64,000 bases of DNA from a virus (IMGVR_UViG_3300034095_001474:160001-224000), one strand, 5' to 3'. Shown: positions 1 to 64,000, numbered from the stretch's first letter. Program-made: numbers and translations. Notes: generated by a model not told the origin, from the letters alone.

Positions 1-690
1 ACCTTTCTCAACACTTGTCAAGTAAGCTTGGAAACGCTCTAAATCATTTTTAGAGAATGCTTTCATCAAATCACTCATTGCTTTTGATGGCAATTTAGAG
101 TATTCAATTTTAGTCCACTCTTTTGAACACATTAATTGCTCAACAGTGTTAGAGTTTTCAACCAATAACTTACGGTAATCTTTTGGTGTTAACCCTAAGT
201 ATTTTCTAAGAGCAGAAGCTTGTCTTTTCTTGTCACGGTTACCAACGTTTGGACGTGGCATCCATTTAGCACAAAGACCGTTTTTATCTTCCAACCCTTT
301 AGCGATGTAACCCAACGCTGCGTTTTCTAATGGTGTACCAACCAAAACCAAAAGGTCATCCCATCTACCGTACTCAGCAAATAAACCTAAGTTTTTCGCA
401 AGAGATTCAGTACGATTCTCAGACAAGTAAGTAACGATATCTCTAAAGATTTGTCTCTCACCAGCACCACCTCTTACGTCACGAGCCCAGAATAATAAAC
501 GCATAGCATTTAAAGGATTCTCAGAATAAGCTTTTGTAAACGCATTGATAAGACGAGTCTTATCTTGACCTCTCATCGCACCAATTTGGAAGAACAAGTC
601 AACACAAAGGTTTAAAGATGAAGAGTTAGTTACCATTCCGTTTTCAGTTAACGAATTTTTTGTTTGCATAGCTTTTAATAATGTACTCAT
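1..690 (-). CDS. DUF2828-family (TROVE-like/vWA) protein, partial; runs off the left edge
   Basis: Not in the ORF track. Manual translation from ATG at 690 gives MSTLLKAMQTKNSLTENGMVTNSSSLNLCVDLFFQIGAMRGQDK...LLFWARDVRGGAGER...EYGRWDDL...LCAKWMPR, open to position 1. Motifs match DUF2828. Confidence 0.75.
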   Translation of the reverse strand, partial: MSTLLKAMQTKNSLTENGMVTNSSSLNLCVDLFFQIGAMRGQDKTRLINAFTKAYSENPLNAMRLLFWARDVRGGAGERQIFRDIVTYLSENRTESLAKNLGLFAEYGRWDDLLVLVGTPLENAALGYIAKGLEDKNGLCAKWMPRPNVGNRDKKRQASALRKYLGLTPKDYRKLLVENSNTVEQLMCSKEWTKIEYSKLPSKAMSDLMKAFSKNDLERFQAYLTSVEKG

Positions 691-725
691 GATTTTAAAT
701 TTTAAGATTTTTAATTTTGATATTG

Positions 726-756
726 CAAATGTACGAACAATTTTTCGGTTTGCCAA
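726..756 (-). promoter_or_regulatory. Bacteroidota sigmaA-type promoter for the DUF2828 gene
   Basis: TTG (756-754), 20-nt spacer, TACATTTG (733-726). Confidence 0.75.
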
Positions 757-809
757 CTTTTTTTATAAGTTTTTTTAATTTATTTTTTACTTAACTGATT
801 CTCAGTCTT

Positions 810-1289
810 TTATTTTCGTGCATCTAAGAAATCCATATCATATAATTCACGATTTACTAGTTTCCTAACACCGTTAACCTTTTCGTATGTTCTAGTATAA
901 TGTTCTTGGTAAAGTATTGTTACAGTATCACCAACAGATGCTGCTAACTTATTATATAGCACTCTATGTTTTGTTTCTTCACCTTCAACGGTAAACGTTC
1001 CATGTTCACATTGGAAAGCAACACCAAAACGTTCTGGAACTGTAGTTGTTGTTACTTGATAATCGTTACCAATCTTTACACCAGAATTACCATCGTAATC
1101 TGTACCAGTATAACCACCATGGTCATACATTGTTCTAGTCACTTCGGTATTATGTTCCGAAGGTGAAAATAATAGTGTTACGACTACTGCTTTCTCCTTT
1201 AATACTGGGGTTGTCTCTGATTCCGTATCAGCACAACTAACTAACGCAAACAATGATACGATAATTAAAAATTTACTCTTGTTTTTCAT
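810..1289 (-). CDS. Putative lipoprotein
   Basis: Likely start MKNKSKFLIIVSLFALVSC: basic N-terminus, hydrophobic core, lipobox LVSC. Confidence 0.7.
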   Translation of the reverse strand: MKNKSKFLIIVSLFALVSCADTESETTPVLKEKAVVVTLLFSPSEHNTEVTRTMYDHGGYTGTDYDGNSGVKIGNDYQVTTTTVPERFGVAFQCEHGTFTVEGEETKHRVLYNKLAASVGDTVTILYQEHYTRTYEKVNGVRKLVNRELYDMDFLDARK

Positions 1290-1300
1290 ATATTCTATTT

Positions 1301-1816
1301 TTAAATTTTTACAAACCAAGCTTTTACTGTTGATGTGGTGTTCTGTATGTTCATAAATTCACAGTTATTAATTACACCATCAGTAACAAAAAATTGTCCA
1401 ACTTCACCACTATAATGACTACCACCAAATGGATAAAAGTAATACAATGTAAGTGTTTTATTTGTTGATGCTACACCAGCAGATATTTGATAAGGTCTAA
1501 CTGCGTTGCTATTCAATATGTAATTGTTATTATTGATGAACTTTAAAGTATCATTTGGATATGACGTTGAAAAAGCTGTTACCACTTTTGTCAATAACCA
1601 TTTTGTCCCAACTAAATCATATAATTGATTACCAGTATTATTGGGTAATGTTCCACCGTTGGTATATTGCCATTCCCATGTTGTTGTATCGTCAACTGGT
1701 AAAGTACCAGCTTTATAATTTCCAGGTGTTATCGGTTCTTTGTTGCAAGATGCGAACAAACTTAAAAATAAAAACAACCCAACACTTTTTATTACATATA
1801 TTATCTCTTTTTTCAT
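1301..1816 (-). CDS. Putative lipoprotein, possibly lipocalin-like
   Basis: Signal peptide ending LFASC|NKE; LVGTKWLL (GxW-like) motif. Confidence 0.65.
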   Translation of the reverse strand: MKKEIIYVIKSVGLFLFLSLFASCNKEPITPGNYKAGTLPVDDTTTWEWQYTNGGTLPNNTGNQLYDLVGTKWLLTKVVTAFSTSYPNDTLKFINNNNYILNSNAVRPYQISAGVASTNKTLTLYYFYPFGGSHYSGEVGQFFVTDGVINNCEFMNIQNTTSTVKAWFVKI

Positions 1817-1840
1817 ACTATTACCTTTATATTAATATAA

Positions 1841-1871
1841 CAAATGTAAGTATTATTTTTCAATAAAACAA
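1841..1871 (-). promoter_or_regulatory. Bacteroidota sigmaA-type promoter for the lipoprotein pair
   Basis: TTG (1871-1869), N20, TACATTTG (1848-1841). Confidence 0.7.
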
Positions 1872-1874
1872 ATT

Positions 1875-2474
1875 TTAAACAAAGTTTCTCACATATTTTT
1901 TTCTATGATACTTGTTAGCACCATGTTCTTTCAATGCTTCAATATGGTCTGGCGTTAAATACCCCTTGTTTCCACACCAATTATATTGTGGGTATTGTAA
2001 ATGTAGTTTACACATATATTCATCACGTCTTACCTTGGCAACAATAGCTGCTGCTGCAATGCACGTATATGTATCATCACCTTTGGGTACTAGTGTTACT
2101 TCTGGGTCTTGTTCACGTTCATCCCATACTGTTCCATCAACAAGTATGTGTTCTGGGTTAATTGATAATTCATCTAAACACTTATACATAGTATTAAACG
2201 TTGAAGGATTTATACCTATTTCGTTTATTTCGTTTACAGAACCAGCTTGACATGAAATAGCAATAGCATTATCCATTATTAGTTGATATGCTTCGTTTCT
2301 TTGTTTTGGGGATAGTTTTTTGGAATCTCTTATAAGTGGAGATTTGAAACCTTTCGGCATTATTACTGCTGCTGTCACAACTGGCCCAGCACCGCAACCT
2401 CTACCAACTTCATCTAAACCAGCAACCAATTCGTAGTCACCAAAGTCTTCAAGAATTTTCTTCTCTTTTACCAT
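1875..2474 (-). CDS. rnhB: Ribonuclease HII
   Basis: AGLDEVGRG, DSKKLS, ILVDG, PKGDD..CIAAAAIVAKVRRD, NKGY motifs; likely start MVKEKK at 2474. Confidence 0.95.
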   Translation of the reverse strand: MVKEKKILEDFGDYELVAGLDEVGRGCGAGPVVTAAVIMPKGFKSPLIRDSKKLSPKQRNEAYQLIMDNAIAISCQAGSVNEINEIGINPSTFNTMYKCLDELSINPEHILVDGTVWDEREQDPEVTLVPKGDDTYTCIAAAAIVAKVRRDEYMCKLHLQYPQYNWCGNKGYLTPDHIEALKEHGANKYHRKKYVRNFV

Positions 2475-2715
2475 CTTTTCTTTTTTTAAAGTAATCAAAT
2501 AAAGCCCACATAGAAATTAGTGTCCAAGTACCTTCTAATATTATAAAAGGTTCGTATTGAATAATACAAGATGCTGTGCATGAAAGAATACCTCCAATTA
2601 TATTTAAAACAATATATAATGGATGGTCGTTGTCTAGTCTATCTAGAATATTTAAAAGGAAAGCGAATAGCATTAAAACTACTCCAGCAGAACCTATCAT
2701 ATCACTTATCGTCAT
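2449..2715 (-). CDS. Small membrane protein, CBU_0592/PQ-loop-like
   Basis: Three hydrophobic helices; IG..GV.L.L.AF..., LNIIGG, FIILEGTW pattern. Confidence 0.55.
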   Translation of the reverse strand: MTISDMIGSAGVVLMLFAFLLNILDRLDNDHPLYIVLNIIGGILSCTASCIIQYEPFIILEGTWTLISMWALFDYFKKRKDGKREENS

Positions 2716-2727
2716 GTGTTTTTTTTA

Positions 2728-2735
2728 CAAATGTA
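2728..2735 (-). promoter_or_regulatory. Bacteroidota-type -7 element upstream of 2715
   Basis: TACATTTG 13 nt upstream of the ATG; no TTG at the -33 position. Confidence 0.5.
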
Positions 2736-2759
2736 CGAAATAATATTTAATGAACCTAA

Positions 2760-2990
2760 TTATTCTTCTATTTTTTTAATAAATCTAACCAATATACCAT
2801 CAAATTCAACTTCGAATTCATCTGTATAGTCACATTTAGCTGATGGTGGGTTTGATTTATAAAACAATTGTTCAGTCATTGCTTTATGGTTTCTAGGGTT
2901 TAATTCATATGTCAAACTCAAACCATTTTTTTCAATGTTTTCGTTTTCAAAAATTTCAGAAACTGTTTTTATTAATTTATTGTAATCCAT
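2760..2990 (-). CDS. Hypothetical protein
   Basis: 76-aa ORF tightly packed with neighbours, A-rich start context. Confidence 0.7.
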   Translation of the reverse strand: MDYNKLIKTVSEIFENENIEKNGLSLTYELNPRNHKAMTEQLFYKSNPPSAKCDYTDEFEVEFDGILVRFIKKIEE

Positions 2991-2991
2991 T

Positions 2992-3210
2992 TTAAAATTT
3001 TGTAAATATCTTTTTTATATTAAATATAAATCGTTGAAACCAAGATTTTTTAATTAGTTTTGCTTTATTAGGATTCTTTTTTATTTGTTCACCTAAACCA
3101 GATTTAATCTCGTTTATAAGCTGTGCTTTTTTTAATGCAGTTTTATATTTGTCATTTAAAATAGCGTTTCCAGCTTGATTCATTTCTCTATCTAACATTT
3201 TATCGTTCAT
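2992..3210 (-). CDS. Hypothetical protein
   Basis: 72-aa ORF; 1 nt gap to the next gene. Confidence 0.7.
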   Translation of the reverse strand: MNDKMLDREMNQAGNAILNDKYKTALKKAQLINEIKSGLGEQIKKNPNKAKLIKKSWFQRFIFNIKKIFTKF

Positions 3211-3252
3211 AACTTTTTCAGTAAATATAAGTATTATTTTTTACATTGTAAA

Positions 3253-3522
3253 TTATTTAACATAAGAAGATTCATTGTCATGGTCGCATTTATGACAAAT
3301 GAATAAATCAGATTTATTTGAGTCAGATGCCATCCAGTGCCAATCACATTTTTTGCAAGTTATTTCAAAATCTTTTTCATCGATAATCTCCCAATATTTA
3401 TCTTTTTTATTTTTTCTATAATAAACATTAGAACCACCGATATCTCTCATTTGATATTGGTACTCATCTTTTTTACTTTCATTAAGTAAAACGCTTAATC
3501 TATTTTTTATAAAAGTTTTCAT
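3253..3522 (-). CDS. Hypothetical protein with a C-terminal zinc ribbon
   Basis: CKKC...CHKC; N-terminus MKTFIKNRLSVLLNE; upstream ATATTTATA motif. Confidence 0.7.
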   Translation of the reverse strand: MKTFIKNRLSVLLNESKKDEYQYQMRDIGGSNVYYRKNKKDKYWEIIDEKDFEITCKKCDWHWMASDSNKSDLFICHKCDHDNESSYVK

Positions 3523-3545
3523 TATAAACTATTTTAATATAAATA

Positions 3546-3576
3546 TTGACTATTTCAAGTATAATCATTATATTTG
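3546..3576 (+). promoter_or_regulatory. Bacteroidota sigmaA-type promoter for plus-strand gene 3589
   Basis: TTG(AC) at 3546, N20, TATATTTG 3569-3576. Confidence 0.7.
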
Positions 3577-3588
3577 AAATAAAAAACT

Positions 3589-3933
3589 ATGATTACATTA
3601 ATTTTTATTCTTATTTGCTATGGAGCGTGTAACAACTTGATTTACGGTTCTGTATTTGAAGGTTGGAGAAATCTTCTAGCAAAAATGGGTACTGGAGGTT
3701 ACAGTATCCACAAATTATTCACATGCTTTATGTGTTTAGGTACTTGGATGGGTTTTGCAGTATCCGCAATCATGTTGCACTTTGGATACGGTAAATTAAC
3801 CCCTATGGGTAGTTTAGGTGTTGATAATCCTTACTTAATCGTTTTCTTAAACGGATTATTAGCAACAGCTGGTGTTTGGTTAATACACACAGCTCAAGAA
3901 GCTTTTGAAAGAGCTTTCAATAAAGAAAATTAA
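3589..3933 (+). CDS. Membrane protein with CxxC, DUF1360-like
   Basis: Three TM segments; FTCFMCLGTWMGF; has its own promoter and a terminator. Confidence 0.6.
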   Translation: MITLIFILICYGACNNLIYGSVFEGWRNLLAKMGTGGYSIHKLFTCFMCLGTWMGFAVSAIMLHFGYGKLTPMGSLGVDNPYLIVFLNGLLATAGVWLIHTAQEAFERAFNKEN

Positions 3934-3944
3934 TTACCACCAAC

Positions 3945-3975
3945 AAAAAAAGCCCTATTTAATAGGGCTTTTTTA
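3945..3975. terminator. Bidirectional intrinsic terminator between convergent genes
   Basis: A7-GCCCTAT-TTA-ATAGGGC-T7. Confidence 0.85.
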
Positions 3976-3992
3976 TTGTTAATTAATTAGAA

Positions 3993-4682
3993 TTATCTAG
4001 GTGGTAATTCTACTTTGTTTGAAACATTTTTAAATTTATCAGTTTGTTTTTTACCTTTTAAATATTCAATATTTTTTCTAGCTCTTTCTTCTTCCTCGAT
4101 AATTTCAAGTTCCTCTTCAGATAATTCTATAGGGTTACCATTCTCATCTAAAAAAGTGTGTTGTTGTGTATCGATAGTTTCTTCAAATTCTTTTTCACCA
4201 GAGGTAGCATATTCATCTACGTTTTCTGGATATAGATTTGGCGTAATTTCTTCAACAACTTCTTCTTCATAAGTTTCATCGTAACTTTCATCAATATCAA
4301 AATCATCTAATTTTGGTACCAAATCTTCTTCTAAAAAACTAAATTTAAGTCTTTTTAATTTATCTAAGCTATTTTTTTTAAATACTTCTTTAAGTTCGTT
4401 GACTTTTTCTCGAAGTAAATCATGTTTTTTCTCACGTTCAACGTTGATATCAATAGTTTTCTTTACGTAAGCTAACAATTCATCTAACCCAACACCCTCA
4501 ACTTCGCTAAATAACATGAAATAATTCATTTCATCGTTACCTTTAACTTTTTTAACTTTTGGGTCTTCTGGAACTGTCCAGCCTTCTTTAAAAACAGCAT
4601 CTACCAATGGAGTACCTTCTAAATAACGTATTCCAATAACATATGGTTGTAAAGAATCTAGTGTTTTTTGTATATTTGACAT
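3993..4682 (-). CDS. Hypothetical protein, acidic/coiled-coil
   Basis: 229-aa ORF. Confidence 0.8.
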   Translation of the reverse strand: MSNIQKTLDSLQPYVIGIRYLEGTPLVDAVFKEGWTVPEDPKVKKVKGNDEMNYFMLFSEVEGVGLDELLAYVKKTIDINVEREKKHDLLREKVNELKEVFKKNSLDKLKRLKFSFLEEDLVPKLDDFDIDESYDETYEEEVVEEITPNLYPENVDEYATSGEKEFEETIDTQQHTFLDENGNPIELSEEELEIIEEEERARKNIEYLKGKKQTDKFKNVSNKVELPPR

Positions 4683-4692
4683 ATTAATTCTT

Positions 4693-4905
4693 TTAAATTG
4701 TTATACCAGTAAATATTACCGATAAAATATATGCAATAGATATACTCAACAAATATAATGATATGTCTGAAATTTTGTATTTTCTAGGTTCCTCTTCACT
4801 TGAAAGTAAAGCTGCTTGTAAAAAGTAGTATGAATGTCTAATTAGATTTAAACATGACATAAAGAATATGATTAAAAATATTTTATTGAGTATAACTATT
4901 AACAT
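4693..4905 (-). CDS. Small two-TM membrane protein
   Basis: 70 aa, two hydrophobic stretches. Confidence 0.6.
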   Translation of the reverse strand: MLIVILNKIFLIIFFMSCLNLIRHSYYFLQAALLSSEEEPRKYKISDISLYLLSISIAYILSVIFTGITI

Positions 4906-4919
4906 AATTTTATTTTTAA

Positions 4920-5105
4920 TTAAGCAGTCTTAACTGTCTTATTTTTTGCTGAAACGTCTTGTCTCAAAGTTTGTGATAAAGTTCTGATTTCTTGCAACCC
5001 TTTTCTAAGTCTTACACCAGCAGCTTTATTACCTTTTTCATAAAATTTACTTGCATCATCTTCGATAGAAGTGATTAACGTTTTTAATTCTTCAAATTTT
5101 TCCAT
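4920..5105 (-). CDS. Histone H1-like (Hc1-family, Bacteroidota-type) DNA-binding protein
   Basis: KFYEKGNKAAGVRLRKGLQEIR motif typical of the family. Confidence 0.8.
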   Translation of the reverse strand: MEKFEELKTLITSIEDDASKFYEKGNKAAGVRLRKGLQEIRTLSQTLRQDVSAKNKTVKTA

Positions 5106-5106
5106 T

Positions 5107-5328
5107 TTAGTTTTCTTTTTGGATATTGTTATTGTTATTTATTAAGTTGCTAAATTTAGCAATACTGTTTTCAACTGTTGATGTTCTAGCTAAAATACTT
5201 TTGATTTTCATAATTTTAGTGTCAACATCTTCAGTTGAATTGATAGCGGTTTCTAATTCGGTTTCCAATTTCAATTTATCAATTGATAGTTCACCAATTA
5301 CAATGTTAAATAGTCTTTCTGTATTCAT
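5107..5328 (-). CDS. Hypothetical coiled-coil protein
   Basis: 73-aa ORF abutting the Hc1 gene. Confidence 0.65.
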   Translation of the reverse strand: MNTERLFNIVIGELSIDKLKLETELETAINSTEDVDTKIMKIKSILARTSTVENSIAKFSNLINNNNNIQKEN

Positions 5329-5379
5329 GATATAAAACTAATGTATTATTTATAAAAATAAATAGTAAAACGTATTTTT

Positions 5380-5853
5380 TTATTGATTAATCAATGATTT
5401 CTCAAAAATTTTATATATTTCAACCAGTGTATCCATATCTGCTTGTGTTTTTGACTTGTCATAAGTAAAAACATCACTCCATATTTTTAACACACCTTCA
5501 TCAGTGAAATCATATGGTTTTTTACCATCATATGTATAAAACACTTCAAGCATAAACTCTAAGAAATAATCATATAGTTTATCGCTTTTAATTGATATCC
5601 CTTCTTCTTTGAAATTCTCAATCACTTTATCCCAACACCATTTAAAATGTTTTTTCTGGTCCTCAACACCCATTACATCATCACCCATATAAGTATCAAA
5701 TGCAAGCATCAACAGTGATTGAACAAAATCACTATATAGCTCACATTTTTCGTACTTTATATTATTGGAAGCATAAATTACAGCTATGCTTTCCTTACTT
5801 ATCGGGTTATGTATATATGCCAAGAAACTAAGTTTATCGTATTTATTATCCAT
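5380..5853 (-). CDS. Hypothetical protein
   Basis: 157-aa ORF. Confidence 0.75.
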   Translation of the reverse strand: MDNKYDKLSFLAYIHNPISKESIAVIYASNNIKYEKCELYSDFVQSLLMLAFDTYMGDDVMGVEDQKKHFKWCWDKVIENFKEEGISIKSDKLYDYFLEFMLEVFYTYDGKKPYDFTDEGVLKIWSDVFTYDKSKTQADMDTLVEIYKIFEKSLINQ

Positions 5854-5897
5854 TTTCTTTTTTATTGAATGTAATACATATTCATTAAAAATAAAGG

Positions 5898-6494
5898 TTA
5901 TTTGATGTCGTTTGACTCTATTAGTGTGTAAGTGAATGAATTACCATGAATTTTTGCTGATTTTTTTACAATCTTCATAAATTCATCAAAATCTTTAACT
6001 CTTTTGAATACTTGACATCCTTCACTCCAGTTCTCAACCCATGTAGAATCTTGTCCAGCTTTGTGAATATTGATACCAAAGATACCTTCATCAATCTTTG
6101 TTTCGTCAAAGGTTAAATCTTTGTTTTTATCACGATAAACTTTTACTGATTTTGCTTGTCTTAAAGCCTCGTACTTGCCTTGGTGAAGACCTAACGCATG
6201 TGAACCTCTATATTGTCCTTCAACGAGCCTAGCAACGCCATTTACATTATGATATTGCATAACACCTTTTTTCCCTGGTTCGGTTGTGTTCATCCATTCT
6301 TTATAAACCCAATTACCAGTTTCATCTTTATACGATACTGTAATCATATCATCAAATAAGTTTGTTACTTTGTTTCCAGTTGCTGAGTTTCTAACACCTA
6401 CGATATTAACGTCATAAGTCTTATTTGCTGCGTCTTCGAAATAGACGTAACCCTTTGCAGTTAATGCTGCTTGAATTTGTTCTCTTGTATACAT
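5898..6494 (-). CDS. YkuD/L,D-transpeptidase-like cell-wall enzyme
   Basis: GINIHKAG...NWSEGCQV (H-x12-S-x-G-C); likely start MYTREQ at 6494. Confidence 0.6.
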   Translation of the reverse strand: MYTREQIQAALTAKGYVYFEDAANKTYDVNIVGVRNSATGNKVTNLFDDMITVSYKDETGNWVYKEWMNTTEPGKKGVMQYHNVNGVARLVEGQYRGSHALGLHQGKYEALRQAKSVKVYRDKNKDLTFDETKIDEGIFGINIHKAGQDSTWVENWSEGCQVFKRVKDFDEFMKIVKKSAKIHGNSFTYTLIESNDIK

Positions 6495-6504
6495 AAAATT
6501 GTTT

Positions 6505-6738
6505 TTATTCTTCTTTATTATCTTTTTTGGTTGTATCGAACCAATAATCAATTATTTTACCGTATGACCCTATAAAAGCACCCAACAATAATAATAACAA
6601 TTCTTTCCATTCACCAGCTACTTCTGTATTGGTATGGATTGAAAGCAAAATACCCAATGTGATTACACAAAAGGTAATTATAACTATTATTGTTAATAAA
6701 AATCTTCTAAAATTTGTCATGTTTATTTTGTTAACCAT
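6505..6738 (-). CDS. Putative holin
   Basis: 77 aa, two TM helices, charged C-terminus, directly after the endolysin. Confidence 0.55.
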   Translation of the reverse strand: MVNKINMTNFRRFLLTIIVIITFCVITLGILLSIHTNTEVAGEWKELLLLLLGAFIGSYGKIIDYWFDTTKKDNKEE

Positions 6739-7337
6739 GAGTAATACCTTTTGGTTAACGAACTTCTATCATCAAGACCATTTGTACCTCCATTAATTGC
6801 TTTTGTCATAAGTAATATAGTATTATCATTAATACCTTTATCAGCAATTTTCCATAAATTATTTTTTTCAAAATAAAATAACGCTGATTCAAATGAATAA
6901 TCAGTTGCGACCAAATCTGGGTTAGTTAATATCTCTGGTTTACCTAAATGCTCTGAGAAAGACTTATAGTTTCCCTTTCCAGTGGTTTGCAAAGCACCTC
7001 TACCACGAAATTTCCAACCTTCTTGTGATGCTTCATTACCATTATCCATTCTATTAGCATAAACTCTAGAAGCAATCTTGATTGGTTGTCTAGCGTAAGC
7101 TTCAGCTGTTGTAGTGTTGAAGTACTTTCCGAATGTACCTAACAATCCTTTGGCACCGTAATTTAAGTTTTCACTAAACGCTACGTAACCACCAGTCTCG
7201 TGGGCTGTTTGACCAAAGAAGTGTGCTGCTCTTTCTGGTGTCATTTTAAAATAAACCATTGCTGCTTTAAGTGTTGCTGGTCCAAAAGAACCATCATTTT
7301 TAACCCCAATCTTTTCTTGTAATTTTATTAAACTCAT
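6723..7337 (-). CDS. Glycoside hydrolase family 19 endolysin with a short N-terminal PG-binding-like segment
   Basis: HFFGQTAHETGG, FRGRGALQTTGKGNY, INGGTNGLDDR; N-terminal DGSFGPAT. Confidence 0.9.
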   Translation of the reverse strand: MSLIKLQEKIGVKNDGSFGPATLKAAMVYFKMTPERAAHFFGQTAHETGGYVAFSENLNYGAKGLLGTFGKYFNTTTAEAYARQPIKIASRVYANRMDNGNEASQEGWKFRGRGALQTTGKGNYKSFSEHLGKPEILTNPDLVATDYSFESALFYFEKNNLWKIADKGINDNTILLMTKAINGGTNGLDDRSSLTKRYYSWLTK

Positions 7338-7382
7338 AATTTATTGTTTAAAAATGTTATCTGTTTATAAATATCATATAAT

Positions 7383-7415
7383 AAAAAAAGGTACCCTTTA
7401 TGAGTACCTTTTTTT
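7383..7415 (-). terminator. Intrinsic terminator
   Basis: GGTAC/GTACC stem flanked by A and T runs, after the 7436 stop. Confidence 0.65.
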
Positions 7416-7435
7416 ATATTATATTTTATTTAAAA

Positions 7436-9034
7436 TTACATTTCTGTATTTTCATCTTCTTCTTGTTCTTCCTCTTCTTCTTCAGATTCAGTAACATAAT
7501 CGTCCATTTCTTCAGAAAGTGGTGCGAAAAAGTTTTCACCAATTTTAACACCTTCATCTACACTACCTTTAAACATGTGAATATCTTTTTTTGCATCAGC
7601 AGCGTGAGGAACTGTAATTTTATCCCAATTTTTTTCACCAACTTTTACACTTTCGATTTCTTCAGTTTCAGTTATATCAATGTTTAATTTTTTTGGTGGT
7701 TTTGGCATTTGGTTTTTATCTTTTTTACCCATACTGTAATCAATTCTAGTATCTTCTTCATCATCATCGTCTTCTTCTTCATCATCTTTTGCTTCAGATT
7801 CTTTAAGAGTTACATGTTTAGTTGCGTCAGCAGATTTTTTCTTAACATCTTCCCAGTTACCATTTTTAGGTGCTGGTGCTTTTGTACCTTTTTCAGTTGA
7901 TACAGAACCTTCAACGTGTTTTTTAGCTTCTGGTGCATGTGATACAGCATCATCTAAATCACCTTCTTTAGCAGCTGGTGCTTGAGTTCCTTTATCTTTA
8001 GATACAGAACCTTCAACATGTTTAGTTGCTTCTGGAGCTTTTTTCTTGATATCTTCTAAGTTACCAGTTTTAACTTTTACACTTTCGATATCAGCACCTT
8101 CCATCAAATCTTTAGTTTTAGCCCAAATATCTGTAAATGCAGCATTTTCATCTAATCTAGCTTTACCTTTTACAAGACCAAGAGTTTCGTTTGATTTGTA
8201 ACCCATAAGATGTTTCATGTGAGCCATATCTTCGTTAACCATAGTTTTGTCAGATGCCATAAGAACAATAGCTCTACCTTCAGTCAAAGTACCTTCCCAA
8301 CGGATTTTATAGTTTTCAACACCATCAGTCATTTCGAATGTTTTATTATCTACTCTGTATGATTCTGGTATCATTTTAAGTGCGTTTCCAACACCGTTAA
8401 ATTCTTTTTTAAAGTTAAGTCTTTTCATTCCTTCTTTTATTTGTGGTTTATTATTATTTTTGTTATTATTTTCACCTAATGCTGAGAAAATTTGCATTGG
8501 TTGTGCTCCTTTAGGTATTGTTTCAATATCATCACCAAAACTCATAATACCAGTTGAAGCAGCTACTCTTTTATCAAATGATGCTCTAGCGTTTTTAACT
8601 AAATTTTTACCAAAATCTGGTCCAGTAAAACCTATTTGTTCTGGTACTACATTAGCCCATTCTGGATTGTTACCCATTCTAGTTGAACCTTCAATTGCTT
8701 CTAAAGCTCTTTCTTGAAATTCAGTAATTGGGTCTCTATCATATTGAATCATTTCTTGACCGTTCATGATTTCCATTTGTTCATGGAATTCTTTTTCTTT
8801 TTCATCACTATAATTGAATTTGTTCTTAACAATTTCAGTGTTGTCTATATTTGTGTTCAAAGATTTTTCATAACTAGCTAAATCTTTATTCATATCGTTA
8901 ACACCTTTTTTGTTCTCTTCACCAGATTTTTTAATAACAGCTTTAGTCCCATCTATTCCAGGTGTTTTTGATGTTTCATTTTTGGCTTCGTTAACAAATT
9001 GTGTTAAGTGTTTTTTAATTATGTTTTTGTCCAT
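7436..9034 (-). CDS. Acidic hypothetical protein with 34-aa repeats, putative head-internal/core protein
   Basis: 532 aa; many (L/I/V)xE motifs; upstream GATATTTATA. Confidence 0.75.
   Translation of the reverse strand: MDKNIIKKHLTQFVNEAKNETSKTPGIDGTKAVIKKSGEENKKGVNDMNKDLASYEKSLNTNIDNTEIVKNKFNYSDEKEKEFHEQMEIMNGQEMIQYDRDPITEFQERALEAIEGSTRMGNNPEWANVVPEQIGFTGPDFGKNLVKNARASFDKRVAASTGIMSFGDDIETIPKGAQPMQIFSALGENNNKNNNKPQIKEGMKRLNFKKEFNGVGNALKMIPESYRVDNKTFEMTDGVENYKIRWEGTLTEGRAIVLMASDKTMVNEDMAHMKHLMGYKSNETLGLVKGKARLDENAAFTDIWAKTKDLMEGADIESVKVKTGNLEDIKKKAPEATKHVEGSVSKDKGTQAPAAKEGDLDDAVSHAPEAKKHVEGSVSTEKGTKAPAPKNGNWEDVKKKSADATKHVTLKESEAKDDEEEDDDDEEDTRIDYSMGKKDKNQMPKPPKKLNIDITETEEIESVKVGEKNWDKITVPHAADAKKDIHMFKGSVDEGVKIGENFFAPLSEEMDDYVTESEEEEEEQEEDENTEM
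7815..8065 (-). repeat. About 2.5 copies of a 102-nt (34-aa) coding repeat
   Basis: GATACAGAACCTTCAAC at 7899 and 8001 (102 nt apart); GNLEDIKKKAPEATKHVEGSVS / GDLDDAVSHAPEAKKHVEGSVS / GNWEDVKKKSADATKHV. Confidence 0.85.
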
Positions 9035-9080
9035 CTTTAATTGATTTTATTATAAATATCTTAGTTTTTAGTAAAGTTTA

Positions 9081-10718
9081 CTACTTATTATTTTTTGATT
9101 CAATTATTCTTTTAACTGCATCCATTGATAAACCAGTCTTTTTAGCAATTGTTTTGTAAATTTTGTTTTCATCTAAAGAAGGTGCACTTACATTTCCTTT
9201 TGTTTTCTCAACACTAACTACACCATCAATAGCACCAGAACTACAACCAGAACCAGCTGGTTTATTGTTTAAATCAACACAGTCGTTAAATTTAACGAAT
9301 CCACCATTGTTTAATTGTGTTTCTTTGAAAGCATTTGGTTTTTTAGCTAATCCCTCAAAAACTACTGGTACATTTGTAACTATCGGCATTTCTTTTTTAA
9401 TTGGTTTAGCACTTAATTTAGTAGTATAATCAAATCCACGTCCACCAGTATTCGTAGCACCACCACCAAGTGACATTTCATCAATACCCTTATCGAACAA
9501 TCTGTATTGTCCAACTGGTTCTTTAACTGGTTCTTTTATTGGAACTATTTTTGATTTTAATCTATCTATTGTTGATTGGTCTGTTGATTGGTCTGCTTTT
9601 TGAGTTGCGACATCATTTGCCAAATCACGTGCATCAAATCTAGCAGTATCTTGGTCACGTGAGGTTTTTTGTGTGTCGTATAAAGCTTTAGCAGTTGTTT
9701 GTGATAAACCTTGACCCATTTTTCTTTGAATGAATGCTTCTTCATCTTCACCATGCATTTCATTCAATGGTTCTTCATTAAACTTCATTTTTCGTAAAAA
9801 TGCAAGAAAATCTATATTTTCTTCTTGATTAGGGTCATATTTAATACTTAAAACCCAATTTTTTAAATCTTCATCAAATTTATTGATGTTCATTCCATCA
9901 TGCCAACCTTTGATACCTTCACCTACACTTAATTCACCTATATTTTTATTAACATAATTTTTAATAGCTTCGTTTGTTCTTTCGTAATCACCATATTCAT
10001 AGTCAATATCATTATCAGTTTCATCACCAACTGGTTCTTGTTGTAATTCACCACCAGTTATTTCTTTATTAAAAATATCATCTATGAACGGATGATAATA
10101 AAAAGAATAGTATTCACCATCAGAACCTTCTAAAATAGCAATTTCTTCATTAAATACAACAACAGCAAAACTTAATTGTTGTTGTCCTTCTTCTTCATCT
10201 AATTCACCAGTAACTTCACTATCTTGTTCACCACCACTAATCATTTGTGATAATTCATTTTCGATTGTTTGTTTAGCTTCTTCAGCTGAACCTAAATCTC
10301 TAGATATACTATATTTACCATCTTTTTTAATGATAAGTCCTTTTGATTCCAATTCACCATAAATTTCATCATAACTTAAACCATTTTCAGACCAAAATTC
10401 TGAATAACTATAAAGATTTTTTATTAGCTCTAATGTTTCTTGTTTTAAATCACCATTACTAGTAGATTCATGAATTGGAGGTTTAGGTACTAGTGTTTTA
10501 CCGAATTTACTTAGTTTAGACGTAGGCACCCCTTTAACTGTTACATTTTTTTTAATATTAAAATCAGTAGAGACCTCACCCAAATTTTTAATTTCTTTAC
10601 CAGCAAATCCTTTTTTAAAAGTATTATCTACTATATTTTTTTTAAGTTTTGGAAAACCTTCCTTTAAAAGATTTGTAATTTTGTCAAATTGTTCTTTGGT
10701 GATTTTTATTTTTTTCAT
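9081..10718 (-). CDS. Hypothetical protein, putative head-associated
   Basis: 545 aa; starts MKKIKITKEQF..LLKE; many LxE motifs. Confidence 0.75.
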   Translation of the reverse strand: MKKIKITKEQFDKITNLLKEGFPKLKKNIVDNTFKKGFAGKEIKNLGEVSTDFNIKKNVTVKGVPTSKLSKFGKTLVPKPPIHESTSNGDLKQETLELIKNLYSYSEFWSENGLSYDEIYGELESKGLIIKKDGKYSISRDLGSAEEAKQTIENELSQMISGGEQDSEVTGELDEEEGQQQLSFAVVVFNEEIAILEGSDGEYYSFYYHPFIDDIFNKEITGGELQQEPVGDETDNDIDYEYGDYERTNEAIKNYVNKNIGELSVGEGIKGWHDGMNINKFDEDLKNWVLSIKYDPNQEENIDFLAFLRKMKFNEEPLNEMHGEDEEAFIQRKMGQGLSQTTAKALYDTQKTSRDQDTARFDARDLANDVATQKADQSTDQSTIDRLKSKIVPIKEPVKEPVGQYRLFDKGIDEMSLGGGATNTGGRGFDYTTKLSAKPIKKEMPIVTNVPVVFEGLAKKPNAFKETQLNNGGFVKFNDCVDLNNKPAGSGCSSGAIDGVVSVEKTKGNVSAPSLDENKIYKTIAKKTGLSMDAVKRIIESKNNK

Positions 10719-10724
10719 AGTATG

Positions 10725-10967
10725 TTAGTTATTTTTATTAGTGATATTATTTACCCAAGTTGCTCTCTTAACCCAAAGAGTTTTATATAATTGTGTCAAC
10801 ACGTTTTTAGTTATATCAACAATTTTATCTTCCAACTCTTTTTCGTTTTTTATTCTATCTTTAACAATCTTCTCAATTTTGTTTTTAAACTCACGACTGT
10901 CCATATAGACACTGATTTGTTTATTGACTTCAGTTTTAGTTAAATCCTCGTTTATTTTCTTTTTCAT
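10725..10967 (-). CDS. Hypothetical protein
   Basis: 80 aa, MKKKINED; upstream ATATTTATT. Confidence 0.7.
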   Translation of the reverse strand: MKKKINEDLTKTEVNKQISVYMDSREFKNKIEKIVKDRIKNEKELEDKIVDITKNVLTQLYKTLWVKRATWVNNITNKNN

Positions 10968-11008
10968 TTGGGTAACTTGTTTTATATTAATAAATATAAT
11001 AATTTAAC

Positions 11009-11033
11009 AAAAAAAGCCCTAACTAGGGCTTTT
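11009..11033 (-). terminator. Intrinsic terminator
   Basis: A7-GCCCTA-AC-TAGGGC-T4; stem nearly identical to the 3945 terminator. Confidence 0.75.
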
Positions 11034-11052
11034 ATTTATTATTTATTAAATT

Positions 11053-11751
11053 TTATTTTATTTTGTAATTACCAACTTCTAACTTTAAAGTGCAATTCAT
11101 AAAATCACCACTATTATAGCTTAAATCTTCAACGTTTATTTCTTTTATTAAACAATCAGAATACATCCATGTTTGATAAGGTACAGCTGCTGAATCTAAA
11201 ATTTCAACTGAAAAATTAAATGCTTTACCTTCGCTTGAAAAAACATGCAACGTTTTAAGTACGTTGCTGAACATTTGAATTTTAAAATTTATTTCAATAT
11301 CTTCAAATATATATTTTTTTATTGGTGATTTAAGTCCCAAAATTTTAACGTTGTCATATTTTGATTTAGGTCCACTAATTTTATTTATTAAAAAAGCTGG
11401 TATTCCCATATCTTTTGGTAAATTAATTAAAAATCTATTTTTCCTACCATATTCAACATTTACTGGTACTAGATTTTTTAATTGTTCTTCTTTAAGGTTA
11501 ATGCCTCCTCCCAATACGTTTTTACCTTGATTCAACGGATTTTTCTTTCCAGTTAATTGTTCATAATAAGGATTAGCTTCACCAGTAAATGGGTCATATA
11601 GAGGAATTTCCCTTTTCTTTTCTTCAATATAAACTTTTGGCAACGGTTTAGCAGCTGGTGCTGATTTTCTAACTCTAGGTTTGTAATTTTTCTTTTTTGG
11701 TGTTACCTCTGGTTTTGGTGGTGTTGGAGGTGTTGGAACATTTTGTGTCAT
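11053..11751 (-). CDS. Tail-tube (gp19)-like domain with a P/K-rich N-terminal extension
   Basis: C-half KNRFLINLP...EILDSAAVPYQTWMYSDCLIKEINVEDLSYNSGDFMNCTLKL resembles the myovirus tube pattern. Confidence 0.5.
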   Translation of the reverse strand: MTQNVPTPPTPPKPEVTPKKKNYKPRVRKSAPAAKPLPKVYIEEKKREIPLYDPFTGEANPYYEQLTGKKNPLNQGKNVLGGGINLKEEQLKNLVPVNVEYGRKNRFLINLPKDMGIPAFLINKISGPKSKYDNVKILGLKSPIKKYIFEDIEINFKIQMFSNVLKTLHVFSSEGKAFNFSVEILDSAAVPYQTWMYSDCLIKEINVEDLSYNSGDFMNCTLKLEVGNYKIK

Positions 11752-11757
11752 AAAACT

Positions 11758-12321
11758 TTATTTTTTTATTTTAATGTTATTTAAGATACTTACAGTGTCT
11801 TTCATACAATCACTATATACTTTAGCTGTATAATAAGGTTTAAATTTTAATAAACCCCAGAAGTATTTGTGCTCGTAATCTTTATATAAGAATGTTGTTA
11901 ATTTATCGTTGAACTCTTTATTTGTAAATGCTATTGAGTCTTTTTTTATGTAACCAGATAAATTATAACATTTTTCTTTAAGTGAAAAATAACTCTTTTC
12001 AGATACACTATCTTTTCTTAGTATACTACTTGTAATAACTGAATCTCTAAAATTGTATCTAGTTTCAATTATGTTGGTGATAAATTTTGTTTTAATATTT
12101 AATTCATTAGCCAAACTATCATATTTTGGATATAGTTTCTCCAATTCTTTTGCTGTTAACTCTTGTTGTCTTGATTTATCAGTCATCACAGCAACATAGT
12201 TGTCATTGAATCTTTTTCTTTCACTTTTCTCATTTTGGTATAGTTTAAATACTAAACCCAATGATGTGAATAACAATAATACAACAATAAACAATCCTAT
12301 TATAATTTTATTTCTTATCAT
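11758..12321 (-). CDS. N-terminally anchored membrane protein (DUF6549-like; possible spanin)
   Basis: One N-terminal TM, coiled coil, RDS repeats, K.FWGLLK near the C-terminus. Confidence 0.45.
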   Translation of the reverse strand: MIRNKIIIGLFIVVLLLFTSLGLVFKLYQNEKSERKRFNDNYVAVMTDKSRQQELTAKELEKLYPKYDSLANELNIKTKFITNIIETRYNFRDSVITSSILRKDSVSEKSYFSLKEKCYNLSGYIKKDSIAFTNKEFNDKLTTFLYKDYEHKYFWGLLKFKPYYTAKVYSDCMKDTVSILNNIKIKK

Positions 12322-12323
12322 AA

Positions 12324-12887
12324 TTAAATTCCTTTTTTATCATCTAAATTATCATCATACAAATATTGTTTAGTATCTTTCATATTTGAATTTAAGTTAT
12401 CTCTAAACCCTTGTAATTTTTTTGATTCATTATCATTTGCTGTAGATGTACCATTTAATTTAACGTCAGTTACGTTTAATGACATAGTAAAAGTTAAACC
12501 ATTTTGTAAACCAGTGATTACCAAGTCTTTTTCTTTACCATTTTCACCAGATGAAATATATATACTAGTTACAGTTGAATTAGTCACATTCATTAATTCA
12601 TCAGATAAATCTTTATATCTTTGGTCATCTTTATCCAATTCGATATAAGTATCATCAATAACAAAACCTTCCAATGGTTCGGCTGAATTATTTTCTGGTG
12701 ATTCAGCCATTTCTGGTTCTTCCTCTGGTAAATCATCACCAGGTACCATAGCATTTTGCGGTTCAGCCACTGGTGCTGCCATTGGTGCTGGAACTTCATC
12801 AGCTTCTTTGATTAATGGTTTTTGACTATTTCTAATGATATCCATCATTCTTTTAGTCATGTCGTGTTCATTGATGTTTTCTTTCAT
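12324..12887 (-). CDS. Hypothetical acidic protein
   Basis: 187 aa; MKENINE...LIKE; P/A/E-rich linker. Confidence 0.75.
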   Translation of the reverse strand: MKENINEHDMTKRMMDIIRNSQKPLIKEADEVPAPMAAPVAEPQNAMVPGDDLPEEEPEMAESPENNSAEPLEGFVIDDTYIELDKDDQRYKDLSDELMNVTNSTVTSIYISSGENGKEKDLVITGLQNGLTFTMSLNVTDVKLNGTSTANDNESKKLQGFRDNLNSNMKDTKQYLYDDNLDDKKGI

Positions 12888-12892
12888 ATTCT

Positions 12893-13498
12893 TTATATTT
12901 GTTCAATTTTATTTTTAAATTCTTCACAATTCCAAGCTGGTGATAAATCAGTATAATATTTTTCAATATTACTTTTATAAACAACACCATGGTAGTCACT
13001 TAAATCATCTATTTTAGTATTGTGAGACATAGCCACATTTGGAATAAAAAATTCATCACATAACATGGTAACTAGTTCAGCACTTGCTTCAAATTGTTTA
13101 TCAGAATAGTGAGACCACATATTAAAACCTCTCCATAACTTACCAATAACTTTACCATTATAAATATCACCTTTCCAGTTATAAAACGCAGAATTAGCAT
13201 TTTTTCTTGTTAACCACCCATCATTTTCCAATAAAATAATGATTGATTTGGTATCTAGTTCTAGTTTCCCAAAATATTTTGACTGATACTTTGGGTCGAA
13301 GTGTTTATAAACAACACCAGCCGCATCTATTGTAAATGCAGCTGTTTTATTATATTTTCCATTATGTCTTTTTTTCCAACCCACAACATGTTTCATTTCA
13401 TTGTTGTTGGTGTGACCGATTACTATTTGTTTTTTAATACATTCAATCGGTATATAGTTTTTTTCTTCTAGTTGATACGTTTTATCATCAATTACCAT
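12893..13498 (-). CDS. Amidase_2 (N-acetylmuramoyl-L-alanine amidase)-fold protein, apparently degenerate
   Basis: QIVIGHT...AFTIDAAGVVYKHFDPKY...YSDKQFEASAELVTMLC...TDLSP. The fold pattern is present but expected Zn ligands are altered. Confidence 0.7.
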   Translation of the reverse strand: MVIDDKTYQLEEKNYIPIECIKKQIVIGHTNNNEMKHVVGWKKRHNGKYNKTAAFTIDAAGVVYKHFDPKYQSKYFGKLELDTKSIIILLENDGWLTRKNANSAFYNWKGDIYNGKVIGKLWRGFNMWSHYSDKQFEASAELVTMLCDEFFIPNVAMSHNTKIDDLSDYHGVVYKSNIEKYYTDLSPAWNCEEFKNKIEQI

Positions 13499-14847
13499 TA
13501 TCCACGTTTAAAATATACTTTGTTATTGTCACCGTTTTTAACGATTTTATTTGAACCAATCCTTTCTATTGTATTATTTGTTTTAGGATTAGGAATTTCT
13601 ACTGAAAAACCTCTACCTTCTTTAATTTCTTTGATATCTTCCAAATTAACTTTACCAGTTGTAACTACTGGTTGTTTTTTGTATACTGGAACTTCAACAC
13701 TTTTATCACTAACAGTTGTTGATTCATCATTTACAGCATCATTTACAACATCATTTACAACATCACTTACAGCATCAATTTCAGCATCATCATGTTGTTC
13801 ATCTTCTAGTATTGGTTCTTCAGATTTTGACATTAAAATATAATCTTCATCATTTATTTGTGCATCATAAAACAAATTTATTTCACCAGTTTCTTCCGAA
13901 ATCGTTCCGAAATCGTTCCGAATTTCTATTTCATCATTTACACCCTCATTTACACCCTCATTTACACCCTCACTCTTAGCTTTGATAACTTCAACAATAG
14001 TTGTTGGAGTTTCAGCAGATGGAACAAAAATAGTTTTTGGTTCCAGAGGTGTTTGTTTTCCTTCCAATTCAAATACTCTGTTGGTTGCTAATATTAGTGC
14101 GATTGCCAATGGGTCAAAAACAAATATAAGAAGAAGTATCATATAGTTAACAACGTTAGCCATAGGTGTTCCAGTCAATTCAGAAACATATTTAAGAGGA
14201 CCAACTTCACCAGCTACTTCGCTGCCAGCTTTTAATTCAATTGCTTTTACGTTATAAACATTTACTGAATCTGACAACACAATGTTTTTAGCATTAAGTC
14301 CATCTATTTCAGTATTTAAAAGTTGAATCTGTTTATCTGAACCTTCAATGTCTTTTCTAGCGTTTCTTTGATTTCTATTGTTGGTTGAATTATCCAAACG
14401 TGATTCTTGATTACCTCTAAGGTTATTTAATTGTTCAGCACGTTTAGTTTTTGTTTCAATAATTTTAGCGTTATCAGCTATTGTTTTTTCAAATATTTGC
14501 TTTTTAGCTTCCAACACACCCAATTCACCCTCATGTAACTCTAATTTGTTTGCAGTTGATTGGTAAGCATTTGATAGGAAACCATAGATACCAGCAGATG
14601 TGATAATCATAAGAACACCAACACTTATAGTTAAATAAATTTTTAACCCTCTGGCTAATTTATGCCAATATGTGTGCAATGCTGTTGTAGTGACAATCTT
14701 ACCAACTTCTAACACACTAGCCATTATTATAACAGCAGTGCTCGCACCAGCAAATAATTGACTTAAACCCCATACTGAAAAGTATGCAGCACAACCAGCA
14801 ACTGAAAGTGCTAATATTAACATTATGTAACTAAATCTTATCTTCAT
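13498..14847 (-). CDS. Multi-TM coiled-coil membrane protein with a low-complexity C-terminus
   Basis: Three N-terminal TMs, long coiled coil, a further TM (LLLIFVFDPLAIALI), repeat-rich tail; stop overlaps the amidase start (TAATG). Confidence 0.8.
   Translation of the reverse strand: MKIRFSYIMLILALSVAGCAAYFSVWGLSQLFAGASTAVIIMASVLEVGKIVTTTALHTYWHKLARGLKIYLTISVGVLMIITSAGIYGFLSNAYQSTANKLELHEGELGVLEAKKQIFEKTIADNAKIIETKTKRAEQLNNLRGNQESRLDNSTNNRNQRNARKDIEGSDKQIQLLNTEIDGLNAKNIVLSDSVNVYNVKAIELKAGSEVAGEVGPLKYVSELTGTPMANVVNYMILLLIFVFDPLAIALILATNRVFELEGKQTPLEPKTIFVPSAETPTTIVEVIKAKSEGVNEGVNEGVNDEIEIRNDFGTISEETGEINLFYDAQINDEDYILMSKSEEPILEDEQHDDAEIDAVSDVVNDVVNDAVNDESTTVSDKSVEVPVYKKQPVVTTGKVNLEDIKEIKEGRGFSVEIPNPKTNNTIERIGSNKIVKNGDNNKVYFKRG
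13725..13972. repeat. Cluster of three short tandem repeat families
   Basis: 5x12-nt CATCAtTTACA(G/A), degenerate, 13725-13784; 2.6x11-nt TTCCGAAATCG 13894-13922; 3x12-nt TCATTTACACCC 13934-13969. Confidence 0.9.
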
Positions 14848-14880
14848 CCTTTTTACTTTTAAAATAAATATTCAAAAAAC

Positions 14881-14906
14881 AAAAAAGGGAACATATTCCC
14901 CTTTTT
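14881..14906 (-). terminator. Intrinsic terminator after the sigma gene
   Basis: A6-GGGAA-loop-TTCCC-T run. Confidence 0.7.
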
Positions 14907-14907
14907 A

Positions 14908-15738
14908 TTATTCATTGATTAAATCATATAAGTCATGAGCGTTATGTCTTAATTTACGAATCGCTTTTTCTTTTATCTGTCTAATTCTTTCTTTTGTTAA
15001 ACGGTATTTATCACCAATTGCTTCAAGTGTCATAGCCTCACATTCAGTATCAATACCAAAATAACATTCAATAATACTTCTCTCTCTATCATCTAAAACA
15101 GAAAGTGTTTCATTTAATTGTTTTTTTATTCTATCATCAATTTCTAATTGATTTTCTTCTGGAATCTCACCAGGAATTAAATCAATCAATTCATCACCTT
15201 CTTCATTTATAAATTCATTAAGTGATGCACATTTAGGATATCTAGTCATTGACAGTTCTGTATCACCATCCATAATTTCACCAAATATTGGTTCTCTTTC
15301 GTTTGCGTATTCAAACTTAGCAATCTCTTTATTTAATTTTGAGATTTTACTAATAACATTTGCTGGTAATCTTACAATTCTGGCATTGTCATTAAGACTT
15401 TGAATTATTGATTGTTTAACCCACCATACAGCATATGAAATAAATCTAAACCCTCTTTTATAATCAAACCTAGTTGCAGCTTTTACCAACCCATAATTAC
15501 CTTCACTTATCAAATCTGACAATTGTAATCCTTGACCTTGATATTCTTTAGCTATGGATATGACAAATTTAAGATTGGCGTTTACCAATTCTTCTATTGC
15601 TTTACCATCACCATTTTTTATTCTTTTTGCTAATTCTACCTCTTGTGTAGATGTTAAAATCACTGATTTTCTTACATCTTTAAAATATTTTGAAATACTG
15701 TCTTCAGTCTCAAAATTAACATATCTTTTATTTACCAA
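14908..15738 (-). CDS. rpoD: RNA polymerase sigma70 factor, Bacteroidota primary-sigma-like, lacking region 1.1
   Basis: ANLKFVISIAKEY, DLISEGNYGLVKAA.RFD, FISYAVWW, RIVRLP, TLEAIG...LTKERIRQI; the in-frame start is TTG. Confidence 0.93.
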   Translation of the reverse strand: MVNKRYVNFETEDSISKYFKDVRKSVILTSTQEVELAKRIKNGDGKAIEELVNANLKFVISIAKEYQGQGLQLSDLISEGNYGLVKAATRFDYKRGFRFISYAVWWVKQSIIQSLNDNARIVRLPANVISKISKLNKEIAKFEYANEREPIFGEIMDGDTELSMTRYPKCASLNEFINEEGDELIDLIPGEIPEENQLEIDDRIKKQLNETLSVLDDRERSIIECYFGIDTECEAMTLEAIGDKYRLTKERIRQIKEKAIRKLRHNAHDLYDLINE

Positions 15739-15780
15739 AACGTTTCATTTTTACTCTCTCTTTTCGTTATTTTACTTATG

Positions 15781-15811
15781 TAAATATACGACAAAAAACC
15801 CTAAAAGTCAA
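15781..15811 (-). promoter_or_regulatory. Variant sigmaA-type promoter of the sigma gene
   Basis: TTG(AC) 15811-15809, N20, TATATTTA 15788-15781. Confidence 0.65.
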
Positions 15812-15824
15812 GGGTTTTTGTCAT

Positions 15825-16361
15825 TTATTTTACTAAAAGTGGCATTATTTTTTTATCATAATCTGACATATTTTCAATGCCATTATCGATAATTTTATTC
15901 ATAATAGTTTCTCTTTCTTTGGGTGTCATATCTTCAATTTCTGATTCAGTAAATCTTCTGGGTCTTACATCTCTTTTAATATGAATACCTTTTTCTTTAA
16001 AAGTTCTACTATTTTCTTGAATAATCTTAGCATCTTCAATAGCATCCATCAAATTTGATGCCCTTTTTTTCAAGATATCTTTATTCATTTCATCTAAAAA
16101 ACCAAATAACCCCTTATGAATTTCTTCTTTGGTTATATTATAACCAGAATTTTCTGGGTCTAAATCAAACACAAAAAAACTTCTTTGGTTTAATTTGAAC
16201 CAATCCGTAAGCTCTTTAGGTTCTAGAGCAGAGGAAAAAGTAGCAATAACAATACCTCTAGCATCTAAAATATTTGGTTTATCATCGCTAACTTTTTCGA
16301 TTTCAATGGTAACACCCTTGGTGTCCCCCATTATAACAACACAATAATTTCTAAATTTCAT
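15825..16361 (-). CDS. Hypothetical protein
   Basis: 178-aa ORF with its own promoter. Confidence 0.8.
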   Translation of the reverse strand: MKFRNYCVVIMGDTKGVTIEIEKVSDDKPNILDARGIVIATFSSALEPKELTDWFKLNQRSFFVFDLDPENSGYNITKEEIHKGLFGFLDEMNKDILKKRASNLMDAIEDAKIIQENSRTFKEKGIHIKRDVRPRRFTESEIEDMTPKERETIMNKIIDNGIENMSDYDKKIMPLLVK

Positions 16362-16375
16362 ATATCACTTTTTAA

Positions 16376-16406
16376 CAAATGTACGTTTATTTTTATAATA
16401 ATACAA
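16376..16406 (-). promoter_or_regulatory. Bacteroidota sigmaA-type promoter
   Basis: TTG 16406-16404, N20, TACATTTG 16383-16376. Confidence 0.7.
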
Positions 16407-16408
16407 TT

Positions 16409-18787
16409 TTATTTCATAGAAATTTTTGAGAGGTTGTTACTTCCTTTAATAACAGTAACAACATTATCACCCCAATCACGAACTAAGTCATTGTGTGTGA
16501 TGAAGAAAACTATCTCATACATATCTTTTATTTTATCAAAAAGAACTTTCAATTTCTCTAAATTTTCTGGTGCTACCTTACCTAATACTTCATCAAAAGT
16601 GATAAAATTAGGCATTGGCAGCGTAGATAATTTACCCAACACAGCTCTCAACGCTAAACTAGCCGCTGTTTTCTCTAAACCAGAACCAGATTTTAACAAT
16701 TTAGATACTTCATCTTTAACCAATAGAAACTGAACATCATTCTTATCATTAATAAATATCTCGACATCGAAATCTACAACATCATCTAACAATCTTTGTA
16801 CTTCAGAATTTATAATTGGCAACACAGAACGCAGTACCAATTTACTAACACCTTTCTTTCCGACCAATTCAATATATATTTTGAAAATTTTATCAATCTC
16901 TTCTTCTTTTTTTATTGTTTCGATTAATTTGGTTTTTACCTCAATACTTGTTTTATGGTTTTTGATATCAGTTTGAACACGTTCTATCTTTGCTATTGCA
17001 TCATCTTTAGAATATTCCAATACTGAAATGTCAGTTTTAACTCTGGATACTTCAATATCAATCTTTTTATTTAACTCAATAGCGTCTAAATTAAGTTTGT
17101 ATTTCTTTAAATCATTACGTTTTGAAACTATATCGTTTTTCAATGAACCAATTTGAACTTCTAATCTATCTCTGTTTAACTCATGTTTATTTTTATCATC
17201 AATAAGCACTTTAGTTTCATTAAGAACATCCAATTCAGTATTTATGGTTTTAATTGCATTAGATAATTTGGTAGACTCTTTTTTTAATTTTTCAATATCT
17301 AACTCATGTTTAGCAATGTGTTCAGTATTATCAACATCATCTAATTTTCTGTTGCATGATTGACAGATACCTCCAGCAACCAAACCTTCAACAACCAATT
17401 CCAATCTTTCTACTTCAGCATTCTTTACAGCTTTTGCCGATGTTTGTGTTGATAAATCTTTTGTCAATGCATGATGACGGTCTTCATCAAATGATACAAC
17501 ACCAATTTTATTTATTTTTAAAACCAACTCATCAACACTAGTTTTAAAACCAACACCTTTTTCAATCAAATTTGAAATATCAATTTCTAAATTAGAAGGG
17601 TTTAATTCAGAGATAGTTACATCGATTTTTTCTTTGTTATTTATCAATTTATCATTCTCTTCATTCAAACTAGTAATTTCTAATTTAGCTTTTTCTAATT
17701 TATCATTAAGACTAGTTTCTAATTCAACAGCTAAGATACCTTTTTCTTTATGGTCATCAATTTCTTCAGTCAATGTAATAACATCATAATCGTTAGATTT
17801 TTTCTTTCTAGCAAATTCATTGTACATTGTTCTAGCAGCAGCTTCTTTCAATTCTAGTATCTCCAACCCAATAAGTCTTGTCAAAACTTTTCCAGATTCA
17901 CTAGTAGTCAATCCTATTAAATCATCCAAGTTCTTCTCTGTAGCTAATACAAGCATCTCAAAATCTTTTTCGCTACCAATAGTTTCTTTTAATCTTTTAG
18001 TCGTTCTAGTAGCATCTTCTTCATTTAATTGCTCTTCTTCACCATCTGGTAATAACTTGTAATAGTTTACTCTATTTGTTACAGTCCAACCACCACCTTT
18101 TTTAGCGGTACGTTTCATTTTACGTTCAATGATTGTTTCTTCATTCTCAATATCAATCATACCACGTACAGTCAATTCATTCTTATCACTATATGTGTTG
18201 AATATCTGCTCGTTTGTATCAGTTTTTGTTGTACTACCATGCAACAAGAATTTAACAGCATCAATTGTAAGTGTTGTTTTACCACCTTGATTAGCTGGAA
18301 TAGAATTTACAACAGTCAAACCTCTCAATTTACTCAAAGGTAAATAATTATCTTCACCAAAAGATAAAAAATTATTTACCATAAGCCATTTAAGATTCCA
18401 ACTTCTATGTTGTGTTTCATTCAAGTCAACGTTTAATTCACCGTTTACTTTGTCATCTAAAGCAATGATACGATTAAAGTCAATCGTTTTACCATCTCTA
18501 TCAATTAACTCCTTCATAAGAGCTCTTTGATAGTTCACGTCCATGATGTTCTCAATACCAGCACCAGTGATTTCAATTACATCACCATTGGCAGTTGTTC
18601 TTACTGGTCTATAAACAACATTGATATTGCTCTTGTTTACACCATACTTGTTAGCAAAATAGTTTCTTACTCTATTTTTAGCTTCTTTGCTATAGTTCTC
18701 TGGACGGTCATCCCAATAAACTTTAATCTTTGCATACGGTGATATTGCTTTAATATCCATAACTTCTACTTGTTCATTATTCTCCAT
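16409..18787 (-). CDS. sbcC: SbcC/Rad50/gp46-like ATPase with an N-terminal extra domain
   Basis: Walker A NQGGKTT, long coiled coil, Zn hook CQSC, signature GSGLEK, Walker B ITFDE, H-loop ITH; likely start MENNEQ. Confidence 0.9.
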   Translation of the reverse strand: MENNEQVEVMDIKAISPYAKIKVYWDDRPENYSKEAKNRVRNYFANKYGVNKSNINVVYRPVRTTANGDVIEITGAGIENIMDVNYQRALMKELIDRDGKTIDFNRIIALDDKVNGELNVDLNETQHRSWNLKWLMVNNFLSFGEDNYLPLSKLRGLTVVNSIPANQGGKTTLTIDAVKFLLHGSTTKTDTNEQIFNTYSDKNELTVRGMIDIENEETIIERKMKRTAKKGGGWTVTNRVNYYKLLPDGEEEQLNEEDATRTTKRLKETIGSEKDFEMLVLATEKNLDDLIGLTTSESGKVLTRLIGLEILELKEAAARTMYNEFARKKKSNDYDVITLTEEIDDHKEKGILAVELETSLNDKLEKAKLEITSLNEENDKLINNKEKIDVTISELNPSNLEIDISNLIEKGVGFKTSVDELVLKINKIGVVSFDEDRHHALTKDLSTQTSAKAVKNAEVERLELVVEGLVAGGICQSCNRKLDDVDNTEHIAKHELDIEKLKKESTKLSNAIKTINTELDVLNETKVLIDDKNKHELNRDRLEVQIGSLKNDIVSKRNDLKKYKLNLDAIELNKKIDIEVSRVKTDISVLEYSKDDAIAKIERVQTDIKNHKTSIEVKTKLIETIKKEEEIDKIFKIYIELVGKKGVSKLVLRSVLPIINSEVQRLLDDVVDFDVEIFINDKNDVQFLLVKDEVSKLLKSGSGLEKTAASLALRAVLGKLSTLPMPNFITFDEVLGKVAPENLEKLKVLFDKIKDMYEIVFFITHNDLVRDWGDNVVTVIKGSNNLSKISMK

Positions 18788-19187
18788 AAATATCTCTTTT
18801 ATTTTTCTTTTGTTCAATTTCTAATTTCTGTAAAGTATCATTCCATTCTTTTTGGAAGTGTTCAGCATCTTTTTTGTAAGTATTTCGTTCATCTTCCAAT
18901 TTTGTTATCTTTTCAGATAATTTTTTCACTTGTTTATCATCAGTGATATACACTTCTTTTTCAGTAGGAACTTCAACTTTAACTTCTACAATTTTCTCTA
19001 CGATTTTTTCAACGATTTTTTCTACTTCAATTTTCTTTTCTATTACTTGAGGTGTTGCCCCAAACTTTTCAACAGTAAAACCTTGTTTAAGTATTTTAAT
19101 TGTGAACTCATCAATATTCGTGATATTGTTTATCCTACAATAATCCCAAATTTCATCTTTTAAGTCTTTAGATATCTCCATCTTCAA
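18777..19187 (-). CDS. Hypothetical protein with VEKI repeats
   Basis: IEVEKIVEKIVEKIVEV. Confidence 0.75.
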   Translation of the reverse strand: MKMEISKDLKDEIWDYCRINNITNIDEFTIKILKQGFTVEKFGATPQVIEKKIEVEKIVEKIVEKIVEVKVEVPTEKEVYITDDKQVKKLSEKITKLEDERNTYKKDAEHFQKEWNDTLQKLEIEQKKNKRDIYGE

Positions 19188-19398
19188 ATTTTCCTAAGTC
19201 TTCTCTTGTTTGATTCAATAGAACAACTTCATTGTCTTTTTCATCAACATTTATCATTAATACTGGTTTGTCAACTCGATAGATTAAACTGTTGTCATCC
19301 TCTGGGTCTAAATAACCGAACTCACCATTTACTACGGTAAAGTTATCCATGTGTTCTGGGAGTTTGTTTATAAACTCTTTTAATTCTGATAGCATCAT
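19168..19398 (-). CDS. Hypothetical protein
   Basis: 76-aa ORF overlapping its neighbour. Confidence 0.65.
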   Translation of the reverse strand: MMLSELKEFINKLPEHMDNFTVVNGEFGYLDPEDDNSLIYRVDKPVLMINVDEKDNEVVLLNQTREDLGKFEDGDI

Positions 19399-19399
19399 A

Positions 19400-19651
19400 T
19401 TAATTACTTTTTATATTACCTTTTATTGTTTCTTTTATTTTATCATACTCAGAACTAGTATAAGCATTTTCAGTTTCAATAACTTCATCGAAAGATTTGG
19501 AACAAACATGTTCTGGTTTCATAACCAATACATAAAGTGTTTCATCAACTCTTATGCTGGTTTTTGTACCAATTTCAGTTGTATATAGATTATTTTCTCT
19601 CCATGATAAAAAATCATCAACACATGAAGAGATAACAGCTATTGTCTTCAT
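19400..19651 (-). CDS. Hypothetical protein
   Basis: 83 aa; ATGA overlap with the sbcD stop. Confidence 0.65.
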   Translation of the reverse strand: MKTIAVISSCVDDFLSWRENNLYTTEIGTKTSIRVDETLYVLVMKPEHVCSKSFDEVIETENAYTSSEYDKIKETIKGNIKSN

Positions 19652-20460
19652 AAGTTTGTAATTTTTTCTTCACCATTCTCAATATCTTCTAATGATTTAA
19701 TCTTGAATTGGTAATAAGGAGATTTATTTTCTACATCATGTTCTGTAAATGTTTTTGTTTCAACATCCCAAAACAAGAAACCATGTTTACTTACATTCTC
19801 ACCAAAGTTTTGTTGAATAAGTGATGATGGATAAGCAATGATAATACCTTTATGGTTAAATGTTTGTCTTTTGTGAATATCACCCAACATGACCATATCA
19901 CAACCTTCAAAGATATCCAACTCAGCACCATGGTCAATTTCATAACCAATATCTGTTTTAGCATTAATCAAAGGTGCGTGAAACAACCCAATATATGTTT
20001 TATCATCACCAAATTCACCTCTTGCTGACTCAATGTCTGGTCTAGCGTTTTCTTCAAAGATAGAATAAGTACACCAAACAATATTGTCATCTAAATAACA
20101 CTTTGATTCTTTGAAATAGTTAATATCTTTATCACCCAAGAATTGTACCATAGGTGACACACTATCCATTCTACCTATATTGTTTTCCAATAAGTCATGA
20201 TTTCCAGCAATAAGTATAACTGGTGCTATTTCTTCTAGTTTTCTCAAGAACCATGTACATAGAATCAACTGCTCATTTGAAATAACAATCTTCTGGTGAA
20301 CCAAGTCACCAGCAACTACTATTCTAACTTCTTCTCTAGTGTAATCTGAAACAAGTTCTTTTACGTCTTTCAACATAGTTTTAAAAACATCTTTATACTC
20401 GTCATGTAATCTAAGAGTTCTGATATGTATATCAGCTAAATGGATAACGGCTTTGACCAT
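19648..20460 (-). CDS. sbcD: SbcD/Mre11/gp47-like metallophosphoesterase nuclease
   Basis: HLADIH, VVAGDLVH, IAGNHD, GLFH, MLGDIH; likely start MVKAVI. Confidence 0.9.
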   Translation of the reverse strand: MVKAVIHLADIHIRTLRLHDEYKDVFKTMLKDVKELVSDYTREEVRIVVAGDLVHQKIVISNEQLILCTWFLRKLEEIAPVILIAGNHDLLENNIGRMDSVSPMVQFLGDKDINYFKESKCYLDDNIVWCTYSIFEENARPDIESARGEFGDDKTYIGLFHAPLINAKTDIGYEIDHGAELDIFEGCDMVMLGDIHKRQTFNHKGIIIAYPSSLIQQNFGENVSKHGFLFWDVETKTFTEHDVENKSPYYQFKIKSLEDIENGEEKITNL

Positions 20461-20461
20461 A

Positions 20462-20740
20462 TTATAAAATATCTTTATCTTTTTCAAGTGGTTGAAGTCT
20501 GAACGCTTCAATTATTTCGTTATTCTCAACTCTAATTAACGTTTGTTCACCCATACCTTTAAACAAATCATCTTTTAAATAAAAACCATCTTCCCATTCA
20601 TTACTTAACTCCCATGCAACTGGATTCATCATCTTATAGTCTGTTGGTAACGTGAATGGGTCGTATCTAACACCTCTAGTGTCAGTTAGTTTAAATTCTT
20701 TTTCCTCACCTTTTATTGGTTTGTTTTCTTTTTCTATCAT
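20462..20740 (-). CDS. Hypothetical protein
   Basis: 92-aa ORF with 1-nt gaps on both sides. Confidence 0.7.
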   Translation of the reverse strand: MIEKENKPIKGEEKEFKLTDTRGVRYDPFTLPTDYKMMNPVAWELSNEWEDGFYLKDDLFKGMGEQTLIRVENNEIIEAFRLQPLEKDKDIL

Positions 20741-20741
20741 A

Positions 20742-21524
20742 TTATGCGTTTTTCATTAAATTATAGTGATGCATTTCAATAAGTTTTTTCGCTTCATGTT
20801 TCATATACATGATTTGAATCTTTTCGAATGATTTAGTTTCTTTATCCCAATACCCAATACATATTTGTCTACATTTACGACCAGGAAATTCCATTTCATA
20901 CATGTAAGTATATACTGATAACTGAAGTGTATAAACTGACCATTGACAAGACTGCATATGGTCAAATGGTTTAAAAAGTGTTTTGTAACCAAATTGGTCA
21001 AAGAAGTTAAACTCTCTATTGGTTTTCCAATCCCAAACATCAAAGAAAACATCATCAATATCAATAATTAAATCCGACATACCAGCCAACTCATATTCTT
21101 CAGAAAATAGAATTCTTTCTGGCCATACTGCAATACCTTCATCTATCTTTAGATTTTCATATCCTTCAATTACTTTTTGTTCAAATTCACCTTCTTCATC
21201 TTCAGTTGGAAAATACCATTTGTTAGCCAATAAATAACGTTCAACAATATCATGAACCTTTGTACCATAAATGTTAGCCTCATCATTAAGTTGTTGCCAA
21301 AAATCTAAAATTTGTTGTTGGTTCAAACCAATGTAACGCTCTTGCTTTGCGTTGTCTGGTTGTCTAGTAATAGCCAAAGATACTGCTTCTGAATCGAAAT
21401 GCGGTTCAATAGAAGAAAGTGTTGTAGTTACAGATTTGTAAATCTTTCCAGTTACTCTATGATGATACTTATGTTCAATTGGTTCCAAGAAAACTGGACC
21501 CTCCCATAATTTTGCTTTACTCAT
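20742..21524 (-). CDS. PD-(D/E)XK exonuclease (Cas4/exonuclease V-like)
   Basis: SVTTTL, GTKVHDIVE, LAGMSDL, VWDWKT, QLSVY. Confidence 0.8.
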   Translation of the reverse strand: MSKAKLWEGPVFLEPIEHKYHHRVTGKIYKSVTTTLSSIEPHFDSEAVSLAITRQPDNAKQERYIGLNQQQILDFWQQLNDEANIYGTKVHDIVERYLLANKWYFPTEDEEGEFEQKVIEGYENLKIDEGIAVWPERILFSEEYELAGMSDLIIDIDDVFFDVWDWKTNREFNFFDQFGYKTLFKPFDHMQSCQWSVYTLQLSVYTYMYEMEFPGRKCRQICIGYWDKETKSFEKIQIMYMKHEAKKLIEMHHYNLMKNA

Positions 21525-21539
21525 AATTTATTTTTAATA

Positions 21540-21570
21540 CAAATATACTATATTTTTCTTCTATATGCAA
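21540..21570 (-). promoter_or_regulatory. Bacteroidota sigmaA-type promoter for the nuclease/sbcDC block
   Basis: TTG 21570-21568, N20, TATATTTG 21547-21540. Confidence 0.7.
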
Positions 21571-21591
21571 GTATTTATTGTAAAACTTATT

Positions 21592-22050
21592 ATGAAAGAT
21601 TTTATAAAACGTAAACTTAATGAAGTACTTGTTAAAGAATACTATGATGATGATTTTGATTCAGAGTTTGTAGATTTTAGTAATGAAAAACCTAAAAAAC
21701 CTAAAAAAGAAGATAGTTTTAAACTTTTAATACAAAAATTAAAAGCTTTTAAAACACCAAATAAAATAAATATGTATACTTTCAAATTTGGTAATACTGA
21801 AATATTTTTCAAACAAACTGGTAAAAAAAATACAATAGAATTAGATTTAATCAAAACACCAGACCAATATAAAGGTAAAGGTAGTGCTAGAACCGCAATA
21901 ACCCAATTTTTAAATATTATAGATGAATTAAAAATTAGAGTTGTTTTGTCTGTTGTTCCTAGAGATAAAACAACTTCTGAAAAAGGATTAGAAGATTTTT
22001 ATCAATCAGTAGGTTTCCATAAAACTAGTGATTTTGAAATGATGCGTTAA
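21592..22050 (+). CDS. GNAT-family N-acetyltransferase
   Basis: LIKTPDQYKGKGSA (motif A-like) and GLEDFYQSVGF (motif B-like); likely start MKDFIKRKLNE at 21592 after TATTTAT. Confidence 0.65.
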   Translation: MKDFIKRKLNEVLVKEYYDDDFDSEFVDFSNEKPKKPKKEDSFKLLIQKLKAFKTPNKINMYTFKFGNTEIFFKQTGKKNTIELDLIKTPDQYKGKGSARTAITQFLNIIDELKIRVVLSVVPRDKTTSEKGLEDFYQSVGFHKTSDFEMMR

Positions 22051-23003
22051 TATATATCAGATTCTTCCAATTTATATGCAGTTCTAAGTAAAGCAACAAT
22101 ACCCTTGTTACTGAACTTTTCAAATAGTTTTGATGGGTCATAACCTTCTGGTGGTTTAACCAAACGTATTCTATCTCTTAGGTTACCAAAATTAAGCTCT
22201 CTATACAATCTTTTTGCATCTACTAACGCATCATCATCCAAGACGATAACAACGAAGCCTTGAGCCTTATCTTGCAGCAACTCTAATAATTGTGCTGATA
22301 AGAATTTACCCAATAAAGGAATTGAGTTAGGTGTTACTATATGGTCAGTGGCACCTTCAACCAAATATATTGTTGCATCCCAATTTACCTTGCCTTCATT
22401 GAATATTATTTCTTGTTTTTCAGCATCTGGGTTTAGATATTTCAGTTTTGTAGGTTCTTTAGAAAACCATCTAGCAATAAAATAATTCAATTCACCTTCA
22501 GCATCATAAGATGGAATAATAACCCTATTAAAGAATTTACCTTTGAATGTATAACCTATTTCGTAATTTTCTATGATTTCATCAGTAATACCTCTTTCAC
22601 GCAAATAAGCCATTGCTTGTGGATATTTAAAATCTTTTTCAGTACATTCTGATAATTTTTTATATCCTTCTGGTAATGTTAGTATTATTTTAGGTTTATC
22701 TTTATTGGTTATTAAATCAGTATCTGGTTTAACCAATAGATAATCTCTAATGTTTTTTGGTGTTGCGTATTTTTTAAGTAATTTGATAACTGGTCCATGC
22801 ATGTGATGTGTTTCACCACAAGACCAACATTTAAACATACCTCGATTGTAATTGATTTCTAAGTTTCCTTTACCATCACCTTCAGCCAAATTCTTTTCGT
22901 CAGAACAAGCTGGACAATCAAATGCCACTTGTCCAGTATCTTCATTATGCTTTCTAGGTTCACCCAAAAAACTCTTTAAAATATCAACTACTAAGAAATC
23001 CAT
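22047..23003 (-). CDS. dnaG: DNA primase
   Basis: Zn finger CPAC...CWSC, RVIIPSYD, KYLNP, TOPRIM LVEGATD and VLDDDA. Confidence 0.9.
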   Translation of the reverse strand: MDFLVVDILKSFLGEPRKHNEDTGQVAFDCPACSDEKNLAEGDGKGNLEINYNRGMFKCWSCGETHHMHGPVIKLLKKYATPKNIRDYLLVKPDTDLITNKDKPKIILTLPEGYKKLSECTEKDFKYPQAMAYLRERGITDEIIENYEIGYTFKGKFFNRVIIPSYDAEGELNYFIARWFSKEPTKLKYLNPDAEKQEIIFNEGKVNWDATIYLVEGATDHIVTPNSIPLLGKFLSAQLLELLQDKAQGFVVIVLDDDALVDAKRLYRELNFGNLRDRIRLVKPPEGYDPSKLFEKFSNKGIVALLRTAYKLEESDIY

Positions 23004-23007
23004 AATA

Positions 23008-23038
23008 CAAATGTACTAAATTCTTTTGTAACCACCAA
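23008..23038 (-). promoter_or_regulatory. Bacteroidota sigmaA-type promoter for primase
   Basis: TTG 23038-23036, N20, TACATTTG 23015-23008. Confidence 0.7.
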
Positions 23039-23057
23039 AAAAATATATATATTTTAT

Positions 23058-23705
23058 TTATCTAGGCCAAATACCAACCTTATTCATATAACCTATACCA
23101 CATACGTAGGCATCTGATGTATCAAATGTTTCTTTTTTCAATTTGTTGTTTTTATCATAAAACCAAGTTACTTGTGGTTCCAATTCAGCAACTTTTTCCC
23201 AAAGTATATATTTTTTATCTACATCAAACGGATATTCACCAAATAAAACGGGTGTATTTTTTGCAATTACTTTTTCAGCCAATGCAACACCATCTTTTTT
23301 GAATTTTCTAACAGCCATAAGTTCTGGAAAAGCATATTTACGAGCATCATATGATGAAATGAATTCTGGAACAACACCTATAGTATCATACACTGATTTT
23401 GATATCATACCATTGAAACGTAACAATGTTGCAATAGTATAAACATTATTAGATTGTAAAAGAGGTTCTTCAATAACTACTTTAGTAATCCCAAAATCGC
23501 TATAATGCGTTAGAAATTCTTGTTCAAAAATTTCAACTTTTCTGAACAACTCTTCCATTTTATTTTCTGGTTTAGGTTTCACTTTAGGTGACACATGATG
23601 TAATAATTTTAATTCACCATGGTTACCCATATCTTCAAATATCGCAATACCAATTGTTGAAGTTGATACATCTAAACTTAGTAAGAATTCTGGTTCTTTT
23701 ATCAT
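23058..23705 (-). CDS. RuvC-like Holliday junction resolvase (RNase H fold)
   Basis: LSLDVSTSTIG, VVIEEP, DTSDAYV. Confidence 0.7.
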   Translation of the reverse strand: MIKEPEFLLSLDVSTSTIGIAIFEDMGNHGELKLLHHVSPKVKPKPENKMEELFRKVEIFEQEFLTHYSDFGITKVVIEEPLLQSNNVYTIATLLRFNGMISKSVYDTIGVVPEFISSYDARKYAFPELMAVRKFKKDGVALAEKVIAKNTPVLFGEYPFDVDKKYILWEKVAELEPQVTWFYDKNNKLKKETFDTSDAYVCGIGYMNKVGIWPR

Positions 23706-23751
23706 AAAATTTTTATTATTAATTTAAGATACTTTATTCAAAAATAAAGGC

Positions 23752-24954
23752 TTAAATTGTAATATTTACAGAAAGAGCTAAAAATTGATTAACATTTTTA
23801 GAAATTTGACGGTCCGTTTTACCATAAGCAATCAAATTTCCTAATTCATCATATAAACCCACTTCACTAATTCTAGGAACGTCACCATCACCAAATGTCA
23901 AGTTAGTTGTTCCACCAAATTCACCTCTATCAGCAATACATGTAATCATTTGAGTCACACTTGTTGATACACTATCTAAAGTTACTGTAGTAGCAGTTGC
24001 AGCAGAAGCAGTATAATTACCTACAATTGTTGGGTCCGTTATTACTATGAATCCTTTATCTAAATAAGACATACCAACAGCAGTGTCAGCTGTAAGACTT
24101 AAATTAGTGTTTGTTTGTAAATTATATGTTTGTTTGTTGTTTACACTAAAAGGTTTTCCTAAACCGTAACCAGTAGCCCAACTCAATGAAGCATTACCAC
24201 CATTAGGTGTCATGATTGCATCACAGAACATTGGAGCAACGTTGTAACCAAATTGACCAGTTGCAGCGGCTGTATCAGCAAATAATGCATCTAATTCATG
24301 TATAGGCGTTAAACCACCTAAATACGTACTATAAAGAGTATATGTACCAGCACTAGTTGGTAATTCAACTTTTACTGTTTTACCATCAATCAATTCACCA
24401 TATTGTGAATTATCAACACCAATAACAATTATTTTAGATGTACCTAAACCACTCAAAGCAGTATCGGAAAAACCACCATTTATATATGTTGTTCCAGTAA
24501 AGTTTGTATCGTTACTAGAATTTACAGACAAACCAAATGAGAAAAACAAATTAACCAATGAATCAGTTAAAAAATTAGCTCTATCAACATAATTTACTGT
24601 TACATTTGAACCAGTAAGTACAACTGAACCCAATACACCATTTTCAGTGATGATAGTTGTTGATTGAGAAGAAACTTCTTTACGGATTGAACCAGAAGGA
24701 TTAGCAATAAGGTATGTAGAGAGATTTATATTTCTAGCAGTACTATTACTAACACTGTTACCAAAACCAATGTTACCGTTGATACCTGGTACTTGACCAG
24801 ATTCCAAAGTTAAATCCATTTCATAATTAGCATCTGAATCACCTAAACTAAAAGTTTGGATTAATGCGTTATTTGTAGACACAAGCTTTTCTCTCCCTAT
24901 CGGAGTTAATTTAGCTGTTAGTGTAATTGTCGAAGCAGTGTTATTAAATCCCAT
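23752..24954 (-). CDS. Virion structural protein, tail-collar/fibre-anchor (DUF3751-like) fold with an insertion
   Basis: N-terminal KLTPIGREKL...GDSDANY; C-terminal ISEVGLYDELGNLIAYGK. Confidence 0.55.
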   Translation of the reverse strand: MGFNNTASTITLTAKLTPIGREKLVSTNNALIQTFSLGDSDANYEMDLTLESGQVPGINGNIGFGNSVSNSTARNINLSTYLIANPSGSIRKEVSSQSTTIITENGVLGSVVLTGSNVTVNYVDRANFLTDSLVNLFFSFGLSVNSSNDTNFTGTTYINGGFSDTALSGLGTSKIIVIGVDNSQYGELIDGKTVKVELPTSAGTYTLYSTYLGGLTPIHELDALFADTAAATGQFGYNVAPMFCDAIMTPNGGNASLSWATGYGLGKPFSVNNKQTYNLQTNTNLSLTADTAVGMSYLDKGFIVITDPTIVGNYTASAATATTVTLDSVSTSVTQMITCIADRGEFGGTTNLTFGDGDVPRISEVGLYDELGNLIAYGKTDRQISKNVNQFLALSVNITI

Positions 24955-24955
24955 A

Positions 24956-27121
24956 TTAAAAATCCATTGATAATTCTAGCATAATTGTATTCCCGTTGGT
25001 TAAAGCAACTGGAGTACTTAGTTTTCCAATACATACTAAGTTTTTGTCTGTATCATAGATACCAACCTCACTAATTTTAATATTAGGTGGGTTTGTTGTT
25101 GTATCTGTACTTCTAGTAGAGTTAGTTGTTGCAACGTACTCACTGCTATTAACTTTTATGTCGAAGATTGTTTTGTATATCGTAGCACCAATATAAGTTG
25201 AAAGGTTTCCGTAGAAAAATCTTTCATCACCAAATTGTAATTTTTCTGGTGATACATTTGGTGGTAAGTTCAATAAATCTATTAAATTAAATATTGTTGA
25301 TGCGTTTCCTTTTAAAACATCTAATATAAACCCAGTAGCCAATGGCGATTGATTCTCCAATAATTTAGGGTCAATTGTTTCACCAGCAACACCAGTAATA
25401 GCTGTAGTAGTAAAATCATACTCTTTCCAAGCACCAGCTTCTGGTCTATCCATTGAGTCAGAAACAATTTGATACAATAATTTAAAATTATAAGCATAGA
25501 AACCATAACCATCAGTAGATGTTTCTTTCTTTCTCATGTATGGTAACATATCAGTTTCATTTATTTTAAATGAAACGTCTTTTGGTGACGATGTATTGTT
25601 TGTGATTTTAATATATGATTGACAAGGCAACGCTGAAGTAAATCCAGTTTGACCAATGTTATCCAATGAGTAAGTTAAATACATTGTTTCGTTTGTATTC
25701 AACACACCAGTAGATGTACCACCAGAAGGTGATGATAATGTAGCAGATAATTCTGGTAATGTCCAGTTTCTATTTGATTTGTAAGACATTGCAGCAACTA
25801 TATCGTCATTATGAATAACAACAGTTTTTAATTGTGGATAAACTCTACCAACAACATTTGGTGTTGCACTAGTATTTAAAAATGTTGGGTCTTCGATTAA
25901 TTCAATATATTCAATATCTTGAGTTGTAAGATATGTACTACCAGTAGCAATAAATTTCATACCCATAGTTGTACCACTAGCTGTACCACCATTTCTTCTA
26001 TGATACATTAAATCTGGTAAATTAATACTTAAATTTTTGTTGTTTATAGCATCTGTATAGAAGAATTCACCATATAAGTTTGAAATCGTATTGTTTGTAT
26101 AATGCAATATTGAAATTGATTTTGACACATCATCTAAATAACTTTGTCCAGGTCCAGCACAATTAAACGCCAATGCAGTTTCAGTTGTTGCTGTTGTTTT
26201 ACACAAATACCCTAAATATGGGTTTTTTGTACCTAAATAAGGATAAGAACCATATTTGGTAAAGTCTTCATATAAATTTGTTGTTGTTAAACCAGTAACA
26301 CCAGCCAACGTCTCACACCACACATTATTCATATTCCATACTGGAACATCACTACATGTGATATTGTTCGCTGAATCGAATGATAACGTACCAGAATCCC
26401 AATACGCAGTTGTGTTGTTAGCTCCAAAAGAATCAGCCACTTCACCACCTTTATAAATAAAAATTTGAGAGTACCCAGTCCAACTATTTAAATCTGGTAA
26501 ATTTCTATCAACTGTAAGTGTTGCATCAGTTGGTCCATTAACTGTTATCGCTTCTACTTTATACCATAAATTTTGTAACGGTTTGTCGTTGGTATTTGGT
26601 ATTAAATAATCACCATTTTCAGCACCATGTTTAACCAATACAAAATCACCAACTGTAACAGCTGAATAACTAATACTAAATTGAGTTCCACCAGTGAAAA
26701 TAATAGTGCTAGGGTTTGAATTAAACTGTTGATAAATAATATATTCAGTATCGGTTTTAGTTGTATAACTTGAACCAGATAATTCAAAGAATCCTCTTTC
26801 AGTTGCTTCATTATTTACAACTACTTTAACAACACTCATAACAGAACCATCTACTGGTTTGTAATAATCACCAGTCAAAGATGGATAAATAAATGATTTT
26901 AATTTAGGTTGTCTATCAAAAGGTCTCATTACAACACTAGTTGCTGATAACGTAACGTTTGTAGGGTTAGCATCAACTATCGCTTCTCTTTCGTAATTTA
27001 TTTCTGAATCGCCAATAGCAAAATAAGAAAATGTTAATTTTCCTTGTGACAACATTTCTCTACCAGTTTGAGTCAATTTGATACTTACAAATGGACTAGT
27101 GTTTTTAATTATGTAACTCAT
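24956..27121 (-). CDS. Virion structural protein, paralog of 23752..24954
   Basis: N-terminal KLTQTGREML...GDSEINY; C-terminal ISEVGIYDTDKNLVCIGK. Confidence 0.55.
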   Translation of the reverse strand: MSYIIKNTSPFVSIKLTQTGREMLSQGKLTFSYFAIGDSEINYEREAIVDANPTNVTLSATSVVMRPFDRQPKLKSFIYPSLTGDYYKPVDGSVMSVVKVVVNNEATERGFFELSGSSYTTKTDTEYIIYQQFNSNPSTIIFTGGTQFSISYSAVTVGDFVLVKHGAENGDYLIPNTNDKPLQNLWYKVEAITVNGPTDATLTVDRNLPDLNSWTGYSQIFIYKGGEVADSFGANNTTAYWDSGTLSFDSANNITCSDVPVWNMNNVWCETLAGVTGLTTTNLYEDFTKYGSYPYLGTKNPYLGYLCKTTATTETALAFNCAGPGQSYLDDVSKSISILHYTNNTISNLYGEFFYTDAINNKNLSINLPDLMYHRRNGGTASGTTMGMKFIATGSTYLTTQDIEYIELIEDPTFLNTSATPNVVGRVYPQLKTVVIHNDDIVAAMSYKSNRNWTLPELSATLSSPSGGTSTGVLNTNETMYLTYSLDNIGQTGFTSALPCQSYIKITNNTSSPKDVSFKINETDMLPYMRKKETSTDGYGFYAYNFKLLYQIVSDSMDRPEAGAWKEYDFTTTAITGVAGETIDPKLLENQSPLATGFILDVLKGNASTIFNLIDLLNLPPNVSPEKLQFGDERFFYGNLSTYIGATIYKTIFDIKVNSSEYVATTNSTRSTDTTTNPPNIKISEVGIYDTDKNLVCIGKLSTPVALTNGNTIMLELSMDF

Positions 27122-27178
27122 ATGTTATAAATATGTTTTTATCTTATTTTAGTTATAAATATACAATAGTAAATATTA

Positions 27179-28609
27179 TTAGTATGAATTTATTGCATTT
27201 GATTGTATGACAACTGGAATTATATCGCTATATGCAATAGTAGTTACAATGTCACCACACAAAGTTTCGTAATTTTTTTGGTTCTTTACTCTATAATACA
27301 GCGTTGTACCAATAGTACCAGTTGCTATAAATGAATCAGAATAAAAAACAGATGATGTATTATAAATTGAATATCCAGAGTAATAAAAATTAGTAAAAGT
27401 ATTTGCAGTACTAACTTCCAATGAGAAATATCCGTTATTTTTTTGTGGTAATTCAGTTATTGACCAAGAAACAATTGGTGTATTGGTATTTAATCCGTTT
27501 ACAGTACTATTTGCTGGAAAATAAACTATCGTAATAATATCACCAACAAATATATCACCTTCTAAAATAATTCTTTTAGAATTGGTTGTTGATTGATAAA
27601 AATCCACATTATTTGAAAGTGTAACGCCATTAAGCATTACAATTAAATCATTTATTTGCGATGGTATTACAGAAGTATAAATTTCATATTTACCACTAGT
27701 TGTGTTGAAATATGCTAAATTAGAACCTTGATTATTTGATGTACCACTAACTATTGACGTTACAATATCGATATTATCAGATATTAAATTAGGACCACCA
27801 GAAGATGTGTAAATAAATGTAATTATATCATCATCAACTGTTAAACCATTAAGTGTTACAACATCACCACTATATGAATAATCTAAATTATTTGCCAACA
27901 CCAATCCATTAAGTGTCAACACAAAATTACCAATATTTGGTGGTTTTGGGATATATTGACTACCAGAAACTGGTAAAATTACACTTTGAGTCAATGCATT
28001 TGCTGATGAATCATTCGTACCATTATTTATAAAATTAGGTATTTCAGCTTGTTTTATAGCAACAAAATAATAATCTAAATTTTTATCATAAATACCATAT
28101 TGGTCACCATAAATATAATTGATAGTATCAACACCTTTTCCTAATCTTTTCAAGAAATCTGTACAAGCACTAAATTGGTAAAAACCTTTTATCATATAAT
28201 CACCATCTATTGTTATACCACTAGATGGAATATATTGTGTTGTTGTATTTGTTGCACTAAATGCTGAATATTGTAACGTTTCTGATTTATAAACTGGAAT
28301 ACCATTAAATACATCTAAGATACTATCGTATTTATAAATTTGATATCTAAAGTTGGCTTCGGTATCAATAAAAGTTTGAGTGTTGGCTGTAAAATCAAAC
28401 GTCAAAGGAATAGTTTGAGTATTCGCACTAATAATATATGTAGCACCAGTTACAGTACTACCAGTACAATTTATTTTTGTAGCACCGCTTATATTATATA
28501 AAGGGCTATTAAAAACGCACATATCAGAACTCATATTGAAATTATTAAAATTTCTATTCCTAACTGCCGAATTCTGATTCTGTATGTATATTCTTTCTTG
28601 GTATCTCAT
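27179..28609 (-). CDS. Putative tail/baseplate structural protein
   Basis: T/N/S-rich beta character; duplicated LNG(L/V).L.NN.D(Y/F) motif. Confidence 0.65.
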   Translation of the reverse strand: MRYQERIYIQNQNSAVRNRNFNNFNMSSDMCVFNSPLYNISGATKINCTGSTVTGATYIISANTQTIPLTFDFTANTQTFIDTEANFRYQIYKYDSILDVFNGIPVYKSETLQYSAFSATNTTTQYIPSSGITIDGDYMIKGFYQFSACTDFLKRLGKGVDTINYIYGDQYGIYDKNLDYYFVAIKQAEIPNFINNGTNDSSANALTQSVILPVSGSQYIPKPPNIGNFVLTLNGLVLANNLDYSYSGDVVTLNGLTVDDDIITFIYTSSGGPNLISDNIDIVTSIVSGTSNNQGSNLAYFNTTSGKYEIYTSVIPSQINDLIVMLNGVTLSNNVDFYQSTTNSKRIILEGDIFVGDIITIVYFPANSTVNGLNTNTPIVSWSITELPQKNNGYFSLEVSTANTFTNFYYSGYSIYNTSSVFYSDSFIATGTIGTTLYYRVKNQKNYETLCGDIVTTIAYSDIIPVVIQSNAINSY

Positions 28610-28851
28610 TAGTAACTGATTTCCAATGTTTTTATTTCAATGTTATTTGTATTTACCAACCCAAATTCCATTGGTTTAATTAATTCAGTAGTTTTTTCAA
28701 TTCTAGAGAAATTTTGTAGATACGCAACAAAACCATTAAGATTTATGTAATCTTCTTGTTGTATTTGACCATAAACATTACTAACAAATCTAACGTCACC
28801 GATTACGTTTGTTAATATTTCCCCTTGTACTTTTTTTAATAACTGTGGCAT
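28609..28851 (-). CDS. Hypothetical protein
   Basis: 80 aa; TAATG overlap with the next gene; upstream TATATTTATA. Confidence 0.65.
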   Translation of the reverse strand: MPQLLKKVQGEILTNVIGDVRFVSNVYGQIQQEDYINLNGFVAYLQNFSRIEKTTELIKPMEFGLVNTNNIEIKTLEISY

Positions 28852-28897
28852 ATCTATAAATATAATTTAATTTGTTTAATTTTTATTTTATTTAAAT

Positions 28898-29992
28898 TTA
28901 ATACACCAATATAGTATTATCACTATTAGGTACAGTATTTTTATTTACAGTTTTTAAGTTAGAAATATTTACTTTACCTCTAAATTCAGAACCATTATCC
29001 ATTTGTTTCATATAAACACCAATACATTTTGTTGTTTTTGGTTTAACAATACCATCGGTTGGATAGATTGTAGTTGATAAAACTTCAATATCTGATTGGA
29101 CACCTATATTTTCTTCATTTTTAAAACACGTAAATAAAGTACCTTTTTTATACATGAATTTTTGCTGATGAAACATTGTGTTGCTATATATTTTAGTACT
29201 TCCCCAAATTGTTGTTGCTGGAATTACTTGTTCAATCATATCAACCCAATATGTTCCAACCATATTTGCAAGACCATCCATTTTTCTATAATCATAAGCA
29301 GAACTTTGAACCCCAGTGTAAATAGATGAATTAACATATCTATCATACAATGCTCTAATTGTTGGGTAACCAGATAAAGTTTTTCTATCTTTAACATCAA
29401 TAAGTTCAGTTGTTAAATAATTATCAAATTGTTCATTTGTGGTCATCGATGATAACGATTCAGTCATCAAATCATTGAAATTAACTTTGAAATTATCACC
29501 ACAACATAATGATGAATAAGTACCATCTTCGTTTTCACCACCCATTGGGTGTATTTTCGTAACACATGTGTTTCTTCTTCTATCCCAATAACAATTAGGT
29601 ATGTTTCTGTATGTATAAGTTTGAAAATAAGTTGCAAATCTTTCAGAAGCACATATATAAATAGAATAACTGGATGGGTCAGCACATTCTGGTGTTTGAT
29701 TTTCGCTATAATAAAATGCTGATATTAATTCATTTCTAGTTTCGTCAAATTTATTACTTAATAGACTACAAAATTCTTCAGTAACTTGTGATGTAAAATT
29801 TTGTATTGTATCTGTTGACCCAGTAAAATAATTTGAGTCATAATAAACACCCAATTTACCATCTGGGTTGTTAACAAACACAAAATCTTTCATATAGTAA
29901 TGACTATACCAAGTATCTCTAGTGAATATTTGTAAGTTTGATGTTGCTGAACCTTTTGGAAAGGCAAAATCATATGGGTCGAAAAAATACAT
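28898..29992 (-). CDS. Putative structural protein
   Basis: 364-aa ORF in the baseplate cluster. Confidence 0.7.
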   Translation of the reverse strand: MYFFDPYDFAFPKGSATSNLQIFTRDTWYSHYYMKDFVFVNNPDGKLGVYYDSNYFTGSTDTIQNFTSQVTEEFCSLLSNKFDETRNELISAFYYSENQTPECADPSSYSIYICASERFATYFQTYTYRNIPNCYWDRRRNTCVTKIHPMGGENEDGTYSSLCCGDNFKVNFNDLMTESLSSMTTNEQFDNYLTTELIDVKDRKTLSGYPTIRALYDRYVNSSIYTGVQSSAYDYRKMDGLANMVGTYWVDMIEQVIPATTIWGSTKIYSNTMFHQQKFMYKKGTLFTCFKNEENIGVQSDIEVLSTTIYPTDGIVKPKTTKCIGVYMKQMDNGSEFRGKVNISNLKTVNKNTVPNSDNTILVY

Positions 29993-30021
29993 ATATTTAT
30001 TTTATTATTATTTTTATATTA

Positions 30022-33000
30022 TTAACAATTAGTACAATTATTTAAAGCGTAATCTAAATCTTCTTGTATTTGACCTAGAATAGTTGTTTTAAATGTATTA
30101 ATACTATTTAATGCTGTTGTTATGTTAAATGTTTGTGTTGACGCTGACGTTGGACAAACAATCGGTAATGTTCTATCTTTTAAATTAAAATCGTTATTCG
30201 TTACATGGTAAACTTCGTTAGTGTTATCATTAACAACATCAAAATGAACATAATAATTTTCATCAAATTCCCAATTTCTATCAATACCGTTATCACTGGC
30301 ACCAGCTAATGGTAATGTGCTAGTACTACCAGAAATATAAGTACCAAACTCACTACTGCTACATTGATTTGTATAATCCCATTGTGATGCATTTATATCC
30401 CAATAAGCACTATTAGGGTCTGTTATACCAACATATACTTTAACCCTAGCTAAACCTACACCAGTCGTGCTTCTAAAAGGACATGTTGATGTTGGGTCAT
30501 TAAGAACATATTCTTCTTTGAAAACAATATCACCATTTTGACTACCTTTTCTTACAGTTGTTGTTACTTTAATCGGAATATAACCACTAGTTTCATCTGG
30601 AGTCAAATTGGTAGCTGGGTCTATTATATAAATAAAATATTCTGGTGTTCTTTCTAATAATTTTGTTTCATTTGCTAATTTTTTGTTAGTATCACTATGA
30701 ACTCTATTTAATTGTGATATATCAACACTAATATTTGGCCAAGTAAAATCAAAACCACTACAAGCAGTTGTACCACTGTTTCTTAAATAAACATCCACAA
30801 CACATTGTGGTGTTTCACCTATAGGGTTACCTCCATAATTTGTCCAGAAATTCAATGATGTAATAGGATAATGCATACTAAATTGTTCTGGAACAACTTC
30901 TTTAAACATATTTGTCATACATTTACCCTTTATTGAATCCCATTCTATATAAAAACTATCTTCAACTGGGTTAACCCATTCATTGTGTGCTGTATTATTA
31001 TTTGTTTGGTAATGAAAAGACATCATTTGAATCCATGTAGTATAATTAGTTGGCATCAATATTTTACAGAAAAATGATGCTTTTTCTGGTGTATACGGTG
31101 GAACAAGACCACCGTATATCGCATCATCTTCTTGTACGAAACTAGTAATATCAATCCATGTTTTATTTCGTGGAGCATAATCTGAATTAGCCCAATAAAC
31201 TTTAAGTTCTTTTGTTGGTGATTCAACAAAATACATATATCCACCTTCAGCTATTACTTTTAAAATCCTACCACTTTTTGTGTTAAACATCATCGGTGCT
31301 AATTTCTCATGTAAAGAAAAAGTTTTACTAACATATTCGTCTATTTCATCACCAGATATTAACTCCTCATCAATTGTTAACCCCTCAATAAAACCACCAC
31401 CAGAAGCCAGATTAAATTCATCCAAAGCTTTTATCCATGCAGCTCTAGTATCTCTATAAATCATCATAGCGTCATCAGATGGATTTGGGTGATAAATAGC
31501 ATCTTTCAAATCCAAATATGGTGCAGTAGCTAACATAAATTCATTCCAAGACTTTAACCATGCATCTCTTACTGCTCTAGAATTTGTTAATAAATCTTCT
31601 GGGTCTAGAGGTGATGGTATAAGACCACTAGTAAGTGCATCTTCATAACTAATTATCTCAAAAACATCTTCATAAGATTCTAATAAACATTCACAATCAA
31701 TTGAAGGAACTGAATCTAAAAGACCTAAATTATCATTTATATAGCATTGTACATCATTTTCTATAGCACTTGCTATGTTGATATCCAAATCAATTTCTTT
31801 GGTGTTTATAACCAATCTTTCATCATTAACGTCATAATTAGTTTTCCTAATCATGTTTTGACCAACATTATTTGAAATATCAAAATCTCTGTTTACACGT
31901 GTTATGTTTTTAAGCCATGATTTTTTGTTATCAATAATTTTTTCTAAATGAAAACCTGGTGATTCATTAATAAATACAGATTGACCATTTCCATCAATAC
32001 ACGTTTTATTTAATTTAATGTTATCTATATAGATACAAACATTAGAACACGTATTATTTATTTTTAAAGATAATTTTATCTTTTTATTCGCTATTTGAGC
32101 TATAATATTTACGTCATCAATTGTTAATTTGTAATTTAACCAATTTGAAGCAAAAATACTATTAGATAAACTAGACTTAAATGTTTCTAAATCAGTAGCA
32201 GTATCAGTTAAACCAGATTGTTTTTTTAATTCAGTTAAAAATGAATCTTTAACTATTTTACATGGTTCAACATTTGTATAAGTTGTTGCATAATCTTCTA
32301 AATCAAAACTAAACGGTACTGTTGGTCCAGTTAATTCATTACCATAATTAAGTGCTGTACACCCAGTAAGACTATCGCTACCACAAATATAAAAACCACT
32401 GTCATATGGATGTTGTCTTAAATAATCATATAAATTATCGGTACCAATAGCTGCGAATAATTCAGAGTCATATATTGTTGTTAAAGTACCATCTGAATTT
32501 ATAACCTCTAACATAACGGAAACATCTAAAGTTTCTAATGCTGCTGTTGGTGTTGAACACGATGTAGGTACATTTTCTTGTGAATTCAAAGTATTTAATT
32601 CAGCTTCTAAGACAGCAATATTAGCTTGACATTCTTTTTGGTTTTCAACCAATATATCTATCTCAAGTTTTAATTTACTTTTATAACCAAAAGGTATTGT
32701 ACATTCAGTAAGAATTAATGGACTATTATTACTATTTAATTGATTATTTATTGTTAATAACGCAGTAACATCTTCACATGTGTATGAATTTACATCACCA
32801 TCTAAAAATCTTTTATACCTAGCTGGACCTAAAATATTTTGCCATTGGATTAAACCACCATTCTCTTCATTTATACAATAATTTACATTTGGTTTAGTAG
32901 CAGCGGCTTTTGACCCATAAGCAAAAGGTACCGTAGTAGGACACGCTACAATTGAATAACTGGTACTAATAAATTCTTTAGATTTTATATCTATTTTAGA

Positions 33001-33624
33001 GCTTATTTGAGAACAATCTACTTTAGCTTTTGCAATAGTGTTTTCAAGTCTTAAAATTTCAGTTGCTAAGTTAGGGTTACCATTTGTTGTTATAGTTGGA
33101 TTTAGTATATCAGCCAAATTTTGACAATCCATTTTAAATAAATAATCAAAATCTACTTCTAAACTACATTCTTTATCTCCATTACCAACATTAAACATGG
33201 CACCATCATCGTTAACAGCGTTCAATACAACTTTAAATGAATCCAACACACATGTTTCTGCTTGTTGTTTCCATCTACATTTTTGACTATCATTATCCCA
33301 ATAAATTGCTGCTGTGTCAACACCAGAAAATAAATTTAATTTAGAGTTTGCTGATTGAATAACAAATGGTGTTCTAACTTTACAACAATAAGCACCCATT
33401 TCTACTGGGTATTTATTTCTTCCATCAAAACCAAAAAAACTTATTGTACCATCATTATTTAATACTAGAGATGATTGTGTTGGTGTATAACCATCTATTG
33501 AACCGTATTGTTGGTAGTAGTTATTGTAGCTAACTTTGTAATCAGTAAATATAGATTTTAATACTTGGTCACCTAATTTTTTACAAGTATCACCAAAATT
33601 ATCTAAATCGAAAAAATATGCCAT
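30022..33624 (-). CDS. Large putative structural protein, Cys-rich with a coiled coil
   Basis: 1200-aa ORF in the baseplate cluster. Confidence 0.75.
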   Translation of the reverse strand: MAYFFDLDNFGDTCKKLGDQVLKSIFTDYKVSYNNYYQQYGSIDGYTPTQSSLVLNNDGTISFFGFDGRNKYPVEMGAYCCKVRTPFVIQSANSKLNLFSGVDTAAIYWDNDSQKCRWKQQAETCVLDSFKVVLNAVNDDGAMFNVGNGDKECSLEVDFDYLFKMDCQNLADILNPTITTNGNPNLATEILRLENTIAKAKVDCSQISSKIDIKSKEFISTSYSIVACPTTVPFAYGSKAAATKPNVNYCINEENGGLIQWQNILGPARYKRFLDGDVNSYTCEDVTALLTINNQLNSNNSPLILTECTIPFGYKSKLKLEIDILVENQKECQANIAVLEAELNTLNSQENVPTSCSTPTAALETLDVSVMLEVINSDGTLTTIYDSELFAAIGTDNLYDYLRQHPYDSGFYICGSDSLTGCTALNYGNELTGPTVPFSFDLEDYATTYTNVEPCKIVKDSFLTELKKQSGLTDTATDLETFKSSLSNSIFASNWLNYKLTIDDVNIIAQIANKKIKLSLKINNTCSNVCIYIDNIKLNKTCIDGNGQSVFINESPGFHLEKIIDNKKSWLKNITRVNRDFDISNNVGQNMIRKTNYDVNDERLVINTKEIDLDINIASAIENDVQCYINDNLGLLDSVPSIDCECLLESYEDVFEIISYEDALTSGLIPSPLDPEDLLTNSRAVRDAWLKSWNEFMLATAPYLDLKDAIYHPNPSDDAMMIYRDTRAAWIKALDEFNLASGGGFIEGLTIDEELISGDEIDEYVSKTFSLHEKLAPMMFNTKSGRILKVIAEGGYMYFVESPTKELKVYWANSDYAPRNKTWIDITSFVQEDDAIYGGLVPPYTPEKASFFCKILMPTNYTTWIQMMSFHYQTNNNTAHNEWVNPVEDSFYIEWDSIKGKCMTNMFKEVVPEQFSMHYPITSLNFWTNYGGNPIGETPQCVVDVYLRNSGTTACSGFDFTWPNISVDISQLNRVHSDTNKKLANETKLLERTPEYFIYIIDPATNLTPDETSGYIPIKVTTTVRKGSQNGDIVFKEEYVLNDPTSTCPFRSTTGVGLARVKVYVGITDPNSAYWDINASQWDYTNQCSSSEFGTYISGSTSTLPLAGASDNGIDRNWEFDENYYVHFDVVNDNTNEVYHVTNNDFNLKDRTLPIVCPTSASTQTFNITTALNSINTFKTTILGQIQEDLDYALNNCTNC

Positions 33625-33655
33625 ATGTTTTATTTATAATTATCTTTAATTTTTT

Positions 33656-36352
33656 TTATTCGTATAAACTTTTAATTTGTTTAGGTGCTACACAACAACC
33701 CAAAGAACCTTTTTGTCTAGAAGCAAAAATTTTACGTAAAGTACTACTTTCACCTTTAAACACATCACTCATACCTAAAGCGGTTAATTTACAACCAAAA
33801 CCTATTTCACCAGTAAAAGGGTCTTTAACACTATTTACTGGTATTGTATAATTAGGTATACAGTTTGAACCATCTGGTGTTACAACAGCACTTTCCCCAG
33901 TGCCATAGAACATTTTAAATTGTAAAAAGTAATTACCAGAGTTTTCTGGAATTTGTATTGGTTCTAAATCTTGTTGATAACTAGTACCATCTGGGTTTTG
34001 AACTAATTTAGTTAGACTCCATTTACAAGCTATATTACAACCGCATTTTTTTGTTGTACAACAAACATAACCACTAGTTCTAATAGCCTTATTATTTGAT
34101 ACAGCCCCATCACGTTCTGAATCCATATATACGGATTTACCTCCCAATGATTTACAACATTCTTTATCTAAAAACGATGTTTGTTTAAGACCAATTATTT
34201 CATTTTGTTGATTATAAGTATTCATACTAACAACATGGAAGCCAGTACTACCATCTATGTATCTAGTACCCCCACCTAAATTTGAGCATGGTGTTGGTTT
34301 AGGTTTTCCCTTCTCAATACATACACTCAAAATATCATCTTCACCTTCACATGGACAATTACAAGGTGTCAGTGTTTGTTGAGGCATTGGGTCTTTTATA
34401 ATTTCAGATTTATAAACAACGCAATCACCAATATCAGTATTATCAATTCCAACTACATCAACATATGTGTTACCTTCGTAATTGGTAATAACACCTTGAG
34501 CGTAATTTGAAAATATATTTTCAGTACTAGTTAAATCTTCGCCAATACTTATAGTTACAGCTGAGAAATTAGGTATAAGTTTTCTAAATTGGTTAATGTA
34601 TTTATAACCACCATCATAACGACCAACGTGTGGGTTATTTCCAGTAAGAATATCTATTGTTGAACCACTACCACCAGTTTCTCTGTACCATAAACCATTG
34701 TTTTGGAAGTACATATCTGGTGTGTCAGCTAATGTTTTAGGAAACCCATCTGAATCTATCGGATATAGAGTTAAATCTGTATCTAAACCATTTTGGTCTA
34801 ATATTTCTATAAATAAATCAATATCTAATGGAGCATTAGCTCTATAAATATATTCATTAAATGTTATCAATCCTTTAGGAATGTTCATAAAATTAATCAA
34901 AAATTCTATAGATTTTCTAGCACCTTTTGATTTCCAAATCCATGGTGAATTTAAAATAAGTCTTCTCCATAATTCAATATCTGCTTCAATTGGTGTTAAA
35001 CCAACTGATTGACCAGAATATGTTGATTCTGAATTTGTTACAAAGTTATGTAACAAATTATCACCAACTAATGTTGCTGCTAATTCCCAACCCAATATTT
35101 TAGCTAAATCTTTTAAATATTTATCTGGTACATTGTCTTGTTTATCATATGATACTGTGTGTGCAAAAGATATACCTTCAATGAATTGATTTATATCGTC
35201 AAATGACCTACCATATATATTAAGTAGTTTATTAACTTTTTGACCAGTTGTTGTATCTTGGTGTTCTGGTGCTAAATATACTGGAACAGTATCAAACGCT
35301 GAAATTGATTCAGACACCAAAAATCTATTCATTAAATTTGTTTCATTCAAATCATAGTTTGTTGCAATATCTAATAAATCTGTTGCGTATTTAGTATATT
35401 TATCTGTATCAAAATCAATATTATAATTATCAGTTGATGGCCATGTTAAAGACTTTTCAGTATACATTATAATACCTTCATCACTTCTAGTTGGATAATT
35501 AAATGTTGCAACATAAAGAGGTATTGATTGTCTGTTAAGTAGATTCTTACCTAGACCAGTTAAACCATTAAAAAATGTATTTTCAATAACTTTTTTAGGT
35601 TTTATATGGTAGTAAGTATTTGCCGCACTAGTTCCACCAGTAAATGGATTTCCTTTTACTCTGAAATAAATATAATCATTTGATTCATATGTTGACCCAG
35701 TAAAATTCAACACATCATATTCTATATTATTATTAAAAATCGCATAAGAAGCATAATTCATTGTTATGTTTCTTAAATCATTTGTTTCATTAAATGTATC
35801 GATAATAGTACCATTTGTTAAATAATTTATTTGATATTGATTAACCAAAAAATTTGTATTTACTTTAAAAGTACTCTCATTAATTATGTAGTTGTAAGTG
35901 TAATCTTCATATGTATAACCAATTAAATCATTACCGTTAAAGTTAATAAATGGTGTTGCATATAAAGATGCTGGCCATTTAGTTATTATTTCTTCTAACG
36001 TTATCCTTATATATTCAGTCATTGAACCAAATAAAGCATAATTTTTTAATTTAGTTGAATCTAAATTTAAAACAGTATTTATGTTATTTTTTAATAATAT
36101 TTCTGATTCTAAAACAGTTAATTCTAAATTATCTAGAGTAACAAAATTAGAAAATTTACCAGTAGTATAGTTTTTATCAACTTTTGGGTCCATGTTAGTG
36201 GTAATCGCAAAATTACCCATAGTAAATAATGGTGTACCACCATGACTGGCTAATTGTACACCTACTAAATCTGGACTAAAATTTCTATATTCAATATTAC
36301 CATCATATGTAGTTTTTTTTGAATACCCAGCTACTTTTATTTTATTTGCCAT
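33656..36352 (-). CDS. Baseplate wedge protein containing a P2 gpI/T4 gp7-like module
   Basis: DNVPDKYLKDLAKILGWE...RRLILNSPWIWKSKGARKSIEFL; Cys-rich C-terminus. Confidence 0.55.
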   Translation of the reverse strand: MANKIKVAGYSKKTTYDGNIEYRNFSPDLVGVQLASHGGTPLFTMGNFAITTNMDPKVDKNYTTGKFSNFVTLDNLELTVLESEILLKNNINTVLNLDSTKLKNYALFGSMTEYIRITLEEIITKWPASLYATPFINFNGNDLIGYTYEDYTYNYIINESTFKVNTNFLVNQYQINYLTNGTIIDTFNETNDLRNITMNYASYAIFNNNIEYDVLNFTGSTYESNDYIYFRVKGNPFTGGTSAANTYYHIKPKKVIENTFFNGLTGLGKNLLNRQSIPLYVATFNYPTRSDEGIIMYTEKSLTWPSTDNYNIDFDTDKYTKYATDLLDIATNYDLNETNLMNRFLVSESISAFDTVPVYLAPEHQDTTTGQKVNKLLNIYGRSFDDINQFIEGISFAHTVSYDKQDNVPDKYLKDLAKILGWELAATLVGDNLLHNFVTNSESTYSGQSVGLTPIEADIELWRRLILNSPWIWKSKGARKSIEFLINFMNIPKGLITFNEYIYRANAPLDIDLFIEILDQNGLDTDLTLYPIDSDGFPKTLADTPDMYFQNNGLWYRETGGSGSTIDILTGNNPHVGRYDGGYKYINQFRKLIPNFSAVTISIGEDLTSTENIFSNYAQGVITNYEGNTYVDVVGIDNTDIGDCVVYKSEIIKDPMPQQTLTPCNCPCEGEDDILSVCIEKGKPKPTPCSNLGGGTRYIDGSTGFHVVSMNTYNQQNEIIGLKQTSFLDKECCKSLGGKSVYMDSERDGAVSNNKAIRTSGYVCCTTKKCGCNIACKWSLTKLVQNPDGTSYQQDLEPIQIPENSGNYFLQFKMFYGTGESAVVTPDGSNCIPNYTIPVNSVKDPFTGEIGFGCKLTALGMSDVFKGESSTLRKIFASRQKGSLGCCVAPKQIKSLYE

Positions 36353-36360
36353 CTTATATA

Positions 36361-37284
36361 TTAGATTGTTGTTATATTATTAAATGTTTTACTAAAATCA
36401 ATTATATTTCTTTGTTCTCTAATTTCAAATAATGGAGTACCAGTAAATTGGTCTTTGATTTCATATAAGTTGAATTGTTTGTAAATATCATTATTGAAGT
36501 TGTAAATTGTGTAAATACCATCTTCAAGACTTTTTGTTTGATTTCCAAACAACGCAAACGCCAATGTTTCAACATCGTGTTGTACCATTTCAACCTCTAT
36601 CATGATAGGATTAAAAAATGTATTTGTTATGATAACTTGTTGTCCTGGTTGACCTATAAATGGCAACGCATTTGGTTTAACATTTGAAGCAGAAGCTGGT
36701 GATACAGTACAAAAACTTAAACTAGAACTATCATTAAATCGATATCTAATTGCTTTTTGATTTGAATTCGTTAAATTTTGGTTAACTGGTTCTGCTCTGT
36801 TGTTTGACGTAATAACTCTAAAGAAATTATTAATCTTGGCATCAGTGGTTGATGAAGTAGTATTTAAGTATTCTATTCTATAACCAACCAACCCATCATT
36901 TTCAAATTTACCAGTAAAGTTTGCTGGTAAATTTGAAATATCAAATATTAAACCTTTTATATCAGAAAGAGCAGATAATACACCAACATCAACTATTCTA
37001 GTTCTAATTTCTACTGGTTTAATAATAATAGTATAAAACCCTTTTGCACTAAAAGTTGCAACTGGTAATTTTAATGTATACATACCACCAAAAACTTCAA
37101 AACCAGTTACATTTGATTGTCCTTTGTTAGGATTATCTATTTTCTGTAAAATAGAATTTGAATCTAATTTAATCAAACTAGCATTACCTACTTTATCTCT
37201 AGAAGGTGTATAATGGTAGAAAATTTCTACGTCATCTGGTGATATATCTGCTGGTCTAACAATACCGTATGTTCCCGTTGCCAT
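36361..37284 (-). CDS. Putative structural protein
   Basis: 307-aa ORF in the baseplate cluster. Confidence 0.7.
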   Translation of the reverse strand: MATGTYGIVRPADISPDDVEIFYHYTPSRDKVGNASLIKLDSNSILQKIDNPNKGQSNVTGFEVFGGMYTLKLPVATFSAKGFYTIIIKPVEIRTRIVDVGVLSALSDIKGLIFDISNLPANFTGKFENDGLVGYRIEYLNTTSSTTDAKINNFFRVITSNNRAEPVNQNLTNSNQKAIRYRFNDSSSLSFCTVSPASASNVKPNALPFIGQPGQQVIITNTFFNPIMIEVEMVQHDVETLAFALFGNQTKSLEDGIYTIYNFNNDIYKQFNLYEIKDQFTGTPLFEIREQRNIIDFSKTFNNITTI

Positions 37285-37373
37285 ATTTTAATTTATTTAT
37301 TTCTTTTTTTATCTCTTATAAAGATAATAACAAATGTTTAATAAGTAATCACTTGTTATTACATTCTTTCAAT

Positions 37374-38219
37374 TTATTGTTTATTTAACTTATAATACCC
37401 GTTTCCGTAGCTTTCAAGACCTTTAAGATTTTTTATTTCTGATAACCTTAAATGCATATCCATAACTGTAGTGATACCTCTATCTATAAATACATCGTTT
37501 TCAACTTCTGGTGGAGAAATTATACCAAATAAATATTCTTCTTTAGTTATTGCTGATAAAGATATGTTTGTTTTATTGAATCCCTCACCAATATATCTAA
37601 GTGTTGTTTTGGTTTTACCACTATATTCTTTAAATTGAAGACCACTGATTTGATTGTTTGTACCCAAATTAAAATCGTTAGGTGTGTCTAAAACATATAT
37701 CTTAGGTTCACCCATTGATTGTATTCTATCAACACCGTTAACTATTAACCCTTCATAATTTTCATAAGTTTCAGCGTTGACATCGAAATTAGTCCTAAAT
37801 GGATTTATTGCAGAATATGACCTAACATCTTCAAGTCTACTATCTGTAGTTGCAGTAATAACTATATCAACAAAATTGTAATAGTTATTTTCTGTGTTTG
37901 ATGGATATCTTAAAACATTCCAAAGATTTTGTGGTGTATTAACCGTGGTAAAACTAGGGTTTGTGGCACCAGTCATAAAAGGGAATTTTAAACCTAAATC
38001 TATCAATTTATCTTCTAAAATAGTATAATCTGGTTGAGTGATAGTTTTATCTTTAACAATATATTCCATGTCAGTAAACATACCCATATCATCAATATTT
38101 TGGGTTATTAAAATATTAATATAAAATGTTGTTGCAGTCAATGTACCCCATTTTATTGGGTTATTACTAGTTCTATCTATACTATTTTCTAATAATATTT
38201 TTCTTTTTATTACTTCCAT
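37374..38219 (-). CDS. Putative structural protein
   Basis: 281 aa; TAATG overlap. Confidence 0.7.
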   Translation of the reverse strand: MEVIKRKILLENSIDRTSNNPIKWGTLTATTFYINILITQNIDDMGMFTDMEYIVKDKTITQPDYTILEDKLIDLGLKFPFMTGATNPSFTTVNTPQNLWNVLRYPSNTENNYYNFVDIVITATTDSRLEDVRSYSAINPFRTNFDVNAETYENYEGLIVNGVDRIQSMGEPKIYVLDTPNDFNLGTNNQISGLQFKEYSGKTKTTLRYIGEGFNKTNISLSAITKEEYLFGIISPPEVENDVFIDRGITTVMDMHLRLSEIKNLKGLESYGNGYYKLNKQ

Positions 38220-39073
38220 TACGTTGCTTTTATTTCATACAATGTAACTTTACAAGTATTTGAATTGTAAACTACATTATTAACTCCAGAACCACCATTT
38301 CCTTGGTATGTATTGTCAATTTCATAATAAAAACCAGTTGAATTTCTCACTAGTTTAAATCTAGTATATAATTCATGTACCAATTTATCGATTGGTTGTG
38401 CTGCGTTTTTAACCATTAAATTAACAATTTTACCCGTTTTTGAATTTTTAAATAAGGCCTTCATATATAAATACTTTGAAGAACCAATTTTTAAATTACT
38501 TTTATAATCATATAAATGGTATCCTTCAGCAAAACCTCTAGGATTTAACAATGGGTTTTCAACAACAAAATTAACTGGTATTTGAACAGCTGGTTTTGGT
38601 GTCCCAGGTATTGTATTAGGTGGTAAAGGTGGTTGTAATAAATCTGAAGTATTTAATTCAGAATACAAAGTAGTAAATGTAACCAACCTTTGAGTTAAAG
38701 GGTTATCAGTATCATAAAAATTCAAATTTAAAAATGTTTGTTTAAATGATTCTTTTCTATATTTTATATCATCATCAACAAACCCAATATTACCATAAAA
38801 ACCTTTATAGTTACCAGTTGAATCCAAAAGATAAATGTCATAAGTTATTTTATCGATATGGTTACCTAATAAATCCAACGGTAAAAATCTAACTTTTTCA
38901 TAATCTAAAATTGGATTTATTGCATATTCAACTTCAGTATCAACAAAAACTCTTTGAATCAATTCTGCATTATCAACATTTTGAGATGTCATAACAATTG
39001 GAACGGTAATAGTTGTTGCAGTAACACCAGTACCAATTGTTGATAAGTTTATTTTATATTTATTAACAAACAT
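38219..39073 (-). CDS. Putative structural protein
   Basis: 284-aa ORF overlapping its neighbours. Confidence 0.7.
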   Translation of the reverse strand: MFVNKYKINLSTIGTGVTATTITVPIVMTSQNVDNAELIQRVFVDTEVEYAINPILDYEKVRFLPLDLLGNHIDKITYDIYLLDSTGNYKGFYGNIGFVDDDIKYRKESFKQTFLNLNFYDTDNPLTQRLVTFTTLYSELNTSDLLQPPLPPNTIPGTPKPAVQIPVNFVVENPLLNPRGFAEGYHLYDYKSNLKIGSSKYLYMKALFKNSKTGKIVNLMVKNAAQPIDKLVHELYTRFKLVRNSTGFYYEIDNTYQGNGGSGVNNVVYNSNTCKVTLYEIKAT

Positions 39074-40865
39074 CGTCTTCTGAATTAATTGTAAATTTAT
39101 CTGTTATTCTGTCTCCAGTTGGGTCTGCTGGAAAAGTACCGTAATACAAACCCCATACCCCAAATGGGTCTTGTCTTCTAACTGTAAAACAATAGTTATC
39201 GTACATATAATGAGCATTGTTTAAAAAAGGATAATCCAATACTTTAATGTCGCTCTCATTAAACCCTATATCCAATAAATCTCTCCAAACTATTCTAGTA
39301 TCACCTAAATCTGTTGCGTAACTAGGTATTCCTTCAGTAAATTGGTCACCAACTTCTATATATGATGAATATTGTCTTATTTTTATTAAATTATGTGGTT
39401 GATAAACATAACCTTCATGTCTTGGACCTAAATTTATTGTTTTAGTTTTAGGTGGTGTCAATGGTGCTGTTGGTTTACCTACTTCAGAAACATATGCCAA
39501 TGTAGTGTTTGCGTTTTCTCTACTAACAGTGTTGAATCTGTGAACAACGTCAGCCAATACTGTTTCATTTAATGAATTTATATCATATTCTACTAAATCA
39601 CCGTAAAATTCATTATTATTACTTACATTATTTATTTTTACATCATCTTCCAATGGTGTATGTGTTATAAATGGTGTACCAGTACCGTTGTGTATTCTAT
39701 GTATTGATGGGATATTTCTTAAATAAGTAATAGTGTTACTGTTAATCAATCTAGAATCATAAGGTGTTTCAATACCAGATGATACTTTTGAAAATAATTT
39801 ATCACTATCAGTTTTTATCATTGTTAAATATAATTGACTCAATGGTCTACCTAAGTTATCAACCAAATCACTTACATCAACATCTTCATTAAAAACAAAC
39901 TGAATAATAGAATCATTAAAGAAATTTTCACTAAACCCAACTCTATAAGCTTCATAATCATCGTTTTCAATAATTGGTGCTAATTTTGTTTTAATTTTTC
40001 TAAACTTTCTAAAATAATATTTACATTCAATATCATTAACAACTTTTTTAAATCTAGAATTAGGTGACAACACACCAGTTGATGGTTTATCAATTACAAA
40101 ATAATATTCTTTTAAATCACCATTATCCAACCCAGTTCTAACAACAATATGGTCACCATCGTATCCAGTTGTTCCAGAAAGTCTAACTACGTCACCTACA
40201 TTTAGATTATGTCTACATGAAAGACCAATCGCTGTCATACTTCTTGTTGAAACATCTGCTGGTACTCTATTTGTTATCATCACACCACCGTTGACCATAG
40301 TGTGTCCACTATCAACGCTAGCTGGATAAGTAATAGTTATCTCCCAATTTTTAACTGGTGTTGTTGTTGTTCCATATGGTTTAGGGTCTGGAAGTAAACT
40401 AAAACGTTCTCTTTTAGGTTCCATATCCATATAATTACATAAACCAGATTTTGTTATGTCTGGGTCATAAACTCCAAACCAACCATCTTTTTCTTTTAGA
40501 TTAGTTTTAATAGAAGTAGAAAAATTCAAATCTGTTTCATCATTAAGTCCATCTTTAGGGTATGATGTGTCTAAAAATTCAAGTGAATTTAACCAACTCC
40601 ATGTATATTTGTTAGACTTGATTGGTTCAGCTAAATTAAATAATGGATTAGACATAGTTGAATTTACCGTACCAATAATACGATAAGATTTACATCTTTG
40701 TCTTTCAACATTGAATCGTTCAGCAACGTTAACAATCTTATTAATATCATTTGTTGGTAATAATCTTTGACTATTCTCAATATTGATTTTTAAATAAGTA
40801 TCGTTGTTAACATTCTTAGCTGACAACTCTTTGTTTAATATTTGTTTAGTTCTTTCAGTATTCAT
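39063..40865 (-). CDS. Putative structural protein
   Basis: 600-aa ORF. Confidence 0.7.
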   Translation of the reverse strand: MNTERTKQILNKELSAKNVNNDTYLKINIENSQRLLPTNDINKIVNVAERFNVERQRCKSYRIIGTVNSTMSNPLFNLAEPIKSNKYTWSWLNSLEFLDTSYPKDGLNDETDLNFSTSIKTNLKEKDGWFGVYDPDITKSGLCNYMDMEPKRERFSLLPDPKPYGTTTTPVKNWEITITYPASVDSGHTMVNGGVMITNRVPADVSTRSMTAIGLSCRHNLNVGDVVRLSGTTGYDGDHIVVRTGLDNGDLKEYYFVIDKPSTGVLSPNSRFKKVVNDIECKYYFRKFRKIKTKLAPIIENDDYEAYRVGFSENFFNDSIIQFVFNEDVDVSDLVDNLGRPLSQLYLTMIKTDSDKLFSKVSSGIETPYDSRLINSNTITYLRNIPSIHRIHNGTGTPFITHTPLEDDVKINNVSNNNEFYGDLVEYDINSLNETVLADVVHRFNTVSRENANTTLAYVSEVGKPTAPLTPPKTKTINLGPRHEGYVYQPHNLIKIRQYSSYIEVGDQFTEGIPSYATDLGDTRIVWRDLLDIGFNESDIKVLDYPFLNNAHYMYDNYCFTVRRQDPFGVWGLYYGTFPADPTGDRITDKFTINSEDDVC

Positions 40866-40867
40866 TT

Positions 40868-43800
40868 TTATGTCGATTTAATTACAGTACATCCTACACT
40901 ATCTGTTATTGTTGCTACTAAAGCTGGACTAGGTTTAACCGAACAGAAAGTAGGTCTCGCACCATTTGCTATAATAGCACTAGCTATAGGTGCAACATAA
41001 GAAGTATTAATTACATTTAAAGGTCGTGTAGAAGTTTTAACACCAATACCACCAGTTGATGTAAATTTATATTGACAAGTTAAAGGTAATGGTACCAATG
41101 TATTTGTTCTAACAACTTGTCCAGCCAATGCTGAAGTAGGCGTTATTATTGTTGGTAACGTACCAGTTGAAGTACAACCTTTATTGTCAGTTATAGTATA
41201 TGTTATAACAGCTGAACTAGAAGGTGGTTTAACAGCGTTAATAACTTGTTGATTAGCAGTTATTATTACTGTTTGTTGTGGTCCACCATTAACACTATAT
41301 TTGAAAGTATACGGTGCACGTTCAGAATACGTTGGTGCAATTTGCCAATGAGAAACATTAAATTTAAACGTAACAACATTAGGGTTACATTGTTTCGCAT
41401 TGTTAATTCCAGTAAAGTTTATACTTAATGCTGTATTTGGTAATCTAATAGCTGGTTCACTCATAACTAATTCATTACTAAAACATAAACCATCAACAGA
41501 TATAAAACTTAATTTTAAATTTTTATTAGCTTGTAAAGTATTAGGGATAGTAGCGTATACGTATGTTGAACCGTTAATATAATTTGTTGTTGATAACAGA
41601 CTAGTATATATTGGTGTACCAGAAGTATCTGTTGCATCATTAACTCTATATCTAACATTTATTTTCAATGGTGCAGTAGAACCAGCTGGAATTGGTGCAC
41701 CAGTTTGTACCAAGAATGGTATACTATAACTAGTAGAACTACATTGTTTAGCTAAATCAGAAGCAGAAGCTAAAGTGGCAATCATCTGTTGATTTTTACT
41801 ACCAATTGTAAAGTTGAACGAAGCTGATGTTCCGTAAGCATCAACAACAGTAACTGAATAATCACCTCTTAATAAACCAGTACTAATTAAGTTTCCATTA
41901 CTATAACTAGCTGGTCCAGTAACAGTAGTTATATATGGTGGTTTACCACCAACAATTTTTAATGTATATTTACCATCTGAACTACTCCAACATGTTGTTG
42001 GAGTTGATGAATCTAGTGTAACAACAACTGGTGTTGGTCCATCAATTTTTAAATCTTGAACACTAACAGATGTAACACCATCACTCATTACCAATTTATA
42101 TCCATATGCTGGAGTCGTAGCACCATTTGAACCAATATCTGCTGGTAAACTACCTATAACTGTCGGTATCGATGTGATGTTTGTTGTGTTTATAACAACA
42201 GTTCCATCACTTTTATATAATTTATATGTCCAAACACCAGAACCACCTCCAATACTAGAAATTGTTATTTCACCATCAACTGCTGATGCAGAGGTACACA
42301 TTTTTGTTACACTAGCACTACCATAAAAAGGTGGTGGTCCATCAACATTAACTGTTTGAGTTACGTTGTTACCGTTGGCATCCACAACTTCAATACTGTA
42401 TTGACCTTGTGGTCCACTAATTGTTTTTGGTATTGGTTGTCCAGTCGATGGGTCCATTACTAAAGTACCAGTAGAAACACCATTAGGTCCACTTATAGTG
42501 TAGGTAAATGGTGCTGTTCCAGAAATAACAGTAAATGTTATAGAACCATTATTTGTACTTGATGAAGGTATTGAACTAGCAACTACATTAAATTCTTTTT
42601 CAGCTACTGGAATACATTTAGTAAAAAATCTTTTGTTTAATTTATCTAAACTACTTTTTCCTGGCATTATACCAAAATAAAAGAAATATGATTGTTTAGG
42701 TTGACCGTAATTATTATCACTTCCAGATTGAAAACCTCTAAATTTAATATAATCATTACCGTTTTGGTTTGAACCTACACTAGCAAAAGGATATGTTGCT
42801 TGATTTTTTATGTTGAAGTCAGTAGTAAATGTACCACCATGATTAAATGACGTAACACTATTAGGTAAATCTTTATTCAAATCATATATAACGTCTCTGA
42901 ACCATTTACCATTATTTTCATCTATATCATTTTTACCTAAAATACCATCTGGTAGTATTGGTGTACCAGCTGAATTATAATCTAATTCATCTAAATCAAC
43001 ACCCATTTCACATAAGTGTCTAATATTTAATACTTGTCTAGAATCTGAATGTATACCAACACAGTCTACTTCAAAAAATAAACCTTTTATATTTCCATCT
43101 AATCCACATTGTCCAGTAGTTTCAGTAGTTCCAGCATCAGTTAATTCTTGTATATCTGGTGGTAATTTATATGATGAAGGTATCAATAAAGATTGTATCT
43201 TTGGAATACCTTGCCAATCACAATCAAAGACCGAACCTAAACAAATTACATCAGTAGCAAATAATTTAAATGATACATCATGTTTTGTTGCAGCATAATA
43301 AAATTCTTCACCTACTTTTTTACCATCTACATAAGTATCAATTTTTTTAATAAGACCTTCTCTTAATGAAACTTCACGATGTGTTTTTTGTGAATCTGGA
43401 CCTCCTGGATAACACAAATCAACCAAATAATTGGTATGGCAGTCATTATCACCAACACCATTTTTATTACCATCAACACCACCTTGACTAAAAAATTCTG
43501 AGTTACAATCGTACTCACAAAATCTTTCTCTACCTCTTTTTTTCTTTTTATATTTTAATAAGAAACCAAATAAAGTACCAGTTACCCAATCATTATAAAA
43601 ATCAAATTGGAATAAATTCATGTTTTTAGCCATTTCAAAAGCTAAACAATTATCCAACCCAGCTAAATCACCAAATTTTTCTGGGTGACCAAAATTATCA
43701 CCAGGATAATAAGCTGGTGCGTTATTTGCAGCATCTAATGCTTTCCAACCTTCTGAATCTTTTTTACATCCAGGTGCAAAATATGTTCCGCTATCGTTAG

Positions 43801-45436
43801 GACATTCTGTATATAAACACTTAATATATTCAACATCTTGTAATGATGCCGCAGTAGCACATGCACCACCAAAAGAACCAAAAGGTTTAAAACCTAATAC
43901 TTCCCATGTAGATAAAGTACAAAGAGTTTCGAACAAACCCCTAATAGCACCAATTACAACATTAACAATTTTAATAAGAACATTTATTATTGGTATTATA
44001 ATTGCGTTCATAATGTATATTAAAAAACCCATAATTTTTATCATTATACACATAATAAAAAATATAGCTGAAATTTCAGTATTTACTTTATTAAATGGAA
44101 ATGGGTTTTTATCACCTGGACAATTATCTACATTTTTAACTCCAGTTGCAGCTCTTTTAGTTGCTGGTACTAAGTTGGTTTGAAAACGTGGTATGAAATT
44201 ACTAATAGTATATATCTTATTCCAATATAAACTTCTAAAACTAGTTTTTTTTGTAGTTTCATCAAATTTATAATCTATCTCATTTGAATTACTTGGGTTA
44301 TTTGGAACTAGATATTTTGCTCTGGTTCTAAGTCTACCTTCACCACCAGTATTTTCCATACCAATTTTAAATCTAACGCTAGCTCTTGTTGGTATACCTT
44401 TGTTTGGGTTATCAGAAGGTATCAAATTACCGTTCTCATCAGTCACAACATAATCCAAGTTCATTGGCACTTGATAAGCCCAAGTTCCATCAACATCAAC
44501 CAATTGACCACCATTAACATCAAATGACTCAACACCACCATCTATTGTTTCTCTAATCATTTCAACGGTACCTTCACCAGCAACTTGTGAACATAATTCA
44601 CCTAATTCTTTTCTTGGTCTACATGTTTTGTTAATACTATTTTTATCTTGGTCACCAAATATACTACCCAAAAACATAGCAGAAGGTGTGACATTGTAAT
44701 TCATGTCAATATCAGCTCTACTAATACCTATTTCACATGTTTCTACTTCACCCCAGAAAGGTTGTACGTTAACAGAATAATTAGTTGATTTAACTTGATA
44801 TAATTTATCTAAATTAGTACCACCTTTAAATTTGGTAGGACTATCAAAATTTTTATCAGATATACCTTGACTGATTAAATCGTAAGGTCTTTGTGATACA
44901 ATACCTATATCTGAAATATCAGCATCAATATGAATATTATAAGTACCTAGTGGTACACCAAATATCATATAATCACCAGCACTATTTGTTGTGGTTGTGA
45001 ATTTAAAATATTTACAATAAACATGAAGCAATTCTTCATTATCTAATATTTCTCGTTTGTTTGGGAAAGTACCAATTGGTGTAAAACATTCATTATTTGT
45101 TTCACTAGATTTAGGTAAAAGATTATATCTAATACCATCACTATCTTTGTCAGTAATAATACTATAAGGGTACAAACCTCTAATTACAGAATCTTTGCTA
45201 TCTTCATCGTCAATAGGTAAAAAAACACTAACTCTGGCATTTGGTAACCCAAACCCACTATTTATTATAACCCTTCCTACTATTACACCATAATCTGAAC
45301 AAAAATTTCTATAAGCTTCTTCTTGTGTTATTTTCATTGAAAGAACTTCAATGAAATCAAACTCTTGGTCTATTTTAACTTTAAGATAATTATCTGAACC
45401 ATTTGGCGTTGTTCTTATTCTTATTGTTTCTGACAT
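40868..45436 (-). CDS. Large tail-cluster protein: carboxypeptidase-regulatory-like N-domain, hydrophobic segment, SprB-like repeats
   Basis: YGVIVGRV...GLPNARVSVF; hydrophobic AIFFIMCIMIKIMGFLIYIMNAIIIPII; repeats such as CWSSSDGKYTLKIVGGKPPY...GDYSVTVVDAYG. Confidence 0.6.
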   Translation of the reverse strand: MSETIRIRTTPNGSDNYLKVKIDQEFDFIEVLSMKITQEEAYRNFCSDYGVIVGRVIINSGFGLPNARVSVFLPIDDEDSKDSVIRGLYPYSIITDKDSDGIRYNLLPKSSETNNECFTPIGTFPNKREILDNEELLHVYCKYFKFTTTTNSAGDYMIFGVPLGTYNIHIDADISDIGIVSQRPYDLISQGISDKNFDSPTKFKGGTNLDKLYQVKSTNYSVNVQPFWGEVETCEIGISRADIDMNYNVTPSAMFLGSIFGDQDKNSINKTCRPRKELGELCSQVAGEGTVEMIRETIDGGVESFDVNGGQLVDVDGTWAYQVPMNLDYVVTDENGNLIPSDNPNKGIPTRASVRFKIGMENTGGEGRLRTRAKYLVPNNPSNSNEIDYKFDETTKKTSFRSLYWNKIYTISNFIPRFQTNLVPATKRAATGVKNVDNCPGDKNPFPFNKVNTEISAIFFIMCIMIKIMGFLIYIMNAIIIPIINVLIKIVNVVIGAIRGLFETLCTLSTWEVLGFKPFGSFGGACATAASLQDVEYIKCLYTECPNDSGTYFAPGCKKDSEGWKALDAANNAPAYYPGDNFGHPEKFGDLAGLDNCLAFEMAKNMNLFQFDFYNDWVTGTLFGFLLKYKKKKRGRERFCEYDCNSEFFSQGGVDGNKNGVGDNDCHTNYLVDLCYPGGPDSQKTHREVSLREGLIKKIDTYVDGKKVGEEFYYAATKHDVSFKLFATDVICLGSVFDCDWQGIPKIQSLLIPSSYKLPPDIQELTDAGTTETTGQCGLDGNIKGLFFEVDCVGIHSDSRQVLNIRHLCEMGVDLDELDYNSAGTPILPDGILGKNDIDENNGKWFRDVIYDLNKDLPNSVTSFNHGGTFTTDFNIKNQATYPFASVGSNQNGNDYIKFRGFQSGSDNNYGQPKQSYFFYFGIMPGKSSLDKLNKRFFTKCIPVAEKEFNVVASSIPSSSTNNGSITFTVISGTAPFTYTISGPNGVSTGTLVMDPSTGQPIPKTISGPQGQYSIEVVDANGNNVTQTVNVDGPPPFYGSASVTKMCTSASAVDGEITISSIGGGSGVWTYKLYKSDGTVVINTTNITSIPTVIGSLPADIGSNGATTPAYGYKLVMSDGVTSVSVQDLKIDGPTPVVVTLDSSTPTTCWSSSDGKYTLKIVGGKPPYITTVTGPASYSNGNLISTGLLRGDYSVTVVDAYGTSASFNFTIGSKNQQMIATLASASDLAKQCSSTSYSIPFLVQTGAPIPAGSTAPLKINVRYRVNDATDTSGTPIYTSLLSTTNYINGSTYVYATIPNTLQANKNLKLSFISVDGLCFSNELVMSEPAIRLPNTALSINFTGINNAKQCNPNVVTFKFNVSHWQIAPTYSERAPYTFKYSVNGGPQQTVIITANQQVINAVKPPSSSAVITYTITDNKGCTSTGTLPTIITPTSALAGQVVRTNTLVPLPLTCQYKFTSTGGIGVKTSTRPLNVINTSYVAPIASAIIANGARPTFCSVKPSPALVATITDSVGCTVIKST

Positions 45437-45444
45437 ATTTATTT

Positions 45445-45807
45445 TTAATATTTATCTGTTATATCCTCAACGTCTACCATAACAACATCATCTTCAGTTA
45501 AATCATCAAAATCATCATCGTCATCATCATCGTCATCATAGTCGTCATCATCGTCATCATTTTTCTTACCTACAAATTTACTTATTAGATTAACAATATT
45601 AACGTCTTTTGTTAATACTATAGTATTAAACATGAACCATATAATCACTATATTTATTAATGGTAATAATAAAATACCAACTAAAAAACCTAACACTTTA
45701 AAAGTATAATGTAAAAATACTTTTGCTTTTTCTTTATTTGTTAATTTAAAAAATTCATTTTTTTCTGGTACTTCAAAACCACTTTTTGTTTTACAATTAC
45801 AACTCAT
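45445..45807 (-). CDS. Small membrane protein with a poly-Asp tract
   Basis: MSCNC N-terminus, TM segment, DDDDDDYDDDDDDDDDF. Confidence 0.7.
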   Translation of the reverse strand: MSCNCKTKSGFEVPEKNEFFKLTNKEKAKVFLHYTFKVLGFLVGILLLPLINIVIIWFMFNTIVLTKDVNIVNLISKFVGKKNDDDDDDYDDDDDDDDDFDDLTEDDVVMVDVEDITDKY

Positions 45808-45871
45808 CTCTTTTTTTTATATACATTTGTTATTTTAACAAATATAATGTTTATTTATGAATAAATAAACG

Positions 45872-47689
45872 TTATTGTCTTGCTCTAACAAGAATATCTT
45901 TTGTTGGGATTTTAATCTCAAACATTGTTGTTGGTTCACCAAATAAAGTCATATCAGAAACATCTATTTGTCTAGTTGCACGGTCAATATAAGCTTGAGA
46001 AATTTCGTTTAAACTATATAAACCGCCACCACCAACTTTATTATAAAATCTAATATCTATAATATTTAAAACACCACCGATATTGTTTATACTTTCAATA
46101 AGTGGTGATATATAAATATTTTCACCCATATCAAATTTATTTACATCAAAGTATTTTTTAACTTCGTTGATAACTTCGGTTATTACTTGTCCTTGTGAAA
46201 CTTTTTTATCAATAAATAAATCTATTTCTAATGATAGGTTAATTATCCTACCATCGGCAATTTGAACATAATCATTTAACATTCTATAATCAGACAAATA
46301 ATTAGCCATATTTTCTTTTAAAGTTGTTGTTGATTGATTGGTCAATTTACCATTGGCATCTAAACTTAAAACATAAAATTTTATTTTGTTTTGTTCTTCA
46401 AAAACACCATTTCTAAATGGTGCACCAAATTTACCAGGAATCTGAGCAACTTTTGTTTGATAATCTTTTAATGTTACAGCTCTATTTTGTGATGCAAAGT
46501 TATATCTAACCATATTTCTAATTTCTTCAATACTAGGTATGTTTTTACCACCTATAGCTGGAAATAAATTATTAACTTTTAAAGATTTCTTAACATTTTG
46601 ATTAATTGTTGCATCTGAACCATTAACACTCATATCTATAATACCTACACCCTTTAGAATATTTGGACCTAAATTTGAATCAGCACCACCACCTACTCTA
46701 TACTTTATATACATAGTTGTATTAGGAGTTGGTACGATACCTAATGATAAGTTATTTATAAAATTACCAATTTGTTTAACCAATGCTGGATTACTGTCAA
46801 AATCACAAAGACTATTAATGTCTTGTGTTCCAGCACCAAAAGTTATTTTTGTAAACCCTAAATCAGTGTATTCTCTTATAAATCTTCTAGAAATACTTAT
46901 CCATTTTCCTGGTCTTATACCAGAATTATCACTAACACGTGTATTATCTTCAATAAAAACTTTATCTTCAGCCAATGCATCAACTTCAAACCATCTATTA
47001 TTTAAATTTAAAAAATCACTAAATGTTGGTGCTGTTGCATAATTTGTACCTGGAAGTGTGATTATTGATTCAATACTTAATACATTATCATCTGGTAATA
47101 TAACCTCTAAAAATGGTCTAGAATCACTAGTATTTATAACTCTTTTTAAAATTTTACTAAACCCATTTGTTACAATCTCCCTTTTTGTGATAGTATAATT
47201 AATCAAAGTACCGTTGGCACTAAAATTAGGTATAATTAAACGATTTGGAATACCACTAACTGTAAATGGACTAGAAAAATCAACATCACTTGTTAATTCA
47301 AATATTTTACCAGCACCAGACACTTGTGAACCAGCTCTAACAACTGGAGCATATGATATATCAAATGTATCTCCGAAAACTGGAAGAGTCACACTCAAAT
47401 CTACAATGGTTGCACTTGCTCTTCTTCCTGGAATTTTTAAACCAAAAGTTCTAGCTATAGAAAGTATTGATTTTCTTTCTTGTGCATAATCAATTTGAGT
47501 CTCAGCAAACATTCTATCAGTATTGTGTGATAACATATCCCCAACAGCCGCATTTAACTCCATAAGCATCTGACCTACAGATGCATCATTATAGTCAACA
47601 AAAATATCTGGATAATATTGTTTAACATAATTAATTAAATCAGTTCTTATGTTTGCGAAATCTCTTGATGTATAATTTACATTTGCCAT
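45872..47689 (-). CDS. Baseplate wedge protein (gpJ/T4 gp6-like)
   Basis: YTSRDFANIR, YRVGGGADSN, QNRAVTLKDY. Confidence 0.85.
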   Translation of the reverse strand: MANVNYTSRDFANIRTDLINYVKQYYPDIFVDYNDASVGQMLMELNAAVGDMLSHNTDRMFAETQIDYAQERKSILSIARTFGLKIPGRRASATIVDLSVTLPVFGDTFDISYAPVVRAGSQVSGAGKIFELTSDVDFSSPFTVSGIPNRLIIPNFSANGTLINYTITKREIVTNGFSKILKRVINTSDSRPFLEVILPDDNVLSIESIITLPGTNYATAPTFSDFLNLNNRWFEVDALAEDKVFIEDNTRVSDNSGIRPGKWISISRRFIREYTDLGFTKITFGAGTQDINSLCDFDSNPALVKQIGNFINNLSLGIVPTPNTTMYIKYRVGGGADSNLGPNILKGVGIIDMSVNGSDATINQNVKKSLKVNNLFPAIGGKNIPSIEEIRNMVRYNFASQNRAVTLKDYQTKVAQIPGKFGAPFRNGVFEEQNKIKFYVLSLDANGKLTNQSTTTLKENMANYLSDYRMLNDYVQIADGRIINLSLEIDLFIDKKVSQGQVITEVINEVKKYFDVNKFDMGENIYISPLIESINNIGGVLNIIDIRFYNKVGGGGLYSLNEISQAYIDRATRQIDVSDMTLFGEPTTMFEIKIPTKDILVRARQ

Positions 47690-47692
47690 ATT

Positions 47693-48079
47693 TTATAATT
47701 TTACTACTACTATATCTGATGTTGAAAAAACATCATCGGTTATTGTGTAACTAATAGTTACAACAGCTGCATACTCACTTTCTTGTGATGCAGCAATTAT
47801 TATTTCATTTAATTTTAAATTAGGTAGAAATTTTTTAACTACAGTTCTAATCTCATCTTTTATACCCTCTTCAGTCAATGCATCGTTTGGTTCAAAAATA
47901 AAACGCATTAAATCTGTACCAAAATCTGGGTTATATAATCTTTGACCCCTTCTAGTTAAGATTAAATGTAAAAGGTCAGCTTTTATAGCTTGACTATCAT
48001 TTTCTGTTAAATCTAAGAAAAAACCTTTTTTACTATCTTTAAAGGGGTAGTTTATATTTATATAGCGACCATTAGCCAT
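47693..48079 (-). CDS. Baseplate wedge subunit (gp25/gpW-like)
   Basis: IKADLLHLILTRRGQRLYNPDFGTDL..FIFEP. Confidence 0.9.
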   Translation of the reverse strand: MANGRYININYPFKDSKKGFFLDLTENDSQAIKADLLHLILTRRGQRLYNPDFGTDLMRFIFEPNDALTEEGIKDEIRTVVKKFLPNLKLNEIIIAASQESEYAAVVTISYTITDDVFSTSDIVVVKL

Positions 48080-48192
48080 TGTTTTCTATTTTAGTTTTGA
48101 ATATAAAATCTTTATACTCTTTATTTTTATTCAATATTTCTTTATTAGATAAATATAATACTAAAAGATTTTTATAAGTAAATATGGGAAAT

Positions 48193-48222
48193 AAAAAAAG
48201 GGACCATATAGGACCCTCTTTT
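48193..48222 (-). terminator. Imperfect intrinsic terminator after nrdA
   Basis: GGG..CC/GG..CCC stem with a U7 tail on the minus strand. Confidence 0.55.
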
Positions 48223-48240
48223 ATTAAATTTTAATTTATT

Positions 48241-50397
48241 TTAAGCTGAACAACCAAAACACTCGAATTGACTATCTTTTGGTTTCTCAACATTTTGTGT
48301 AATTTGACTAGAAGCTAATTTTGAATTTGCCTCTAATTTTGATTTAGTCCTAGTGTAATAAACACCAGTTTTTAAACCACCTTTCCACGCATACATAAGA
48401 GCACTTGCAATCTTACCATACTTAGCATCAGAATGATACAAGTTCAAAGATTGTGATTGGTCAACAAATTTGTTTCTGATAATAGCTAAATCCAACAATA
48501 CTCTTTGAGAAATTTCCCAAACATCTTTATATCTGTATCTAATATCTTCTGGTATTTCAACTATATTTTGAACACTTCCTTTATTTTTGATAATTTTATC
48601 AACCATATTTGAATCCCATAATTTTTCATCAATTAATTCGTTTACCAAATATTTGTTAATTACTAAAAATTCACCTTGTCCTACACGTCTAGTAAATAGA
48701 TTTGATGTAGCTGGTTCAAATGATTCAAATACACTCAATAAGATTGCAGAAGATGCTGTTGGCATAAAACCTAAACCTAAACTGTTAAGCATTGGAATTG
48801 GAACACCTTCTGGCAACGGTGACCAACCTTCAATATACGTTTCACCTTTTGAATATGGACTATCTTCCCATGATGGATAATTTTCACCTTTTTCAATAGC
48901 TAATCTCATTGACTCAACAACAAATGATTTATACATTGTTTCAGTAATGTCTTTGTTCCATTGTTTAGCTTCTTCACTTTCATAAGAAATTTTTCTTTTA
49001 GCAAAGAAATCAGCCATACCAGCAACACCAATAGCCAACGCTCTTTGGTCTTGACCAGCAGCTTCACTCCAATCATCAGACCATTTGTTTTTATCAATAA
49101 CTTTGTTCAATGCTTTAACCAAAATTCTAGTTGTTTTAGAAATTGATTCCAATGAAGTTTGTTCAGCTAAGTTAATTGATGCTAACGTACATTGTGGTGT
49201 ATATTTTGGTCTTGAAGCTTGAAATATCTCAATACATAAATTAGATTGTTTGATAATACCAATGTTTCTTTGCATATTGCGTTTGTTTGCATTATCTTTG
49301 AACATAACATAAGGTTTACCACTTTCAACTTGTGATTTGATAAGTGAATCAAAGATATCTTTAGGATTAACTTTTTTACCCAAACCTAATTCAACAGCTT
49401 TATAATATTCAGCTTCAAACGCTTCTCCATGTAATTCATAAAGTGGTGTTAAACCAGCTTTTTTAATATCATTTGGACAGAATAGATACCAATCCTCATC
49501 ATTTTGTAATTTTTCCATGAATAAATCATTGATAACTACAGCAGTGAATAAATCTCTAGTTCTTAATTGCTCATCACCAATAGGTAATGTTAAATCTAAG
49601 AAATCAAAGATATCTCTGTGCCATACTGATAAATACAATGCACAACTTCCAGAACGAGAACCTTGTTTATAAAATCTCATTTTAGCTTGAACCATATCAG
49701 CTAATCTTACAACACCACCAGCATTACCTTTAAACGATTCAACGATACTATCTTTGCTTCTAAGAGGGTCAATTAATAATCCGATACCAGAACCTTCTTT
49801 TGATGCAGAAGCTATCTTAGTGAGTGTATTTTCGATACCTTCAAATGAATCATCTTCCAAATGTGTTAAGTTGCATGAAATCATACCATTTCTTTCTGGT
49901 ACACCAGCATTTGTGTAAGTTGGTGTGGCAAAGTTTCCTTTTTTAGTAGTAATTTCATCCATTAATTCTACATAGTCTTCTTCATTGTCATTATGTAAAT
50001 AACCAGCAACACGTTTATACATACAAGATGGTAATTCAGTTGGTGTTTTCTTTTCATCTTTCAATGAATACTTTGAAAGAAAAGTTGTTGCAGCAAAAAA
50101 GTCATAAGTTAAATCAACTGGTTGTAATTCTTTACCAATTAATTTAGATTGTCTAGATAACAAAATTCGACCACCCAATAAAGAGTAGTCAGAATGTTGT
50201 ATAATTTTATCGGCAGCTTTGAAAGCTATAATCTCATCAATCTCAGTTGTTGTGATATTATCATTTATCAAAGGAATTACCTCTTGGAATAAAATATCAG
50301 AATCAACTTTCAAACCTTTTGATTGTGTTTTGATTCTAGCTAAAATTTTATTCGGTGTAAACGCTTGCGTTGTTTTATCTCTTTTTAATATTCTCAT
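48241..50397 (-). CDS. nrdA: Ribonucleotide reductase class Ia, alpha subunit
   Basis: N-terminal ATP cone, ATPTYTNAG, SCNL, SNLCIEI, MPTASSA, KTGVYYTR, C-terminal CFGCSA. Confidence 0.97.
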   Translation of the reverse strand: MRILKRDKTTQAFTPNKILARIKTQSKGLKVDSDILFQEVIPLINDNITTTEIDEIIAFKAADKIIQHSDYSLLGGRILLSRQSKLIGKELQPVDLTYDFFAATTFLSKYSLKDEKKTPTELPSCMYKRVAGYLHNDNEEDYVELMDEITTKKGNFATPTYTNAGVPERNGMISCNLTHLEDDSFEGIENTLTKIASASKEGSGIGLLIDPLRSKDSIVESFKGNAGGVVRLADMVQAKMRFYKQGSRSGSCALYLSVWHRDIFDFLDLTLPIGDEQLRTRDLFTAVVINDLFMEKLQNDEDWYLFCPNDIKKAGLTPLYELHGEAFEAEYYKAVELGLGKKVNPKDIFDSLIKSQVESGKPYVMFKDNANKRNMQRNIGIIKQSNLCIEIFQASRPKYTPQCTLASINLAEQTSLESISKTTRILVKALNKVIDKNKWSDDWSEAAGQDQRALAIGVAGMADFFAKRKISYESEEAKQWNKDITETMYKSFVVESMRLAIEKGENYPSWEDSPYSKGETYIEGWSPLPEGVPIPMLNSLGLGFMPTASSAILLSVFESFEPATSNLFTRRVGQGEFLVINKYLVNELIDEKLWDSNMVDKIIKNKGSVQNIVEIPEDIRYRYKDVWEISQRVLLDLAIIRNKFVDQSQSLNLYHSDAKYGKIASALMYAWKGGLKTGVYYTRTKSKLEANSKLASSQITQNVEKPKDSQFECFGCSA

Positions 50398-50409
50398 GGT
50401 AATTTTATT

Positions 50410-51363
50410 TTAAAAATCTTCGTTAAACATTCCATCTATAGTTGTTGGTATCTCAACTCTAGTATATTCACCTTCTCTTTTTTCAAAAAAGTTATTTTTA
50501 GATGATAAACCAATTCTAGACATATATTCTAATGGGTTTCTTACTTTGAACTCAGTTTGACAACCAAAATCATTCAAAACAATATCAGTTACATATTGAA
50601 CATATTTAACCATGTCTTGTTTTGTAAGTCCTTGTAATCCATCTGGCATACTTTCATCAACAAATGTTTTTTCAGCTTCGTAACAACTTAAAATTATATG
50701 TCTAAGTTCATCTTTTGATAACTTATATTCATCTCTTAAATAGTTTTTATACAAGTTTAGAGCAAATTCATAATGGAAAGTTTCATCACGTAAAATTAAT
50801 TCATTCATAGCACCTAATCCTGGCATTTTATTTCTACTTCTATACCAAAATACACCAGAGAAAACACTAGCAAAAGATATTCCTTCTACACAAGCAAAAG
50901 CAACAAGTCTATGAGCAAATGAAGTATGTCCAATCCAATTTTCAGCCCATGCTGCTTTTTTAGCAACTGCTGGGTTTGTTTCCATTGAATTGAATAGTTC
51001 TTCTCTTTCAGTTAAATTCTTTATGTATGTTTCAATCAATAAAGAATATCCGTTAGCGTGAACTTGTTCAATAAATGCTTGGTGACCATAAAAATATTGT
51101 GCTTCTAAAATCTCAACTTCATTTAAAAAATTGGTAGCCAAATTATCAATTACTAACCCATCAGAAATTGCGAAAAAAGCCAAGATATTTTTTAGATATA
51201 TCTTTTCTTCTTCTTTTAATTCATCAAATCTATCTTTTGATAAATCTGGTTCTTCAGCAACCCATGTTTGTGCTTCAGCTTTTTTATACATCTCCCATAA
51301 ATCATTATGAATTATTGGGAAAATAGAATACCTTTTTTTTAATGTCTTGTCTTTTAAATACAT
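50410..51363 (-). CDS. nrdB: Ribonucleotide reductase class Ia, beta subunit
   Basis: FFAISDG, EQVHANGY, VEGISF, RDETFH, NFFE. Confidence 0.97.
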   Translation of the reverse strand: MYLKDKTLKKRYSIFPIIHNDLWEMYKKAEAQTWVAEEPDLSKDRFDELKEEEKIYLKNILAFFAISDGLVIDNLATNFLNEVEILEAQYFYGHQAFIEQVHANGYSLLIETYIKNLTEREELFNSMETNPAVAKKAAWAENWIGHTSFAHRLVAFACVEGISFASVFSGVFWYRSRNKMPGLGAMNELILRDETFHYEFALNLYKNYLRDEYKLSKDELRHIILSCYEAEKTFVDESMPDGLQGLTKQDMVKYVQYVTDIVLNDFGCQTEFKVRNPLEYMSRIGLSSKNNFFEKREGEYTRVEIPTTIDGMFNEDF

Positions 51364-51390
51364 ACTTTTATTTTCTTTTGTTTTTAATTA

Positions 51391-52812
51391 TTATTCTTCC
51401 ATATTTGGCGTTGTCAATGCATTCAATACAGCATTTCTTTGTTTAGCCGCATCTAACACTGAATTTACTCTTTGTTGTTCGTTGACACCTTTGACTTGTT
51501 TATGTTCACTATGGGTTCTTGCACCAGTACTTTGACCCATATCAATTTGAATTGTAGCGTTGTCAAATTTTATATCTTCGAAGATAAGACCAGATTTACC
51601 AAAACGAGATTTAAGTATAGCCATTGTTGCTGTTCCAGCCTCTTTTTGGTCAAGTGTTTTTGCAATTGATACAACAAAGTGAGCAATTTGTGCTTTCTTT
51701 ATTGAACCACCCATTTGGTCAGCCTCAACAACATCAGCTTTAATTGAACTTCTATTTCCTTGAATTGCAGTCCAACCAGCAATATCTAATTCAGATAACA
51801 TAGTTTCAAATTGTCTCATCACACTACCTTCACCAGCATTTACATCATCAAATTTCCTAGATGGTTCAACACAGTCAATATAATCTAATATTAATATATC
51901 TGGTCTCCAACCTTGAGCTATCAACTTTCTTATATATTGTCTAATAATTGGAATTGTAGTTCCATCACTTGAAAACTTTTTAAGTCTTAATTGACCTTTA
52001 CCAGCTTCCATTTCTTTCGACATTTTAATCAAATCATCTTTATGTAAAGATAAACTATTCAAATCATATCCCGACCAACATGATAAATGTTTTCTCTGAA
52101 TAACTTTGGGGTTATCTTCGAAAAATACTTGTAAAACTTTATAACCATCACTCATTGCTGTGTTGGCTATCTTTGTCATCATAGTTGTCTTACCAACACC
52201 AAAGGGTGCTAATATTGTAGCCAACTCTGTTTTGGATAGTCCACCATCCATTACATCATCTAACCCTTTTATTCCAGTTCTAATAGGTTTTCTGAAGTCT
52301 TCATCTAACACAGCTTCGATATTATCAAAAACATTCATACCATCATCTTTATTATCACCATGTTCCAATGCTTTTCTAAGAATAGATTCACATTGCTCAT
52401 AATCATCGATGTTTCCTTTATTGATAATCTTTGTAATCTCGTTAACTGATTTTCGTAATTCTTGTTGCTTACAAAATCTCATAGCTATATCTTGAACTTT
52501 ATCTGTATCGTTCAAGTCAGCTTCTTGTATTTTACGAAGCTGACTGATGGCATACTTTCTTTGTATGTCATCAGTTACATCTTCTAATAATCTAAATTCT
52601 AGACTTCCAACATCTGGGATGATATCATCTTTAACTTTAGCATCTTTTATTGTAGCGGCAACAACTCTTAGATAAGGGTCCTCAAAATAATTTGGGTCTA
52701 CAATATCAATTATTGAGTTGGCAAAATTTCTATCTGTTAGAATTTGTGCTATTAATCGTAATTGATAATCGTACCCTAGGTACCCAAAACTATTTTTGTC
52801 TATTTTTGCCAT
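51391..52812 (-). CDS. dnaB: Replicative DnaB/gp41-like helicase
   Basis: Walker A APFGVGKTT, LILDYID, AIQGNR, ILKSRFG. Confidence 0.92.
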   Translation of the reverse strand: MAKIDKNSFGYLGYDYQLRLIAQILTDRNFANSIIDIVDPNYFEDPYLRVVAATIKDAKVKDDIIPDVGSLEFRLLEDVTDDIQRKYAISQLRKIQEADLNDTDKVQDIAMRFCKQQELRKSVNEITKIINKGNIDDYEQCESILRKALEHGDNKDDGMNVFDNIEAVLDEDFRKPIRTGIKGLDDVMDGGLSKTELATILAPFGVGKTTMMTKIANTAMSDGYKVLQVFFEDNPKVIQRKHLSCWSGYDLNSLSLHKDDLIKMSKEMEAGKGQLRLKKFSSDGTTIPIIRQYIRKLIAQGWRPDILILDYIDCVEPSRKFDDVNAGEGSVMRQFETMLSELDIAGWTAIQGNRSSIKADVVEADQMGGSIKKAQIAHFVVSIAKTLDQKEAGTATMAILKSRFGKSGLIFEDIKFDNATIQIDMGQSTGARTHSEHKQVKGVNEQQRVNSVLDAAKQRNAVLNALTTPNMEE

Positions 52813-52839
52813 TTTTTTAATTTAGAAACGTTGTTATAA

Positions 52840-52870
52840 TAAATATAATAATGGTTGCATTAAGCACCAA
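52840..52870 (-). promoter_or_regulatory. Variant sigmaA-type promoter for the helicase-nrdBA block
   Basis: TTG 52870-52868, N20, TATATTTA 52847-52840, the same form as the sigma-gene promoter. Confidence 0.6.
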
Positions 52871-53363
52871 TTATTGTGTAATTTTTTTGACTCAATGAAT
52901 ATCTGATTTCAGACATGATTGACGGAATAATTTCCCTAACATCCACAGCGTAACGTACTTTTGGTGGGAAATAGTTGCCACAAAATTGGCTTTTTGCAAC
53001 ACTAACTTTATCAATTTTAATTTCAAATTGAAAGTTATCAATTTTATCAAAAATAGATTTTCCAGCTTCTTCATCTTCTTTTTGAACGAAGTATGGATTG
53101 TAGTTATCCCACAAATACTCTTTTGATTTTTTTTGTAAATATTTAGGTATAATACCTAAAGAACCATACTGGCCGTTATTCATACCAGCAATATTATCCA
53201 TAAGCTCTTTAAGCTCAATTGATTTTACTGATTCTTCGTTAAATTCACGAATGTTGAAATATCTCTGACAGATAATGTGGTCATTAATGTAAAGGACAAA
53301 TTCAAATCTTTGTTCTTCAATTTTTTTCGCTGGATAAGCAGTTTTTTCTGTTTCTGTACTCAT
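52860..53363 (-). CDS. Hypothetical protein in the replication cluster
   Basis: 167-aa ORF. Confidence 0.8.
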   Translation of the reverse strand: MSTETEKTAYPAKKIEEQRFEFVLYINDHIICQRYFNIREFNEESVKSIELKELMDNIAGMNNGQYGSLGIIPKYLQKKSKEYLWDNYNPYFVQKEDEEAGKSIFDKIDNFQFEIKIDKVSVAKSQFCGNYFPPKVRYAVDVREIIPSIMSEIRYSLSQKNYTIIGA

Positions 53364-53381
53364 TTTTTTAGTTTTTAAATG

Positions 53382-54440
53382 TTAAAAAATTAATTTTTCT
53401 CTTTCTATAAGTTTTTTGAAGGGAATTAAATATTCTGGATATCTAAATTCACCTATCGATTTATCTAACCCATCTCTTTCCATATACATAAGAACATTCT
53501 TTAGGTCTCGCCCCGATGAGTCTAGGGTGCCATCAATCAAATCTTCTAACTCTCTAATTCCATCTTCCGTTAACATTGGTCGTTTAAGGTTTACTAGTAG
53601 TTCATTTATTTCATAAATTCTAGTTCCTTGAACACCATCTGTTACTGAATTGATAATGTTGTCTAACACCTTTAGAGGTTTTTTCTTACTACTTAATCTG
53701 GTTTCTTGTTGCTTTTTAGCATCATCTATTATCTCGTTTAAAGTTAATTTTCTTTCTCTTAAATTTGGGAAAAGATTTGTTAACGTCTTTTCTTTCAATC
53801 CTTTGATTCCTTTGATTGAATCTGAATCATCACCAATGATTGTTTTAACCAATGCAGCGTTTTCGTAACTATAGCAAAAGTACGATAAAAAGTTTGATTT
53901 GTCAACATAATTCTTGATTGATTTATCACAAAAGTATATTCTTACGTCATCATCAATCAATTGAGCCATATCTCTATCGTTTGTACAAATAGTTATTTTC
54001 TCATTTTCCTTTTTAGTTAAACAGTAATAACCAATGAAATCATCACCTTCGATAATTTCATGTCTTAGTTGTCTAATATACATTTCATTTAAGTATTCCC
54101 AAACTAGCTCACGCTGAAATAATTCTGATTCATCAATTGGTTGGGTACCATTTATAAAATCTTTACCTCTACCACTTTTATATGGTTCATAGATTTCATA
54201 CCTCATTTTACCACTAAAGTTACCATCCCAAAAAACATATACTTTATGGTATAATTCTTCAGTTAGTAACATTCTTAGTGTTGTAAGGAATTGATAAATG
54301 CCACCGATATGGTGACCATTTTGATTATATTGGTTTTTAGCACCGAAAAAGCCCGTTTTAAATAGGGCATTTCCGTCTACCAATAATGTATTTTGTATTC
54401 TTTCTACTGTTTCACCGCTTCTTGGTGGTCTTTTGTTCAT
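53382..54440 (-). CDS. 5'-3' exonuclease / flap nuclease (Pol I N-domain, T4 RNase H-like)
   Basis: LLVDGNAL, VFWDG, EGDDFIG, TNDRDMAQL, IIGDDSDSIKGIKGL. Confidence 0.92.
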   Translation of the reverse strand: MNKRPPRSGETVERIQNTLLVDGNALFKTGFFGAKNQYNQNGHHIGGIYQFLTTLRMLLTEELYHKVYVFWDGNFSGKMRYEIYEPYKSGRGKDFINGTQPIDESELFQRELVWEYLNEMYIRQLRHEIIEGDDFIGYYCLTKKENEKITICTNDRDMAQLIDDDVRIYFCDKSIKNYVDKSNFLSYFCYSYENAALVKTIIGDDSDSIKGIKGLKEKTLTNLFPNLRERKLTLNEIIDDAKKQQETRLSSKKKPLKVLDNIINSVTDGVQGTRIYEINELLVNLKRPMLTEDGIRELEDLIDGTLDSSGRDLKNVLMYMERDGLDKSIGEFRYPEYLIPFKKLIEREKLIF

Positions 54441-54461
54441 ATTAGAACGTTTAAAGGGTTA

Positions 54462-55574
54462 TTACTCTTTTTCGTAAGCATCAGATTTAAAATCTTCTTC
54501 AATGACTTCAAAGTCAGAAAAACTAGTTCCTAGTTTATCATTAATGAAAACATTGTTTGCTTTAACATATGCGTTTTTTTCTTCTGGGTTAATAAAACCA
54601 TGTGGTGTAGAACAAATAGAACCCATTCTTTCAATACCATTCACGTGATTTTTAACACATTCAATATCAGTTCTTACACCGAAATTAAAACTTCTACCAC
54701 CATTTACAGCATCTAATTTTTTAGCTGATGATGTTGACTTACCACCCATGTGGAAAATCATTCTAACACCGTATTTAAACCCTTCACCACCATTGTGCAT
54801 GATTGTTGGTTGTCCCACAGCATTTGGTCTTAACCAAATTTTTTGTACAGCAACGAATGTGTTGATATATGGAGCATTTTCTCTTCTAGAAGCTGGAATT
54901 CTGAAGTTCAATATTGATTCAAATTCTCTTTTTAAAGCACCAGCAGTCCATTGGTTATTGTTTGTATTTGAAACAGCACCTTGGTAACAACCGATAGAAC
55001 CAATAGAATCCCAAAGGAATGTAATGTTATGTGGAAACTCACCTCTTTCTTGTTTATCTAATATTTCATTCATTAAACGTGCAATATCTTCAACAACTGG
55101 AATGTATCTTTGAGGTGTTGTTTTCATTTTAGCATCTTTGTAATCAAAATTTTGATACATAGCTAATAAATCACTACCACCAAAATACATAAAATCATCA
55201 CCATCATAATCTATGATTTCACCAGTTTGCTCATCAACAACTTCTTCAAATTTAAAACCAACTAACTTTGCATGTTCCCAGTTAAAACTTCCTTCGGTAT
55301 CTATGATGATACAGTAATCACCTAATTTTTGTGCTCCAGCTAAAGATTCATAAATACCAGTTGATTTACCAACATCTGAGAACCCTCTGAATTGTGTTGT
55401 ATAACCACGTGGTACACCTGGTAACCCTACTGCATCATGAAAAGCTTTTTTAAATGGAATCCATGTTAATTCTTTTTCTTTTACTGTTTGCTCACCTAAA
55501 CCTAGGCTTTTTTTAAAACTTTTGTTATCAAATGATTTTTTTTCAATCGGTTTTTTTTGTGGTTTTGTAGCCAT
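54462..55574 (-). CDS. recA: RecA/UvsX-like recombinase
   Basis: Walker A GFSDVGKST, IIDTEGS, Walker B FLWDSIGS, VKNH. Confidence 0.85.
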   Translation of the reverse strand: MATKPQKKPIEKKSFDNKSFKKSLGLGEQTVKEKELTWIPFKKAFHDAVGLPGVPRGYTTQFRGFSDVGKSTGIYESLAGAQKLGDYCIIIDTEGSFNWEHAKLVGFKFEEVVDEQTGEIIDYDGDDFMYFGGSDLLAMYQNFDYKDAKMKTTPQRYIPVVEDIARLMNEILDKQERGEFPHNITFLWDSIGSIGCYQGAVSNTNNNQWTAGALKREFESILNFRIPASRRENAPYINTFVAVQKIWLRPNAVGQPTIMHNGGEGFKYGVRMIFHMGGKSTSSAKKLDAVNGGRSFNFGVRTDIECVKNHVNGIERMGSICSTPHGFINPEEKNAYVKANNVFINDKLGTSFSDFEVIEEDFKSDAYEKE

Positions 55575-55609
55575 CTTAAATAGATTTTATTTTTTCGTTA
55601 TTTTAGAAC

Positions 55610-55638
55610 AAAAAAGCACCAATTTCTCAGTGCTTTTT
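55610..55638 (-). terminator. Intrinsic terminator after the SSB gene
   Basis: Minus strand GCACTGA-GAAA-TTGGTGC followed by a U run. Confidence 0.75.
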
Positions 55639-55655
55639 GTTTAGTTTTGATTAGA

Positions 55656-56564
55656 TTAGAATGGTAAATCATCTTCTTCATCTTCTGTAGTAACAGAAGT
55701 TTCAGTATCTTTTGGTTCTACAACAGTCGCAGCTTGTAAATTAGCTTTAACGTTATCAATCCCCATTGTTATTTCTTCTTCTTGTGTAGAACTAGAATCA
55801 GCTTTCAATGCTTCTTTATCAACGAATTTTTTCTCGTCTTTATCCCATACTGGAACACCACCTTTAACGATTATCTCTAGATAATCATAAGTTCTTACTG
55901 AATAAACGTCTTCCCATGTTCTAGCATCGTTTAACCATTTTTCAGCTTGTTCAGCATCTTCAGATAATGGTGTAGCATCTTGTGCAGCGATAGAAGTCAC
56001 AACTGGAATTTTGTTTTGGTTTCTTTGAATAGAAATAGCCAAATCACGACCAGTTGTTACATTTGTAATATCTTTGTTTGTTTTCAAAGCTGTTAACAAA
56101 CCGTGGATTTTATCAAAGATACCTTCTTTTCTGTAATCATGGTTGAATCTCCAGAATTTAACACCCCACTCTTCATTTTCTCTGTCGATAACTTTAACAA
56201 CATACATTTTACGAGCGTTATATTTTTTAGCTAATTCTTTGTCTGATTCTTTACCAGTTGCTAATAACTCTTCACGAGCCTCACAGAAAGGACATGCCTC
56301 TCCTTTTTGGTGTTTCAAACATGCAAATGTTTTCCATTCACCTTCAATTTGAACTTTGTGTCCATGAACCTCAACAAATGGTGAACCATCTTGTGAAGGT
56401 AAGATTCTAATCTCTTTAGTTGCTGAATTAATTCCGTCTTTAATGAACGTATTAAAATAGTTTTTTAAATCATAAACTTTTTCTGATTTTTTTTCGTACT
56501 TAGGAGCGTTGTTCTTCTCGTACTGTGCTAGCATTGCTTCCAATGCACTTTTTTCATTACTCAT
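55656..56564 (-). CDS. T4 gp32-like single-stranded DNA-binding protein
   Basis: IRILP, H...C-x8-CPFC Zn site, VKVIDR, GRDLAI; acidic tail ending DDLPF. Confidence 0.85.
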   Translation of the reverse strand: MSNEKSALEAMLAQYEKNNAPKYEKKSEKVYDLKNYFNTFIKDGINSATKEIRILPSQDGSPFVEVHGHKVQIEGEWKTFACLKHQKGEACPFCEAREELLATGKESDKELAKKYNARKMYVVKVIDRENEEWGVKFWRFNHDYRKEGIFDKIHGLLTALKTNKDITNVTTGRDLAISIQRNQNKIPVVTSIAAQDATPLSEDAEQAEKWLNDARTWEDVYSVRTYDYLEIIVKGGVPVWDKDEKKFVDKEALKADSSSTQEEEITMGIDNVKANLQAATVVEPKDTETSVTTEDEEDDLPF

Positions 56565-56615
56565 CTTTCTTTTTTTTTTTATTTATTGTTATTACTTACA
56601 CATTTTTTCTTACTA

Positions 56616-56721
56616 CAAATATACGATATTTTATGAAAAAGTCAAGCGATTTTTTAAAAAATATTAAAGTATTTTTATAATAACTTTATACAAATCTACG
56701 ACAACTTTTAACATAATGCAA
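56616..56721 (-). promoter_or_regulatory. Two tandem Bacteroidota sigmaA-type promoters for the SSB-recA block
   Basis: TTG(AC) 56645-43, N19, TATATTTG 56623-16; and TTG 56721-19, N20, TAGATTTG 56698-91. Confidence 0.75.
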
Positions 56722-56748
56722 ATAAAAAATAAAAAAAGTTTTAAAAAT

Positions 56749-56777
56749 AAAAAAGCCCCATTTCTGAGGCTTTTTTT
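56749..56777 (-). terminator. Intrinsic terminator
   Basis: Minus strand GCCTCA-GAAA-TGGGGC followed by a U run. Confidence 0.75.
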
Positions 56778-56785
56778 AAAGTATT

Positions 56786-57541
56786 TTAAATATCTTCTTC
56801 ATCAAATTCGTTTTCATCATCTGGTGTAACACCAAAACTTTTTTTGATGTCTGGTTCACTATATGTAGTGTCGATTTCATCTTGGGTTAATGTATACTCA
56901 TCTGGTTTTTCATCTTTATCAATATAATCTCCTTTGTCAGCCCAATAATCTTCTAATCTTTGAGAATAAGGGAATGACCTATCAACTTGTACATTTAATT
57001 TTTCAAATGGAGTTGGATTTCTTTTGACTATTTCTTTTTCTAATTCAGAAATTTTAGCACTAACAGCATCCATACTAGAAATACGTGATTCTAAATCAGT
57101 TAATTTTTGTAAAAGTAATTCAGTGTTTTGTGTTGCTTTATCAGCAGCCATCTTAGCATCCTCTGAACCTTGTACCAAAGAAGTAACATCAATTTCAACA
57201 TCATCAGATGTATCTTCTAATGGTTCCTCTACTGGTTCTTCCATTGGTTCTTCCATTGGTTCTTCCATTGGTTCTTCAGCTGGTACTTCAGCACCATCTA
57301 CTGGTTCTTCATCTGGAGATACTTGTGCATTACCTTCTGGTGCTTCAACACCTAATTCAGCAGCTAAATCATCAGTAGCAGCGTCATCACCTTCTTCTTC
57401 TTCTAATTGACCTTCATTACCTAATAAAACATCTTTATCGTTATAAGGGTCATTTGCTAAAAATTTATATTCAGAAATCAACTTAAATTTTTTAAGTTCT
57501 TCTTTTAATAATTCTGGGTTTAATGTTACTTTCTTTCTCAT
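56786..57541 (-). CDS. Acidic hypothetical protein, scaffold-like
   Basis: LLKEE...LISE N-terminus; EEPM x2/EEPV 12-nt repeats; coiled coil. Confidence 0.75.
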   Translation of the reverse strand: MRKKVTLNPELLKEELKKFKLISEYKFLANDPYNDKDVLLGNEGQLEEEEGDDAATDDLAAELGVEAPEGNAQVSPDEEPVDGAEVPAEEPMEEPMEEPMEEPVEEPLEDTSDDVEIDVTSLVQGSEDAKMAADKATQNTELLLQKLTDLESRISSMDAVSAKISELEKEIVKRNPTPFEKLNVQVDRSFPYSQRLEDYWADKGDYIDKDEKPDEYTLTQDEIDTTYSEPDIKKSFGVTPDDENEFDEEDI

Positions 57542-57547
57542 TTATTA

Positions 57548-57757
57548 TTAGAATAATAATTGTCTACCATCTTCGGTAATTATTTTTTTGTTGATTCTTT
57601 CAATAAGGCTTTTATCACCTTTAATAACACAAACACCAGAAGTACAATCCATATTTGGGTCTTGATTTTCAGTGTTTAAATATCCATCCAATGCTTTATC
57701 TAAACCTTTTTGATTAGATGGTGTTGGATTTGAGTTGTTGGTTTTATTATTTTCCAT
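57548..57757 (-). CDS. Hypothetical protein
   Basis: 69 aa; upstream GATATTTATA. Confidence 0.7.
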   Translation of the reverse strand: MENNKTNNSNPTPSNQKGLDKALDGYLNTENQDPNMDCTSGVCVIKGDKSLIERINKKIITEDGRQLLF

Positions 57758-57810
57758 AACATTAGTTTTTTATTTTTGATTTATGTTTATATATAAATAT
57801 CTATATAACA

Positions 57811-58212
57811 CTAAAAAACCCTACTTATATTTAAAATAGTAAGTTCTGAACCGTTTAATAATATAAATTTGTTTTGATATTCAGACCAATCTATTTTTAT
57901 TGATTTATTATCAATATTACCAACTGATTCTGGATAAAGATTTTCTATTAATTTATTCAAAGCATTTATTGTATAAATTGCGTTACCTTTTTTATGTATA
58001 GGAACAGCACTAGGAAATAAATTTTTTAGGTTTAATGGTTTATCTGGTTGAAAACTTATTTTAAATGTCATAATAACTTTTGATTCATCATCTAAATTCT
58101 TATAACAAAATACCTTATTTTTAACAATACCAAACTTTGTTTCTAAATACCCTAGAAACCAATCAACTCTCTCTGGAAATATAAAAGTTGCTAATAGTAT
58201 TGTTTTGTTCAT
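57811..58212 (-). CDS. Hypothetical protein
   Basis: Likely start MNKTILLATF at 58212; the longer TTG start in the track overlaps the upstream gene. Confidence 0.7.
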   Translation of the reverse strand: MNKTILLATFIFPERVDWFLGYLETKFGIVKNKVFCYKNLDDESKVIMTFKISFQPDKPLNLKNLFPSAVPIHKKGNAIYTINALNKLIENLYPESVGNIDNKSIKIDWSEYQNKFILLNGSELTILNISRVF

Positions 58213-58801
58213 TTTTAATAGAGTATAAATAAGGTAAGAACTTAATTTGGTAACCAAGTTCTTCAATATAATTCTTATACTCTATAAGTATATCGCTTTC
58301 CTCTAAAAAGACTGGGCTTTTGAATTTAATTTTTGTTTTAATCTTATCTTTTTCATATCCAATATAAGACATTAAGGTTAAATCGATACCAAAGATAAAT
58401 TTATCACCATAAATGTAAATCATGTCGCCATTAATAAATGTAACTAATTCTTTAATTGAATATAATTTTCTTATAATTTTCCAAAGACTTTTTGAATTAT
58501 ACTGCAATGGGTCAATGAAAATATATTTAATATCTTTTGTTAAATCATTATATACTTTATTTATGAACCAAGATAAATCTTCTGAATGTTTATCTCTTCT
58601 TTCAGTTCTTTTAAATGTCCAATATAAATTTGATTCCAGTTCAATATCTAAAATATTAAATTCTGGGTAGTGTTTATTAACATAGTCAAAGCCAACAATT
58701 AAAGTAGGTAATCCATGGATTATTTCATCCATGGATTTCACTACGTTAAATTCTTCTGAAACGTTAATATTATTACTTGAAACTATGTTCGCAACTTTCA
58801 T
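58163..58801 (-). CDS. Hypothetical protein
   Basis: 212 aa with its own promoter. Confidence 0.75.
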   Translation of the reverse strand: MKVANIVSSNNINVSEEFNVVKSMDEIIHGLPTLIVGFDYVNKHYPEFNILDIELESNLYWTFKRTERRDKHSEDLSWFINKVYNDLTKDIKYIFIDPLQYNSKSLWKIIRKLYSIKELVTFINGDMIYIYGDKFIFGIDLTLMSYIGYEKDKIKTKIKFKSPVFLEESDILIEYKNYIEELGYQIKFLPYLYSIKNEQNNTISNFYISRES

Positions 58802-58805
58802 ATTG

Positions 58806-58836
58806 CAAATGTACTAATTTTATTTATAAAAAACAA
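58806..58836 (-). promoter_or_regulatory. Bacteroidota sigmaA-type promoter
   Basis: TTG 58836-34, N20, TACATTTG 58813-06. Confidence 0.7.
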
Positions 58837-58851
58837 ATTATTTTTTTATAA

Positions 58852-61800
58852 TTAACTTGGTTTATAAATAGGGTTACCAGATACTTTAGAAGCTTTTAAA
58901 CATTGAGCTAAATATGCATTTGATGATAAACCACCTTTTGTTTTACAACCGATATCACCTTGAACCCAAACAGATAAATCTTTACACGTTTTTTGAAGTT
59001 GTATAGCTAAAGTAAGAGCAGCAGACTTATTAACGATACCTTTTCTCAGATTACTAACAATATTTGGATAATTACCATTTGTTAATGTTTTATATGTTGC
59101 ATCAACACCATCTTCAATTGTTTTATAATTTTGGACACCAACCTCACTATCATTGTATAACGTTGACCCAGCATATTCTTCAGTAGTATTAAAGGCATTC
59201 CATGTTGCTTCAGCACCTTCCATTTGTCTCCATCCTTTAAGCCATATCATGTTACCTTCAGTTTCTGGTGCACCTAATTTTTTCAACACTAATTTGAAAT
59301 ATTCTTCAGTTTCAGCTTCTGATGTTTGTACTATATTTTTAGACCCATTGGCACTTGGACCACCAGTTGCTTTTTGATTTGATAAGTTGTATCCATTATA
59401 ATATTTATTAGCTGTTTTTTTAACTAGAATTCTATAATCACCAACATCGTTTGAATCTATTAAGTAACCAGAAGAAATTGTTATTTCCTTTTCTTTTACT
59501 GAATCACCTAAATTACCACCAACTAAAAATGCTTTGTCACTACTTGTTTTATAAACAACATCACAATGACTTGCTGTGAAACCTCCACTTCTTTTTTGAC
59601 AGAATAAATCACCTACTTCAATCTTAATTTTTAACCCAGATTTTAATGGGAAAGCTTCATAACCTTTACCTCCATCCATAGCATTTTTAACATAAGTATA
59701 ATGTAAACTTGATTTAGGGAATTCACTATCACCACCAAACATGACGTATGATATGAAGGCAGCACTCCATGGTTGTGAGTTATTAGCATATGATTGAGCT
59801 GAAATACCTGGTGTTGTAGTTGCGTAAACTTCTAACATTGATATACCAGAAGCTTCTTTAACACTACCATTACCCCATTTTTTAAGTTCATCAGTACCTC
59901 TTTGTGTTATCACGATAGGTTTTGGTATCTTGCTACCTTCTATTGTTTTATTAGATGGTTTATTACTATTTAATATACTATAAAAATTATCTATATAGTG
60001 ATTACTTCCAACATAAGCTTCACCACCACCACCACCACCAATAGTACCAGTACCAGCTTCACTAATATCCATTGTTTCAATTAAATCCATATAAACTTCA
60101 TAAGATTCAATCAGTGGAGTTTCTGTGTATCTAATTCTAGTTCCAGTAAAGTTTGTTGACATACTATTTGGTTTAATCGAATGAGAAACCTTTGTTATCA
60201 TATACGCACCATGGAACATTGGTATATTATCCAATTGGAAATACATCATTGGTTGAATCATAGCATTACCCATCATTTCAATTTGAGCAGTATAACTTCT
60301 AACCGCATATACATTATAAATATTTTGACCTACAAGTGCTCTATTATTTTCACTACCTTTTTGAGAAATTTCATCTTGAATATGCAGTGATTCATCTGTT
60401 TCACTGAATTCACTTTGGTCTAAATGTATATCTTTAAAAATACTCTGATTTTGTTGGCTATATCTTACAAGAAAAGTACTAACTGGTTCTTCATAAAATC
60501 CACTTGTTACAACACCAGTTTCATCAACTTCATCAATACTATTCAAATCAGTTGTAAAATCTGTTGGTACTGAAACATCTAAATCAGTATTTTCACCCGT
60601 TTTAGGGTCTTTCATACATCTTAAATCAAAACCATCATTAGGATAATCACCATCTTTTTCTGTAAGTTCTAAATGTTTTGATGTTTGACCATCATATACA
60701 CAAACAAAAGCTGGTCCACAACTATTAGGTGGTATATCCTTGTCATTATAGTTGTATGGTTTAAAAATAGATTCTAAAATTGTATCATCGTGAAAGTTAA
60801 CAAAATTAGGTAACGCTTGGAAATTAAAATGATTCGCACCTAAAATAGATGAAATTGCATCATATGATGAACTATTTGGGTTATCAATTAAATATTCATT
60901 CAAATTTGACGGATTAATATATAATTCATTACCAATATCTCTAAAACTTCTAGTTACAAATCTAAAACTATCAATCATTCTGGTTTTAGAATTTTGATTT
61001 TTTTTAGCCAATGTATCGTCAACAGTACTTCTAGTACCATTACCACACTGAAAGACTAAATGGTCAATATCTTTAGCACCACCCAACCATTTATCATAAA
61101 CATTTTTACAATGTCTATATAATTGAAGACGAATAACATCTTTATTTGTTGTATTAAATATTTCTTTATCTATTCTTTCATTTTGTTTTGAAATGTTGTA
61201 TTTATCGGCTAAAGTTTCTAGTTTTTTAATAATGGCATCAAAATAAAGATTATATTTTTCTGGAGATACACTAGGGTTAGACCATTGACCAGAAGAACCA
61301 GCCCATATACTAGGGTCAGAACCAGCCATCCAAATTTTATAATTATTATTAACGATAAAAACTTCTTCAGTCAAAGCATCAATTAATGAGTTAATAACTG
61401 GTGTTCCATCTTTTAATTGTAAATGCAGATAAAAATCATTAATGTTACTATAAAAGAATCCTTTATCTTGATATATTGGAATAACAACATCGTAATATTT
61501 TTCAATGTTTTCAGTTAACACTGAAAATTGAATTGGGTTACCAATTATCTTTCCAGTAGTTATTTCTTCTACTGATGCAATATTAGCATTTTTATCATTT
61601 GCTTTATCTAGAATAGAATGTAAATATTCACTAAAAGATTTTCCAGCTGTCAAATCACCGTTAGTGTCAAATATTTCTAATCTTTTAGCTAAACCTCTCC
61701 AATCTTTATCACCTTCACCATTAACAAAATTAAAAAACATTTTTTTAAATTCACTTTTAACCTTTAGTGGTAATGTTTTAAGTGTATCGAAATCACCAAT

Positions 61801-64000
61801 ATCTGGATGACTAGGGCCATCAAAAGCTTTGAATACACCTTGACCTAAACCTTGTCTGTAATCTAAAAAAGGAGGAAAATATTCATCTTTATCTGGTATA
61901 TCAAATAACGTTTCACCCAACGCCCAATTTGATAAAGAATTCCATTTATTTACATTACCATTAGAATAATCTATATACCAAACAATTGGGTCGCCTTTTA
62001 CATATCCTTCAATTAACCCGTTACTATATTCTTTCTTTCCGACACCACCACCAATAATTTGATTATTATTATTTAATATTGGGTCACTTTCATCCATTCT
62101 CCATAATATACTACCAATATAAGCACACCATAATTTAGGTGCGTGTATTATACCAGCTTTCATATCAAATAAATGTTTTATTTCATTTTTACCAAAAGGG
62201 TTACCTCCAGGTGTATCGGTTATCTGAGGTGTATTAAAAGGCATTGCTTGTAAAAAAAGAAATGCTCTACTATTTTCAGCACATGATACTTTAGTACCAT
62301 TTTTGGTTATAATTGTTGCATAACTTTGGTTATAATAAAATTCACTACCAAATAAACTAAAACTATAATCTGTGTAAGGTTGTCTATTATTTTCTATAGT
62401 CCAATCGGTCAATTCAATATCTGGTGTTCCATATTTCAATTCAATATATGGATAAGTAACATCAGCTCTTCCACCACGTTTTAATATTTTATGGAATAAA
62501 TTTCTATTTTTACCTAGATTAGTATGCATTGGAATTCCAAGTGTAAAACCATTTGAGATAAATACCTCTGGTTTAGTTAAAGGATAAGTAACTATAGATT
62601 TATCTTTATAAAAATATTCAGAGACTGTTGATTTAAGACTAATATCTTTACCCGATGCACTTCTAGTATCAGCCAACCCAGTATCACAATCTCTATAAAA
62701 AACATACATAAGGGGTAACCCTTTTATATTATCATCACCCCAATCCATTGTTTCAAATTCTTGAATACCATATTTATGATTAAAACAATTGTAACCAGCA
62801 TCTTTTAATGTTAGAATTGAATCTGGTGCATCTGGGTCACCAATTAGATTTGCTAAAATCATTGTAGTCTCTGTTTTTACACCTTCTGGTGCAAAACCAA
62901 TAGATATTGGTTTTGGTAATTCAGTTAAAATTTTAACATCTATACCACCTTGGTCATTTTTATAATCTGAATCAACAGTAGGAATTCCATCAGCATAGGT
63001 TGTTAAAAATAACCAACCATCATCATCTCTAAATGACCTATATATTTTATCTTGTTCTGCCGTAGACGCTCCAGGCTTATACCAAAATACATCGTGAAAA
63101 CCAAAATTTGTTGGTAAAAAACGAGGTCTAGCTTGTTCGATTTCATCATTATAATAATAATCATAATAATAAGGGTTAGTATCTTGATTAACAACTTTTC
63201 TAGAATCACCATCTATTTTTCCAGTTATACCATTTAAATATTGTATTGTTAATAATGACATAGATTGTCTTGATGTTTCATCAGTAATCCCTCTTAACAT
63301 ATTATCAACTTCAGCTGCTGCCATTGCTTTTATTTCGTCATCTGTAACAACACCAGAAAATAAATCATTTGAATATCCTAAAAATATCATACCTCTTATT
63401 ACCATAAGCCTAACAATATCTTCTTTAAGTAACAGTTCAGTATTATTAGGTCCAGCTGCTCTTTTATATGGTTCTAATTCTTGAAAAATTATTGTATCAA
63501 TTGGGTTCACTGATGTCCAAGTTGTTTCATTTATTAATTGTTCTTCAAGAGCAGCATCGTCTGCTTTTTTAGATTTTCTAAACGCTTCTAACAAATCATC
63601 TATAAATCTTAATTCATCTACATCGTCTGGTTTTTTCAACACACCAGCAGCACCTAAATATTTATCAATATATGAATTTTTTACAGCATCTTTTTCTCTA
63701 TAATCTGGCCATGGGAAAAATTGTTTTTTCTCGATATAAACATTTTTCATATCGGTAACTTTACTATCGTCTACTGTGAATTTTGTAGCTAGCTCATCAG
63801 TCCTTATAGAACTTGCACTAGCCTCTGAAGATACTTGATAAATTGTTTCAATAAAAACTTCAATTGCCGCTGTGAAACATTCGATAATTGTTCTAGCTGT
63901 TGGGTCAAAACCTAGTATGTCTCTAACTTCATTTTCGAACGCTTTCGCTAATTTTTTCTTAGCTTCTTTTTCACTAACTTCCACTGAAAGTTTAGCTGTT
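58852..64000 (-). CDS. Very large baseplate hub-like protein with a C-terminal DUF2272-like (NlpC/P60-type) domain and a lysozyme-like domain; 5'-partial
   Basis: Frame is open to the right edge; hub motif MMGNAMIQPMMYFQL...GAYMITKVSHSI; PWSAAFISYVM...ASHCDVV; C-terminal WRQMEG...NAFNTT...GVQNY. Confidence 0.65.
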   Translation of the reverse strand, partial: TAKLSVEVSEKEAKKKLAKAFENEVRDILGFDPTARTIIECFTAAIEVFIETIYQVSSEASASSIRTDELATKFTVDDSKVTDMKNVYIEKKQFFPWPDYREKDAVKNSYIDKYLGAAGVLKKPDDVDELRFIDDLLEAFRKSKKADDAALEEQLINETTWTSVNPIDTIIFQELEPYKRAAGPNNTELLLKEDIVRLMVIRGMIFLGYSNDLFSGVVTDDEIKAMAAAEVDNMLRGITDETSRQSMSLLTIQYLNGITGKIDGDSRKVVNQDTNPYYYDYYYNDEIEQARPRFLPTNFGFHDVFWYKPGASTAEQDKIYRSFRDDDGWLFLTTYADGIPTVDSDYKNDQGGIDVKILTELPKPISIGFAPEGVKTETTMILANLIGDPDAPDSILTLKDAGYNCFNHKYGIQEFETMDWGDDNIKGLPLMYVFYRDCDTGLADTRSASGKDISLKSTVSEYFYKDKSIVTYPLTKPEVFISNGFTLGIPMHTNLGKNRNLFHKILKRGGRADVTYPYIELKYGTPDIELTDWTIENNRQPYTDYSFSLFGSEFYYNQSYATIITKNGTKVSCAENSRAFLFLQAMPFNTPQITDTPGGNPFGKNEIKHLFDMKAGIIHAPKLWCAYIGSILWRMDESDPILNNNNQIIGGGVGKKEYSNGLIEGYVKGDPIVWYIDYSNGNVNKWNSLSNWALGETLFDIPDKDEYFPPFLDYRQGLGQGVFKAFDGPSHPDIGDFDTLKTLPLKVKSEFKKMFFNFVNGEGDKDWRGLAKRLEIFDTNGDLTAGKSFSEYLHSILDKANDKNANIASVEEITTGKIIGNPIQFSVLTENIEKYYDVVIPIYQDKGFFYSNINDFYLHLQLKDGTPVINSLIDALTEEVFIVNNNYKIWMAGSDPSIWAGSSGQWSNPSVSPEKYNLYFDAIIKKLETLADKYNISKQNERIDKEIFNTTNKDVIRLQLYRHCKNVYDKWLGGAKDIDHLVFQCGNGTRSTVDDTLAKKNQNSKTRMIDSFRFVTRSFRDIGNELYINPSNLNEYLIDNPNSSSYDAISSILGANHFNFQALPNFVNFHDDTILESIFKPYNYNDKDIPPNSCGPAFVCVYDGQTSKHLELTEKDGDYPNDGFDLRCMKDPKTGENTDLDVSVPTDFTTDLNSIDEVDETGVVTSGFYEEPVSTFLVRYSQQNQSIFKDIHLDQSEFSETDESLHIQDEISQKGSENNRALVGQNIYNVYAVRSYTAQIEMMGNAMIQPMMYFQLDNIPMFHGAYMITKVSHSIKPNSMSTNFTGTRIRYTETPLIESYEVYMDLIETMDISEAGTGTIGGGGGGEAYVGSNHYIDNFYSILNSNKPSNKTIEGSKIPKPIVITQRGTDELKKWGNGSVKEASGISMLEVYATTTPGISAQSYANNSQPWSAAFISYVMFGGDSEFPKSSLHYTYVKNAMDGGKGYEAFPLKSGLKIKIEVGDLFCQKRSGGFTASHCDVVYKTSSDKAFLVGGNLGDSVKEKEITISSGYLIDSNDVGDYRILVKKTANKYYNGYNLSNQKATGGPSANGSKNIVQTSEAETEEYFKLVLKKLGAPETEGNMIWLKGWRQMEGAEATWNAFNTTEEYAGSTLYNDSEVGVQNYKTIEDGVDATYKTLTNGNYPNIVSNLRKGIVNKSAALTLAIQLQKTCKDLSVWVQGDIGCKTKGGLSSNAYLAQCLKASKVSGNPIYKPS

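Follow-up and report, generated by a model that had tools for sequence, protein, structure and literature searches.

A portable N-terminal leader on unrelated proteins of uncultured giant lake phages: a candidate capsid-targeting propeptide

In a giant phage from a lake, known only as an uncultured genome, and in related phages, many unrelated enzymes open with a common leader of 11–16 residues, M-K-x-(F/L)-I-K-x-x-L-x-E, frequently extended by ...x-(L/F)-(L/V)-x-E. This leader is under selection at the protein level, is portable and Glu-specific, and co-occurs with a Peptidase_S77 protease and with a capsid protein that has the same site. Because its last residues match the site at which a T4-type head protease cuts, it is most likely the counterpart, in this lineage, of the T4 signal by which proteins are packed into the capsid and delivered with the DNA. 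The stretch analysed here (the window) comprises 64,000 nucleotides of one such genome; most of its 63 predicted genes are matched in a complete relative genome, G001, at 24–85% identity, and the two are syntenic. Members of the leader-bearing clade have genomes of 190–380 kb and Bacteroidota hosts. To our knowledge none is in culture, and the leader pattern is absent from Flavobacterium phage immuto, the closest cultured phage by capsid protein. The initial annotation had proposed that a leader of this kind loads diverse cargo into the head, and all parts of that reading which can be tested on sequence were borne out.

Three unrelated proteins of the window start with MK-x-F-I-K-x-x-L...(L/V)-N-E directly after the motif TATTTAT. 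All the N-termini quoted in the initial annotation were found in place, and its cargo assignments (Zn ribbon, GNAT, repeat protein) were all correct. The predicted cargo protein of 89 aa (3253..3522, minus strand) carries the leader MKTFIKNRLSVLLNE, encoded at 3478–3522, after which come a small domain and a Zn ribbon (CxxC...CxxC). Its orthologs retain the leader, and in relatives leader and Zn ribbon are joined to a NUDIX domain (PF00293). The repeat protein of 532 aa (7436..9034, minus strand; leader MDKNIIKKHLTQFVNE, encoded at 8987–9034) continues with two conserved domains, APEAxKHVEGS... repeats and an acidic tail, and has no match in Pfam or PHROG. Across its 21 orthologs M1, K3, I6, L10, F13 and E16 are invariant, P2 is variable (N/S/K/A) and indels fall directly after E16. 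The AF2 model of this protein is poor, yet displays a helix at residues 3–21. The GNAT acetyltransferase of 152 aa (21592..22050, plus strand) has the leader MKDFIKRKLNE-VLVKE, encoded at 21592–21639, with two tandem L-x-E sites. Its ORF opens 9 codons earlier, at 21565; since TATTTAT lies inside those 9 codons and 9/10 database orthologs begin at MKDFIK, 21592 is the likely start. The AF2 model (pLDDT 80.7) shows a helix at residues 2–17, a disordered stretch at 18–40 and the GNAT domain at 41–152, and the Foldseek matches are GNATs, including AcrVA5 (6iuf, target-normalised TM 0.79). Orthologs at 47–91% identity retain MKxFIKxKLNE, and the single ortholog with LNQ retains the following site, LLKE. 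Thus orthologs of all three proteins keep the leader although flanking sequence varies. A shortened leader, MKKKINE, opens a conserved protein of 80 aa (10725..10967, minus strand), whose orthologs show it at full length, as in MKDLIKNRLNEE and MKGIIKQKLNEE.

TATTTAT lies 20–29 nt 5′ of these four starts (3522, 9034, 10967 and 21592): at 3539..3545 (minus strand, 23 nt upstream), at 9052..9058 (minus strand, 24 nt), at 10990–10996, serving the 10967 gene, and at 21572..21578 (plus strand, 20 nt). In the window, the leader was found in 3/11 genes with this class II motif versus 1/52 of the others (Fisher p=0.015), and in G001 the corresponding values were 5/45 and 5/578 (Fisher p=3e-4). By these tests the leader is commoner in class II genes than elsewhere, in line with the initial annotation. 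In G001 the form ATATTTAT stands before leader genes and also before the protease, baseplate, endolysin and fibre-like genes, and in the window TATTTAT also precedes a DnaB-like helicase gene. Since the motif is not restricted to virion genes, it does not by itself establish a 'late' class, and a strictly late role of class II promoters is uncertain.

N-termini rich in K, I, L, N and E could resemble one another by chance in a genome of 30% GC, where base composition is extreme and MK starts are common. With the leader regex applied at the first ATG, however, 2 matches were observed in the window against 0.09 expected (P=0.003) and 6 in G001 against 0.8 expected, a number reached in 0/2000 shuffles. 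The motif was 9–15 times denser at residues 3–6 than in protein interiors. A scan of IMG/VR for promoter plus leader gave 49 matches, all of them opening ORFs that were at least 57 aa long or ran off the fetched stretch, versus none for the permuted-codon control of the same scan. The similarity is thus far beyond chance, and shuffles, Fisher tests, permuted control and ortholog conservation together lead us to reject chance resemblance, the probability of which we consider negligible.

After masking of the leader, the 49 IMG/VR matches fell into 16 families, and further leader-bearing families came from flanking loci, from G001 and from a relaxed scan with the pattern freed of its Glu codon (72 real ORFs). 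Beyond the window proteins, at least 16 families of related uncultured jumbo phages begin with the leader, and the families bearing it include NUDIX, ADP-ribosyltransferase, 2H/Acb1-like phosphoesterase and CCA-adding enzyme; one leader-bearing protein, L059, matches ART-PolyVal (PF18760) above Pfam's cut-off. NUDIX proteins occur as leader-NUDIX, leader-linker-NUDIX and leader-Zn ribbon-NUDIX. Orthologs of the CCA-adding enzyme are both leader-bearing and leaderless, and the leaderless forms align from residue 15–17, just past ILME, the predicted cut. The leader is therefore portable, as had been proposed: a unit at the amino-acid level, placed on unrelated folds and present or absent within one enzyme family.

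The leader was also supposed to end in a protease-type site. In the relaxed scan, hydrophobic-x-Glu ended the leader in 59/72 ORFs (E11 in 49/72, with 10 more carrying hydrophobic-x-E at residues 14–16) and Asp11 was present in only 2 ORFs. Within ortholog families the P1 Glu was invariant and P2 variable. The terminus is thus hydrophobic-x-Glu with a free P2, and Asp almost never replaces Glu. Among 34 leader sequences, residue 13 was L/I/M in 26, and 16 had a second site in residues 12–22, compared with a background of 14%. Against the propeptide reading it counts that proteins rich in K, E and L often contain (L/I)-x-E and that the spacing can arise from an amphipathic helix alone, and also that immuto lacks the pattern and that the leader does not resemble the T4 signal.

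Similar leaders had been listed at 10718, 12887 and 57541. These are real, but different in kind from the MKxFIK leader. In the 545-aa protein (9081..10718, minus strand) the leader is of a second type, MKKIKITKEQFDKITNLLKE (encoded at 10659–10718), with the form K-I-T-x-x-Q-Y...LLKE; three other G001 proteins have this type too. The pattern K[ILV]x[ILV][TS]xxQ[YFAM]xx[ILVM] occurred 25 times at N-termini versus once internally (329,052 residues); the motif is sometimes duplicated, and (L/I)-x-E always follows on. The 187-aa acidic, Pro-rich protein (12324..12887, minus strand) begins MKENINE... and has L-I-K-E at residues 25–28. Its N-terminus is fully conserved and is followed by this L-(I/L)-x-E site, where P3 is L or I, P2 is K/S/T and P1 always E in 16 orthologs, and the protein is hypervariable downstream; it is possibly a prohead core or internal protein. 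The 251-aa very acidic protein (56786..57541, minus strand) begins MRKKVTLNPELLKEE..LISE and, with its EEPME repeats and coiled-coil region, looks like a scaffold. LLKE is retained in G001 and in its three orthologs from IMG/VR. The gene has no TATTTAT directly upstream, and its place in the leader system is uncertain.

A head protease of the T4 gp21 type, Peptidase_S77, was found above Pfam's cut-off in G001, G002 and G006 and in 5/5 other large leader-bearing genomes (G011–G015), and all six large leader-bearing genomes searched (306–380 kb) encode it. In relatives the protease gene adjoins genes for an acidic scaffold and for a capsid protein of the gp23 type. In six genomes the propeptide of the latter has L-(L/I)-(T/N/S)-E ahead of a conserved VRR arm, and 5/7 proteases have (L/I)-x-E near the C-terminus. 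Within the window there is no protease, scaffold or capsid gene; judging from synteny with G001, those of this genome presumably lie outside it.

We consider that the leader is probably the capsid-targeting propeptide of this lineage and that the prohead protease would remove it, in the manner known for Alt and the internal proteins of T4. According to this model, genes behind TATTTAT promoters would give proteins whose first 11–16 residues form a free amphipathic helix, connected by a flexible linker to the folded domain; in AF2 models the leader stands apart as a helix, with a disordered linker behind it. The helix would dock the protein onto the scaffolding core during prohead assembly, the gp21-type (Peptidase_S77) protease would cut after the Glu of (L/I/V/F)-x-E, and the mature protein, freed inside the head, would exit with the DNA at the next infection. 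We infer docking, cleavage, packaging and injection by analogy with T4. The prohead-protease mechanism is already known; new are the leader sequence, its breadth and the catalogue of cargo.

Alternatively, the leader could be an uncleaved helix for virion assembly or docking, or could target the tail, baseplate or neck, with Glu serving for binding. Helix propensity and conservation are what is directly seen, T4 targeting and processing sit in different, separable residues (PMC9026906), and the 532-aa and 545-aa genes adjoin a gene with a gp19-like tail-tube domain. Binding by Glu would nevertheless have to accommodate a nearly invariant Glu beside a free P2 with Asp avoided, the enrichment of tandem second sites, the presence of the L-x-E tetrapeptide at the capsid propeptide boundary and protease C-termini, and leaderless orthologs that start just after the Glu position; we hold this explanation to be unlikely. 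It is similarly improbable that the leader acts in the infected cell, as a membrane or compartment helix, a chaperone or degradation handle, or a translation-start optimum for late mRNAs. K2, K6 and K/R7–8 together with F4, I5, L9 and L13 are typical of membrane-binding amphipathic helices, CCA-adding enzyme, NUDIX and GNAT could work in the cytoplasm, and 13 MKxFIK proteins run into transmembrane segments; the last two points also weigh against the propeptide reading. Membrane binding, however, leaves Glu specificity, tandem L-x-E and the match to the capsid site unexplained, and the 13 membrane proteins are without Glu and form a separate group. As to translation, A/T-ending codons are slightly favoured at leader positions, but synonymous codons otherwise vary freely (ATA/ATT/ATC for Ile5; TTA/CTT/TTG/CTA for Leu9), so that selection acts on the amino acids.

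The same observation bears on a further possibility, that promoter and first codons form a recombination cassette spreading between genes and that the peptide has no function. Plastic loci of T4, with their conserved gene starts, provide a model for it, and here the leader moves together with its TATTTAT(A/T)(A/T)TAAA context. Moreover, the Zn-ribbon and GNAT genes of the window behave as accessory genes, since neither has an ortholog in G001. A spreading cassette would have to explain why leader amino acids are conserved and leader nucleotides are not, and why the leader survives deep divergence of orthologs; we regard this origin as very unlikely.

To learn which proteins a phage carries in its head and injects, one usually needs a cultured phage and the proteomics of its virions. 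If the leader works like the T4 capsid-targeting sequence (CTS), the packaged proteins of a large clade of uncultured lake-water jumbo phages become predictable from sequence. We suggest tentatively that the leader is an 'address label' exposing the injected protein set of the clade, largely counter-defence or host-takeover enzymes delivered ready-made with the DNA. This set would contain the AcrVA5-like mini-GNAT, NUDIX hydrolases, ADP-ribosyltransferases, the Acb1-like 2H phosphoesterase and the CCA-adding enzyme, which could mend damaged tRNA ends. GNAT, NUDIX, ADP-ribosyltransferase and 2H phosphoesterase are enzyme types now linked to counter-defence, and their ready-made delivery would outpace host immunity. 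Proteins with the second leader class (KITxxQY) may be directed to another layer of the head core. With the leader, foreign proteins could also be loaded into the capsids of phages that infect Bacteroidota.

The T4 CTS, MKTYQEFIAE, has no sequence similarity to the MKxFIKxxLxE leader. Both are N-terminal extensions of 10–20 residues on otherwise unrelated proteins, with an (L/I)-x-E end in which Glu is required. The T4 CTS is carried by IPI/II/III and Alt and processed by gp21 (Mullaney and Black 1996, reviewed in PMC9026906 and PMC3012670); it is the sole part shared by T-even internal proteins (PMC3012670). Cleavage occurs after L/I-x-E, 10 residues of CTS are enough for packaging, and Asp at position 10 prevents processing (PMC9026906). 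The likeness extends to an S77 protease together with an acidic scaffold and a capsid protein of the gp23 type that has its own L-x-E site, here encoded by the relatives, to an ADP-ribosyltransferase among the cargo (T4 Alt being a packaged, gp21-processed head protein) and to the accessory, variable nature of cargo genes. In contrast to T4, the leader frequently has two parts, each with an L-x-E site and the sites some 5 residues from one another, and it exists alongside a second class (KITxxQY...LxE). The cargo is much wider, extending to small membrane proteins, Zn ribbon, NUDIX, GNAT, 2H phosphoesterase and CCA-adding enzyme. The phages infect Bacteroidota, their genomes measure 190–380 kb, and the role of the leader is predicted from sequence.

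In phiKZ-like giant phages, a diverged homolog of gp21 processes many head proteins after Glu; the proteases are gp175 and gp245 (PMC5694885, PMC9026906). SPN3US gp53 and gp54 begin MANFVKSKLARESVE, and cleavage of their homolog in phiKZ, gp93, occurs at SLE-13 (PMC5694885). This shared N-terminus follows the same F-(V/I)-K-x-K-L-x-x-E pattern but is reported for two paralogs, not for many unrelated folds. Giant genomes and multiple redundant cleavage sites within propeptides are further likenesses. The phiKZ-like motif, however, is S/A-x-E and the propeptides mostly exceed 100 residues, whereas P3 is L/I/V/F and leaders have 11–16 residues here; we therefore rejected assignment to this long-propeptide class. 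Unlike phiKZ-like phages, the leader clade has a recognisable T4-type scaffold and gp23. Finally, polyvalent proteins of phages and conjugative elements carry effector domains proposed to enter the host alongside DNA. The domain kinds are the same, as the ART-PolyVal match illustrates, but polyvalent proteins are giant multi-domain fusions, whereas each effector here is small and single-domain, with its own promoter and leader.

All the N-termini quoted in the initial annotation, which had described a leader shared by unrelated proteins behind class II promoter motifs, were found in the window. The leader, MKxFIKxxLxE, opens an 89-aa Zn-ribbon protein (3253-3522, minus strand), a 532-aa repeat protein (7436-9034, minus) and a 152-aa GNAT protein (21592-22050, plus). 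The class II motif TATTTAT lies 20-29 nt upstream of these three starts and of that of an 80-aa protein (10725-10967, minus). For the GNAT gene, ATG 21592 is the likely start, since the longer ORF includes the promoter motif and nine of ten orthologs in the protein database begin with MKDFIK. At first-ATG N-termini of the window the leader regular expression matched twice, where shuffles predict 0.09; in G001, a related complete genome of 368,549 bp, six matches were observed against 0.8 expected, and none of 2000 shuffles reached six. Density of the core motif at residues 3-6 was 9-15 times that inside proteins. The leader was moreover commoner in class II genes, carried by 3 of the 11 window genes with TATTTAT versus 1 of the 52 others (p=0.015), and the association was also seen in G001 (5/45 versus 5/578, p=3e-4). 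The observation as a whole is confirmed. TATTTAT is not confined to virion genes; in the window it also precedes a gene for a DnaB-like helicase. A loose match, gene 37374-38219 (MEVIKRKILLE), was not counted, since the G001 ortholog has MKVEKRKIYLE.

The window has a GC content of 30% and carries nearly all its genes on the minus strand, among them T4-type baseplate wedge proteins, a gp32-like SSB, endolysins and a long run of unassigned structural genes. GenBank phages showed no similarity to it (megablast of 3000-23000; tblastn with the 532-aa and 1522-aa proteins). At 26 IMG/VR loci an ortholog of the 532-aa protein was found, one of these loci lying within G001, which is syntenic with the window and has a match for most of its 63 predicted genes (identity 24-85%). 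Assignment to the bS21-encoding Bacteroidetes huge phages (PMC9723584) was considered and rejected, G001 being devoid of bS21; capsid targeting is not mentioned in that paper. By capsid protein, the nearest phage in culture is Flavobacterium phage immuto, which has a T4-like head module and no match to the leader pattern.

More unrelated proteins with the same start were found in G001 and in the flanks of related loci. We then scanned IMG/VR for promoter and leader together (TATTTAT-N12-20-ATG AAR NNN TTY ATH AAR N6 YTN NNN GAR) and obtained 49 matches, many on contigs of 190-380 kb, versus none in a control scan with the same codons permuted. All 49 open an ORF of 57-381 aa or run past the fetched stretch, and they fall into 16 families once the leader is masked. 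By Pfam, leader-bearing proteins include NUDIX, GP88, 2H/Acb1-like phosphoesterase, ART-PolyVal (42.6 bits, cut-off 31.2), a further, weaker ART/PARP-like match and PolyA_pol, the CCA-adding enzyme (E=6e-40). The last carries the leader at two related loci (L120:6009-7169, plus; L092) and lacks it at two others (L079, L066) and in G001 (230647-231765); the alignment of the leaderless enzymes starts at residue 15-17, immediately past ILME. NUDIX occurs in three layouts, directly behind the leader, behind a linker or behind a Zn ribbon. Part of this cargo might work in the cytoplasm. The 2H phosphoesterase of G001 (310822-311394; L052:6822-7394) has a leader-like start, MNIKQRLREVLLE, and hits the 2'-5' RNA ligase superfamily as well as Acb1, the anti-CBASS family. 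A family of 75-86 aa (loci L077, L076, L060, L103, L087, L101 and L058) joins the leader MKEFIKDIFTE to a transmembrane segment, and a separate group starting MKNFIKSMFGGG has MKxFIK without the Glu.

Importance of the Glu was examined by repeating the scan without its codon. This gave 81 matches, nine of them chance-like ORFs of at most 14 aa. Glu stood at residue 11 in 49 of the 72 real ORFs and hydrophobic-x-Glu at residues 14-16 in 10 more; the remaining 13 were membrane proteins belonging to other families. Asp at residue 11 was met twice. Residue 13, unfixed by the pattern, was L, I or M in 26 of 34 sequences, and a second (L/I/V/F/M)-x-E occurred within residues 12-22 in 16 of 34, compared with 14% of background windows. 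Synonymous codons are free at leader positions, so it is the peptide that is under selection and not the RNA.

Orthologs of the window proteins kept the same positions. An alignment of 21 orthologs of the 532-aa protein shows no variation at M1, K3, I6, L10, F13 and E16; the residue preceding the Glu is variable (N, S, K, A), and indels start immediately past E16. APEAxKHVEGS... repeats and an acidic tail are present in this protein; its AF2 model is poor (pLDDT 45.6) with an initial helix at residues 3-21, and the ESM Atlas offered no more than a 0.76 lead for it. In the Zn-ribbon family MKxFIKxxL..LL(N/T)E is retained, and there are shorter leaders, such as MKTLIKNLLKE, joined directly to the ribbon. 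The window gene stops without the NUDIX domain that comes after the ribbon in most relatives, and at locus L001 (6472-7234) two leader-bearing genes stand side by side instead, one of 70 aa and one of 188 aa with ribbon and NUDIX. MKKKINE of the 80-aa protein is a shortened leader, with MKDLIKNRLNEE or MKGIIKQKLNEE in orthologs. MKxFIKxKLNE persists in GNAT orthologs of as little as 47% identity, together with a second site, L(L/V)KE; the single ortholog whose first site reads LNQ retains the second. These relatives came from the protein database, no related loci being found in IMG/VR. Neither PHROGs nor Pfam assigned the 89-aa, 532-aa, 545-aa or 152-aa protein to a family. The alignment-based AF2 model of the GNAT protein (pLDDT 80.7) shows a helix (2-17), a disordered stretch (18-40) and a confident domain (41-152) whose Foldseek matches are GNAT acetyltransferases, including anti-CRISPR AcrVA5 (6iuf, target-normalised TM 0.79); ESM Atlas likewise points to the GNAT family. 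The domain (window 21712-22050, plus) is a minimal GNAT. AcrVA5 being among its best structural matches, a counter-defence role may be taken as a lead, nothing more.

A second leader class, (M)KK-I-K-I-T-x-x-Q-Y-x-x-I...(L/I)-x-E, lies at window 10659-10718 (minus), at the start of the 545-aa protein (9081-10718, minus), and the pattern KITxxQY...LxE has 25 N-terminal versus 1 internal occurrence. It is sometimes in tandem duplicate in orthologs of the 545-aa protein and is also found on three other G001 proteins (65101, 147580, 150666). Within the cluster of leader-bearing genes, the product of gene 11053-11751 (minus, 232 aa) is rich in Pro and Lys over its N-terminal third and has a gp19-like tail-tube domain (phrog_4542, E=3e-7) at the C-terminus. 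The gp32-like SSB gene has as neighbour a gene (56786-57541, minus) for a strongly acidic protein of 251 aa, with EEPMEEPME repeats, a coiled-coil region and a conserved LLKE near the N-terminus; this protein resembles a scaffold or core protein.

A prohead protease of T4 gp21 type (Peptidase_S77) was detected above Pfam's cut-off in G001 and two related genomes, G002 and G006, and also in 5 of 5 other large leader-bearing genomes searched. The window itself shows no protease gene. In G001 the protease gene (88456-89181) precedes a gene for an acidic scaffold and one for a gp23-type capsid protein, which aligns with mature T4 gp23 starting at the conserved VRR arm. Across six genomes the N-terminus of the capsid protein has ...L-(L/I)-(T/N/S)-E / (S/A/T)TT..., 17 residues ahead of this arm, with P3 hydrophobic, P2 free and P1 Glu. 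In the window, the 89-aa protein has a leader ending in LLNE/S, the tetrapeptide of two capsid proteins. An (L/I)-x-E site lies 12-15 residues from the C-terminus in five of seven proteases; C-terminal autoprocessing is described for gp21, gp175 and gp245 (PMC9026906, PMC5694885). Given the capsid and protease sites in these relatives' genomes, the lineage very probably uses the T4 cleavage rule.

T4 gp21 cleaves after L/I-x-E; the N-terminal 10 residues of IPIII are enough for packaging, Asp at position 10 stops processing and not targeting, and the capsid targeting sequence (CTS) has been proposed as a route for loading varied proteins in T4-like phages (PMC9026906). This sequence is the sole common part of T-even internal proteins (PMC3012670). 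The diverged SPN3US paralogs gp53 and gp54 have MANFVKSKLARESVE in common, and their phiKZ homolog gp93 is cleaved at SLE-13 (PMC5694885); the SPN3US pattern is strikingly near MKDFIKRKLNE. On every sequence-level criterion the present system agrees with the T4 kind, and the proposed interpretation as a capsid-targeting and cleavage system is supported in silico. By this analogy, we lean towards a leader that works as T4-type capsid targeting, its cargo being presumably packaged, cleaved and injected. We found no description of this leader system in the literature. Compared with T4, it has another leader sequence, frequent tandem sites, a second leader class (KITxxQY...LxE) and another cargo range: the kind is already known, the T4-type CTS, and the present leader system is a new member of it.
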